This document shows, piece after piece, positions 1 to 64,000 of a stretch of 64,000 nt of DNA; position 1 is the first letter of the stretch; every line of letters begins with the position of its first letter. Source of the DNA: Phoronis australis (lineage: Eukaryota > Animalia > Phoronida); contig NMRA01000123.1 in assembly GCA_002633005.1 (NCBI GenBank), positions 832,656 through 896,655 of the forward strand. The letters run 5' to 3'. A model generated the notes under the pieces. The model had not been told where the DNA came from, made no database searches, and was given only the letters and a program-made list of their open reading frames with translations. Position numbers and translations under genes: made by a program.

Positions 1-432
1 AAAATGCACCAAGCATAACTTTTGATTTATGACATCGTGTGCACTCTAGATTTAAAGCTCAGCTGCAGAACAAGGTCTTTGACATTCGTTCAAAAGGTGC
101 TGGGCTTCGATGATTTGATTTGAAAAACATGTATGTAAACAACCTGTAATGCCAATTGAACCTGAAGCCCCCGAATGAATGTAGTAGCAGTTCATTTTCA
201 CTTAGGCGTCTTGCGATTACAGGAAGGTGTACTAAATTTCAGAAACGACAACCTGTAAGAACTGCGATCGTTCTAGTCTACTGTTTCAGGATTACATGTC
301 ATTTTACCGCAGAGCCACGCCCCTTTCCCATTATTACGCTTCGCACTTCAGGGATCAGTTTGAAAGAGCAACAAATGCAAGTTCTGTAAAAAACGAATTT
401 TAGCTTAGTGTTATAAAGCCGGTTCCATTTAA

Positions 433-530
433 GGTGATGGTCTGATAAAACATGCCCGAATTTTGAGAACCAGTTTTCTCCACTGAATAATGGCCATCAA
501 ACTGGTTCTCAAAATACGGGCACGTTATAT
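433..530. mobile_element. Short hairpin MITE-like repeat, copy 1
   Basis: Arms tgcccgaattttgagaaccagttt / aaactggttctcaaaatacgggca; related copies at ~57172-57267 and ~57431-57526 in the opposite orientation. Confidence 0.7.
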
Positions 531-1407
531 AGTCCTTCAGACGAGGCCCATTTTAACATGCTCAACACGGCGAATTAGTTTTGGTTCGTCAAGGAAGTGT
601 AGCCGTCGGGGCTTCAGGCGATTTCTTGTAGCCAATTTCATTTCAAACAAAGCATACGAACGCCATGACGTTGCTGTGAATCAGAAAATGTGCCAGAGAA
701 GAACGAGAACGGGATGCTTTAAACGCAATTATAGTCACAGCGATGTCTAGCGCGCGCTGTGCACACATGGTTTCAGTTACGTAGTACTACATCTAGTGGA
801 AATCCTATTATAGTGCCGCGGGCTTGTCCAAAATATCCCAGAAGTCCAGTTATAGTGTGCATTGAACCCTGAAAACACATTTTTATTTATTCCGTTTGGC
901 AAATGTACAGAAAAGAATACGAGGCCCTGATAAAGTACGCCGGCGCAGTTCTCTCTCGAGTCACAGGCTGGAGATGAATTGAAATAAATTGCTTGGATTG
1001 CATACGTTGTACGTTGTTCAAGTATCGAACTTAGCTGTGCATTACCGTAATAAAATAAAGCAATCAGCCATAAAGCACTTTCAGAGAAAATCAAGAAACA
1101 TTGCACACGCACTGCGGGACAGATGCTCCTTGTTCGATTCACAAAAACGGAACGAAACGCGTGAAATTAGTTTTTGATATTTTCTACATGTCCACAATTA
1201 ATATAACTAAATGCCTTCTGCAGAAACCCTATGTTCAAGTGATTGCATCGCCTATGTCTTATGATGTTACATTAGAATTAAGCAATTTGGATTGATCAGT
1301 TCATCAAGCTAAAGGGTTTCGAAGAGTTCGACGCTCGACCACGACCACGCCCTGTTTTCCGTTAATTCGTAAAATTCCGTGCAAATAAGCAGAAACTGAA
1401 GACTTAC

Positions 1408-1617
1408 CTTCACGTGTTCATTCATGTTGGTCGGATCCCTATTGATGATATCACACGGCGGTTCATAGGGTTTTCTCTCCTTGGGAGCTTTCTTGGGCGC
1501 TGGTTTTGCTTTTTCATCTTTAGCGGCGTCATTTCCGTCTTTACTTTCCTCGGCTTTCGGTTCTTCAATTTTCACCTCTGTCATTTCTTTCCCTTCTACT
1601 TTTTCCATATCAGACAT
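1408..1617 (-). CDS. CAV1: Caveolin, first coding exon (70 codons); downstream exon(s) not found in the window
   Basis: Translation ends ...DIINRDPTNMNEHVK followed by an AAG|GTAAGT phase-0 donor. RDPxxxNxHVK precedes the caveolin FEDVIAEP signature, and vertebrate caveolins have an intron at this same point. The symbol denotes the family; the paralog is not determined. Confidence 0.85.
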
Positions 1618-3330
1618 GATGGGTGTGTTTTGAAGACCGAAATTCCTAAGAATGAGACAACCCTTGCAACTGGTTTTGCGTCCGCTTCTGCTGTGAGACG
1701 CTGCCTGATGCCGCGACCAACAGCCTGGTCAGCGGACGAGTCTACTTGTAAAACAATACAGGGTTGTCAGGTCACACAAAGCCCTTGTTTGTGCATTCCG
1801 CTTCCGTAGTTAGCAACATGTGCGAACCATATCCTTACATTCACTGGGGTGAATTCTTTATTATCGTAATTATCGGTAGCCCAGTAATCAACTAGATTAA
1901 TATCGCCGGCCTTTGTCAATTGGATTATAACTAACATGACAGGCAATGATTTCAATATTTCCTACGACTTACTATTTCGTGATCTTCTGTGGCAACGTTC
2001 TTCCGACTACTTTTGCTGGAGCCCTACGCGCGTCGATGCTAAAATCATAGCATTGTAAGCCCCTTGATAAGCATAGGTGGGTTCAGGGGGACGGGGTTCC
2101 CGTCGTCCTATGAACACGACCAACTAAAACAACGTCGTCGGCATCAGCCCCTTTTTTGAAAGTATATATTGGTTGGACCTTCTTACTACTCTCCTAGATT
2201 AGGCATATTCCTGTAGCCGACATCAAGGTCTACCCTCTAATCCTTTTTCAATAAATTCAAAGGGTTTCCCCACTTTCATCGAGCCTGATCTCACTCCAAA
2301 CTAGAACCAAAATACACAAATTTGTGGTCCGAGCTCCTCCAACCAATATGTAGCCCTGCTAACTCGAGCACTACAGCTTTCAGAAAAAAATGTGCAATTT
2401 CATTTCTCAAAATTTTTGCAAAAGGGCTGAACGGGCTTAGTAACGAATCCTAAATTCTCCCCAAGCCCACAAAGATCTCGAGCCAGTATGATAAAGATAC
2501 GCAGCCAAAATCGTAATGCACACCTCCCAATTAACCCCCAAACAACCATCCACTGGTATGACCCAATATAAAAGTCTAAGCCACACGCCTTTGGCAAATG
2601 GCCCACAAGATTTAAGTCAACATTTTTGAATGTCTCTGAATTATAGTCTGTCGACATGTATGCGACTTGTATCAGCTACAACATTAAGGGCCAAATCAAA
2701 AAATCGTTTTGAAACAAAAGCGGTCATAAAATTCCCATGTCTACCATTTGGTTTTGAAAGTTTGGATAATTTGTGGTTTCAGTTTATGCTTAAATTCCAT
2801 AATGTAGGTCAAAAACGCCTGGCATGCGTATAATCAATTCGATGCCCGTGGAACTTCAAAAACCACATGTCGACGATTTGTAGAGTGAAATAGTTGTTTT
2901 GCACTCAAGTGGCGTAACACGGAGGTCACATCAAGTTGGATTCGCAATGTTCTCGGGTGTCGTACTAATTGTCAGGGGACACACGAGACAGCTTCAACAC
3001 TAAATAAGCACGAATTAGGGTCTACGGGTGCGAAGGGGTTATTCCACGAATTGATTGATGCAGCGTTTTGACTGTAGTCACTCCTCATCCACTCCATAAT
3101 TTGCTCAGGTGACCATTTCAAATGAACTAACAAAGAATAAGCGCGTGAAGCGTGTTTTTTAACTCCATTCCGAACATAGTGTGAACAAAATTTTTAAACT
3201 TCTAAATTTTGAGCTTTATTGCAATATTGCCATGGTAAACAATAAAAGTTGATTTCATTTGTTTCACTTGTCTATTTTTGTGATGCGTTTCAAAATTTAA
3301 TCAATATTTGACCTCGCCATTATGTGAAAC

Positions 3331-3487
3331 CTGGCGTGCGTTCAATAGACGCTAGGACCTACGCTAGGACCTAGCTAAAACCTAGTCAAAGTCACGTGCT
3401 CTCATTTAAAATGCACGGTAATATCTCACGTAATCTCGCGAAGTCTTGCTTTTTAGCGAGGTCCTAGCGTTACTGAACGGGAGGCTG
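3331..3487. mobile_element. MITE with TIRs (gctaggacct family), copy 1
   Basis: cgttcaatagacgctaggacct ... aggtcctagcgttactgaacg; near-identical copy at 10221-10380 and diverged copy at ~58820-58962. Confidence 0.8.
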
Positions 3488-6400
3488 ATGTAGTCCCAAA
3501 GTAAATAAACCATATCACTGAAACAGATCTTGCAACGACTTTGTTCTCTTTACCCTATTCCCAACTCTGTATCAGAAATTCGGGTTACTCGTCTAGCCCT
3601 GTACCTGAGGAGCAACGACAGCGCTGGTAGCGGACAAGCTTCCAATATTTAAATAAATTCTTTGTTTCACATGATGAATTCTGGAGATTTGGCGAGTTTT
3701 GGCCGAGAGGTAGTATTACGAGCAAACAAAGCCAGATCCCCGGGCCCTCGCTAGGCATGCCAAATACCAGGGCCACGGCACTTCAACTTAACACCTGCTA
3801 CATGGAGCACAGGTGAAATGATTCAGTTAGTGTTCTGTGACTTGGTACGAAAGAGTGAAAGAGGACTTTTGACACAGCAATGACTAACAGAGAACTTTAG
3901 AAACAGGGTAAATTTTCTCCCCCTACGGCCCGCACGTGGGGTTCCCATACCATCTAGCATTGACGCCAAATGCTTAAGAGTTGCTGTTTTTTTTTCTCAT
4001 CAATCGCAATTCATTTCTCACTAAAGTCGAATCGTTTCTTAGTAACCGCTTTGTGAAATCGCAATAGATTTTCCATGTCCTTAAACAGAGTTCTCTTCCC
4101 AGACGTTAAGCACCCTACTTCCTGTTGTCGCCTCTTCATGCTATAACAAAAAAGAATCATTACAAAATGCATGTGTTCGTCATATCTCTTATTTTGATGT
4201 TCAGTTAGGGACCTCATTTCACGCTCATGATTGTTCGGCATTATCGTAGCAGAAAAACGGGGTACTAGGTTCAGACCTGTGAATTGTGCACTCGCGCCGG
4301 ATTCCTGTGGTCTTTTGTCTCGTTTTCTCGAACTTTTTGGTCCTCAGAGGCGGACTTCGCCAAAGGGGGGCCCGTTCGAGACCCCCGAGCCCCCCCCCTT
4401 CCTGGGTGCGCGCATGCAGGCGTCCTAATCCGCTATTTTGTAAGATTCGCTAGAAATTTCGCAAGACGGTAAAACTCAGTGCCAAACTCCAACTCACCTA
4501 GATATTCAAAACGATCTGTTGTGGTATTTCAAGAAAATTTTGTTCAAATTCATGTCTTTCTAAAGTTAGTTTTATGTCAAGTTTGGTTTTGCTCATGCAA
4601 AAAAGCCTTCTATTATCGTGGAATAAATCAACCGAGAGTCATGGAAGAAGTAGGCCTAGTTGACTCACGACTCAGAGAACTACAATTGTTCGGGAGAAAA
4701 GAACGCCGCTCGTGAGAAACGGAATGCCGTTAATAAGAGAATTTAACTGATTTAGTAACAACTGAATTATAGTTGGTGAATTTATAACTACAGCTAGTAA
4801 AAGATAACTAAAACTGCTGGACCCGAGTTTGGCAAGAATGAAGACGCCTAATTTAAATTAAACCGAATTTTTTTGATGTTATATACATCGTAAAGAAGAA
4901 TGATCTTTGATCAGCTTACATGCATTCTCAAACAGTAATTGCTGAAATTTAATCAAGGCTTCTGCAATGAAAAACTCAACGTGATGACTTCAATAAGAGT
5001 AGATTGGATCACAGATCAAATGATGGAGTCGCTTCTGCGGGAGAAAGTGGTTGTGAAAACGTTCTTCGACCTTCTCAAAGTTTTATTGAATTTCTAAGTT
5101 TACCAATTAAAAATTCAACAACTATAAGAAAGACACCCTTTTAAAGGGCACGGCGTCATTGTAGTCTGTGAAGCCGGGAGGGAGATTGTCTTCAATGACA
5201 GCCTACCATTTTGACGGGTATCTGCCGGGTTTAAAATTTTTGCTTCAGGTTAGAAGTAGTTTGTGGGTTTGGAAAGAACGGACAGTTCGTTTGTGCTCGA
5301 CACCATGCGGCGCCAGGCGAACTCGAGCGATAAGCTGACTTGACACGGCGGGTCATTCTATACACTGGACATAGTCTCAAACACTAAATAAGGAGCTCTT
5401 AAAAATGCCGTGTCTCATTAAAACCGTGAATATTTAAATTCATAGCAAGCGCCACCTAGTGACTTCCTCGAGAGCTGTGTGAACAAGTATAATCAGGAAT
5501 AGCAACAATCTGTAAATAAACTGCGACTTGAAAGAAAACACCACAACTGATACACTTAAAACAGGTGTGAATGTATTAGAAAATCCTAGTAATTCCAAAC
5601 ATTACGCAATCGTTATTTGCTAGTGAAATAAACAAATAATAAAAATGTGCCTTTTTTATTAGGATAGCGACGGAATACCATACTCATTTACCTAAAAATA
5701 GTTTCGCAAAACGAGACTTTCGCGAGATTGTAATGGTAACTGGTTCTCGGATGGTTTCCGGCACACTGGAGAACCCAGGGTTGTTTGTAAATTACTACTT
5801 CATTTGCATATTCACAGTTTAATGAGACTATGCATCTTCAACAAGCACATGAACCACTTCTAATCTAGCTTGGAACAAGTTGACAACTCCTTTTGCAAAG
5901 GTAAGCGGTTTAAAGCAAAAGTTATATTTGACAGCGAAGGCGTATTCATGTGAAACAGATTTCCATCTTTTGCCAGTTGGTCTATAAAGTTATGGACATG
6001 TTGCAGCTAGCGTAAGTAGAATGAACCCAACAGCAACCCGGGTTGCGATCCGTAGACCCCCTGGAAACAGTGGATCATATACCTTAGGTTATTTATTCAA
6101 TTCCTTCTGTAAGTAATTAAGGCACATGCACCTAAGCTCAGAAATTAGGCGCAGGCTAACAATTACGAGGCTTTATGGTAAGTTGTTGCCAATCGCGACT
6201 TGTTTCAGAGTGCCGCTCCCTTGCAGTTGTACACATGTATTGGTTTTATGCACACTCAAATCGACGAGGTGCATCTATGAGCTCGGCTTAACATGTTTGT
6301 TCTTTGATTGATGATGTGAAAAAGATTATTCTTTACGGTTACATTTTACAACCGAAACCTTTTACGTGCAATGATGTGATTGGGCCGGGGAAAGAAGTGT

Positions 6401-7480
6401 ATGTGACGTATAATTCCAAAAAACAAGAAAGTCCAGGAATGCAAAGGTCTCGTGCAAACGCAGGGTTTGTTTAATTCAATACTTGAGAGGTTAACAAAAG
6501 GAGACTGTGTTATGAAGACTACAATCTTTAAAATTCTTGTGTAGGTGTGCAGTCTGACTTTGATGGACAGCTCACAGTAACATTATTTATTACAACGAGT
6601 GCTACTTTGCATGAGCTCATGCTGTCTCTACCATACTTGTCCCGAATACGCATGACAACACAAGTCCATTGGTGACGACTTAAATGGAAAATTTTGTATG
6701 TAAATGTCAATACAGATTGCGCATTTGAATGACGAGCAAAGCGAAAACGACAACCAAAGTAGGATGATTTATCCGCGAACTTAAGGATGTAAATGAATGG
6801 ACTTGTAATCAGGACCAAGAAAAAGTGACGACTTATGAAGATTGACGAGTTGTTCGATGCCAAGTAAAGCGAGATCGCTTGTACCGGCAATGCCTGCATG
6901 CGCCATTTTCGAATTCGTAATTTCAGGGTTAGTAATCTGCCCAAATAAATTCATGAAACGTTTTCTTGTTGGTAACGGAAATATAATTAATCCTATCACA
7001 GACAGAAAATTTTCTTTTTCAACGGGTAAATATTTAGATACAAAAAATGTTACGTATAGTTCGCGACCGTAGTGGGCAGCATGTCACGGCAAGTCCCCAC
7101 GGACCCTACCATTTATGTTAAATTTACATTATGCGCCGTGGGTCAAAAAATAGACAATTTTAAAGAAGATAAAAATTGGAGGCAATTTATAACCAAAGAA
7201 ATAACACGTGAACTACATTCCGACCACAAGACAACCAAAGAAATCAAGAAAAGTGTTTAAATTTCACACTGAATTTTTGGTGACCATCACAACATAAAAC
7301 ATGGGACATTCGGGGGAGTAATAAAGATAGGTTTTAAAAAGCGATCATATATTTAAAGTGAAAGGATCCACATTTTGATCAATGTGGCATCGATAAAATG
7401 CGTAGTGATCCGTAATCGGATTCCCATACATCCAACAGCTTGTCTAATGACATCGGATCCATGTTATAATAAGCAACGTG

Positions 7481-7730
7481 TCATCATCTTCTTCTTCAGG
7501 GTTCCCGGCCATGTAATTTAGATGTGCAGCCCTGTCCTCTGGACCCCACAAATTTTCTTTGAGCTCCACCGGACTGGACCATATCTGGCGAACTGTGGAC
7601 TCCATTGTCGCCGACACATGTTCATGTCATGAAGCTGGGTTTTCAACATTGACACGGATCGCTGGGAAATGTAAAGACCAGTTGTAAACATGACCTCCCT
7701 GGGGAATGTAGAAGTGCTGGTGACCTTAGA
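7481..7730 (-). mobile_element. Degenerate 3' end of a non-LTR retrotransposon (LINE)
   Basis: Minus frame reads EHV...RQIWSSPVELKENLWGPED, resembling the C-terminal HxxxxC...W...LWG region of RNase H-bearing LINE ORF2s (from memory), followed by a GAAGAAGAAGATGATGA tail. Confidence 0.45.
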
Positions 7731-7949
7731 TCAGGTTATGCAGACTGGAACATTGGCGAATTTGTACTACGGTAGTGCATTCAGGACATAGAATACAAAT
7801 ATTTTACCGCGATATGATTCGGAAAGATTTTAGTTATAAACTCATATTTCGGAGTCAATTGACCGCCCATGCCTTGACATTGACCGCTGCTACATTAAAG
7901 CCGCTTTTAATCCTTTTAAAAACTTTTTAATTTAACCTTGTGCAGACCT

Positions 7950-8011
7950 CATCGTGATTCGATCCCAGGGTAGTCTTGAAGGCAAGCCATTACTTTATCA
8001 CTGCCACCAGC
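7950..8011 (-). mobile_element. tRNA-derived (SINE-like) head
   Basis: Minus strand GCTGGTGGCAGTG...CCTGGGATCGAATCAC gives degenerate A and B boxes; no full cloverleaf. Confidence 0.35.
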
Positions 8012-8200
8012 ACGTCACGACCACAGTCGGACGTCACCTTGATTAATGAACGGTCTCGGTCACCATCACATCTAAGCGATCTGAAACCAACATACTGGTC
8101 TAGGTGGAAGTCACTGATAATTAAATGTTGACAGAGTATTTAAAAGAGGAGTGCAAGGAAGAACTACTGCACAAAAGGCATCTTTCAGTTTTAGTAGACT

Positions 8201-8684
8201 GGAAAGGCTTGTTAACTTACTGAGGTGCATGTCTTTAGTAGGAAGTTTATTGACTTACTGGGGTGCATGTCTGTAGTAGGAAGTTTATTGACTTACTGGG
8301 GTGCATGTCTGTAGTAGGAAGGTTATTGACTTACTGGGATGCATGTCTGTAGTAGGAAGGTTATTAACTTACTGGGGTGCATGTCTGTAGTCGGAAGGTT
8401 ATTGACTTACTGGGGTTCATGTCTGTAGTCCGAACATTAACTTACTGGGGTGCTTGTTTGTAGTAGGAAGGTTATTAACTTACTGGGGTGGAAGGTTATT
8501 AACTTACTGGGGTGCATGTCTGTAGTCGGGAGGTTATTGACTTACTGGGGTGCATGTCTGTAGTAGGAAGGTTGTTAACTTACTGGGGTGCATGTCTGTA
8601 GTAGGAAGGTTATTAACTTACTGGGGTGCATGTCTGTAGTCCGAACACTAACTTACTGGGGTGCTTGTCTGTAGTCCGAAGGTT
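8201..8684. repeat. Minisatellite, 38-bp unit, ~12 copies with internal deletions
   Basis: Unit acttactggggtgcatgtctgtagtaggaaggttattg directly visible; period 38 between 8291 and 8329. Confidence 0.95.
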
Positions 8685-8835
8685 CTGCAGTCGATTTGTA
8701 AAACCTTCGGATTATTGAAAATTCGGAATTTTTAAAATTCGGACTACAGAATTGTTTTTTTCCTAACACTTCATAAAAATAATTTGGACTATCGAATGTT
8801 CGGACCAACGAACCTTCGGACTATTGAGACGCACC
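8659..8835. mobile_element. MITE with subterminal ttcggact repeats
   Basis: Left ggtgcttgtctgtagtccgaaggttc is an imperfect inverted repeat of right gaaccttcggactattgagacgcacc. Confidence 0.65.
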
Positions 8836-9807
8836 TTAAGTTTACTGTCAAGCAGCTGCAACATGTCCCGACTAAAAGTCAAAAATATCAAGTCTGTTCC
8901 CAGGTGTATTCTTTCAAAGCAATGTCTTTATTCTTTATTTAATGACTTTAGTTACAATATATCACCTGGAGTTCTCGTGGAACCCATTCCACCGTGGCGT
9001 GCGGTGACTAAAACTAAGCCGGCGTGGAAAGAAACTTGAGCTGGTGTGAAGCAATAACCACCTGTCTGTTGTTCTGAAGCCTTGAAATAATTTCTAACAT
9101 GAGGAAGGAACTAGATTGATAAACCCAAGAAATGTAAAGTTGGTTCTAGCGTCTATTCCAAGTAATTTTGAAACATGAACTCATCGATTAGGAAATCACC
9201 TGCCCGCATCAACTGAATCCGGCTAAGGTCTCGTGTTTCGTGCGCTTTTGAAAAACTGCACGTAAGCAAGGGTAAGTATTTTTGAAACGATAGGATATGC
9301 AACTATGCTTACCAACTTGTGCTCTGCGGCAGTATTTTCTATCTAGAGGCTAATCAATATAATATGCGTAGAGTTGTCCGACAACCGTAAAGCAATGATA
9401 CGTGACTAAGGACCATCAATGGACCACTGATTCAGTTGTCGCCTGTGTTCTATTGATTTCTATGTTAGCCACTTGTAACAAATGCCTAAATGTTCAACTT
9501 ACGCTTCCGCACTAAACCAATTGTTTAGCAGCCTGCCTATTATATTTTAAAGAGACTCACGGACGCCAATGATACTATGTGACGGAGGAATAATAGCATA
9601 CCGGGGATGTTAACACTGGACTAACATACTGAGAGGTTTAGGTCATTGATGTTAAGTATTTTAAGTTTAGCTGTCTTAAGTACTCTAAGATTTGTATTTT
9701 TTATTGAACTTGAAGGCTTGATCTTAAACTAATTTACAGCTTGGCAGTATTGAAAATAACTTGCGTGCCTTGCGTGTATACATAATGTTTTTATTACTCG
9801 ACTTCAG

Positions 9808-9854
9808 TCGACCTAGTACTTTGCACTCTGTCTGATGAATGTCAAGGACGGCAG
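9808..9854 (+). other. Diverged duplicate of the dioxygenase start-codon exon (alternative first coding exon or relic)
   Basis: ctcgacttcag|tcgacc..tgcac..atg..caaggacggcag|gttcgtct aligns with ctcgatttcag|tcgacc..tgcac..atg..caaggacgagtcag|gttcgtct at 12802-12844. Confidence 0.55.
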
Positions 9855-10220
9855 GTTCGTCTCAACTTGCCTTCTGATCAAGAACTTCGGTCGTTATTAT
9901 TCAATTGAGAGTTGATTTGAGATGGAGATGGTCTTCAGAAATTAAGAACGATTGAATTAAGTAGTTTTCCCACGTTTCCCAAGTGCCAAAGAACATTGTT
10001 AGAATCTTTAGCGTGCAGCAATCATTTTATGGGTTACTGCTGTGTTGAGCTGCCGCTTCAATGGTCGGATCAAGGATCTGAATTAGGGGACTATGATCAC
10101 TGACTTGTAGCCTATATGTAGCTTGGGTTGTTAAGCATGCGAAAACGTGTTTAAAAATTACATGTTAAGTGCCCCGACCACTGAACAACGGAACTTCTCA
10201 AGACAAAGTCCACATACAAC

Positions 10221-10380
10221 CAGGCGTGCGTTCAGTAGACGCTAGGACCTACGCTAGGACCTAGCTAAAACCTAGTCAAAGTCACGTGTTCTCATTCAAA
10301 ATGCACGGCAATATCTCACGTAATCTCGCGAAGTCTTGCCTTTTACTAGCGAGGTCCTAGCGTTACTGAACGGGAGGCAG
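10221..10380. mobile_element. MITE (gctaggacct family), copy 2
   Basis: Near-identical to 3331-3487, with the same TIRs. Confidence 0.8.
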
Positions 10381-12012
10381 ATCTAGCATTGACTAAATAG
10401 TTGGCACCCTAGCTCAGCCCGTCAACCTTCCCCGGCCGTTAGACTCGGAGAGCGGGCTCCTGATTTTTGGGACATTCCTTACCTAAGCCTATTCTCACGA
10501 AAAGTTCGGCAGTCACAGCTTCCGAAATTTCCGGAAGCTGGCGGTGGTTAGGCGGGAGAAAGAAGAATGAGCGACAACCCCGCGACTGCATGTTTCCGTT
10601 TTGGATGGATTGCACGTTTTTCCGCCACCTAGTGGCCATTTTTTATGACACAAATAAATAACCCTAAAAGCACGCCATTTGCGATGTATTCGTGGGCGCA
10701 TTTCAACTCCCCGGGTTGCTCTTGTTATCAATTACGAAGGGGGAGTGTAAGACCAAATGTTTGTTTTAACTCTGAATTCGGTATTCATAAAACAGACCCG
10801 TGGTTTCTTATTACTTGTGTTTTTGATGGATCAGTACTGAACCTACGGTGAAAATGTCAACAATACCTCAAATTTCTTAACTATGCATACTGACACAATA
10901 TTTCAGCACATGTTCTAACTTTTGATGTATCGTTAGTGTTCTGATGGTTCCCACAGCGCGGCCGGATGAGTCGCTTGTATATTGGTGACCAGAGGAGCAA
11001 GCAGAAACCGCGCGCGTAAGAGGTCTTGAGAAACCACCAAGTTCCGCTAAAAAAACGTTGAGATGCAACAAGAGCTGGTCCCCGTAAACCGAAAAACATT
11101 ACTTGCACTTGTGACGAAAAATCTTCACTATGTCTTATGGAAACAATGAATTCATGAATTCAGTCCCACAATTCAGCGTTCTAACCCCACCACTTAAGAT
11201 TCTAGTTTCGATTATGTGTGTCTCTTTGCCATATGTCGTATTCCCATTAGTTTCACTTAGTTGTGTTTATTTCTCAGCCAAATTTTGATCAATTTAATAA
11301 AACTTCACAACGTTAAATCGAACACAGATAAGTACAAATTAGCCAATGTCAGAGGTTTCTCTGGAGTTAATGATGTGAACGTGAAATAAATGACCAAACC
11401 ATCTATTTGCCAAATCTCAAAAACAAAAGTATAAAACAGTAGGCTTGCGGCTTGTAATAGTTTATTGATTACTTGAACGTCACCAAAGAATGAGAATCGT
11501 AACAGCATTTTTGGATAAAGGATTAAGAAATCTAGTCTAAAAGATGGTCCCTCTGGATGTCACTAAGGTCAGTCAACCCGAGATATTCACTAATACTCCC
11601 AAAGTACACCCTGGCTTGATCAAGTTTTGACATTGTCAAAATAAGCTAATGCAGCAACAATCGATCTCAAATGTCAACATCAGTGATTTTTTGGTCTATT
11701 CGGCGAATTATGCATATTTATGTCAAACAAACAGATATTGCAAAGCGCACAATTCCGTACGGTGGCCGCCTTGGCTCGTGAGATGTCTCGTAACTTCTTA
11801 CTTTTCAAGACCTTAGCAAAATTCTCAGGTAAACCTGATAAAGTATGAAATTTACTGCACGTGCACCGACACCGTCGAAATATACTCGTAGTGCGTCCCT
11901 TTCGGTTTAGTAGGCCCTTTGCTTTATTTATCCTCTTCAAATTCATATTAAAAGAATAAAATGCTGTACCGAATTAATCAGCTGCAGGTGGATGTGTTGC
12001 GTTTTTCCTTTA

Positions 12013-12486
12013 GGTTATGTGGGACCCCTTCGAAAAATATCCTAATTCGGAACATCATATCGCAGAAATGGGTGGTCGGATTCACAAGAAACATTCGGCT
12101 ACTTCATGCATTGTTGTTCGACACGTTTTGAGGAATAGTTTTTAAAATGTTCCACGTTTGCACGAGGTGCTATCAAAATTGGGCTTTCGTGGCTTCCACG
12201 AAAAAATCTAACGTTGCATAAAACATGAGAAGCGAAAACGTAAAAGCGTTTTTTGGATATCACCTTGAGCATTAATATTACATAAAATTCGTATCTTCCT
12301 TTTTTCCTTAATTTTATTGAAAAGACGTTATCACGTGACTCACTTAGTGGCCGATTGTAAAAAGGCAAAAGTTCAAGTCTACAGGCTTTCTACTTTCAGG
12401 AAATACGTAATTTCAATGAGTTAAATCTACAGTTTTGTAAATATTTGACTAAATACGAATACTTGTCAATAAGGTCCTACGTAACC
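12013..12486 (+). mobile_element. Non-autonomous Kolobok-like DNA transposon, copy A
   Basis: Ends ggttatgtgggacc / ggtcctacgtaacc in TTAA-like flanks (ttta, gtaa). Internal tgttccacgtttgcacgagg..ctatcaaaa motif shared with copies at 24619, 36549 and 44902. GG..CC termini plus TTAA fit Kolobok (inference). Confidence 0.6.
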
Positions 12487-12822
12487 GTAACCATTCTCCC
12501 CCTACCGGATATCACGAGCTTCAACACTCCCTGCCTGCAATGAGCCACATATTTCACAATCCCCACGTAGGTTTTACCTCTGACGCTTTGAAGTATTAGG
12601 TGGTATCTATCCCCTAAGTCAAGGTTACCCAAGGAGCTGTCTTCTAGTTTGTGATTGTGAGTAAACCTTTGCCCTAGATGTCAAACAAATCCAGGTCTGA
12701 TTGGACTCAAGGTTACCCACTTCCTGTGTTATCAGAAAGCAACCCCTATGCATTGAAACTATGAACGATTGTATCATCATAGTGATAGCCCTCGATTTCA
12801 GTCGACCCAATTCTCTGCACCG

Positions 12823-15800
12823 ATGGAGACCAAGGACGAGTCAGGTTCGTCTTAAAAATTCTTCATTATTTGTATCGCAAGCGTTAGTCTTTCCTGCATT
12901 GTAAATTTCTATTTATTCAGGGTCGTTGAATATGACAGTGTCAGCTGTCGATGGTTTCGTTGCTATTTCAATAAACAGTAGACGCGTTTTCCAAGGACGA
13001 AAGTTATAATTATCTCTAAAAAAGTAGCCAACTAGCAGTCGTACCTGTGCTAATGCATGCTGCACTCTGTTAACAGTGTTGGTGTACAACGATTCATTCG
13101 AGGTCACTCCAGCCGTAAAAGCTGCCTTCGAGGAAAATGGTTATGTGCTCATCAGGTACGCTTAATATATTAATTAAACTCTACTCGGACATAATCGTTG
13201 AGCAAGGTGCAACGACTTTAGCCCCCCCCCTTCCTTTGGAGGGGTTGTAAGGACGAGCACCAATTCTGGTGGGCATTTTGCCTTATCAAGTGCTGTCTCG
13301 GTTGGGTATGATTCTGGCGGTGGTAGCACCTCGGGGGAGTAACTGAAAGAAGTGACGAAGTCACTAGTATAGCTAAGGAGAGCAAACGAACGAAGAGACG
13401 GGTGTGGGGGAGAGGAGTGAGACTATTGTCTAGGGTTTTGCATTCGGTTTTACATCGGGGTACCCAGTGCTGTAGTGGGGCGTAGGCGCACGTAGGCGTA
13501 GCCCCCGACAACCACCTTTTTGCTTTTTAACGTAGCGCCTACCCACCGTCAAAAACTTGAGTCAGGGTTCTGCGAGTTCAAAATACCTTTAAAATGCGGC
13601 GCTCTAGGCGATACGATGGGATCTGGACGCCTCAGTACTTGCCTATAACTTACCAGTACAGCACTGGGGGTACCGTGTATTTTTTCTCATTTACCCAAAG
13701 TCTGATGTTGGTTTGGAAGAGCCTGAGAACCCCCCCCGGGAACGTGAGAATGAATATGGTTGGCGGAGTAAGACATGAACTTATCCGCTTCCCGAAAAAA
13801 CACAACACTTGCGCATCAATAGACAGACTGCACACGGCATCTTTTAAGTTGCGCTTAACTGTGATTATTCTGGTCACGTTAGGGAGCTGTTCGACCAAAA
13901 TGAAATGACGAAACTTCGCGAGGCTGTAGAAAATGACGACGGCATAGCAAAGTACGCTTACAAGGTATGTTCTTAGATTTACGTGAATTTAGATTCGTAA
14001 GTTCCGTGTTTTGTTGGGGAATATTCAAGAAATACGGACCAGTTGCTACGCACAGTTTATGTGTCAAGGCACAGTATTCTATACTCCATTCCAGCAATTC
14101 CATTTTACCTTTACTGCAATGGATAGTTCCGACGTGTCAGTCAAGCGAAACCAGCCAATCAGGTCGCAGGGACACACAAATGCAACTATAGTCTGCCATC
14201 TTAGTCTCACAAACATTGGTTGTGAACGAAAAATGGTTTACAATGCAATTGGGAGCACTTGGAATGCAGATCAAAGGAAAAATGCGTGTTCCCTGCAGAT
14301 AAAAGCATGTAGTAAACTTCACGATTAGATGAATATGCGCCAGGATAAATCATCAGATCTTCGAACATACTCAAGTTCATGCACGATACATCGAGTAAGG
14401 GTTTCAGCAATACATATATAAGTTATCGAGAGCCTGTGGAAGAAATTCACCTTGGTAACGTTTCATAGGTGTATTTTATTTCATTTTATTTCATTTGCCA
14501 GTATCTAATGAGAATTAACAATTAAGCGTGGAAGTGTGACAGTGGATGTCAACGTGACGTACAAAAACGTCACGCAAGACTCTTACACTAGCTAGACCAT
14601 CTCGGAGATGACAATACAAAACTTTCAAATGCCGTCCAGTTGTGTAGAAGTAGTTTCACGCTAATTTTGCGCTATCATACAGCTTGTCGGATCACCTTAT
14701 CTTGTCGCAGAACATGGGCGTTCAAGGTGAACCTACTATTGCACACACAGTGTCCTATGTGTTTGATTAGATCCAGCAGACACTTGTGTGATTGTGACTT
14801 ATGGTTAGCGTGTCAATGGCACGCTTAATCTATGAATGGTCACAAAAGCTTGGTATATTGGATATACCGCTGTTTCCATGGTGAGTTAACTAGATCCCAT
14901 TTTGATAATACGGGTCTATATGGCAACAGCTTCATGAAACATTATCAAAACGTATCTGTAGCGTAAAACGCTTGCAATGGACTTCTACCGTAGTCGCTTG
15001 GAGTTTGTGGGTAGCAGTAACTAAGGCGTGGCCTAATAGCTTTATTGGCAACTATCCACCTGTGTGCGGTATGTGTAAGGACACAAGCCACCCGCTCAAC
15101 ATCCACTTGAACCACTTGCAGTTACACGTGGTCTATATACCGTCTGTCTCAGCTTGTTCAACATCGTTTCTATAACATCTAGTGGTCTATTTCCACATCA
15201 TCTAACCTTCACATTGGTACGCCGTTACGGTCGGTCAGTTTTTACCAAAGATACTACGTCCCAAGCTTATGTAATTATAAAATCTTTGGTTTCTACGGTC
15301 GTTAATAGCGTTCTTCGAAGAACGAGCACGGATATCTGATTCACTCATGATGACCACTTGGACTGTTTTTTCTGGTGCATAGGGAGTTGAATCTGGCACC
15401 TTCCAGTTGTCAGTAAAGCACTCCAACCACTAGACCACTGAGCTTCAGGAAGCCGATAGAAGTGATCTCAGTCCCGACTACAGAGAACTTGTAATCCAGC
15501 GCAGAACCACCAAGCAGCCGTTTCCAGCCAAGGGGCTGGTTTTTCGAAACTCGATAAAATTTAGTAGTATAATTGCCAAAATATCTACCCGTGCGCCATG
15601 TGGGTGTTTTAGAAAATTACTTGGTTTCCTTTACCAAAAAGAATATCAGTACCGTCTACATTTTATTTTTTTTTTGAAGTTGTCCAACCTAAACTTACAA
15701 TTTGAAAATGGCGCACACGCATTGCCTCATGATTAAAGTTGCCGCCTCATTTAGCAACAATTCAGGGGCGGATGAGCATGATAAATTAATGTTTTGAACC

Positions 15801-18800
15801 CAAAGAGCTTGATTTAGAATTAAACAATAACAACAAAACTGTAACGAAAGCCTCCTCATGTATCATCACAATGTGACAGCATATATTGTCACACACGGGC
15901 AATTGGGTTCGACAATATGTGCCGAATGCCCAGAACGCCCGGGCGACAATATGTGCCACAAAACTACGCTTTATATTTATGCGCCGAAGCTGTTGCCAAC
16001 TTAGGAACTGGATAGTTCTCTGCTCCAACATTAGCTAGAGTATCGGGTTAGTGGATTTTTTAAATAAATTTTTGTCTGCAATTCATGTAGGCTTAGTACG
16101 GAAAATTTGACTGAACTCTTCATCAAACATTTACCATTCAGTTAACAGAACGCAATTTCAGTGCTTGGTGAGCTTCCCAGTGTTTGTTGTGTGAGATGAA
16201 CATCATCAACCAGGATCGTTTATATTTCCGGTTGATGATGTGGCGACTTATTGCTTATGAACAAGTGACGTTGTTTTGTTGATACGTACGCTATTGCAGC
16301 TCGATGATGGATGTGGAAAGAAAGTCAGAATGTGCCTATGGAAGTATCCCGGTAATGACATCACGGGAATGGTGGCACGTTGCGAGAAAGTGGCCTCTAC
16401 GTCGGAACAGGTTTTGTAGCGTCAGTTTATTCTTAAATACGTTTACGAGTGCAAATTTCCAATAAAACGTGCACGGCGTTTTTTTTTTCCAAAAATGGCG
16501 ACATCAAATTATGCTGCGACTCACAATTAAAAATCCAAGCACTGTTTGCTGCACGAGACGATTTGTCGGATACTCGTCGAGCGTAGTAGCACTGAGGTGG
16601 TGGTCTCGAACTGACAAAGCTGTTAATTTTGCTACGTATACATGTATCACAGGGCACTGAATACTGGGAACTTCAAACACTTTTGAAATTTCAAAATGAT
16701 AAATTTGTGTAAAACCGTTTACAATTGTTCGTTAAACTATAGTTGAAACGGTTTCCGTGTAACCCAGAGCAGAAATACGTTACGCAATATTTCCTTACGC
16801 TGGGTAGATCTCAGCGCCAACTGACTCGCAGGGTGTAGCCACGGGCGGTCGCCGTTTCAGTTTTCGTCGTATCACTGTTGTGTCATGATGCCTTCATATT
16901 TTAGCTCCTTGGCGGAAGGGTGTCCCATTTCCACACTAAGATGATGATGAAAGACGCAGCCGTGGGAGGGCAGCACGTGTGGCATCAAGACTACGGGTGA
17001 GTGACGTTTCCTTGATCAGAAGGCAAAGACCGGATTTTATTTTTTTATTTGTACGGTGGCGCGGGGGTCATGCCATGTGTTGGTTGGAAGTGATATAAGG
17101 TGCTATCGAGCTGTCTTTATTTGATTAAGACCATTTGCGGCAGTGAAAATGAAAGATGTCGTGTTCCCTGCTACAGTTAAATTGGAGATTAAGAATCCCC
17201 CGTATCGGATAGGCGTAAAATATCTGCTCATTCAAACGACCCAACCAATCTGTCCCCTCCAACCCCCGCATCCAACACATGCTTGAATAACGTGACACGT
17301 GAACATACATGTTCGTATATAGAAAGGTGCACGAAACAGTAGACGGCAAACATTGGTGTACTTTGCCAGCCCGAAGGCCTTCAAAAATATTCCTTTTATT
17401 GTTCAAATTGCAAACAGCTCTGAAGAACCTTAACATTGACACACCAATCGTAGAACTTTCACTTCGTCCATATTAACGGGGCGTAATCGTGGAGATAAAC
17501 ACAAGTAAACTGAGCAATGATTCAACGATTTTAACTCAGACAGTCGAATCTAATTTATCGGCGCGAGAAAATAACTTTCGTCAAAGATTTCGATACATGC
17601 CCAGAAAATGGAAGTTCGCCTCTTCTGCAATGCCTTCCTTTAGTGACCTCGCACGTGCAAGGCAGAAATAGTTCGTGACAGCGTTTTCCCGTTCAGTGAC
17701 TTTACCAGACGTAGGGAGTTCTGAACGTGAGATAACATCTAGCTTCTTTGTTGATTGCCAAGCACACTCTTTTGTCTGTTATGACAACAAGCAGGCCAAT
17801 TATCTACCAGGCTTATCACAAACCACGTGTGAACACAGTCAAACTCAGAGTGAATTGGTGGGATTCGGAAAGAATAGATTGTAACTTCGGTTGCAGTTGG
17901 GCGATTTTGGCGATTCAAAAACAAAACATGATCACCATTTGACGAAGATTTCAGAAATGCTATTGGTTTATGTTGAAATATGTTATAACTTAACTTTTAT
18001 TTTTAACAGCACAGCCCAGTCAGGGTAGATACGTTCCTAACTGGAAATTAGAGCAGTTATCGAACAAAAGAGAGCTGGCCCTCCAACCCTAAATGCCAGA
18101 ACGGAGTTAATCAGTCGTGTAAGATATTGGCTACAGGGGTAAACTTCCCAACTTGTTATTGGGCTATAGAATCTAACAAGTTGGGAGCAACGGGGAAACG
18201 CCGTAATGTTATCTACATAACTGACACAAACATCACCGTCTGATTTTATTAGAACAAAATATAAAGGCATTGATACCGGTAATATCAAACAAACGTGTTA
18301 ACGGCGGATCTACGACTTTGTTTACTAGGGGGAACCAAGTCTCAATAGTCACGCGCCGGTAAGTTGGCGCTTATTGTGCTGGCGTGACTCCTGAGGGGTT
18401 AAACTCCCCTCCTTAGATCCGCCACAGTGTTAGGGCGTGCAATGATTTCCATAATCAAAATTCCACAGGTACTGGTACGACAATGGATTCCTGAACCCAG
18501 ACATGTTAACCGTATTCGTATCGCTCGATCCATGCACTACGAGAAACGGGTGTTTACAGGTTTGTACGTGACCGTTAAGTGCTTCACTTAGTGAGGGATA
18601 CAATTTTTGTACGCCCTGTTTTGCATAGTGTTGTGTGGTAAAAGAAAATGCATAGCTAGTATTCTTGGAATTATTTTGATTGTCATGAGACTTTGGACAT
18701 TTTAAATTAGGGCTATTCAAATGAGTTTACACTGCAACATATCCAATGCAGTCAGTTGTCTGTTGACGTCAGACTGTGGTCTGTTGACGTCAGACTGTGG

Positions 18801-21800
18801 CCTGTTGACGTCAGACAGTGGCCTGTTGACGTCAGACATTGGGCTTAAGGTAGTCACAGACTTTTTGAAATGCTTTTGACCACAACACTTGGAATAAATG
18901 CACTCCGACAACTCACTGACAACAGGGGGCAGCACAGGCAAAGCGTCACTATTCAACTCGAAGATTCCAACCAATATGGGGTCACCTTTAGACTTTACCT
19001 TTTAAGAATGAGTTCTCATCCAAATGGTACTCAAAACTCGCTGGTGTCTTCATCTAAGTCTTGTGCTTGTTTATCATTGAATATTGATAAATTTATCACA
19101 TGTGGTTTGAAATTTGCATCCTTAAGGTCTTAAAGAGCTCCCACAAATGTGGCCGTCTAGATCACGTGTACGTAGGTTCCCAGAGGCAAGCTGAACCCGT
19201 GCACGTGAAAGAACTGGAGAAAATACTTCCGTTGGTGAACGTTGAGATGCAGCCTGGTAGGTTCACTTTCCAGAATTTTTCAAAAGACTATCCACGAGCG
19301 TTTCTACCAGTGTTCCACTTCAGTTATCGAGTCGACTAGAAATCCGAATTAATGTAATTTTGTATAAGTTGTTTAATTGCCAAGTTCTTGCTTAAGAAAA
19401 GTACCTTCTGTGTACATCATTTCTGGATCCACAGCCGATCCAGAAAAAGTATTCACTGCATACTGACAAGTATGTCATCACTGTGACTATCGCGCATTAA
19501 TTACGTCTCAAGTGTTGAATAAATTAAGCTTTTGACGTGATGAGGCAGTCAAGTTTGCCCAGTGTTTAAGGTTCGGGTTTCTAAGCAATCCTTACTTAAC
19601 CTACGCTTTACATAATGTACGTACTACTCAGACATGTCTCCGGTGGATCGCGGTGTCTCGTTAGTTGTCTGTTTATGGTTCAAAGTTCTTGTCATCACAC
19701 TAAGTTTCTCCGAGTGCGGGTTGGACATTGGGACTTTTATTTCCGTGGAAACCTGAATCATTGAGTAATTTGCAAGATGAATTGATTAAATTATTCGATT
19801 CCGTTTATGAGCGAGTGACCCTTCAAAGGGGCACCAAAATCAATGATGAATCTAGGTTTCAGCAAAGGGGGTGTGGGGGGCCACGGTTTTGGAAGAAAAA
19901 AGTCCGCGTGAGCTCTGGAAACGGGATGCCGGCGGCGTTCATTTACTGTTCTAAGTCATACCTGTAGGGGAGGGCCCGGAACCCCTGCCCACCACTGAGT
20001 CCGCCTACATTTTTCCCTCAGAAGTCATTTTCTGTCCGAGAGCTAGAACGATATAGGGTTATTTCTGGGCATTAACACAGCGTCATTTGGAATTGCTTAT
20101 TATGTCCCCTAGGTGACGCACTCTTCTTCCATTCGAACGTGCTGCACCGGAGCGGAAGTAACGAAAGTCCCGTCCGACGATGGGCATTTTTATGCGCATT
20201 TACACGCATGACCAACCTGCCTGCCTCTGCATTCTGTGATGTGTCTACGTTCTGGGGGAGTCAGAAGTTCCTTCCAGTTGAAAAGGTAAATGCTTTTGAA
20301 ATAAGACATTCTTCACCTGCAATAGTTCTTCAAAGTAGGTCTTCCTAACTAAGCCTGTTCTGCCTAACATTTGACCGCCCTGGGTTTTTGACGCCTACTG
20401 GTACGGCAAAACTTTGCTTGCCAATTGGTCCTGTAGTTAAACATCATCATATCGTGTTTCAGTTTTTACACATCACTATAGGAAGACTTCGGGTATGACC
20501 TATAACGTGCGTCTTTAAAGACGAAGACAACCTTTTTCATGTCATTTTTAGAAAAAAATTTCTTTGATTATCCCAGACATATTTTTCACTTAATTACAGC
20601 TTTTCGTAACTTATTTAATTATTCGTTCTCTACCACGGAAGTGACGTTTTGGGAGGCAAGAATTTCGCGCCAATTTCTGTTCATATAGTCTGACTGTGAG
20701 AGTTCACGAGTCAGTCATTGTTCTACCTCGGTTGTGTTGGTTGTTGGTTGCTTTTGTTTACGTGTCAGTCAACATGCCACACTGTCAATGCGTACCGGGA
20801 TGTACTCATTATCGCCCAGAGCCTGTAAGCCTGCTGTGATGTTGGTGTATATATAGACACTATAAAAGGTTTCAGACAACATTTACTCGAGTCTAGAGGC
20901 TAGACAGAGGTGCAGGAGGGAAGGTGACACACACAAATGCGAGCGGTACACTAACCTACCCCCTGTAGTCATCAAGTTCGCCTCTTTCACCACTCAGTCC
21001 CCCCCCCCTCAAGGTCGATACCAATTTTCAACTGCTCTTTCTCCAATCAACACCCATTTTACCTCCACTTAAATCCCTTTCCCGTCGACACCAGCTACAC
21101 CTCCTGAGAACAATTTTATCTCACCCCCCGTTTTGAAACCTTTACTTAGCCGTAGGAAATTAAACAGAATTAGAGAGGGCGCACAAAGTAATTCGACTTC
21201 GCCAAACTTTTGTCTGGTTCCTCCACATCACTACCCCCTTCAACCTTACACTGGTACCCCGTAGTCGGTAATTTCGTGCTTAATACAGGTCTAAGAAATA
21301 AAGACCCGTTGGTAAAATGAAAACTGACTTAGACCAGGTCTAAACTGGAGTTAAACCAGGTTTTACTAGACCACTGGTCTAAAAGCTAAGCCATCTTTAT
21401 GAAATGCAGATTATCTTTAAACTTGGTCTAAGTCCAGTTTAAAACGAGGTTTAACTTTAAACCACCTTTATGAAATCGGCTGTAATTGTTATGTGGTTTG
21501 GGCCAAATCTGTATTGTACACCTTCCAAACAGCTTGCAACACCCAAATTTATACCTCTATGGCACAATCATCAATCACTTCCAGTTAGCGTATCGATGCT
21601 GTTCATGGAAAAAATTATGCTGACTAAACCTCGATCTAGTCATGACGAAGTCATTAGTCAGTGACTAGAGGTCTAGTCGCTGACTACATCTCTAATCTGA
21701 CTAGATAGGCGGATTAAGGGNNNNNNNNNNNNNNNNNNNNNNNNNNNNNNNNNNNNNNNNNNNNNNNNNNNNNNNNNNNNNNNNNNNNNNNNNNNNNNNN

Positions 21801-22492
21801 NNNNNNNNNNNNNNNNNNNNNNNNNNNNNNNNNNNNNNNNNNNNNNNNNNNNNNNNNGGGGGGGCTCAGACCCCAGATCGCGGCGAAATCGTGTTCCCGT
21901 TTTTTTTTAGTCCACCGATAGATTCTCCGAAGGTCCGTCCCAGGTCCCCGCATCTTCCGGGCCGCCTGTGCACGACGTACAATCGCGCTTGGCCCAATTC
22001 TCCTAGGCAACGTGTTGCCCCTCCCCCCTTATGGTATCCTAGAGCCGCCACTGAGTCATTGACTAGTGCTCTAGTCAGTTCATTTGTATAATTGGAACGT
22101 GACTAAACAGCCTGAAATTCTGGTCGGGGACTAGAGCGTTAGTCATTGACTAGGACGTTTAATGACTAGAGTACCAGGCTTTTTAGTCATGACTTTAGTC
22201 ACGTCCCAGTTACGCAAACGAACTGACTAAAATGTGACTAAACTCATCCAAATTTCTCATGGACAAACTTAATTTAGTCACATTTAGTTATGACTAAAAT
22301 GAATTTTTACACGAGACTAATACGTGACTAAAACATGACTGTTACCGTAGGGTAAGGGGATGTTGATCAGTGCATAATTTATGTTCGCAGGTTCCCAACA
22401 CCGCCGTGGCCGAGTGCACGAACATAACGGACACAAGTGGGAAGGACTTCTTGAACCCTGCCGATGACCACTTGGTCAAGTGGGAAAAATAG
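12823..22492 (+). CDS. PhyH-family Fe(II)/2-oxoglutarate dioxygenase (L-proline trans-4-hydroxylase / ectoine hydroxylase-like), 293 aa, 9 coding exons
   Basis: Exons 12823-12844, 13077-13155, 13883-13964, 16300-16410, 16905-16996, 18469-18559, 19127-19256, 20113-20285, 22391-22492; all GT-AG, phase-compatible, total 882 nt. Motifs FEENGYVLIR, WHQDYGYW (HxD), NGCLQVLKSSH, PGDALFFHSNVLHRS (distal His), RRW (2OG-binding Arg). The first exon is the least certain. Confidence 0.92.
13465..13666. mobile_element. hAT-type MITE with perfect 8-bp TSD
   Basis: TIRs cagtgctgtagtgg / ccagtacagcactg; TSD ggggtacc at 13457-13464 and 13667-13674. Confidence 0.9.
15382..15444 (-). mobile_element. tRNA-derived SINE-like head
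   Basis: Minus strand AGCTCAGTGGTCTAGTGGTT...GCCAGATTCAACTCCC: A box and degenerate B box; no intact anticodon arm. Confidence 0.5.
18760..18838. repeat. 21-bp tandem repeat x4, each unit containing TGACGTCA (CRE palindrome)
   Basis: TGACGTCA at 18764, 18785, 18806 and 18827, inside dioxygenase intron 6. Confidence 0.9.
21326..21480. mobile_element. MITE fragment (PIF/Harbinger-like ctttatgaaatcggc end)
   Basis: Repeated ggtctaa/aaaccagg sub-motifs and two ctttatgaaat termini; superfamily assignment is inference. Confidence 0.4.
21620..22352. mobile_element. tgactag/tgactaa-rich repeat element with a nested GC-rich MITE (ggcggat...ccgccactg, ~21708-22053)
   Basis: Many tgactag/ttagtca motifs on both sides of a GC-rich insert ending gccgccactg; spans the N gap. 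Confidence 0.5.
21721..21857. other. Assembly gap (137 N) within a G-rich MITE
   Basis: N run flanked by G homopolymers. Confidence 1.
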
Positions 22493-22555
22493 TGCTCGCT
22501 GTGACACTGAGTCATCTTGAAGTCATGTTTGGCTTCTAACAGTTACTTTTGTATA

Positions 22556-22561
22556 AATAAA
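22556..22561 (+). terminator. Polyadenylation signal of the dioxygenase gene
   Basis: AATAAA about 65 nt after the TAG stop. Confidence 0.65.
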
Positions 22562-23714
22562 ACCCGACATTTAAAGGATATCCTGGACTTTATGCTAATA
22601 GCATTAGACGGTGGTAAGCTGGCGTTTTTCGAGGTCTTCACGAGACAATATTCCGATTGTATTTTCGAAAAAGGGGACGAGATTCTTGTTACAATTTTAG
22701 ATATAATGGGTGCAAGGAATAGCGACAGCAGCTTGGCCCGCTTGCATACTGCTGAGTTAACTCCAGGTCGCAACTGTCTACACCTGAGTTGCAGCGTCCA
22801 TTTAACAACACCGCGGCCCTGCACCCACCCCATTCCTTTCGCCATGAACACTAGCTCAACGGCGCGAAGTTTGGCCGTAAAAATCAGAATTACATTTGTT
22901 GCTTTACAAATAGACCGTGCAGGTTCTCCTTCATGTCCAGGCAGACCCCGGCTATTTTTCTAGGACTCCATCGCTAGTGTATAAATTTGAACTTTGTTGA
23001 AAGTTTTTCACACATCTTATAATAACTCGGCTGGATAACCACGGCATGACTGAAAATCGTTTAAGAAAAAGCACGGTCACGTACACTCGATAACGGTGTC
23101 GAATAAGTTTCATAAACTGAAGATGGCGATGCGTTCATCTATAGTTATCAACTATTTCCATGGTGACAGGATTTGTTTTTAGTTCAATTTCGTCAGCCCA
23201 CGCCGGCGACCTGTCCGCTGTACACCAGAGGTATGTTGTTCCGATTTCGGGACAAATTTTGACTTAGATGATCAAGTTGATACGTCCGTGCAATATAGAT
23301 GTGGCCATATTAAGCAGACTAACGCCCGTGCACACGCGCACGTAATTTTTCATAATGACTTTTGCGAAGATTTGGACTTCTGAGTGCAAAAACTTCATAC
23401 CGGGGGCAGATCCAGGATTTTTAAAGGGGGGGGTCGGATTAAGGATTTTTAAAAAGAGGTCCAAGTCAACAATTTGAAAACTAAAGTCAAGTGAGAAATG
23501 GGGTGCAAACTCCTTCGAATCCACCTACGCGTATCTTTCTGTGTTTGCATGTTAACTTTTATTACATGATGGATCGTTACAAAATTAAAACAAACTAAAT
23601 TGTATAAATATTTTTTAAATATCAGGATGAGTTAATCTTGCAAGAAAACTGAGTAACACAGATTTTTAAAAATACAGCTATGGAAATAAAAACAACAACT
23701 TCACACCAAAATCA

Positions 23715-23720
23715 TTTATT
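23715..23720 (-). terminator. Candidate polyadenylation signal of the large receptor gene
   Basis: tttatt on plus (AATAAA on minus) about 2.5 kb past the stop; another candidate lies near 24275. Confidence 0.35.
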
Positions 23721-24618
23721 TCAAAACGATCCTGAAAATCCCAATTACAAATAAACAACTCTACCGAAAGCTCAAATTCATGACTAGCATGTAAGGTTTT
23801 AACTGACCGATTAACACTAAACATAGGAAGCTTTCTGAAATAAGTCAGTAAAATCTAGAAAAAATTCCAGGCCTAAATTGGATCATTGAATTAATATCCC
23901 AACTTACTGCTTTTAGATGGCAAAATGGTGGATAACCACTTTAGTCCAAAATACTGAAACAAGGGCAAAAGTTTGTTTTTAACAAACCACAGATGCCTAA
24001 AGCAAAAAAAAATTAAATTGCATTCTGACATCACAGTGTAAGCATCACTTGTTTAACTGGCGAAGCAACTTGATCAAACTCCAACAATATTACTGAAATT
24101 ACCATGCTACAGAGTCTTGCTACCAAGGGAAAACACCAACGATGCTGTAACTTATACATTAATCTTAACCAAAGATCTGACTTCCAGCCTGTTATCCTCT
24201 AAACTATCAATCACCAAACATGTGACACCACGTGCAAATTAAAGACACCTCGAATACATTAACAACAATCTCTTTTTATTTAGAGTAAAAATTCTGCAGT
24301 TTGGGCCAGTGAAACAATTTAACTACTTTGCTCAAGGCCAGAGTTTGGACCAAATCTTAGAAATAGGCACTTCTGGCCAAGCATAATTCAAGAATCATCT
24401 AAACGATGAAAAAATTTACCATGTCCGAAATTTTGGGTGAAAGTTTTCTTAGATTCATGCCAACCTGCAGAGTTTTATCCCAGTCCCCTTACCATTGTAT
24501 TACTGGGCTGGAAAGTTTGACAAGATCATGTCAGTCTTTATGAGACATCACCACACATTACAGAAAGCACATGAAAGTTTTAGCCAAACCCTATTGAAGT
24601 ATCAATTGTTTGCCCTAA

Positions 24619-25684
24619 GGTTATGAAGGACCCTACACAAATGTCCAAATTTGGCTGAATTTGCAACATCATGTAACATAGATGGCTAATCGTATTCATA
24701 TGAAACTTTTAGACACTATGCTTTGTGTACTATTCTCCAAAAACAGGGATTGTTTTTATAATGTTCCACTTTTGCATGAGGGGCTATCAAAACAGGACTT
24801 TAATGTTTTTCACGAAAAAATCAAAAGTTGCATAAAACAAAAATATAACTTAAAAACTGTAACAAGGTTTTCGAAATTTCATCCATAATATTTGAACGAA
24901 ATTTGGTCATGACATAGATATTGTTGATTTGCTATAAATCAGGGCTTGGAATGACCAATGACAAAAAATGCGGAAACTTTGAAACTTTTACGTCCCAAAT
25001 CATCGCCCGATAACCAGCCTAGAACTGGTCGATGTGAACCTTTCCCCGACAAAAATCGGGCGGACTAAAAAAAAAAAATTGTTACCACCATCAGTAGCAT
25101 GCGTCTGCGTCCTTTTAGCTCGCCCGTCTACTCCCAACCCACACATTTTTGGCTGCAGAGCGGTAGTATTTGTCGCCGCGCTTAACAATAACACGAGACG
25201 CCATTGAAAATCACACCACTCTACCCCAGATGCCCCGGCAATGTTGACAATTTACGTTCCTCCGAACATAAAGAGCAACTTCCGCTTTTCGAGGTGAACG
25301 TCGTCTGCAACGCCGCGGTAAGAAAGGAATTTGCCGCGGAAATTTTATATCAAATCCGATTTTTTTACGCGGAAATATTATAAAAATAGCGGAAAGCACA
25401 TTTGAAAAAAGCGGAAATCCGCGTTTCCGCGGAAAATTCCAAGCCCTGATAAATTTTTTTTTTGATAAATTTTACTGGAAAGTCATGGCCCCCTGACCCT
25501 ATAAAACTGTCGAATTTGACTAAATTTGCAACATCGTCTCAGAAATGGCTGATCGGCTTCACATGATCATGTTTGAATGAAGGCTATCAACAGCAGATTC
25601 ATATGAAGGCCGAAATCAAATTCTACAGGCTTCCTGCTCTCAGAAAACATTTACACAGACTTGTCAATAAGGCCCTACATAACT
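24619..25684 (+). mobile_element. Kolobok-like element copy B, interrupted by a hAT-like MITE
   Basis: Ends ctaa|ggttatgaaggacc and ggccctacataact|ttat; homologous to 12013-12486. Confidence 0.6.
24940..25448. mobile_element. hAT-like MITE (CAGGG termini) with apparent 6-bp TSD
   Basis: 13-bp TIR cagggcttggaat / attccaagccctg; ataaat on both sides; gcggaaa subterminal repeats. Confidence 0.85.
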
Positions 25685-26178
25685 TTATGTAAGTATATTA
25701 TAATTTATTATAATTTATTCCAGCACTTTTTGAAGGACTATAAAGACACTAAAATTTCATGGTATAAAGTGTCTCAGTACCAACACATCGTTTTTAAGAA
25801 TAACAGATGTCCCTAAACTTTAACAGACATTTCAAGCTTGCAAACCATCTAAATTAGAAAGATATGAACTTTGTCTTTACCAGACTTTTGCTAAACACTG
25901 AAACATTTACCCTGACCATTGTCCCTGCCAGCAGAAGACAAAATTATGAACTTTTTACAGCAAAGTCTATGGAATGTGAGCTGCCTGCCTAACACCACAT
26001 TCATTATCAAAAAACAGAAATTCAACGTTAACATTGCATTGATTTATACCCTTACTGTAAGTGTATTTCCATTGAAAGTCAAAAATGTGGAAGTAAATTA
26101 ACTACAAAACGGAAAGTCTGCAGAAAAGTATATTGGTAAAGAAAATCAAATGCTCCCAGTGACCTCTGTGGGTGACCT

Positions 26179-29100
26179 CTACTTGTGACCTGTCACCAAA
26201 GGTCGTCCATATGATCGGTTACTCTCCCAGCTCAGAGTGCTAGAGGTGCTATGGCCGCTACCTGGTCGAGCTCGATCAAACGTTGGTGAATTGGCCAACC
26301 GTCCATACACAGCATTAGGATCCTTGAAACGGTCCAGTTCAGCCCCTTTGGCTGCAAACTCATGGCTAAGGTCATCACCTATGGACGCCTGGTAGATGTT
26401 AGGATTGAACGGCTCAATGGGAGCCACGCTGCGAGGACGGAGACTGGTCTTCTTGGGCTTCTTCTTACGACACAGGAAAACTGTTGAAAGGAGCAAAAGT
26501 ATGGATGGCTATAGCGGCCATGATGCACATGACGCATAATTGTTGCAATATGGTTAAAATTCTTCAGTTTGGGACACAATTTGGCAGACAGGTTAAATTT
26601 CGTTTTGTTATAATGCTTAATCAAATTAACTTTTCAGGAAAATTTAAATTTTGCTTTTACCATGTTTTGCATGGTGTAGCTATACCAAACAACATTTGGT
26701 ATTTTTTTTAGTATTTGCAGCAACGGGGTAAGTCTGAAAAAAAATATGGCAGTTTTAGAAATTATTTTTGTCCCAAAATGCAGTACTTTTACCATAACCA
26801 AAACAATATTTGGAAATATAATTGAAACTATGTCAATATTACTCAGGTTTAAAGATCATGGATACTAGCTACGCTATTGAAACATAATTAGCCAGCTGTG
26901 CCCTCTATTGGCACGATCGGCTTACTGCTTTTCCATGTTTTGCCATGAGGTTTACATGGAATAACTGAATAAATAAGTCGCAAATTTCCTACAAACTTTC
27001 ATAATGTGAAAGCAAGAACACGTCATGGAAACCAATTGACTTCTGGTGAAAGCAGCAAGCGAAAGGCTGCTATTTATTAAAAACTGCAAAGAAAAAGTAC
27101 TATCTCCTTGTACAGCCAGGTGGCGATAATAGTCACCTGTCCCACCTGATCAGCCCCCCATTGCATTCTGAAGGACTCCAATTGATATGACATTTAAAAA
27201 ATAAAACCACCGGCAACTTACAAAGCAGGCCCAGTGCCGACAGTGCTGCGAGTATACCCAGAGGTACAGCTATACCAATGCCTATCTTCTCGGAGTTAGA
27301 CAGACCAGTCTTGTCATCAGGACCTCCGCTCAGGGATTCAGGATTGCCAGGATTGACAGGCTGTGTGGCAAGGCAATGGAATGAGAGTGAATCCAGTTGG
27401 TGAGGTAGGTCAATTACCAGGGCTTGGAATGACCAACAACAAAAAAGAGGATGTATTGTTTCACAAATAAAAAGGCTGGTGTGAAAGAAATATTTGTGTT
27501 GTAAGATTTAACTGAAATGAATGTTTTTGCATGATCAAAGTCAAAAGCATGATAAAAAAGACAAAAAAGAGATAACTGGAAATCAAATAAGAGGAAATCT
27601 AAACTAAAAAAGAGGAAATCCTGAAATGAGGAAAATTCCAAGCCCTGTTCCATCTTATCAAGGCAGTTCGTAAGTCGTGCCTTTCACTTCTGCGTTACGC
27701 TCTGAACTAACGAATCACACCTTATTACAGTACTAGTGATGATAATAGTAATAATAATAAAACAAACACAAAATATATAACATACTATCAATACAATCTG
27801 AAATTTCAAACACAGAAAAGCCATTATTTCCTACAACTAAAGGTTACGTCCTTAATTTCAAAACGCGTGAAAACATGAATGGTGTCGATAAGTATGGTAA
27901 TAATGTCTTACAGGATTAATACGTCCACCTCTGTAAGGCAAAACTCTGATAAGTAAAAGAAATGCTGGCATTACTATTAATTATCAGTAAAACTGCAAAC
28001 GTGCCATGTATTGCTGCCATCAGTGTGAAGCAAAGGAAACAGCTGATGTTCAATTCTCATTGGGTGCTGGTGAAATTTCAAATCATGTGTTTTCTCTTGT
28101 TGAGAATTCACCGAGGGCGCTTGCAAGACAATGGTCCCAGTGTGTATAAAAATACATTCCTGCAAACATCTAGCCCACAAATGCGTCCATGTAAAACAAC
28201 ATATTGTCAATGAATTCAAATAACAAAGACGCGCCATTTTTTATCAGCATCTCCACCAGGTACATGTCGATGCGGCCATTTTCTATTGATTCATGATATT
28301 AAAGTTGAGACTGGTCCGTTGTATTACCTTTTTTGATTTCTCAATAGATCTTTAGAAACATCTCGTCTTTGACTGTGATGAATCGTGGGAAATCTGGTCA
28401 CCTTTGATCTCGAAACTGCCCCTACACTCTTGTTCCAGATTTTATAGGAGGCCAGTTTAAACATCACACGTGACCAGAGTTCCCACGATTCATCACAGTC
28501 AACATCCCATCAAAGGTGATGAGATGTTTCTGAAGTCTAGGAAATCAAAAAGGTAACCCAGCAGACCAGTTTCAACTTTAATATCACGAACATTCCTGGA
28601 TGGCTCAATTCGAGGTCTACATTTTATTAATCACGCACTATTTTCATCTGATCTTCTAATTATGATTTTCAGTAACTATTAAAACACTTACTCTGATCTT
28701 ATTTTTGTCCTTTGACAATACTGCTGGATTTCTTGTCACTGGTTCGCAGCTACTCTGTGGCACCTGGCCACACAGGCTGCACGTCTCCATGGTGACAGCA
28801 CAGACGGAGACATTTGATTGGCTGGTCAAGTTACGCAATGATGCATTAGTCAGGTCGGAGGCATTGTAAACAATGAGAGTTGTGGTTCTAGTGACAGGCT
28901 CGACTGATGCTTGGAAAGACTTGCACATGGTTTTCTGGTGAAATAGAGAGAAAATGACATTTTTAGCATTAAAATCACAGATGGCATCTGAAAGAAACCT
29001 ACTTTAACTCTTTCACCTCCAAGTAACTGTCGGCCATTGTGTCCCTGAACCCCAAGTAACTTAGTACACATGGGCTGAACTGATGTGCTTGTTTTCAAAA

Positions 29101-32100
29101 TTCCATAAACAATCCATTTATCATTGAATTTCAAAGTGTAATACACCAAAATGTAGAGAACAGAATGAACTTTATCTACAAATTCACCAAAATTAAAAAA
29201 TCCCACTCTCTCATGTGATGCAGGTAAGTAACACCTGAAATGCCGGTGTTTGTTTGCCAATTTGCCAATTCAATGTATCGTTTAAAGAATAAAAATGATT
29301 TATGAGTAACAGTGTCGTGAATATTCTTCAGTAAAATTTCTTAAGATACGTTTTTAATCACATTTCACATCTTCTATTTACATTTGAAGTCCATAAAGTG
29401 ACTTAAATTAGGCGATCGTTAAGTTCAACGATTCAAATTTGTCCACTTCCGGTTGTGACTCGCGCTTCCTTTGGGCGTTCAAATTAATTACCCTGACAAT
29501 TTCACCGAATATTTCATCAATATAGAAATTTTTAAAGTACTCAACTTGCTTATCGTAACCATCGTAAACTCTAGAAGACTCCACATGTTCAGAAAATTTG
29601 CGAAGATGTCGAAGTTCAACGGCGTTTGTTTGACCCAATTGCGAAATTCGCGACCTGCAAAGTTTTCCTCCGGTTCAAAGCCATGTAATTCAACTTCTTT
29701 GTCGTAATAGTCAACAAAATCTGGCCAGATTTATAAGAATTCCTTTTTGGGTTATCTTGTATATTAATTAAGTAAAAAGTATACAAATTATTGCCAATTT
29801 CGTCATTTGAAAAGTCTACGTCTGAATCGCCGTCGGCCGACATTTTGTTTTCGCGAGTCATCGATCTAAATTCTTGGAAAACCCCTTCAATAACTCACGT
29901 TACCTCTCAGCAACGAATCAGAAAAGCTGTTAGAAATGAAGGTAAGGCTATATTTAAATTTGTGACGTACACAAAAGAATTCCCCTAATCAACCAATCAA
30001 ATATTCTGTTGCTTGGAAGTTCGGCATATCGTGAGACCGATAAAGCGGTCCACGGTGTTGAATGGAGGTAAGTTTCAGAGACCGCTTAAGCGGTCTGCGG
30101 TGTTGAAAGGGTTAAACATGCATTGTGCTTTCTGATTCAAATCACGTACAACTTCAAAATTGGTCTCGACTGCCTTGTAAACTGCAATGTGTTAAGAAAA
30201 AATGACAAAACTTAAGAGTTCACACATTGCGAAGTGGAACCATAAGTCAACATTTCCAATTAAAGTCCTAACTTAAGTCCCATGCTTCTGGACTCAAGCA
30301 CTTAAATGTGAGTGGTCCCCAAGCCCAAAAATTGCTTCCAATGTGAGTTAAGGAGGATGTGACGACTGTTTTCATATCACTGTAAATGGTCTAATTCACT
30401 GTGATATATGTTTATTGAAGGATACACAGAACATACAAAGAAATAATGGTCTAATTCAATAGTTTGTTTTTGATATAGGATGGCTACACCAACAGGTCCT
30501 ATGATATCATGAGTGGGTCTCGACCTCAATACTTAAAGGGCTGGACAAAGTTTAGGGACGGCCCTATAAATGCCATTTCTCATTTTTTATTTTAAATGCT
30601 CTCTGACTGAGCAGACATATTTCTAAGTTCAGTGAAAGTTATGCTATTTCACCTACCAAATCAGCAGTAAATGACACAGGGACAGGGTCAGTGGTTACCG
30701 TGGCAACAGATGTTGTAATTCTTTCTGTTGTAGACACTGTTGCATGTGACGCCTAAAACAGAAGATACATGTATGGAACAGAACCTTCTTTAGCGAAGCA
30801 ATTCTATTAAATATAACAGATTCCAATACCTACCATAAGGAATATACCATCACACAAGCACACAGATATTAAATTGTGATCTCAACACTAAGTAGAAGTG
30901 ATAAGTAATTATCAAGTGATAATATGTCAAACAAGAGCAGTCCCCGGGGCGACCACGGTGCATTGCAGTGTTTCTAGGGGTTTGGGTAAGGTACAATAGG
31001 GCTACACATTAATCAATTCTACCACAACGAGAAGGTGCAGTTAAGGCCCCTTGTTGACTAACTAGTACATGTCTTTGCATCATATAACTTAAAGTTAGTT
31101 GTCATTAGTTGTTAGTTGTTAGTTGTCCATTTAGTCACAATGACCTTAAGTACATGAAGACTTGTGGGGAACGCTGATGGACATGTTATGTAACTGTAAG
31201 CTTTACAATACGAAGTCTCCTGGATAAATTGAGAGGGAATACTTAGGTTAGCCTAGTTTACTTTTCAAAAATGCTACAGTTTAATACAGAGTCCTGTCGT
31301 ACCGACCATGTAACCATAAAAAATACCATAACACTATCATGATGAACAGGAACAAAAAGAATAAAAATTGTTGATAACTGATGTATGAATTACAACCAGT
31401 AAGTGAATAGTATCGTCAACAAGAATAGCAATGAAGGAACCTAACAAATAGTTTGTCTTGACACCTAGGGCAGCAAGCATTGGCATAATAATGTAGAACC
31501 TTACATCAGTAGTCACACGCTCTGTGGCTGTAGTCTGGGTAAACACTGGGAGAGTTGGCAGAGTGGTAGTAGTAGAAGTCACCGGCTTGACTGTCTCTAC
31601 AGTCTTCCCCTTCACTATGACAACAGGTGGAACGGGCGTGGTTGGATCACTGGTGGTGGACACTACTATTGTGGTGGTAAGGGGGGCACTGGTTGGACAC
31701 AGACTGAAAAAGATACACAAGAGGAATAAAAACATAGTATCCGAGTATACAGGTGAAAGGTGCGTTTTAACGATGCTCATCTTTGCTGATTCGTGAATCT
31801 AGAAATTTCTTCACCATATTATTGGTTTTAAGTTTGTTGGGAATGAGAAGCACCATGCGAATGAATCGAAGGCATCAATTATAGGAAAAAATAGCCAGAC
31901 CTGTGACTTTCTAAAGAATCATACTGTAGATGAATTGGTGATAGAAAAAAAATGTGATTGTGGTGAGGCCACAAAATAACAGCAAGTGAAGCTGGGTAAA
32001 AAAGAACCTCAACCCATTAAATCAGGCATCAGGTGACTTTTCTTTTTGAAAATAAAGGAAACTAAAATACCACATCACCAGCTCAGTTTTTATGACCAGT

Positions 32101-35100
32101 GCTACTTCTTAGCCTACACAGCATTATTGAGACCGCATGATTTTGCAGGCATAAATGGCCCTAAGTTTTGATTTTTTCTTCTCAGACAACAGATCATATA
32201 TTAAGAAAATGTTAAGAACTGAATTAAATTTGGTTACAAATGACAAGCAATCCCTGAGCTGACGCCAGCAAAAAGTTTCTTTACATACTTCCGTCACAAG
32301 ACATCTCGCTACACAATACGTTTCATTACCTGTAATAGTGCCCCTTGATGACTGCCACACTTAAACCCTTGACAGTAGTACTGGACAAGAGAGTCATCTT
32401 TAATTGTCCACTTTTGACGTACTGTTCTATCTGTGTGTACTTGTCCAGCAAGTAAACTGTGTCGTTGGATGGTTTGGTCAGAGTAAAAACTATAACATTC
32501 TGAAAACGTAATTTACATGTTACTGCCCTTCAACCTCAGCAGGTTAATTAACGACTGCACAATACATTTCCCAACCGGGAACTCTGAATGATCCTTACTG
32601 GTTAGCACAAACCAGAAACATGTTTGCTGCCAAATGAATTGGGAAACAATGACTGTTAGTGACAACACTACTTGCACTCTCAACACAACTGGCCGACTTG
32701 TACAGTAGCAGAACGACTATGTAAATCAGCGTGGAAATAAGATCGCAAACATTCTTAAGTCTTGTCTGCACACCATCTATTGGCGAGTCCTAGTCGCGGT
32801 AGAAATCTTTTCAGATTTATGTTCATTAAGTCAAGTGATGTGGCCAACAAGTAGGATGCAGATCAGACTTAAAATGTTTGCGATTTAACTAAATAACCTA
32901 AAACAATTGGAGATCTTTGTATTAAGGCGAGCACCTCCTGGGCCGGTATACCGACACATTACGTTTTTGTCTCTAATCGTTATCAATATCAAGCACTAAT
33001 GAATATCAATTAAATTAGTTTTTGGCCACAGTAAAAAAAAACGGTTTTTAATGAATATCAATGAATTGAAAACTACTACGCACATTTCTAAATAGATTCA
33101 TCACTTCTCATCAAAAATAGGCAAACCAATCATTAAGCCACTGCTATAAACAGCTTGAATTTCATTTTCCAAAATGTTGCATAAGTTTGCCAACTCCAAT
33201 ATAGAGCAAACTCTACAATCAACTCGAGCAAAACGTTCTTTTGTGGCGAAAATTAAAAACTCAACTATCACCTTTCTACCACGCATTGTCCAAACTGAAG
33301 AATTTTTTTGTTTAACATCAATTAACACCCACCTTTGCTACGTTATCTAAAGTGATTCCAGACAACAAGTGTGAGCTGAGCACGCCACCTAGTGATGACT
33401 TGAGATGAGTGAGGAGATCACGACGACTAGTGACATCTTTAGTCACCATGTTGGTGAAGTCATAATCCAGTGCCATGGCCAGAGTCAAACTGTGGAAAAA
33501 ACAGTAATTGTCAACCTTCGTGAAGTGCCTTTTAAATTTCCACTTCCTATCCATGAAAGTGCATTTACGAATCCTTGATGATTGAACAACTTTGACTCAT
33601 TCCTTCAAGTGCTGTGAAATCAATCACTGACTGTCATTCTTTTGTTTTGAACATGACTATCTAAAAAACCTATGCCTAACCTGCAGGCAACCTCGTGTTT
33701 GATCAACAACTTACATGGTACCTTAGCTGGAGACCGTTTATATACCAATACTTTCATATACGACGTGTGCATGACAGTCCATGTGCCTGCATGTTTCTGA
33801 AATAACATGATTTTTAAAAGTTTGCTCTTGAGCAATTAAAGGTGCTTTGTATGCGCCTAACTCTGCATAAAGGCACACCTTATATAAGCCCTTGGGTCTA
33901 ATTTTAGACATAGATACAACTTCTCATATAGATGGTTGGGCCTAAATACGTGCAGGTATGGTAATTTCAATAGCATCATAGCCAACAGTCACATTTATTT
34001 ACTTACTCTGTGTAGTCATCAACATTCCTGACCTCTAGAAGGTCGCGCCTATCACGTGGGCCAATCGTAAACTTGGATTTGGATGAGAACATTTTATGTA
34101 TCAAATCTTTTGTTCCGGCATTGACAGGCATCTTGACAGTTGCTTGAATGTCAAACTCCACACCATCCTGATTAAATGCGGAAGGTAAACAGAGATCAGA
34201 CAAATTGGTTCAATACAATTGTCATTCAGAGATGCAGAGAAAATGGATTGGTTAGATAGCAAGTTCATTCAGACCACATGCACAATACATTCTATCACTA
34301 CTAATAGACATTATTAGGATAAAGCATTGACTGAAAGCATACAGGCTGATTAGGTATCTCAGAACAGAAATTTAAAGTGATCAACAAGCACTCTACACCA
34401 GGCAGAAAAATAATACACAAAATATATTGAGTTTTGCCATTTATAGAATATGCATTAAAAATTACAAAACCCATACAGAAGCCTTGGAGATAATTCTGAA
34501 TTTCAAGCAAACAATATTGGACAACGACTGTTCATGATGAAAAAAAATTGAAATTTAACACCCTTAACCTGAAACACGGCCTAATACAACCAACATCATC
34601 ACTCACTGGGGTCAACTCCACCCTGACAAGTGATCTGACAGAGATGCGACCAATCAGTTCAGTCATCAGTTTTTTGTGGAAGTACTCTAGAGTCTCATTT
34701 CTTTGCAGCTCACTCAGCTCCAGAGTCTCATTACAGGGTATGAACGCAGTCATGGTCAGTCTGCAATAATTATTCATTAAATGCAGTCTAATCAAACTGA
34801 CAACGGGCAAAGCAAAGCCGCAATATATGTTATGGTATTAACAAAATCAACTTTTCCAAACAGTCGTATTAATGCTGTCCTACCCAAAAAAATGCCATTA
34901 CATTCTAATCCTTAACACAAACAATACATATTAATAAAGCAGAAAAATGGTTCCAGGTGATCAGTGCAGTGGGCCCACATGCACAACCTACGTACGTCTG
35001 GTGTAACGTGCACTAGACTGCCTGCAATTAATTTTTTATCCTTAACCCACACATTGCATTACGAGGCAAAAATGCTTATAAAACAGAAATGGCAACACTG

Positions 35101-38100
35101 AACACAACCTCACTGGTTAATTGCAGCGGCTATTTAATAACTGATTGCTCTCCGGGTTTGTTCTTGATGGGAAATGAGTGTCCACAGTTTTTCTAATTTA
35201 AGTTACTTTTATCATTATTACATCATTTATGCAAGCTCAAAATATTGACAACATTTTATCTCAAACAAAGTTTAAATCTGAACCACCAAAACTTGCCCAC
35301 GCTATAATTGTAACTAGTTCATGACTAAAATAAAGAGTAATCAAATATTTTGACACTGACAGCTCTTATAAATAAATTCTAAATTAATATAAAAACAAAA
35401 CTGAAAAAGTTCCCACGTACAATGTATTATTAATTCAAAACTACTCACGTCTCGGGCAGAAAGCAGTCGTTATCACAGCTTGGTACTTTATCTAGGTCAC
35501 ACCAATAACAGCCTTTCAGCGACTGACATGTGTCTTTGTTAGATCTAAAAAAATCCAAATATATACATACAGAAGGAGAAACAGTACTTGCGGTAAACAC
35601 ACAGTACTCGATAACTTGGTATACACACAATACTTCAGTGATAACAGTATACACACACACAACTTGATATCTTGGTATACGTACACTACCAGATAACTTG
35701 GTATAAACACACAACTTGATATCTTGGTACAAACACAATACTTGATAACGTGGTATACACATACTACTTGATAACTTGGTATACACACAGTGCTTGATAT
35801 CTTAGTATACACAGTGACTGACACAAACTAAAACATCCACCCACGTTGGCGGCAAACCACTATCAATCCTTTCAGCGAGAGCAGCCCCTAGAGGCATACA
35901 CAAGAACTATTTCCTCGCTGAACAGTATTCTCAGTAAATGAAACAGTGAACACCAGGGGACTGTTTTATGAAAACTAACTTCAGACTTAAGTCGGAAATT
36001 TGGTCTTATGCTCGACACAATTATTTCTAAAAAACAATTGAATCTAACTTTATCATAAATGTAAAGTTTCTGAGAATACACACAGAGCAGCTGGTTACTG
36101 GGATTAATTTCTGCAAATGATTTCTCAACTGTAACGCAGTCATAATTACTTGACTGAACCTTTTTCAGCAGCTGTGAAGAGGGACCGTAAGACAAAATTT
36201 CTGTCTTATGTCGTGTCTCACTTTCATGAAACAGACTCTCAAACACTAAATAATCGTGTAACTTTTTACCATACCCAACACTACAGTTAAAGCCACAGTC
36301 AACACCATAGCCGAGGTCATAACTCCAGTCAACAGGTGGCATTGGTGGTTGAGTCAGAGGAAGTAGCACCATCTGATGGTCATTGATGAAACTTTCAACG
36401 TCAGACAGGATACTTCCAGGGATGTCTGAGGGATGTTGAATCACGAAGCTCACTGTTGTCTGTAAAAGTCAGACAAAAGAATAAATTGCAAAGCAAATTT
36501 GAGGGATAAATAGTTCTTTCTTGCTCTCTCTATGTTCAATGTGCTTAAGGTTATATAGAACCTTATCCACAGGTTTGTGCACTTAGCCAAATACCTACAA
36601 ACGTATTAATACAAAATTAACTCACCAAAAGTATATAGTAGAAATTCCTTTGAATTTGAATTTTGGCTTTATGTGAATCTACCTCATGACCGTGCTTTTT
36701 AGGGAAATTTAGCAATAATAGAAACTTAACATACTTAAAATACATAACCAAATTTCTTGTGATATATAAATGTTCAACATAAAGTCTCAAAAATCCTGTT
36801 GTAGTTTTCTCTGTCGGTAAATTATTGTTTTGTTTTCATGTTATTATTTTTTAATAAAGGTCACACAAGTCCCATTTTTGACAGCCCTCATGCAAAAGTG
36901 AATTGGAAAACATAGCGTCCTAAAGCTTCATGTACATCACATAAGATATTTCTGAGATATGTTTCAAAGTTGGTCACAGTTAGAAATTTTGCTAACTGGT
37001 TCTAAAGAAAACTTGAAGTCGTACAAATGTCTCAAAAATGTGATGAAAATATTCCCAAGCAGTCACATGTTGTGCTGCATAACCAGTCATTAGTGAAATC
37101 TAAAAAAATGCATTTGACAATATGCCAGTCACAGTTCTTGCAGGATAAGAGATGCACTTGTACCTCTTTGTGAAGTCCTTTCAGTCGAAACAGTACAAGG
37201 AGGTATTTGAAATCATAGTTTGATTTATTATTCTTAATGTCAATTCACAGGGAATTGTGTCTCACATTTTTAATACACTGTTTTAACACCAGCGACTTCA
37301 GCCACCAAAGTCCCTTGGCTAAAGCAATACCTTTATTTTTGATGACTGATATTTCCATTGGCCGGAGTAAACTTTAAAATCAAAAATCTCACAAATGATT
37401 CTCTCGGCCATGGACCAGAGTGGAATGTCATGGGAGTTAACTCACTTCCTAAAGAGAAACTGATGTAAATAAAACCACTAAGAACTTTGACAATCAAAAA
37501 GATTTAAAATGGCGGATAAGTTTTAAAAATCTGTGTCAAACAACTTGCATATTGTAGTCCAGGAACAATCACGGGATTAAAGAAATGTTACTTTGAATAA
37601 CATCAAAGGAAATAGAGATAATAACTTTATGCGTGCTCGTAAAACACAAAATTTTTCTTAATTTTCATTTTTGTTGCTATATTTAACAAAATTTCACTAG
37701 TTGGCCATATTGTGTATTGAAGAAATAGCATAATATCCCTTATCTGACTAAATATTCCGTTAGATAAGGACAATGGTGTTGTGCCTCCAGTATAGGAATT
37801 TAGCTGATCGTGGGATCATTACGCCCAGACCGTGTCTTGCGATTCACCTTGAGGTGAATTTGCAATGAATTCAAGCAGAAAAATGTGACACACCTTTCCC
37901 AGTTGGATATCAGATATGGTTTCTGCGATGTCCCTCGGGAAGTAAGTAGAGACCATTTCCTGCAGTTTCTTGGACACTCGCTCACGTAGACCCACGTCAC
38001 TGCTGACTAGCTTCTCCAAGTCGAGGCTGTCGTCATACTTCAGGGTTAGTGTGGCTCTGTTAAAAGATCGGATGAGACTGTCTACAGTACAGTCAGTTAA

Positions 38101-38486
38101 CCCACCCCAAGACTTCTGAAAACCCAGACACGTTTGCACTGCTAATAGGATCTGTCTATTGTATGCGGTGATCCATGAACCCGGTAAGCAACCAGCAAGT
38201 CGAAGTCTTTCAGATGTCATTAACAAATTGATTGCGATTTTCCAGGTAATGAATCGTTCCACAAATAAATAAGATTGTGTGATAGAAATATTTTTTCTTG
38301 CATGAATAAAGTCAAAATATTGATAAAAAGAGCCTAAAAAGAGGAAACTGGAAGTCAAATAAGAGGGCATTGGAACCAAAAATCCTTTTACAAGAGCAAA
38401 ATTCTAAGCACTGCATGGAATAGATGCCCCCCCACAAGACAATAAAAGATAAAAACAAGGAAGCTAGTAAAAAGAAAAAGAAATTA

Positions 38487-38528
<42 letters not shown>

Positions 38529-41500
38529 GACTGCTACAATGTCATACACTGGGAACACCCAGAAGGTCTTAGATCTCAGAGAACAACACTTACTCAGTGT
38601 AATCCCCTTCCACTCTCACTTTAAATTGAGTGGGGTTGTTGTCAGGACCTATGGTGAACACACGCTTCTTCAAATGACCAATCAACTTCAACCAAGATTC
38701 AGAAAGAGGCTTTTGACCCAGAACACCGACAATCTCAACACTGATGGTATTCTGGAAGATTAAAGTTGCTTTAATGACATTTATTTAACAGAATCTGATA
38801 CAATAACGTAATTCATCCATTATTGAATACTTTGACTTAACGCTCATTCCCTGATATTTGAGTTGCTTAATGTGGAGGGCATCAAGAGATTTGTACAAGA
38901 ACCACTGACATCATCAATGCTCCTTATCACAAACACTGATCTAAGTTCTTTTTGTGTGGAGCAGGGAAATTACTATAATAGTGATGACTTTAAACCAATA
39001 AAATTCTGGCTCACCTCACTTCAAATGTAGCAAAACTAGTCATTTCAAGCCAAAACGATACGACTGGATTTGATTTGCTGACCAATACCCCATAAAGGCG
39101 GATATCAGTTTATCTTAATGCATTCATCCTCAGAGAGCCACTATGCAATAAAAAAGACTGAGAGAACAACACCCTATGGAACAATTGATATTTGAATTTC
39201 AAACTGCAGTTGTCTGAGGTTGAAACTAACGAAACATTTTATTTTATAATGATCTGGACAATAAAAGTGGATGCACTAAATGTCTGCCCTCAATGTACAT
39301 CTCAATTCCTACCTTCACCAAAGTGATGCTGTCAACTGCCTTAACATCAAGGTCAGCCAAACCAGCTAAGTCTACTGCCACACTGTGCTCGATCTGATCA
39401 ACCACTTGGGGTGAAAGGTCAGAGGTCAGACATGGCAATACCAAGGTAATATTTGATACTCTACAAAAACAAATTTTACTCTTATTACATATTGAAAATT
39501 GCACACAAGTGTTTTTGTAACAGGCAGAATGCAGGGCAAATCATTGCAACAATTAATGGTGAAATACCAAAATTTGATAATTTTCATGAACCTAAATATT
39601 CAAATACTATGGCTATGTTACACTGGGGCTCGTGATCACCTGACTAACCCAAAGATCTGACAATTTCATTGTTAATTTGCTAGGGCAGCAAAAAGCCTAA
39701 CAACACAATGCCCATGCATAACTGAGTCAACTTTACCCATGACCTTAAAGCAACCTAAAATACTACGTAATTCTAGGCAAAAAAATTTCATTAAAAATTT
39801 AAAAAGCAGTCACTAGTTTCAAATAAAGAATTTGAACAAAAAACAAACACTAAAAACTGCAGGATATTTTTAGCAGCTTGCAAACAATTTTGGTTTCAAG
39901 TATTATATATATTTAAAGAGTTTGACCAATTTCAAGAGCTAACTACTTACTATATGCGCACATGATAGTCCACTTCAAACACAGACACAGGTACAGAGCA
40001 GTTCCAAAGAGACTGTATGCCATGAACTCATTCAAAGCCATTCAACATTTGAAACAGACAACACACTGAAGTACTCACCTCTCCTGCAGCAGACAATCAT
40101 TTCCACAGTAGGGCACCTTGTCCAGCAAGCACCACTGACAGTCGTGTTCTCGCTCACAAGAAGGCGCTGTTGTCCTAAAATTATCACAATGTTAAATTGG
40201 CTTTGAGTGCTTAGCAGGTGCTCTATCAGAAAAACAACCCACAATCCACACAGTTTGGTGCCAACAGGGCTGTGGTCCCTGGACGCAAGACAGGCAGGTG
40301 AGTACAAATAATCAATTAATCAATTTTCACCAAATCTATTGTTCAATTATAGAAACTTATCCAGGGTTAGTCCAGTAAAACTTTTTCCATGCACCAGTAT
40401 ATGACAGAACAGAAAAACTTGTCCAATTTTGCAAGAACAGATTGAAAAACTTGACTTATGTCTTATTTTGCAGGGTCCCCATAGAAAGCAGTGTGAACTG
40501 ATGGGGCTATCCTCATTGTAAATATTACATTAATAAATAAATAAATAATAAATAAAGAAATAAATAAAAAAAAACAAAAAACTTGTTTAACATTGCAAGT
40601 TCAGAAAAACTTGTCCAATTTTGCAGTAAAAATGAGTAAAAAATGGACATTTCACTACAAAATCAGTCTGTACTCTACATAACACCTGCCACCACAACAG
40701 TTCAGCACTGAATAATGCAAAATGGGAGTGAAAGATAGAAAAATCATGACTTTCAATTGGTACAATAAATATTTTTGTTCGAATTAAAAAAAAATTACCA
40801 CAAATAAAATGTTCCCAATTTTCGAATGAGAAATGTTACACAGAATTTCAGTTGGTTGTCATATTATAAGTTATTAGGAGATACCACCAACATGTGTGTG
40901 AGAAGGATTTTTTAATTTAAAAAATACACAGTTTATTATAAATTAAAGTGTTATTTTAAAAGATGATTTTCTTTCAGCGATGAACTGCATCAAACTTCAA
41001 ATGTTGGCCATCACTAAACATACCTTTGAGTACACCGGCTGGGGCACAGGTCTCTGAAACCTCCCTCGATGACACTAGATGTCGCCCCAATATAGTCAGA
41101 CGGATCTGCCCACAGCTTTGCGACCTCATGCAGGAGGTCAACTTTGGAGTCGGGTCGTTTTGATATCACGTAACTTACGCGATTCTGTACAAAAGAAAGC
41201 AGGCTTCAAGCTAATAAAACCATTATCTAGCGCTTTGACTTAAACATTTAAGCAAGCCAAACATTAAACTGAGATTTCGTGTACAAAATAATAGCCACAA
41301 TTCATTTCTGGATAATTTTTCAGCGGCATAAGCATACGTACCTTTCACGTCTTAAAATTGGTGGGCATGGCAGAAAATTCCAAGTCAAATAAACAATAAT
41401 CTTTCCATATGATTACCAGGGGTGGACACCGATTCCATCTTTCATAAGATTATCAGGGGGGGATGAAGCCACCCCTGGTTGTGCCCCTAAGTTCCAACTA

Positions 41501-44500
41501 TCACTGATGACCCTTTGAAATCGGGTCAAGACTAGCAGACCTAAGGTACATAAATCCAAGGACCATCTACTCTAAGCTCTGAACAAGAGCTGAAAATGCT
41601 CCACTCAGTGACCAAACTCCAGCACAATTACAGACAAGAGTCCTCACAAAGACTTAGTGGCATATTTGGTTCTCATAGCTGGAACTTACATACCCAGCTA
41701 CGGCACTGATTACACACCTTAAGTACCAAAGAAACGAAATGAGATCCGACCCAAATTAATTTATATCCAAAATCAAAAAATCTAATCATCCAAGTGATCA
41801 CCTCTACAATCCACAGATTACCATACGTCAGACCAGTGTTTAGTTTTGCAGCCACCAGTTGCTTCAGCTTATGGTCCAAATTCAGACGGACGTCAAGAGA
41901 TGTGGCAAGCTCTTTATTAAAATCCCGATCGCTGAACAAACTAGTGACTTTCACACTGAAAGAAAAAAAATGAAATGTTAAATGGAGGTTAGTTCCTTCC
42001 CCAGCTAGATGAACCTAATCACCTGACATCATTAAACAATAATGCGAATGTTAAGTATTTCGTACATATGTGTGGATTGATTCATACAATTTGCGAGAAA
42101 TTGATCTTGTTGGTTTATAATAAAGTTTTGCACTCAAAATGAAGATATACCAATATCAAGTCACTTCATATCCTTCTGGGGTCCAGTTTCCTTATAACAA
42201 ATCTTTTGGGACGTTAGCTAAATAGAATGATCCATCCATTACTCTTAAAGGGGCAACAACCATCGACAGACAGGCCAGTGCCGCCCTTGTATTTACTCAT
42301 CTGCTACTGACAGTTACAAAGTCATTCTTTCTTTGAGGGTAGAGTGTGCTTTAGTCCCACAGTCTCAGCATGGTACAGCATCAAACCGTTGCATTATCAT
42401 TGTGAAACAGCGCCCCCTATATTTCTCATAATCTTCTGCATTTATTCCACAGTTATGCCACATGTCATTCAGTCAGCCACCTCACCTAGTGAAGTCAGTT
42501 GATTGTCGAGCAACATAGCGCGTTGGGTCGAGGCGAGGACCAATGCTCAACTGACCAGAAGAGATGAGATGTTGAAGTGCCCTAGACAAGTCTTGCAGAG
42601 ATTTACCATTCATTGATGTTTGGAGGTCAAAGGTTATGATGCTCTGAAAACAAGACAAGTAATCAGTAATTTTGAACAAAAATAAGCACCAAAGCTATCT
42701 ATTTTGTGACTGATCACCAGTTTACCACATTGCAACAAGCAATCAAATAAGATAATTAAAAGTACAGTTAATGTATCGGAGCTGTGTAGTGATATCCACG
42801 CTATTAACTGATGTGGAATCTTCTTCAGTTAATGTTTATTTTGTTTGAGGAAATGTGCTAAGCCAAGTTTGGGACAAGCAATCGGACAAACTCACTCCAT
42901 TTCTAGCCAAATTGCTTATGGTGGCAGGTGACACTGATAGCGCCAGCGACACCTTTTGGTGAAAACTGTCAAGAATTTCACTCTCTTCTCCACTAGGCAG
43001 ATGCTCCATGCATGGGAAGAAGGCTGATGCATGTAATCTGTAAAGCAGGAATACAGGATTAATAGCCACACTTTGCAGAGTTGTGGTTAAATTGTAGATA
43101 CTGCAGTCTGCAGGGCAGTACATTTGTTTCAAATATTTAGCAGCCAAGTATTCATGTTGTCACATTTATGCCGCTAAACACTACATATTACGATACTAAG
43201 TATTCCGTGCAGGGGCACAAACCTTGTTCACAACCTTGAATTACTAATTGTCTTAATCCCACATTCACATATGCACACAATTACCGCACTTGCATGACTG
43301 TATTGTTTACATAATTCTCAAATTGTCTCAAATATAGGAAACAGTATATAGATCACCCCTGAGTTAAAGATGTATAACTTTAGGTACATGCAATGCAAAT
43401 TAGCGACGTCGTGTTATGTATTCTAAGTGATACCAACCTTTCTGGGAGAGTACAGTTTTGGCCACAGTGAGGCTCCCCATCGAAAATGCACCAATCACAA
43501 CCCACAGACAGATGACAACTGACTTCTTCTGAGCTGAAGGGAGAAAAGAAGCTAATTTCCCAAAAATTATACCAGTTACACAAGATTAACCAGAACCAGA
43601 ATTAAATACTGAACTTTCAAAAGTAATTTTTTAATTGATGGTGGTGCACCAACAAAATGGCTGCCAAAGTTGAACAGGATTGACAGTCACTTTCAATGCA
43701 TTGCCAGTAAAAACAAAACATGAAATTTACGAAATTTTCCTTATGTTAGTAACATCTCTCGAGAGATGAAATTCCTTGTGGTTAGTGCTTATTACCACAC
43801 AAAAGCAGAATGGACATTTTCTTGCAATGAAAACACAACAAACTAGATTGATGCAGCTAGATTGGTTTTAGTAAAGTACAAGATTCAGCCACTTGGAATT
43901 ACAAGACAGTTAGAAATATTGTAGTTTGAAAAGAAGATGATTGTTATGACAAAACTTCAATTAACAATACAATGTGGCATATAAGACAATGAAGGCTAGT
44001 GAGATTTTGGCGCAGTTATTGCGACAAAAGAGTACTTCACAATGATTAATACTAATCACCTGCCATCAAACAATGAGCAGCATTTGCAGTAGTGGTAAAA
44101 GTCTTCCATAAATGGAAAATTGCAATAATTGTTAAACATTAAGCAGTCTTTAGACAACAGGGATCTGAGTTACAGTTTGGCTTACTTGACCTCAGATCTG
44201 TTTAACTTGTGCTAAAAGTGTTATGTGCAGGTCTTTCATTTTTGTTGTACCTTGATGAACACAGAGTTGGACACAGTTCATAGAATGTGCCACTGATCTC
44301 TATAGAAGACGGGGCCCTGCTCACTCCCTCAATGGAGAATTGGACTTTACCAGTCTTCAATTTGTTAGCCAGTTTGGCGGCTTCTTCCATTAAGTTCACA
44401 GGGGAATTGGGTTCCTTCTTAATAGTGAAAGGAATGTTGTCCTAAATCAGAAAAATAGTAAATGCGTAAAAGTTACGAAACGCACCATTACCTGCCCCCA

Positions 44501-47500
44501 GGCAATGCTCAAAGAACTCCAAACTAACCACATATTGTGTACGGCTTGAACCGACATTGCAAGTTTTGTGGCAAAAATCGTGCTGATCATTTAACCAAAT
44601 TTTACAAATAAAATAAAACATAAGCTACATAAGCTTATTTTCCACCAGTTACGAGATGAAACGAATCCATGTGATGTCATAAAAAACACCATACTTTAAA
44701 CTAACTAGATAGAATGAATACCAGATCTATTTACAGACACATCATCAAAGCAAAGAGTCCTGTACTTGAAGGCTGAATGTTAGCATCATCCCGTTAAGAA
44801 TCAAAACGTGATGTAAGCAAGCTTAAAATAAGCCTAATGTAAATTGATAAGATGATTAAATGGCAATGAAAGTTAACTGGTTTGCAATGGCTTCAATTTG
44901 AGGTTGTGTAGGATCTTATCGATAAGATTGGGTTTAGCTAAGTGAAAGCAAAAATTACAACACAGTATAAGTAATTCTTTTGTGAAAGTAGAAAGTCTGC
45001 AGTGTTTGATTTTTGACTTTTTACCAATCTGATGTTGATGCAGTTTTCTAAATCATCTTTTTGTTTTCATTATATAAAACTTATTATTCACGAATACCAT
45101 AAAAGTCCCAATTTTTTGATAGGTCCTCATGCAAAAGTGGAACATTTTTTAAACAATTCCCAACTACGTTTTATAAAATAGATGATAACGCATAGTATGT
45201 GAAAGTTTTTTCATATGAATCCAATCAGACGTCTCTGAGATATGATGTTTCAAAGTTGTACTTATACATAGGTGGCGCACTACAGGGGGTTGGGGGGGGC
45301 TACATTAGCCCCAACTTTTTCAGTGTTGCGCTGCCCATGCAATATATGGACGTGACCTTAACTGTTGTAACTACACAACATTACCTGTCAAAGCTAATAT
45401 TTAACAGAAACCAGCTTTCAGTAGACTTTAAGGACAAAAAAATGTCGCAAAATACAGTGTATTTCGTTTTCAAAAATAAAACACAATAAAACACGTTCAC
45501 TCAACTCTATGGCATGTGTAAAAGGGCAAAATTATCACACTCGAAACCGTACTACAGTCACAACCAAACCATATGAATGTCTGATTCTGATGATACCTTT
45601 CCAATCCACACATTAGCCACAGTCTCTGATACAGCACTGGTGAATGTTTCATGTCCCAGTTTCTTAAGCTGATGCTCCAAGTTGTTTCGCGCTGTAAGCG
45701 GGTGACGCCTTGAAGTTTCGATCAAATCCACACCATCAAAGTTCAGCTGAATGCGAACACTGAAGGGAATTCAGACACAAGAAAAGGGATAAGCAATATT
45801 CAGCATTTTCAGGGAATATTTATTATTTTATCATTAATTAAAAAATATCGCACCATTTCTTCAAAGTAGATTTAAATTGAAATATTAATCGCGTAAGACT
45901 ACGAAGCAAAGAAACAACCAAAGGGACACTAAATTATTGAAACTAAAATGCATGATAGCACTATAAATACAAAATTGAAGGAAATGAAAACATTTACGAA
46001 ACACAAACCTACTGTATTAAGTGCAGGCTAAAACAAACACAGATGAATGCGTTTCAAAGATAACAGTGGACTGACACCTTAAACACCAAAACCAAATATC
46101 TTTATACATTTTAATATTACTCCCACAACACAAATTATGAGTAACACACACTGTTTACAGCCAGATATTATAATACTCACTTAGTGAAGTCCTTACTGTC
46201 TCTGCTGATGTACTTGGATGGGCTGCTGTTTGGGCCCACATTGAATGGAATATCCAAGATGGCACTGTTGACAGCTTTATTTATCTCACTGAGAGAAGAG
46301 CTCAGAACTGAAGGTTGCACAACAAATGAAATGGTGCCGCCCTAGAACAGGTGTTGTGAATTCTAGCAATAAACAGAGCATGGCAAACTATTGACAACAA
46401 AAGGTATCTCAATAATTATACATAGTGATCATCAAACTTCACTAATCTTGATTCACACATAAAAGTATGAGCCCCAAAGTGAATTCCATCTAATAATCCC
46501 AAAAATGCATTTTCGGCAATAGAATTGCCAAACGTCCTTCTAACAACAAATTTGGGTCCAAACAGAATCAAACTTTCTTAAAAACAAGATCCCTAAAAAC
46601 ATCTGTTGTTCAGTAACTCACCGGTAAAAGTTCAACAGAATGAACATTCTTTTCAGTTACATCGGGCAGGCGACCCAACAAATTAGCTTTGAAAATGTCC
46701 TGAATTTCTTGCTTTTCAGCACCAAGAAGGACATTAACATCTAAGCAGGGGAAGAACATCTGGTGGTTGGATCTGAAAATTCATTATACGCTTTATTTGA
46801 TATACATGTTACAATGTTCTAAAATGTCATTTTGTTTTAGTTGCAGATTGGATTTTAGTTATTCGATAATTTCGAAACGTGAACAAAACTCCTATTGGAA
46901 GTTTCTCACCTTTCTTGTAGCAAGGTGTTATTACTGCAATGGGGCGGGGCAGACAGTCTGTCCCAAGAACAACCAATGATCTGTGAGCATGTGGTTTGAT
47001 TCAGTCTGGAATTAAAAACATTAACACAAAATGAAAGGTCCAAACTCAATAATATTTTAATCACTACAGGAAAAACTCCACGAAAATGTGTAATAACAAA
47101 CAGAATAGAGGAAAAAATCTTGATGCAGCCATTGTGTGCGCTTAAGTGCAGTGAAATTAAAAGCACTGTCAGTGGTTACTTCTATTTCGACGTACAAACC
47201 AAAACCTTTTGTTCTTGTATAGAACAAGAGGTTCTCTCATCATCAATGAGATGACAAAGGAGAATTTGTGACTATCAGGGTGGAACAGAAACAGTACGTG
47301 GGTCACTGTGTTTTCACACAAACTCTAATTGACAAAATAAGACACAACACATGGCTCCAGGTTATTTTACCTCAACATCAACTTCCTTTCTTAAACTGCA
47401 AACATGAAGTGTCCACGACACAAACTCCAGATCTTACGCACGTGTCATGGAACCTACAGATTTGTGCACTAAGGCAAATATCTAACAGCTATTAATAGAA

Positions 47501-50500
47501 TTTATCCAAGTGATGATGGGAAAGTAAATAGTAAATTTTTTTTTACATGTCTGTAGAATTTGCTTTTCAAATTTGGTTTTCACAAATCGTAGCCCCAAAT
47601 TTGTCTACTAAGATACACTCAAATCAACACAATGTAATCAATATCATAATTGACCAAATTTCCTTTGATATAAATGTTCCAAAGTGAAATCACCACTATA
47701 TTCTAAATTATCCTCGTCATTTGTTTTAAGAGAATTTCAAGTCTTGAGTTTGTGAAGACTTTACATGAGACCAGGCTCCTTGCGTTGGCCTGACACAGCT
47801 GGTGGTTATATACGTCCACTGAGGTCCTGAGCTATTTACAAACTATCAGTTCTTCACATTAGTCCAGGAAATCTCTTCTAGTCTGGTCTGAGAAGGGACC
47901 GAATCAAAAGTTTTGTTTTTTAACAGAAGGCCAATTTATAGCAACTTTCGAAACGTGTCGTCTCATACCCTTGTTCACAAGGCATCGGACAATGTTGCTG
48001 GAAGGACCCATGATAGTCAAGTGCCGTGGCAACAAAAGTGTCACCCGCGGCAACATCAAGCTGCCTGTTCAGGACGGCCTTGTGTAGGAGGTCTAGTAAG
48101 TCTAGCAGCCTGTAGGTGTCATCGATGTCTTTGTGAATGCTGAAGGATAGAGTGTCCTGCAAAAACAGAAAATTTTGAGGGCTACAAATCTAAAGATGAG
48201 TTTAGTAAGTTTTAAAAGAGGGTGATCCTTTAAAGAAGAATGCATTTAGAATGAAACGTCATGAATAATAAAGCTGCCATGCTAGCATTATGATGATTTA
48301 CGCATTATTCAAAATTCCGACCAGTGCTGCAGTGGTGAAATTAGAGATAAGTAGGCGCTTAAAGCCCATTGTATCACCTTGAGCACTGAACGTAACTTAC
48401 GGTGCGTAGGCGCTACGTTCAAATGCCAAAAGGTGGTTGGCTGCGCCTACGTGCGCCTATGCAATACTACAACACTGATTCAGACAAATTTGAAGTTGCT
48501 TTTACTCAAAACAACACAAAGGAACGAATCACATTAATAATTATGATGATTGTAAACCAATAACCTGTAGCTAAAACCAACATTTAATCCAGATACTTAG
48601 TATTGTAATAAAAATGGTACACTTGCAGTTCATTTCACTGTCAACAACTGAAACCAATGGCTCTGATCATCAAACACTTCACTCACGACAAGAATTGTAT
48701 GATGGCACTTGACTTACCTCAAAATACAACTGCTGCCTGGTGGTTTGGTAATTAGCCTAATTATGTAACACACCCAGCAGAATTAATGAGGAGCACAGTA
48801 GGGCACGATTAAAAAGAAGTTTTATGCTGTGAAAGTCAGATTACTTGCCTGATTTTCAAACTCAAAAACTTAATCACATGCACTTTTCAAAACCTACTTA
48901 AATGCGCTGTTTATAAGCTTTCAAAACAGCGTGTTTATGATGAGTCTTATTAACCTAGAGAACAATATCATCAGCACCCTCGGTCAATATTGAGAGACAA
49001 ACTTTTTTTAAAACTAGATGGCACATTTAGCAAAAACCTCCTCTCACACAAGGTCAAGTAATTCATACAATATTACAGTGGAATATTAATTACAACACCA
49101 TGGTGTCTTTGATCAGGGTCGACAACTAAATTTTGAAGTACGCCAACCGGTCAAGTAGCCCAATCTTGACCGGTGAGGGTGTCAACATAGGGTTCTTTGC
49201 AAGGCTAACAAACACACAGTCCATATGACTGTTAAGCTTAAGCAGGAAAGTGATTTCCTTTGACATTCTAATCTCAAATTTCATAGGACAAAAAGCACAA
49301 CATTGTAACTTCCATCTTCAACGACACTGGCTTTTTTGTGCATGCCAATGTTTTGGTAATTTGCCGATGTAACAGCAGCGAAGATTTAAAACACCAAAAA
49401 AACCTTTGTGCTTTGAATTTCCATTCAAATCACAGAGTAAACTCTGTAACTTAGAGTCCTGAGCAAATGTCCACCAAGAAATTCTATCACTATTGATGAC
49501 ATAGCTTGTTTGAAAGGATTTATCCTATACCTACCAATTCAAGTCCTCTGCAATTAAACTTAGTCATTACCTTTTGTATGATAATATTTCCAACAGTAGC
49601 AAACACATTATGAGGCAGTACAATCTTCAACTTGGCCATCAGACTAGCTTCAATCTGCTGACGTTTGGCAACATTTGCAGTCTCCGTTAACACCTTATCA
49701 AAGTCCACTCCTTTGTAGAGCAAGTTGAACTTCATGCTAAAAAATTGACAAGCAGAATGTTTAATTTGCTACTGACATTTATAACATAATATCCACCCTA
49801 TCAACCCACGCACTTGTACCTGGGAAGTTCCAAAAACGAGGGGGCAGGGTGGGTTTATATACCATGGAGAGGTGGGATTGTATAGTACGTGAGTCTAGAT
49901 TGAATATTCATGTAAAGCCCAAGGGCTTGACATTTGACATATGTCTGTGATGAACATGCAGCGCCAGGATACTTTCTGAGCTATTTTGTACTAAGTGGCT
50001 TAGAGTCAGAGCAGATTAGCAGCAAGAGAAGAGGTTGATTTGATGGGAACTGGGTGGTAAGAGCAAGTGGCAGAATACATTAGTGACACATTCACATATT
50101 CAAGTTTCACTAATGTGATAATTCAAGTCACTACACAATAGAGGGCAGGACATATCAACAAAGGAGCAGCAGCTACATTACACACTATTTCTGCTTTCTT
50201 CCATGGAAGCTAACCAATTTTCTGTTCTGACAATAGACAATTTTCAATGACCAATCAAGTTTTTATGGTGCACAGTGCGTAAAATGTGTAGGGGGGGGGA
50301 TGTTGCCATGAACAAGCAGTGGTTATCACTGATACCCATCTCTGTTACCTAATCCTGAAACAAAGCCAGTCATCAAAGTCCAGGCACTGTGGTAAGTGGC
50401 TATTATAATCCCAACAGGAAAGAATTCATAGCTGCCAGTTGGGAATGTGATGTAGGGCATGATACAAGATTAAGTGAGCTTGTAGGCAAAACTGAGGGAT

Positions 50501-53500
50501 GGGCAATTCACAGGAGAGCTTGGAAGACAACGACTTCCTGCTTGTAACTTTATGGTTCTCACTTGTAATGTTTTCATTTTCAGACTTTTCCCATATACAA
50601 TAAAATCTCACATTTGGACGAAAACAATTGTCAAATTATTTAATTTTTATTCACTTTTTAAAGGCTTCCAACAGTCTTGTGAATGCCCAAAATTTCTCAA
50701 AGTCTGTTTGATGGTAGCTATGGTACATAGCTTAAAATGGTAAAGCATTCATAAGAAAGTTTTATGCAACCAACTGAAAAAAAACAAATAAAATTTCATG
50801 TGTTGGCCTTATTGTTTCAGTTTGGTGAGATTCCCCGTTATTTTCATATTACATGAACTTGTTCTAACACAAAATTTAAAAAAGAGCAATTTTTTTAGTA
50901 ATGACTCTAGCATAAGTTAAGTGAACGGATGAAATTAGGTTTTTCCATGAGTTTTCCCCCCGAGTTTTTATTATCTGCAATTTCCCATTAAGATTTGCAC
51001 GGTTTTCGATGAAAAATGAAAGTCCTGCAATGCAAGTATGCAAATTTAAATATGCTATTACTCTGCTTTGCATACAACAAAAACTTAGGCTAGTTTGTAG
51101 TCTTAAGAAATTATGGTGAGAATGAAGGTGAAAGCTACACTGGAATGCAAACAACGCAGATGTTGCAAAAAGTTCAAAGTTGACAGAGCGAGACAAAATT
51201 GTACGTACTCTGTAAAATCCAGTTCTTGCCTGCTTCTGTACTTGTCTGGGTGGGTCGCCGTGCCAACAGTGAAGACGTTATTCCAATCTAACATTGCAGC
51301 TAGTCTCCTTGACAACTTCGATAAGGGCGGGTCTTTCATGGCTCCTTGCAGTGTGAATGACAACTGATTTTTGGTACCCTTAAAAACGACAAAACCAGTT
51401 TAACATTAATCATACCAGTGCTAAGCACGTCTTCCTCGCATTTGCTTATCACACAATCAAGTGATGGCCAAGCACTGGAAACAAGAGAAGGAACAGAAAC
51501 TTTACTCAATAAATTTCGAATGGGATTTCATCAAAGTTTCACTTAGAAAAAAAGCTGAAAATTTTGGCCGTGAACCCAGGTACGATTCCAGGACAACAAC
51601 CATTGCCGACACTGGATTCAGGCATAACATTCTCAGTTGGATAGCCTCCTAACACCACACATCACTTACACGACCGTGTACAAAATATTCAAATCAAATC
51701 CTTGACAAATGCCCAATACCATTTTTGCAGCTTCCCAAATACACGCCCTATAGGATTGTGACCAGAACAGATGATTACTGTCATTATTATGGGGATTAAT
51801 TTAACAAAATGAAATTCCCTTTTCTGTCATATTGTGTCCTAAGCTGAAGCATTCCACAGTAATTCCAAGAAAACAATAATTTCAATTTATCATTCCAAGA
51901 GTCTTACCTCCACAAATGACCATGAGTGAAGAGCCTTCCTGGAGATGTTTGGCAAGAGCGAGTGTATCTTTAAACTAAGAGATTGAAGAAGATGGCTTCT
52001 CTGTTGGGGGTCCAACTCGGTGAAGTCAGCACACGGGAAGAACACATTCACAGGAGTGCTGAAAATTTTAGCAAAACTATGAGAAAACAGTGGCAGAACC
52101 TGTTTTTTGTAATAATTCATACAATATCATTGTGTTGCTCCCACAGGTTACACTTTAGCAACCAATTCTCTGTGTGCATGCCAAACTATGACAAAGTATC
52201 ACGGAGGTTATCACCACAAACATCATTAGCAAATCACTGATCATATAGAATTAAAAATCGTCAGATTACAAAATTTGTGCAACATATTGAGTAAAGATGA
52301 ATACCGGGGTCCGAATGCTGCTAGTCGAAAGCACAAAAATAGCCATTGGTCTTACTCTGGCAACACAACCTGAAACAAAAGTTTCACCGAAATCCACAAG
52401 AAGAAATAAGTAATAAGTTATGGCCGCCAAGGAGTGCAGTTACCAGTCGCAGTAAACCACTGTGCAGTCTGAAATCAGTTAACTGTCAAAATCCACATAG
52501 TAGTCAACATCAATCGAAATAACAGGATTTAAAATGAGAAGTTGTTGGCAACCAAGAGACACTTCTAAGTTGGAATTATACATTATCTTTCTAAAACTTG
52601 CCAATGCCATCGATGTCACATCGAAGTAAAATTTCTGCAAAAAAAATATTGAGCATGAGCTATGCATACATAACTAGCCAATGAGACGATTACACTCTGC
52701 GGGGAACGACATTCGGGTACACTGTCAATTGACTGGTCATACAACTTTATTACTTCAGCCAAGTTGTTTTCAATTGTAAAACCACAACTTCTGTACTTTT
52801 AATCGGAGGTCACTTTTGATATTTAAATCGAATTTGTGCAGAAAAATACAAATTGTTCTAAAACCCCATTCGACCCCACATCCCGCGACCCCTCGACCCA
52901 CAACCCCCTCGACCCAGTCTAAACAAGCTCGACTCGATCTGAACATAAAACATGCACCGACTTGCAGAATCCATGAGTTGGGCTGTGAGCTCAGCTGGCT
53001 TTTCCTTGTTCTTTTGCAATTAAGAGAGTCGATTCTGCAAGTTTGAAAGCCAAAAAACAGAAAATAAACAATGTGACCAAATCAAATCAGAGACCTACCA
53101 ATGTTACAAATGTCATTCCCCGCAGAGTATAATCGTCTCATCTGCTCTTCAGTGAATAGCAGATTCAACCTTTTTTTTTCGGAGAGTGCCAGGAACCGAC
53201 AAAACTGTAATTCCATCAGTAAATAAAGTTTGAAAAAATAAACTGTTAAATAAAAAGTATTTCAACGTTATATGGGAGTATATTGTAAACAAGTATACAA
53301 CAGAAAGAAAATATTAAAAATAAAAATGTGAAATTATGTACATTCCCTTTAACGCACTCTTCACCTAAGTTCAGTAGAACAGGACCATTGGTAGCCGCTC
53401 ACGGAACTAGCGTGACAATGATAGCGCCCTCACAATGCGCTATTTCAGATCACGTTCTCGCGCAGCTTTCTGCTTTTAATCACCCGACTTGAACCAGAGT

Positions 53501-54152
53501 AGACTCGCATGTTCATAATTATGTCTTATGGGAAAGTCACTCAGCTACGGAATAAGATTATGAAATATGTAAAAGTGCAAATACCTCTATTGCCACAGGT
53601 CGTGGGTCGAGGGGGTCGAGGGGTGTGGGGGTCGAGAGAGTTTCAAAGCAATACGAAAAATACTGCAAAACCATACTTTACACTTTTGAAGTGTTTTTTG
53701 TTGATGCATTTTTCAAAGTATATTGGCTCCGGCCCTGAGCATACGTCAATATTTATCTACTCTTTTCAACTTGTTTAGGTTATTACGATTGACAAGTTTA
53801 CACCTTTGAAAAAATTCTTGTCGATTAGTATACATTTTATATCATATTTCGTTGCAATGGTATAACTTTTTGAAACTATTACAACTGCAAATTAATTGCA
53901 GTAGTGACTCGATTAAAGTTTCTTTGATGTCATCCATCGTATAGTCAGGCACCTCCAACCAAGATGATCTTTCAATAGACAGGTGTTTATAAGCAGCGAA
54001 AAGGTGCATGCAGTGGTTGAGCTGCTGGCAGACGGGCGGACGCAGTGATCGATGAGGTCATCACTCCTGATCACTAAGTTATCCACTCCCCAGGGTGGTC
54101 CGGGAATGAGTACAGTTTCGTCAAAATAAAATCCGTGCCCGTGAGCTTCCAT
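26179..54152 (-). CDS. Uncharacterised ~1,600-aa type I membrane protein: five SEA-like domain pairs separated by four PSI-like modules, then mucin-like stalk, TM helix and ~97-aa tail
   Basis: Exons in transcript order: ~54200-53953 (tentative); 52058-51908, 51378-51209, 49736-49571, 48156-47969; 47005-46910; 46772-46622, 46341-46181, 45759-45597, 44441-44251; 43533-43438; 43037-42896, 42643-42486, 41955-41802, 41184-41024; 40174-40079; 39460-39313, 38751-38594, 38056-37894, 36459-36275; 35544-35449; 34760-34607, 34167-34007, 33489-33333, 32499-32330; 31703-31505, 30752-30657, 28934-28692, 27360-27222, 26480-26179. All GT-AG, phase-compatible and stop-free. TM is IGIGIAVPLGILAALSALGLLFFLC followed by RKKK. 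Domain names are inferred from motif pattern. Confidence 0.88.
27418..27648. mobile_element. Shorter member of the cagggcttggaat MITE family
   Basis: Same 13-bp TIRs as 24940-25448; no TSD evident. Confidence 0.8.
28290..28590. repeat. Long imperfect inverted repeat (fold-back MITE, ~120-bp arms)
   Basis: ttcatgatattaaagttgagactggtc..gactgtgatgaatcgtgggaaatctggtcac pairs with gtgaccagagttcccacgattcatcacagtc..gaccagtttcaactttaatatcacgaa. Confidence 0.85.
29008..30111 (-). mobile_element. Defective piggyBac element with N-terminal transposase remnant
   Basis: TTAA at 29004-29007 and 30112-30115; ends ctctttcacc / ttgaaaggg; duplicated subterminal gagaccg..agcggtc..cggtgttgaa. Broken minus frames give acidic MSADGDSDVDFSNDE and EYFKNFYIDEIFGEIVRVINLNAQRK, like the piggyBac YFxLFFxDE..IVxxTNxYA block. 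Confidence 0.7.
35590..35818. repeat. Imperfect ~25-bp minisatellite (acttgata[a/t]cttggtatacacacaat)
   Basis: About 9 visible units in the intron next to a PSI-like exon. Confidence 0.85.
36549..36990 (-). mobile_element. Kolobok-like element copy C
   Basis: ttaa|ggttatatagaaccttat terminus; internal gtcccatttttgacagccctcatgcaaaagtg is the reverse complement of the family motif. Confidence 0.55.
38487..38527. repeat. (AAT)n microsatellite, ~13 units
   Basis: Directly visible. Confidence 0.95.
40531..40567. repeat. (TAAA)n microsatellite
   Basis: Directly visible. Confidence 0.85.
44902..45258 (-). mobile_element. Kolobok-like element copy D (partial)
   Basis: ttga|ggttgtgtaggatcttat terminus; internal aaagtcccaattttttgataggtcctcatgcaaaagtggaaca. 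Confidence 0.55.
48322..48477. mobile_element. hAT-type MITE, same family as 13465-13666
   Basis: TIRs cagtgctgcagtgg / tactacaacactg; TSD attccgac / attcagac (7 of 8 match); shared taggcgcacgtaggcg motif. Confidence 0.8.
52681..53141. mobile_element. MITE with ~33-bp TIRs
   Basis: atgagacgattacactctgcggggaacgacatt / aatgtcattccccgcagagtataatcgtctcat. Confidence 0.8.
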
Positions 54153-54220
54153 GACAAGAGCAAGAACGACGCAAATTGGTTTTATTTTCTTCTTACTACT
54201 TAAAAATATTTATTGTTCAT

Positions 54221-55017
54221 TTTAGTCACGATGGTGTCCAAGACAGTCACTCAATTGTGATTAGCTGTTTAGGTAGCTGGGTTGTTTGCCTTAGGAACTT
54301 GGGAGCTACTACACGTAAATGAAACACCGTACTAGTTAACCGCAGGAATACCCCCAAGTTTTAGAAACTGTGTCACTGTAATTTCAGTGGGTAATTCTAC
54401 ATGTTTAGGCATTTAAATTTTCTCAGTTTATCAGTTTAACTTATTCCTGTAGTACATAGTGTGATAAACAGTAGTTAGTAACTGCCAGCCAGTAGTAGAA
54501 ATCTTCTGTTTAGTTCATGCTGAGACACACTGTGCATTTAGGATAACGGTGACATATCCCTTTCCCTTTTGGGCAGGTTCGACAGCTTATACAGCCTGCG
54601 AATATTACCTTTTCTGTTTTAGTGTATGTCTGCATGAAGAATAGGTTTAATAAGAACTGAATTTTTATTGCAATGTGCACATTCTGTCTTTGTATTTCCT
54701 GGCAAGGTGATTGATCAGAAATTATCAAAGGATTTGCTCTCAGTGCTCCTTATAAGATGCAAGTTAATTGTTAAACCATAAAAACAATTGTGAATGACCT
54801 CTTGACCTGAGAAAACAGTACATACCCTGAAAGCCCAGTGCTTTCGATTCCAAATAACAGAGGGGTAGAATGAAAAAAATTAGGACAATCAAGTGTGTGC
54901 TAAATCAGCTAAAATCTACCAAGCTTTGCTGCAATGTGGTGGGAGACGTTACTGATTGGAAAGTTTCCAGTGAAGCGACCTCTAGCGAGCGGTCTTTAGT
55001 CTTTCATTAGTCAAAAA
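54221..55017. promoter_or_regulatory. Candidate bidirectional promoter between the two divergent membrane-protein genes
   Basis: Under 1 kb separates the 5' ends; inverted CCAAT (attgg) near 54955; minus-strand donor GG|GTATGT near 54825 may end a non-coding exon. Confidence 0.4.
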
Positions 55018-58000
55018 ATGGCTGACTATGGAGAACATGCTTTTGTCAACGAGGAACACAATCGCAAAGAGGGTAAGAAATAAGTAACAATAAATGGGTA
55101 CAGTCTGAGGTGGCATACAAAACGATCAGTAAACGTGACTGTAGCATTAATTTGACAAAGGTTTTGTTTATTTAGGCTTTTATTTCACGCTATGTATACT
55201 CGCAAACCCCAAAGCATGACGTCACGCCTTTCATCCGGGTTTGTTATTTTTACGCCATTTAATCCGCCTTTTCTTTTTTTGAGTCAACATAGTTACATGT
55301 AGAGCTAGTTTTTCGAATGGCATAGTATGATAGACTTCCAGAACCCAAGCAAACATATCTTTTGATTATTGTCCATTTTTGGATAGAATGCCCAAGCAGG
55401 GACCACGAAGGTAAGGAAATCCTAAGCAAGCAACCAACTGCTCCAAACATCCATGTTATGACAAGTGAGTTTACAAATAGCCTATTCTTGCTCAACAATG
55501 ATGGCTACTCATGTAGGTTGTAGAACTTCAAGGTGTATTCTGACAATAAGATGGACAATAGATCTACTTGACTTGTGGTCTGATACCCTGGCTTGGATTT
55601 CATCAACTAAACTGCTTTTGAAATGAACACTTAGCTCTATGAAAAAATACATTATCATATTTCACAAGTCTGGTGAAAGTCTAATTCAAAACAATGAAGC
55701 GTCCTGCTCTCATTGGTTTCATGGACCCAAAGCAAATGAAATGGCCCCGAGAACTTGGAATGTGGGTCAACTATTTGCCCAATTCCATGAAAATAAGCCA
55801 AGGAACTACTAAGATATAGAGGCAAACGTAAAAAACAATTGACACAAAGAGGCACAGGTATAGTCTGATTGGTCTGAAACTAATCTTCATCTGTTGCCTG
55901 AGCCCATCTGCTAACTTTCGCAAAGATCCTTCAAGGGTTTAATGAGATACAGTCTTAGAGGCAAAAAATAAATAACAAAATTGACCCTAAAGGACACCAG
56001 AATAGTCAAAAACATCCAAAAATCAATAATGTCAGCCAGGGTCTCAAGTTTGCATCAGGAAACCAAACATCACTTTTCATTACATGTTCTTTGAGAGTTT
56101 AAGCACATAGAGAGTCAGTCGTCAAAAACATACACGGAAATTTTTAAATGGCCAACAGGTGATGTAGAAAACATCAAACCTGTCCGAAAATGGGAAGGCA
56201 TTGTTGCCTCCACAATAGAAATCTGTTTGCCGAATTTCATGAAGAAACATTCATGAACTTTGAAGATACAAGAGGTAAACGTAAAAAATATTTTGCTACT
56301 AAAGGGCACAGTGGTATTTGGATTTATTTAGTTCAACATTTGTTAGCGTTTGTTGCGTTTGTCGTTGGCTCCATAGGAACACATCTTTCAAATTTCACAA
56401 AGCTCCTTCAAAGGGTTAAGGAGATTCGGACTCGTATGCAAAAAAATCACAACAAGGGGGCGACAAAGTAGTCAGACCCATCCGAAAGTCAATTTCACTC
56501 CCTTCTTCTGATCAGGATCACATCTGTAAATTCTCATAATTATCTTATAAGCAATATGGCGGATAGAGAGTTGGACACCAAAAATGGCCACCAGGTGGTG
56601 CACAAAACATCAAATCTGTCCGAAAATAGGAATGCGCGTAAAAAGTGATCGACAAAATATTGTTCTCCCCTCATTACAGTTAATTCTGTTAACAGCGGAA
56701 ATGAGAGATGATAACTATTAAGGTGAGACTGAGTAATCCAAACTTTTTAATATTCAAAATGGCTCAGCCATTTTACTATCTTTCTGGCTCATTTGCCGTT
56801 GTTCGTGGTTGTGAGAGAGGACTGTGACGATGAATTTGGCTTCTGCCTACCCCATGTACCCGTCACGACAGCTAGTTTCAATTCATTTTGTTTAAGCACT
56901 TTGATTGCAGTGTACTCAGACCTGAGGCTGCAATTCAAGACTTGGGCAATTGTGTTAATGCTCAGCCAAAAGCAAATCAAATGAAAATGAATGTAGGTCC
57001 TACACAAAGTTTCTCCAGATTCAAAAAGACAACCAAAGGGTCGTTCATTTTATTAGTCGTACTCCCAAATAACAAATAATGAAACTTAAATGTAACACAG
57101 TTTAAGCTGTGGTATTTTGTGGTAAATGTGCTCTAGGTGTGAATTAACTCATGATTGAAAATAGGCAATAATGTGCCCGCATTTTGAGAACCCAGAGTTT
57201 GATGCCTGTTATTCAGCGGAGAAAACTGGTTCTCAAAACCAGGGCATGCTATATCTGACTGTTACCAAAAACGCAGCTGTTGACTACAAATAATCAGGAG
57301 TGGCTGCCTTTTACCAACCCAAAACGATACCACAGATACCATAACGTCAAAATTCTCACATGACCAATGCCTGGCATTAAGCAAAATAGCCATGCAAGTT
57401 AATGGCAGTGCGTCCTGGCAGTAGTACAATAAAACATGCCCATACTTTGAGAACCAGTTTGATGCCCATTACTCAGTGGAGACAACTGGTTCTCAAATTG
57501 CGGGTGTGTTCTATTTGACTATTACCCTGCATCCCAACCAACATCTCCTTTAAGAAAGCCTCTACACTGAGAAAAAGTTTAACATATTTTGGCTTTGTCT
57601 TGCATAAATCTTCCCCCAGAGTGAAAGACAAATGGTATTTATGGCGAAGTTGTTATCCCTGTTATCTAGAGCCCGAGGGGCGTTAGCCCCGAGGGTGATA
57701 ATTCTACAAAATCCACGAGGGCTCTAGATAAGGGGGATAATGACTGAGAACATGTAATAATCTATTTATACCACATACTGAACGAGAAACATTGCGATGA
57801 ATCGATCTACCTTTCTCGACTCGCCTCGACTTTGTAAATACTTTCTATGTCAGAGGCCCGGGGTGGGAGGTCGTGACCTTTTAAGAAAAGCCGAGGTGTT
57901 TTTGTAAAATAATGCTTTTACTCAAAACCAATTGAAAAATAAAACAAAATAGAAATAAAGTGAATCTATAAATTAAGGTTTAGCAACTATTATAGCTTAC

Positions 58001-61000
58001 TACACATTTTATCACGCTAAGCTTCGACCGGGACTATATCGTCTGCTAAAGTAGGTTACCACTAGTAACTGAGTATAATGCTCCAGTCAAAGGATCCCGA
58101 CCACACGACACCTGCATTCAAACTGGAGATCGGTGATTTACAAGTGAGAGAACACGAGAGAAAAATTTCACTGAATTAAAATATCGTTTTTATGGAAATT
58201 ATGCGTCTCATTTTTCATAGCGTATAATTGTCGGTGCAATGCGCTTTGCTGAATATGCGATTGTTGCGCGTGCTCATTTAAGTATTCTATTTTCATGTTC
58301 GATGACGTCAGCCACTGAGTGGTGTAGTGGTAGTCAGCGACTCGAAACTCTTGAAGCCCGGGTTCAAATCCGGCCTCGGTTTCCCGCCAAAATGTTATCT
58401 CACTAGTGAGATAACTTTATGGGTTATTACACGGTTGTATCTGCCACTCGAGGCTAATATTGTGGTATAAAAATAATTATTTTGAATTAGGCAATATTGG
58501 CCATTCGAAATTTGAGAAATATGAGAATGACGGCAAAATCGACGGTGTCTGAAATCTTACTTTACGCGGATGGCTGCTGACAATGTTCCGATTTGTGGTT
58601 TTAGACAGCCGCGCAGGTTTGTGATCGTTATTACTGACAAGAAATTCACACAATGTCCTCAAAAAAATATCAGCGATGTTACTGACTATGAACACAATCG
58701 ACTTACCAAACTTTGAGATAGGACTGATTATTCGCAATATCCATTTGTGCTCATCTTCTTCACGTTAAACTGTTCGCAAACCAAACACAGACGATGCGAC
58801 TGCAGTATATGTAACCCATGTATGCATTCAGTAATGCTAGCACCTACGCTAGGACCTATGCCAGGACCTAGCTATTTTAAAATACATGGCAAAGTCTCAC
58901 ATAATCTCGCGAAGTCTTGCTTTTTAGTCAGTGAGGTTCTAGCATTACTAAATAGGAGGCTGGGGCAGTGCGTACGACATACTTATGAGTCACCTGTCAT
59001 TCAAACAGACCGCCAACGACATACATGTAAATAAGGTCCCCATGGTCTTAGCTTGCGAAAAAGCACAATGTGGAAATTACCGTACGGCCAATGCTGCTAA
59101 AATCAATTTGTCAGAAATTTGAGAAACATGGTAAATGCCAAATTCGACCGTGTCCCGAATTTCAGAATCAAAAAAATTCAGTTTGGGGTTGGATTTAGGT
59201 GTCCAAAATACGGGCGACTATTCTAAATTCTAGAATTTTTATTGTATCCATGACTGTCAGTATGAGTTCTACATTAGGAATTTCGAATAAAAATTAGGAA
59301 AAGAGGGAAAGTTCTAATTCATGCTTTTAAAATGGCAACGATAATTGATGTACTTAAACGTGTTTTATTTCAGATACGGCCATAGCCCAGTCCAGTGGAT
59401 ATGAGTCGCTCATCGAGCATCAAGGTATGTTTAGTGCAAACTAATGCAAGGACAAATTTCTCATGTTCATACACAGGTTCCATCAAACACGTTTCAAGGG
59501 GATAAAACAGGATAACTTTTATCTCAGACAGTGTCAATTAAAAATAAATAAGTGAAAATCAAATCAAACAATTGGAGGGACTGACAGAGGAATTCTTTTC
59601 CTTCTTCTAAATTAATGAATTATCATTCCGTAGTAATTGAATTTCTGTCCACCAAATCTGAGTCCTGATCAATCAGAAGTCACTTTCATGCTCCCATTAC
59701 TCTCGAGAGCGCTAAAATGAAAAGTCGCCAATTCAAATAATTTTCAAACTGGGCATCATCATTGCTACAAAGACTCAAGTTTTACAGACACCTTTAGAGT
59801 AAAAATTCGCATGAAATACTTTGAATCAAGCAAACAAACTGTCATCAAAATGAAGTAACAGAATTATACAAAGCACAACTAATGCCCAGTGTTGTATTTC
59901 AGGAGGAGCCCTACTCGAGTACGTAGGACCTGAAGAAAATGAAGTACCCGAGGCCTCAGGAACAGGTGAGATACATGCAGTAAATCAAACCGCAGTTAAT
60001 TCTGTCTTTTGCATGATCCATTATGTCATTCTCAGCAAGTGTCTTACACCGACATCACAATCTTTGCTCAGTGTGAATTCTTTGGCAATGTACGCACTCC
60101 ATGTTCACAGAACAACCACTAAGTAGGAATGGACACTAACCTGCATGTTAATGTTATTTTGAAGAGAGCCAAGTGTTATTGCACAACTCTTGGCATTTGA
60201 ATTATTTTGCATTCTCAGAAACATTTTGGTAGTATTGTCATTCCCAACAGGTGACATCTCGTGAATTCTTTGGCAATGTACACACTCCATGTCCACAAAA
60301 CAACCACTATATAGGAATGGGTGCTAACCTGCCTGTTACAATCTATGGTTTTGTAACATAATCATGCATAACATTTGAAATTTTCAGAAAAAATATTCAC
60401 TGGCTCCAACTACAAAATGCTGCTACGAATTCAAAGTAAATGCAGATTTTCAAAATAGCCGCATCACATTAAAATTCACTGACCCGCCAGGTGGCAATCA
60501 GGTGTTTAGCGGACAGGCGTTGAGCATGGCTTATAGATTCCATGTGATGCGAAGTTTCAACACATTTTCAGCCATTATAATACTAGCTAATTTCACCTCC
60601 TGTGCAGCGGGATGCACTAATGTAAACTTAAACCAATCAAATAATAGGAGGGACTGACAGTAGAATTAGCTTTAATGAACTATTGTATAGTAATTGATGT
60701 TCTGTCCACCAAATCTGAGTCCTGATCAATCAGAAGTCACTTTCATGCTCCCATTACTCTCGAGAGCGCTAAAATGAAAAGTCGCCAATTCAAATAATTT
60801 TCAAACTGGGCATCATCATTGCTACAAAGACTCAAGTTTTACAGACACCTTTAGAGTAAAAATTCGCATGAAATACTTTGAATCAAGCAAACAAACTGTC
60901 ATCAAAATGAAGTAACAGAATTATACAAAGCACAACTAATGCCCAGTGTTGTATTTCAGGAGGAGCCCTACTCGAGTACGTAGGACCTGAAGAAAATGAA

Positions 61001-64000
61001 GTACCCGAGGCCTCAGGAACAGGTGAGATACATGCAGTAAATCAAACCGCAGTTAATTCTGTCTTTTGCATGATCCATTATGTCATTCTCAGCAAGTGTC
61101 TTACACCGACATCACAATCTTTGCTCAGTGTGAATTCTTTGGCAATGTACGCACTCCATGTTCACAGAACAACCACTAAGTAGGAATGGACACTAACCTG
61201 CATGTTAATGTTATTTTGAAGAGAGCCAAGTGTTATTGCACAACTCTTGGCATTTGAATTATTTTGCATTCTCAGAAACATTTTGGTAGTATTGTCATTC
61301 CCAACAGGTGACATCTCGTGAATTCTTTGGCAATGTACACACTCCATGTCCACAAAACAACCACTATATAGGAATGGGTGCTAACCTGCCTGTTACAATC
61401 TATGGTTTTGTAACATAATCATGCATAACATTTGAAATTTTCAGAAAAAATATTCACTGGCTCCAACTACAAAATGCTGCTACGAATTCAAAGTAAATGC
61501 AGATTTTCAAAATAGCCGCATCACATTAAAATTCACTGACCCGCCAGGTGGCAATCAGGTGTTTAGCGGACAGGCGTTGAGCATGGCTTATAGATTCCAT
61601 GTGATGCGAAGTTTCAACACATTTTCAGCCATTATAATACTAGCTAATTTCACCTCCTGTGCAGCGGGATGCACTAATGTAAACTTAAACCAATCAAATA
61701 ATAGGAGGGACTGACAGTAGAATTAGCTTTAATGAACTATTGTATAGTAATTGATGTTCTGTCCACCAAATCTGAGTCCTGATCAATCAGAAGTCACTTT
61801 CATGCTCCCATTACTCTCGAGAGCGCTAAAATGAAAAGTCGCCAATTCAAATAATTTTCAAACTGGGCATCATCATTGCTACAAAGACTCAAGTTTTACA
61901 GACACCTTTAGAGTAAAAATTCGCATGAAATACTTTGAATCAAGCAAACAAACTGTCATCAAAATGAATTAACAGAATTATACAAAGCACAACTAATGCC
62001 CAGTGTTGTATTTCAGGAGGAGCCCTACTCGAGTACGTAGGACCTGAAGAAAATGAAGTACCCGAGGCCTCAGGAACAGGTGAGATACATGCAGTAAATC
62101 AAACCGCAGTTAATTCTGTCTTTTGCATGATCCATTATGTCATTCTCAGCAAGTGTCTTACACCGACATCACAATCTTTGCTCAGTGTGAATTCTTTGGC
62201 AATGTACGCACTCCATGTTCACAGAACAACCACTAAGTAGGAATGGACACTAACCTGCATGTTAATGTTATTTTGAAGAGAGCCAAGTGTTATTGCACAA
62301 CTCTTGGCATTTGAATTATTTTGCATTCTCAGAAACATTTTGGTAGTATTGTCATTCCCAACTGATGACATCTTGTGAATTCTTTGGCAATGTACACACT
62401 CCATGTCCACAAAACAACCACTATATAGGAATGGGCGCTAACCTGCCTGTTACAATCTATGGTTTTGTAACATAATCATGCATAACATTTTAAATTTTTA
62501 GAAACAATATTCACTGGCTCCAACTACAAAATGCTGCTACGAATTCAAAGTAAAAGCAGATTTTCAAAATAGCCGCATCACATCAAAATTCACTGACCCG
62601 CCAGGTGGCAATCACGTGTTTAGTGGACAGGCGTTGAGCACGGCTTATAGATTCCATGTGATGCGAAGTTTCAACACATTTTCTGCCATTATAATGCTAG
62701 CTAATTTCCACTCCTGTGCAGCGGGATGCACCAATGTAAACTTAAACCAATCAAATAATGGGAGGGACTGACAGTAGAATTACCTTTAATGAACTATTGT
62801 ATTGTAATTGACGTTCTGTCCACCAAAGGTGAATCGGGATCAAATGAAAGTCACTTTCGTTCTAAAATTACTCTCAAGAGCGCTAAATAAAAAATCCCCA
62901 ATTCAAATGATTTTCAACCTGGACACCACCATTAATTATGAAGACTCAATTTTCAAATACCTTTGGAGTAAAGACTAGCATGAAATACTTTGAATCAAGC
63001 AAACAGTCACAAAAATGTAGTAAAACAATTATACCAAGCCCAACTAATACCCAGTGTTGCATTTGAGGTGTTCTAGTCGAACAAGTAGCATGTAATGGCA
63101 ACGAGAGACCTGAGCCTCCAGAAACAGGCGGCCAAGATGGAGTGTTGGAAAGCGCAGATGATGAAGCTGCAGGTTATTCTAACTTTAATAAACAGAACCA
63201 ATGAAAGTGCTTCACCTGAATAGGCTGTCACTGACATATATTTAAAACTATAAATGGCTCGCACCAAAATTTTCATAGTTCATTTGATAGAAAAGAGCAG
63301 TCAGATCCAGATCTATGATTAAGTAAATGTATTTCAGATCATGACATCCCACCACGGGCAAATGATGATCACCATGATGCAGAAAGACAAATGCAGTGGA
63401 GACAACGTCGTTTCCTCAATGGCCGCGCACGTGGACCCCATGTCACTATGCGTAAGTTTCAACTTCAAGATGTGCTAGCTGATTTATTCTGAAATATTTG
63501 AACACTAAATGCTACAAAATTTACCTGTTTCGCAGATTGTTTCCCATTGAGTTTACTGTCTATGGCAGACAGATGGGAGGGATTAGAAGCAACATTCTGG
63601 CTCAAGATTATCCATTATGTAAATGACACATCTAGGAATTACACAGGCAACTGACTCTATAGAATAAAGTCACTCAAGAAAGGAGATCACATGATTATTA
63701 ACAATGAAATCAAACCATTTACACCACAAAAACGGTATCATGATTGGTTTAGAAATGAACGGACCAAAATGCTTACCTACTCCACGCCCACGGGGGCGCA
63801 TGAGGTTATGAGTTGATTGTATCTCAGTGAGTGTAATTGTCAAATTTCAGTAAAAACGTCACACTACAGACTAAAGCAGACTATACTAAACAGAACACTC
63901 CGATTATCTTTTGTAGGTGACAACACCGGGCTTATTCTGGCTTTGGTGTGGCTCATGTTTTTGTGGTATCCACCTTTGCTGCTTGTAGTAAAGACAATGG
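55018..64000 (+). CDS. Uncharacterised protein (5' part): acidic, Tyr-motif N-terminus with a triplicated 21-aa exon, then a hydrophobic putative TM segment; continues beyond the window
   Basis: Exons 55018-55072 (MADYGEHAFVNEEHNRKE), 59374-59424 (DTAIAQSSGYESLIEHQ), 59903-59965, 60960-61022 and 62017-62079 (GGALLEYVGPEENEVPEASGT x3), 63338-63451, 63917->64000 (RDNTGLILALVWLMFLWYPPLLLVVKTM). All introns phase 1, GT-AG; frame open; aaaATGG start context. Confidence 0.75.
57172..57526. mobile_element. Two further copies of the hairpin MITE seen at 433-530
   Basis: ttttgagaacc...ggttctcaaaa arms at ~57172-57267 and ~57431-57526. Confidence 0.7.
57650..58474. mobile_element. Non-autonomous element with a nested-hairpin end and a tttataccaca / tgtggtataaa inverted pair
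   Basis: ttatctagagccc...gggctctagataa hairpin at ~57652-57741; tttataccaca near 57765 and tgtggtataaa near 58461. Confidence 0.5.
58311..58382 (+). pseudogene. tRNA-derived sequence (Pol III A and B boxes); not a functional tRNA
   Basis: TGGTGTAGTGG A box and GGTTCAAATCC B box; acceptor-like ACTGAG/CTCGGT pairing; anticodon arm and T stem imperfect. Confidence 0.6.
58820..58962. mobile_element. Diverged third copy of the gctaggacct MITE
   Basis: Shares cctacgctaggacct, taatctcgcgaagtcttgctttttag and the ggaggctg end. Confidence 0.7.
59575..63130 (+). repeat. 1,057-bp tandem duplication, ~3.4 copies, each carrying a coding exon
   Basis: Exon starts at 59903, 60960 and 62017 (period 1057); copies 1 and 2 appear identical, copy 3 diverges in its 3' half, and the fourth partial copy is degenerate. 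Confidence 0.95.

Follow-up and report, generated by a model that had tools for sequence, protein, structure and literature searches.

The 64-kb window, the whole stretch of Phoronis australis DNA that we analysed, carries a minus-strand gene whose 29 exons (52058-26179) join into a single open frame of ~1,540 residues, with its sole stop at the end. The encoded order is five cassettes, each made of a domain A and a domain B, four Cys modules, a Ser/Thr-rich stalk, one transmembrane helix and a tail. AG acceptors and GT donors are found at 28 of 28 introns, and the GC content is 0.47 in exons versus 0.356 in introns. The gene is real, spliced and expressed. Minus-strand RNA from four raw-read runs labelled as the same species reads back at least 8 of the 16 introns examined, namely those above 38500. 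Reads thereby show splicing in the 5' half of the exon chain. The original prediction of a five-exon cassette repeated five times, with a final copy devoid of the 96-nt exon, was borne out, and the intron phases (2-0-2-0-2-2) are identical in the copies. Comparison of the ten cassette pairs gave z values of 11.5-50.7 (100 shuffles each). A cassette profile, partly derived from the same 24 cassette exons, recovers exactly these exons (E < 1e-7) and finds no further cassette upstream. An apparent other gene is located on the plus strand, upstream of the receptor gene.

All parts of the receptor gene are on the minus strand. Cassette 1 comprises domain A (51209-52058; exons 52058-51908 and 51378-51209, with RNA joints 51378/51908 and 49736/51209) and domain B (47969-49736; exons 49736-49571 and 48156-47969, RNA joint 47005/47969). 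Exon 48156 of this domain B also agrees with the sequence of loose read ends at 49570. The 96-nt exon of Cys module 1 (46910-47005) encodes a reduced form without one cysteine pair. In cassette 2, domain A (46181-46772; exons 46772-46622 and 46341-46181) is joined to 45759 by 19 reads, and domain B (44251-45759; exons 45759-45597 and 44441-44251) is linked through joint 43533/44251 (29 reads) to Cys module 2 (96-nt exon, 43438-43533). Cassette 3 has a domain A at 42486-43037 (exons 43037-42896 and 42643-42486; RNA joint 41955/42486) and a shortened domain B at 41024-41955 (exons 41955-41802 and 41184-41024), placed with the cassette profile; Cys module 3 (96-nt exon) is at 40079-40174. Domain A of cassette 4 (38594-39460; exons 39460-39313 and 38751-38594) has the RNA joint 38751/39313, and domain B (36275-38056; exons 38056-37894 and 36459-36275) was positioned from the exon chain and the profile, as were domains A (34007-34760; exons 34760-34607 and 34167-34007) and B (32330-33489; exons 33489-33333 and 32499-32330) of cassette 5. 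Between these two cassettes stands Cys module 4 (96-nt exon, 35449-35544), and no Cys module follows cassette 5. Modules 2 to 4, which are PSI-like, were assigned from the exon chain and their cysteine pattern.

Domains A and B are predicted to adopt a SEA-like fold, as first proposed from the sequence. The basis is the predicted structure of an orthologous Lingula cassette, in which both domains are modelled as strand-helix-strand-strand-helix-strand, in agreement with the ferredoxin-like alpha/beta sandwich of ~100-120 residues that characterises SEA domains. In a fold search with this model, the best matches were SEA or SEA-like. An earlier fold of an amphioxus cassette, from a three-row alignment, had a pLDDT of 43 and was kept only as a second look. 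Pfam SEA (PF01390) gave no match with E up to 1 in the 29 exons or the full relatives, nor with E up to 10 in 17 alignment members, and Pfam returned nothing at threshold on single exons. A sequence search of solved structures gave nothing significant for the cassettes or the Cys module. In the Atlas, one SEA cluster at 0.76 is a lead only; no match reached 0.9, and the structure rows were AcrB porter domains with TM values below 0.4.

Self-cleaving SEA domains of the MUC1 type carry a G-S-hydrophobic motif in the strand 2-3 hairpin. This pattern was matched three times in 15 cassette rows and is located in the hairpin in 1 of 28 domains, cassette 3 domain A of the Phoronis gene; the corresponding Lingula domain does not have it. 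Unlike MUC1-type SEA, the Phoronis protein has no conserved autoproteolysis motif. It also shows no sequence match to the SEA-type membrane mucins MUC16 and MUC1, from which it differs in having A and B domains alternate in pairs that Cys modules set apart, and in having a short stalk below the array. SEA-like juxtamembrane domains are found in Trop2/EpCAM, SorCS2 (SoMP), protocadherin-15 and dystroglycan, with 6-13% identity. These proteins have one or two such domains each, mostly near the membrane, whereas the Phoronis protein has ten, arranged in five pairs. An EpCAM/Trop2-like molecule that mediates adhesion between cells or distinguishes self from non-self, its outer cassette being variable, seems to us rather unlikely: a common fold is no proof of function, and the outer-cassette differences listed all stem from a single run, in which a paralogue or ordinary high polymorphism may explain them.

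The pattern C-x5-C-x-W-C-x7-C-x3-C, initially ascribed to all four Cys modules, holds in three of them, whereas two of its cysteines are missing from the first. The module also draws one cysteine from the preceding exon. Among 13 modules, nine have all six cysteines and 11 have a spacing of 9 between the first and second cysteines, matching that from Cys527 to Cys536 in RON (PMC3405059). In nine modules the W-C cysteine accompanies the last cysteine; in the other four both are missing, and neither ever occurs alone, although these four losses may trace back to a single event. This joint loss gives the pattern expected for the PSI 5-7 bond, PSI domains being paired 1-4, 3-6, 5-7 and 2-8. The cysteines of the 2-8 pair are absent. 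Spacing and paired loss are compatible with three disulfides of RON, which has four (PMC3405059). The C-x-W-C core is shared with the PSI domains of plexins, semaphorins, integrins and MET/RON, but the modules have six cysteines instead of eight and stand between SEA-like pairs, not after a Sema domain. The cysteine evidence fits the proposed PSI-like nature of the modules, whereas Pfam PSI has no match in the exons or the relatives and the pLDDT of the module is below 50. The best sequence match of the module, integrin beta-8, is not significant (E 1.4), and the four-exon module profile found no PSI chain among solved structures.

The mucin-like stalk (30657-31703; exons 31703-31505 and 30752-30657) has 96 residues, with 41% Ser/Thr, 11% Pro and 17% Val; no long PTS tandem repeats like those of membrane mucins were seen in it. 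The juxtamembrane exon (28692-28934) encodes 81 residues with five cysteines and four N-glycosylation sequons. Hydropathy locates the single transmembrane helix in exon 27222-27360, which is 56% identical to Lingula and likewise to amphioxus. The last exon (26179-26480) encodes the cytoplasmic tail and the stop. Its conserved 44-residue core is ~60% identical to amphioxus, and tail conservation is about twice that of the ectodomain. The tail is short, with no recognisable effector domain. Topology features include 15 sequons ahead of the helix, basic residues after it and the Ser/Thr stalk; no signal peptide was found in the window.

Relatives were found in Lingula anatina (LOC106157809, LOC106152849 and LOC112042769) and Branchiostoma (LOC118415806 and LOC144872953). 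They are uncharacterised, in line with the initial failure to match a named family, and their database names are automatic. All have the cassette, the transmembrane helix and the tail of the Phoronis gene but differ in cassette number, stalk length or position and N-terminal domains. The Lingula relative shows 30% identity over 1,304 columns and is collinear through the helix and tail; across cassettes, identity to amphioxus is 23-27%. Collinearity with Lingula supports the old duplications originally proposed, while the cassette tree, from which two partial rows were left out, has the last cassette as its only supported clade (91/98), the rest being without resolution. The mucin stalk is not constant across the family, since the amphioxus model has a long PTS repeat N-terminal to its cassettes. 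For the five-Cys juxtamembrane exon, the relatives show no clear equivalent. As the family is common to a brachiopod (protostome) and amphioxus (chordate), sequence comparison indicates that it probably goes back to the bilaterian ancestor.

Word-based searches, which give weak negatives, found no homologue with one exon and, with the Lingula cassettes, only the query among 7,994 candidates. A profile search of cluster representatives gave five matches; one was real (Lingula) and four were dropped as unrelated repetitive proteins. In a metagenome scan, one locus of 74 candidates was a short chance match over apparent bacterial genes and was rejected. That the family has already been described, or that the gene model is mis-joined, is very improbable. 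One amphioxus relative is named 'SEA domain-containing protein' in UniRef, the RNA check was confined to introns above 38500 and not the 3' twelve, and paywalled papers and supplements were beyond a literature search that found no description of the family. However, no Pfam family covers the relatives' cassette or tail regions at threshold, no solved structure was found by sequence, and collinearity with Lingula through the helix and tail largely refutes mis-joining.

The start first placed at 54220 was not upheld: the ATG runs into a stop after six codons, and depth is zero over 53841-54507 in all four runs. A candidate 14-nt micro-exon (52356-52369) is in frame with exon 52058 and has splice-site scores of 8.9 and 7.8; similar sites occur once in 19,865 intronic bases (thresholds 9 and 7). 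Read depth is absent over 52072-52641, which spans it. No upstream splice partner of exon 52058 is found among the loose read ends listed, and a signal-peptide exon scan within the window gave four candidates, none convincing. One amphioxus model, XP_078595853.1, starts with a likely signal peptide and joins a CACHD1-like VWA/Cache head and a chitin-binding domain to the cassettes. VWA plus double Cache domains mark the CACHD1/alpha2delta family. The amphioxus head matches CACHD1 (E 6e-82) far better than alpha2delta-1 (E 2e-16) and terminates in the same Cys module as the cassettes (E 5e-7 to the cassette profile), the CACHD1 match extending to residue 1057, inside that module. The published description of CACHD1 itself lists Cache, VWA and FZI domains but not a SEA array (PMC7615972). 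The Phoronis protein could accordingly be a CACHD1-like signalling co-receptor, with a VWA/Cache N-terminus beyond the window and cassettes as spacer, acting on Wnt receptors or calcium channels. We find this unlikely. The 64-kb window contains no VWA or Cache exons and no CACHD1-type head, the apparent plus-strand gene lies upstream of the first exons, and the fall in read depth from ~24 to 8 over the first two exons is expected near a transcript 5' end. Moreover, an older amphioxus annotation makes two genes of the head and cassettes, and the Lingula models, truncated at the N-terminus, are uninformative on the head.

The amphioxus form also raises the case of a Notch-like mechanical switch, in which pulling would uncover a protease site within a SEA-like domain, leading to shedding and release of the tail as a signal. 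In amphioxus the last cassette adjoins the membrane, and the last cassette is the sole supported clade of the tree. When assayed in cells, receptors that combine a SEA-like domain with a structured neighbour behaved as proteolytic switches triggered by force (PMC6586460). Such a switch is nevertheless quite improbable for the Phoronis protein, where the last domain stands ~200 residues (~390 in Lingula) away from the membrane, a putative A-B disulfide clasp would oppose unfolding, and the short tail has no recognisable effector domain.

With moderate confidence, we favour a single-pass, non-self-cleaving, mucin-like tether or receptor with a SEA-like array and a conserved tail coupled to adaptors. 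Five SEA-like pairs and PSI-like knots above the Ser/Thr stalk would form a long tether binding an extracellular partner, perhaps matrix, mucus or a microbial surface. The rod shape and the adhesive or mechanosensing role first suggested are conjectural. One disulfide may clasp each A-B pair into a compact two-domain unit resisting unfolding, and the Cys modules may act as three-disulfide hinges. The array would serve as a spacer, differing among lineages in its length and its outer end, the latter bearing the CACHD1-like head and chitin-binding domain in amphioxus. The tail could recruit a trafficking or cytoskeletal adaptor via its conserved F-x-x-N-I-Y segment.

The folds of the modules are known ones. 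This apparently undescribed receptor family, missed by Pfam over cassettes and tail, broadens the arrangements of SEA-like domains to include arrays of pairs, each probably clasped by a disulfide. The strong conservation of the tail relative to the ectodomain would point to a conserved binding partner. The amphioxus form connects SEA arrays with the CACHD1/alpha2delta family and with chitin binding. It is possible, though somewhat doubtful, that the family is an ancient bilaterian receptor chassis with lineage-specific heads and no known vertebrate member, an undescribed CACHD1-type branch that couples the binding of matrix or chitin to a new signalling motif on the cytoplasmic side, the linking Cys module then being homologous to the CACHD1 C-terminal Cys region.

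The gene is encoded on the minus strand, where an exon chain assembled from splice-site candidates runs through 29 exons, from 52058 to 26179, with GT donors and AG acceptors at 28 of 28 introns. The chain is a single open frame of ca 1,540 residues whose sole stop is at its end, and GC content is 0.47 in exons versus 0.356 in introns. Exons 1-24 form five cassettes in the order A1, A2, B1, B2 (two exons for each of the SEA-like domains A and B) and a 96-nt Cys exon, with identical intron phases every time; the fifth cassette lacks the Cys exon. The ten pairwise comparisons of cassettes gave z values of 11.5-50.7 (100 shuffles each). After the cassettes come a stalk of 96 residues (41% Ser/Thr), an exon of 81 residues with five cysteines, one transmembrane (TM) helix and a tail of ca 97 residues. 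The five-fold cassette of the original prediction, as well as its Thr/Pro/Val stalk, Cys-containing exon, TM helix and tail, are thus recovered in one frame.

Three raw RNA runs (X1, X2 and X3) and one contig set, all with the same species label, were aligned to 38500-58499 and 49450-52840. X1 gave high depth, X2 low depth and X3 almost none. Reads sit on exons and their strand fits a minus-strand transcript. Joint 38751/39313 is crossed by 19 reads in X1. Reads also cross 41955/42486 (23), 43533/44251 (29), 45759/46181 (19, spanning six letters with two differing places), 47005/47969 (21), 49736/51209 (14) and 51378/51908 (11), and 19 loose read ends at 49570 match exon 48156. The proposed exon chain is therefore backed by RNA for at least 8 of the 16 introns above 38500, among the joints listed here; below 38500, the remaining 12 are supported by splice sites, reading frame and homology. 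In X1, two versions of the cassette-1 exons 49571-49736, 51209-51378 and 51908-52058 are seen, most differences occurring in about half of the reads. There are at least 16 differences; those listed fall in 15 codons, 9 alter the residue and three cluster within a single predicted helix of domain A. The second version is either an allele or a paralogue.

The 5′ end had been placed at 54220. This start is unsupported: six codons past its ATG the frame closes with a stop, and none of the four runs has any depth over 53841-54507. X1 depth drops between exon 2 (ca 24) and exon 1 (8), which suggests a transcript start nearby. A well-scoring candidate for a 14-nt micro-exon, in frame, lies at 52369-52356; no exon for a signal peptide could be identified in the window. 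Dispersed repeats at 52850-53700 (with an inverted pair near 52893/53598), 48300-48500 and 57150-58500 are covered, in every run, by reads of both strands and could hide a short 5′ exon.

On the plus strand, a gene probably lies head-to-head with the SEA-repeat gene, with an ATG at ca 55019 followed by a good donor, and additional short pieces resembling exons near 59370 and 59893. Its first exon has almost no reads on that strand, and the single piece scanned gave no Pfam match. At 59700-62870 (plus strand), a 1,057-base unit occurs three times (100% and 96.6% identical), each with a 63-base exon-like piece, reflecting either recent exon duplication or assembly duplication. Elsewhere, 20076-20345 (plus strand) encodes a PhyH-family dioxygenase exon (Pfam E 1e-4), 1312-1728 (minus strand) holds an exon resembling the start of a caveolin, with no Pfam match for that piece, and an assembly gap of 137 N occupies 21721-21857, outside the SEA-repeat gene.

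Domains A and B are mutually related (profile match E 4e-5, probability 69%), and in both a phase-0 intron interrupts the same hairpin. Cysteine counts per cassette are 6, 8, 8, 8 and 2. The two cysteines kept in the last cassette, where the Cys module is absent, lie early in A and at the end of B, and would form a disulfide clasping each A-B pair. The first amphioxus cassette (P0013, near residue 1930) is without domain A; a cysteine immediately precedes its domain B and could be a stand-in partner.

Thirteen Cys modules were compared (four from the window, six from Lingula, three from amphioxus). Nine have all six cysteines; in four, the cysteine after the Trp and the last cysteine are both absent, and neither is ever absent alone. 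In the RON PSI domain, the part of PMC3405059 available gives the pairs Cys527-545, 536-552, 548-558 and 533-567. In comparison, the Cys module retains three pairs and lacks the fourth, the jointly lost pair being equivalent to 548-558. The cysteine mapping and paired loss fit the predicted PSI likeness. PSI identity itself does not follow, since the four losses may reflect a single event and no profile or structure match confirms it; we infer a PSI-like module.

When 1.84 billion cluster representatives were searched with a profile of the five A2 exons, five matched: one Lingula anatina protein (E 2e-20) and four unrelated repetitive proteins. Four proteins make up the Lingula cluster, each named uncharacterised. 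The longest, XP_013389013.1 (P0007), aligns with our model cassette for cassette (30% over 1,304 columns; 52% over TM helix and tail) and carries one and a half or more extra cassettes at its truncated N-terminus. A profile of TM helix and tail retrieved Branchiostoma floridae proteins (E 4e-22) with the same cassettes (B-Cys, A-B-Cys, A-B; identity 23-27%), so that the tail led independently to the same ectodomain. Negatives for other animals carry little weight because a short profile or shared words were used. At residues 2090-3180, past the tail, P0007 continues with HEPN_DZIP3 and NACHT domains. It probably merges two genes, because the second Lingula copy (P0006) stops after the tail; if real, the protein would be a membrane-anchored NLR-like fusion.

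The relatives bear automatic names only, and literature searches (SEA with PSI, mucin or invertebrate; SEA tandem or Lingula; CACHD1 with PSI), mostly confined to main texts free of subscription, found no description; PMC8994340, as far as its available part goes, is unrelated to the family. This agrees with the original prediction, which had matched no named family. It is highly improbable that the gene belongs to a family already described or that its model is mis-joined. The family is real, built from known folds newly arranged, and apparently undescribed to date.

The newer amphioxus model XP_078595853.1 (2,728 residues) carries, ahead of the cassettes, a hydrophobic leader, VWA and Cache domains, an extra Cys module copy, a chitin-binding CBM_14 and a long PTS repeat. 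In an older annotation the same gene is split into two models; the first of them has no evident TM helix at its end, a point in favour of a true join of head and cassettes. The amphioxus VWA has an intact D-x-S-x-S at residues 210-225, which we take to be the metal-site motif; the aligned CACHD1 chain does not. Against CACHD1 the head scores E 6e-82, compared with 2e-16 against alpha2delta-1, and the CACHD1 alignment reaches as far as residue 1057 of either protein, a position within the amphioxus Cys module. According to the parts available of PMC7615972 and its preprint, the CACHD1 ectodomain's C-terminal region binds Frizzled and has no structural match. That the Cys module is part of this region is a lead only. 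A CACHD1-like co-receptor with its head outside the window is rather doubtful for the Phoronis gene; no VWA or Cache exon was found within the 64 kb.

An F-x-x-N-I-Y segment is conserved in the tail, and canonical NPxY, ITIM and dileucine motifs are absent; over the tail's 44-residue core, identity is 58% with Lingula and 61% with amphioxus. A Notch-like shedding switch, for which PMC6586460 and PMC10327162 offer a precedent in the parts available, appears improbable, and cell-cell adhesion or recognition is unlikely, if conceivable. Cassette array, TM helix and tail are constant in the three animals, while cassette number, position of the Ser/Thr stretch and head vary, which fits a spacer or tether. 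We thus favour, with moderate confidence, a putative non-cleaving, mucin-like surface tether or receptor, whose array would hold a binding surface out from the cell and which would report to a conserved cytoplasmic partner.
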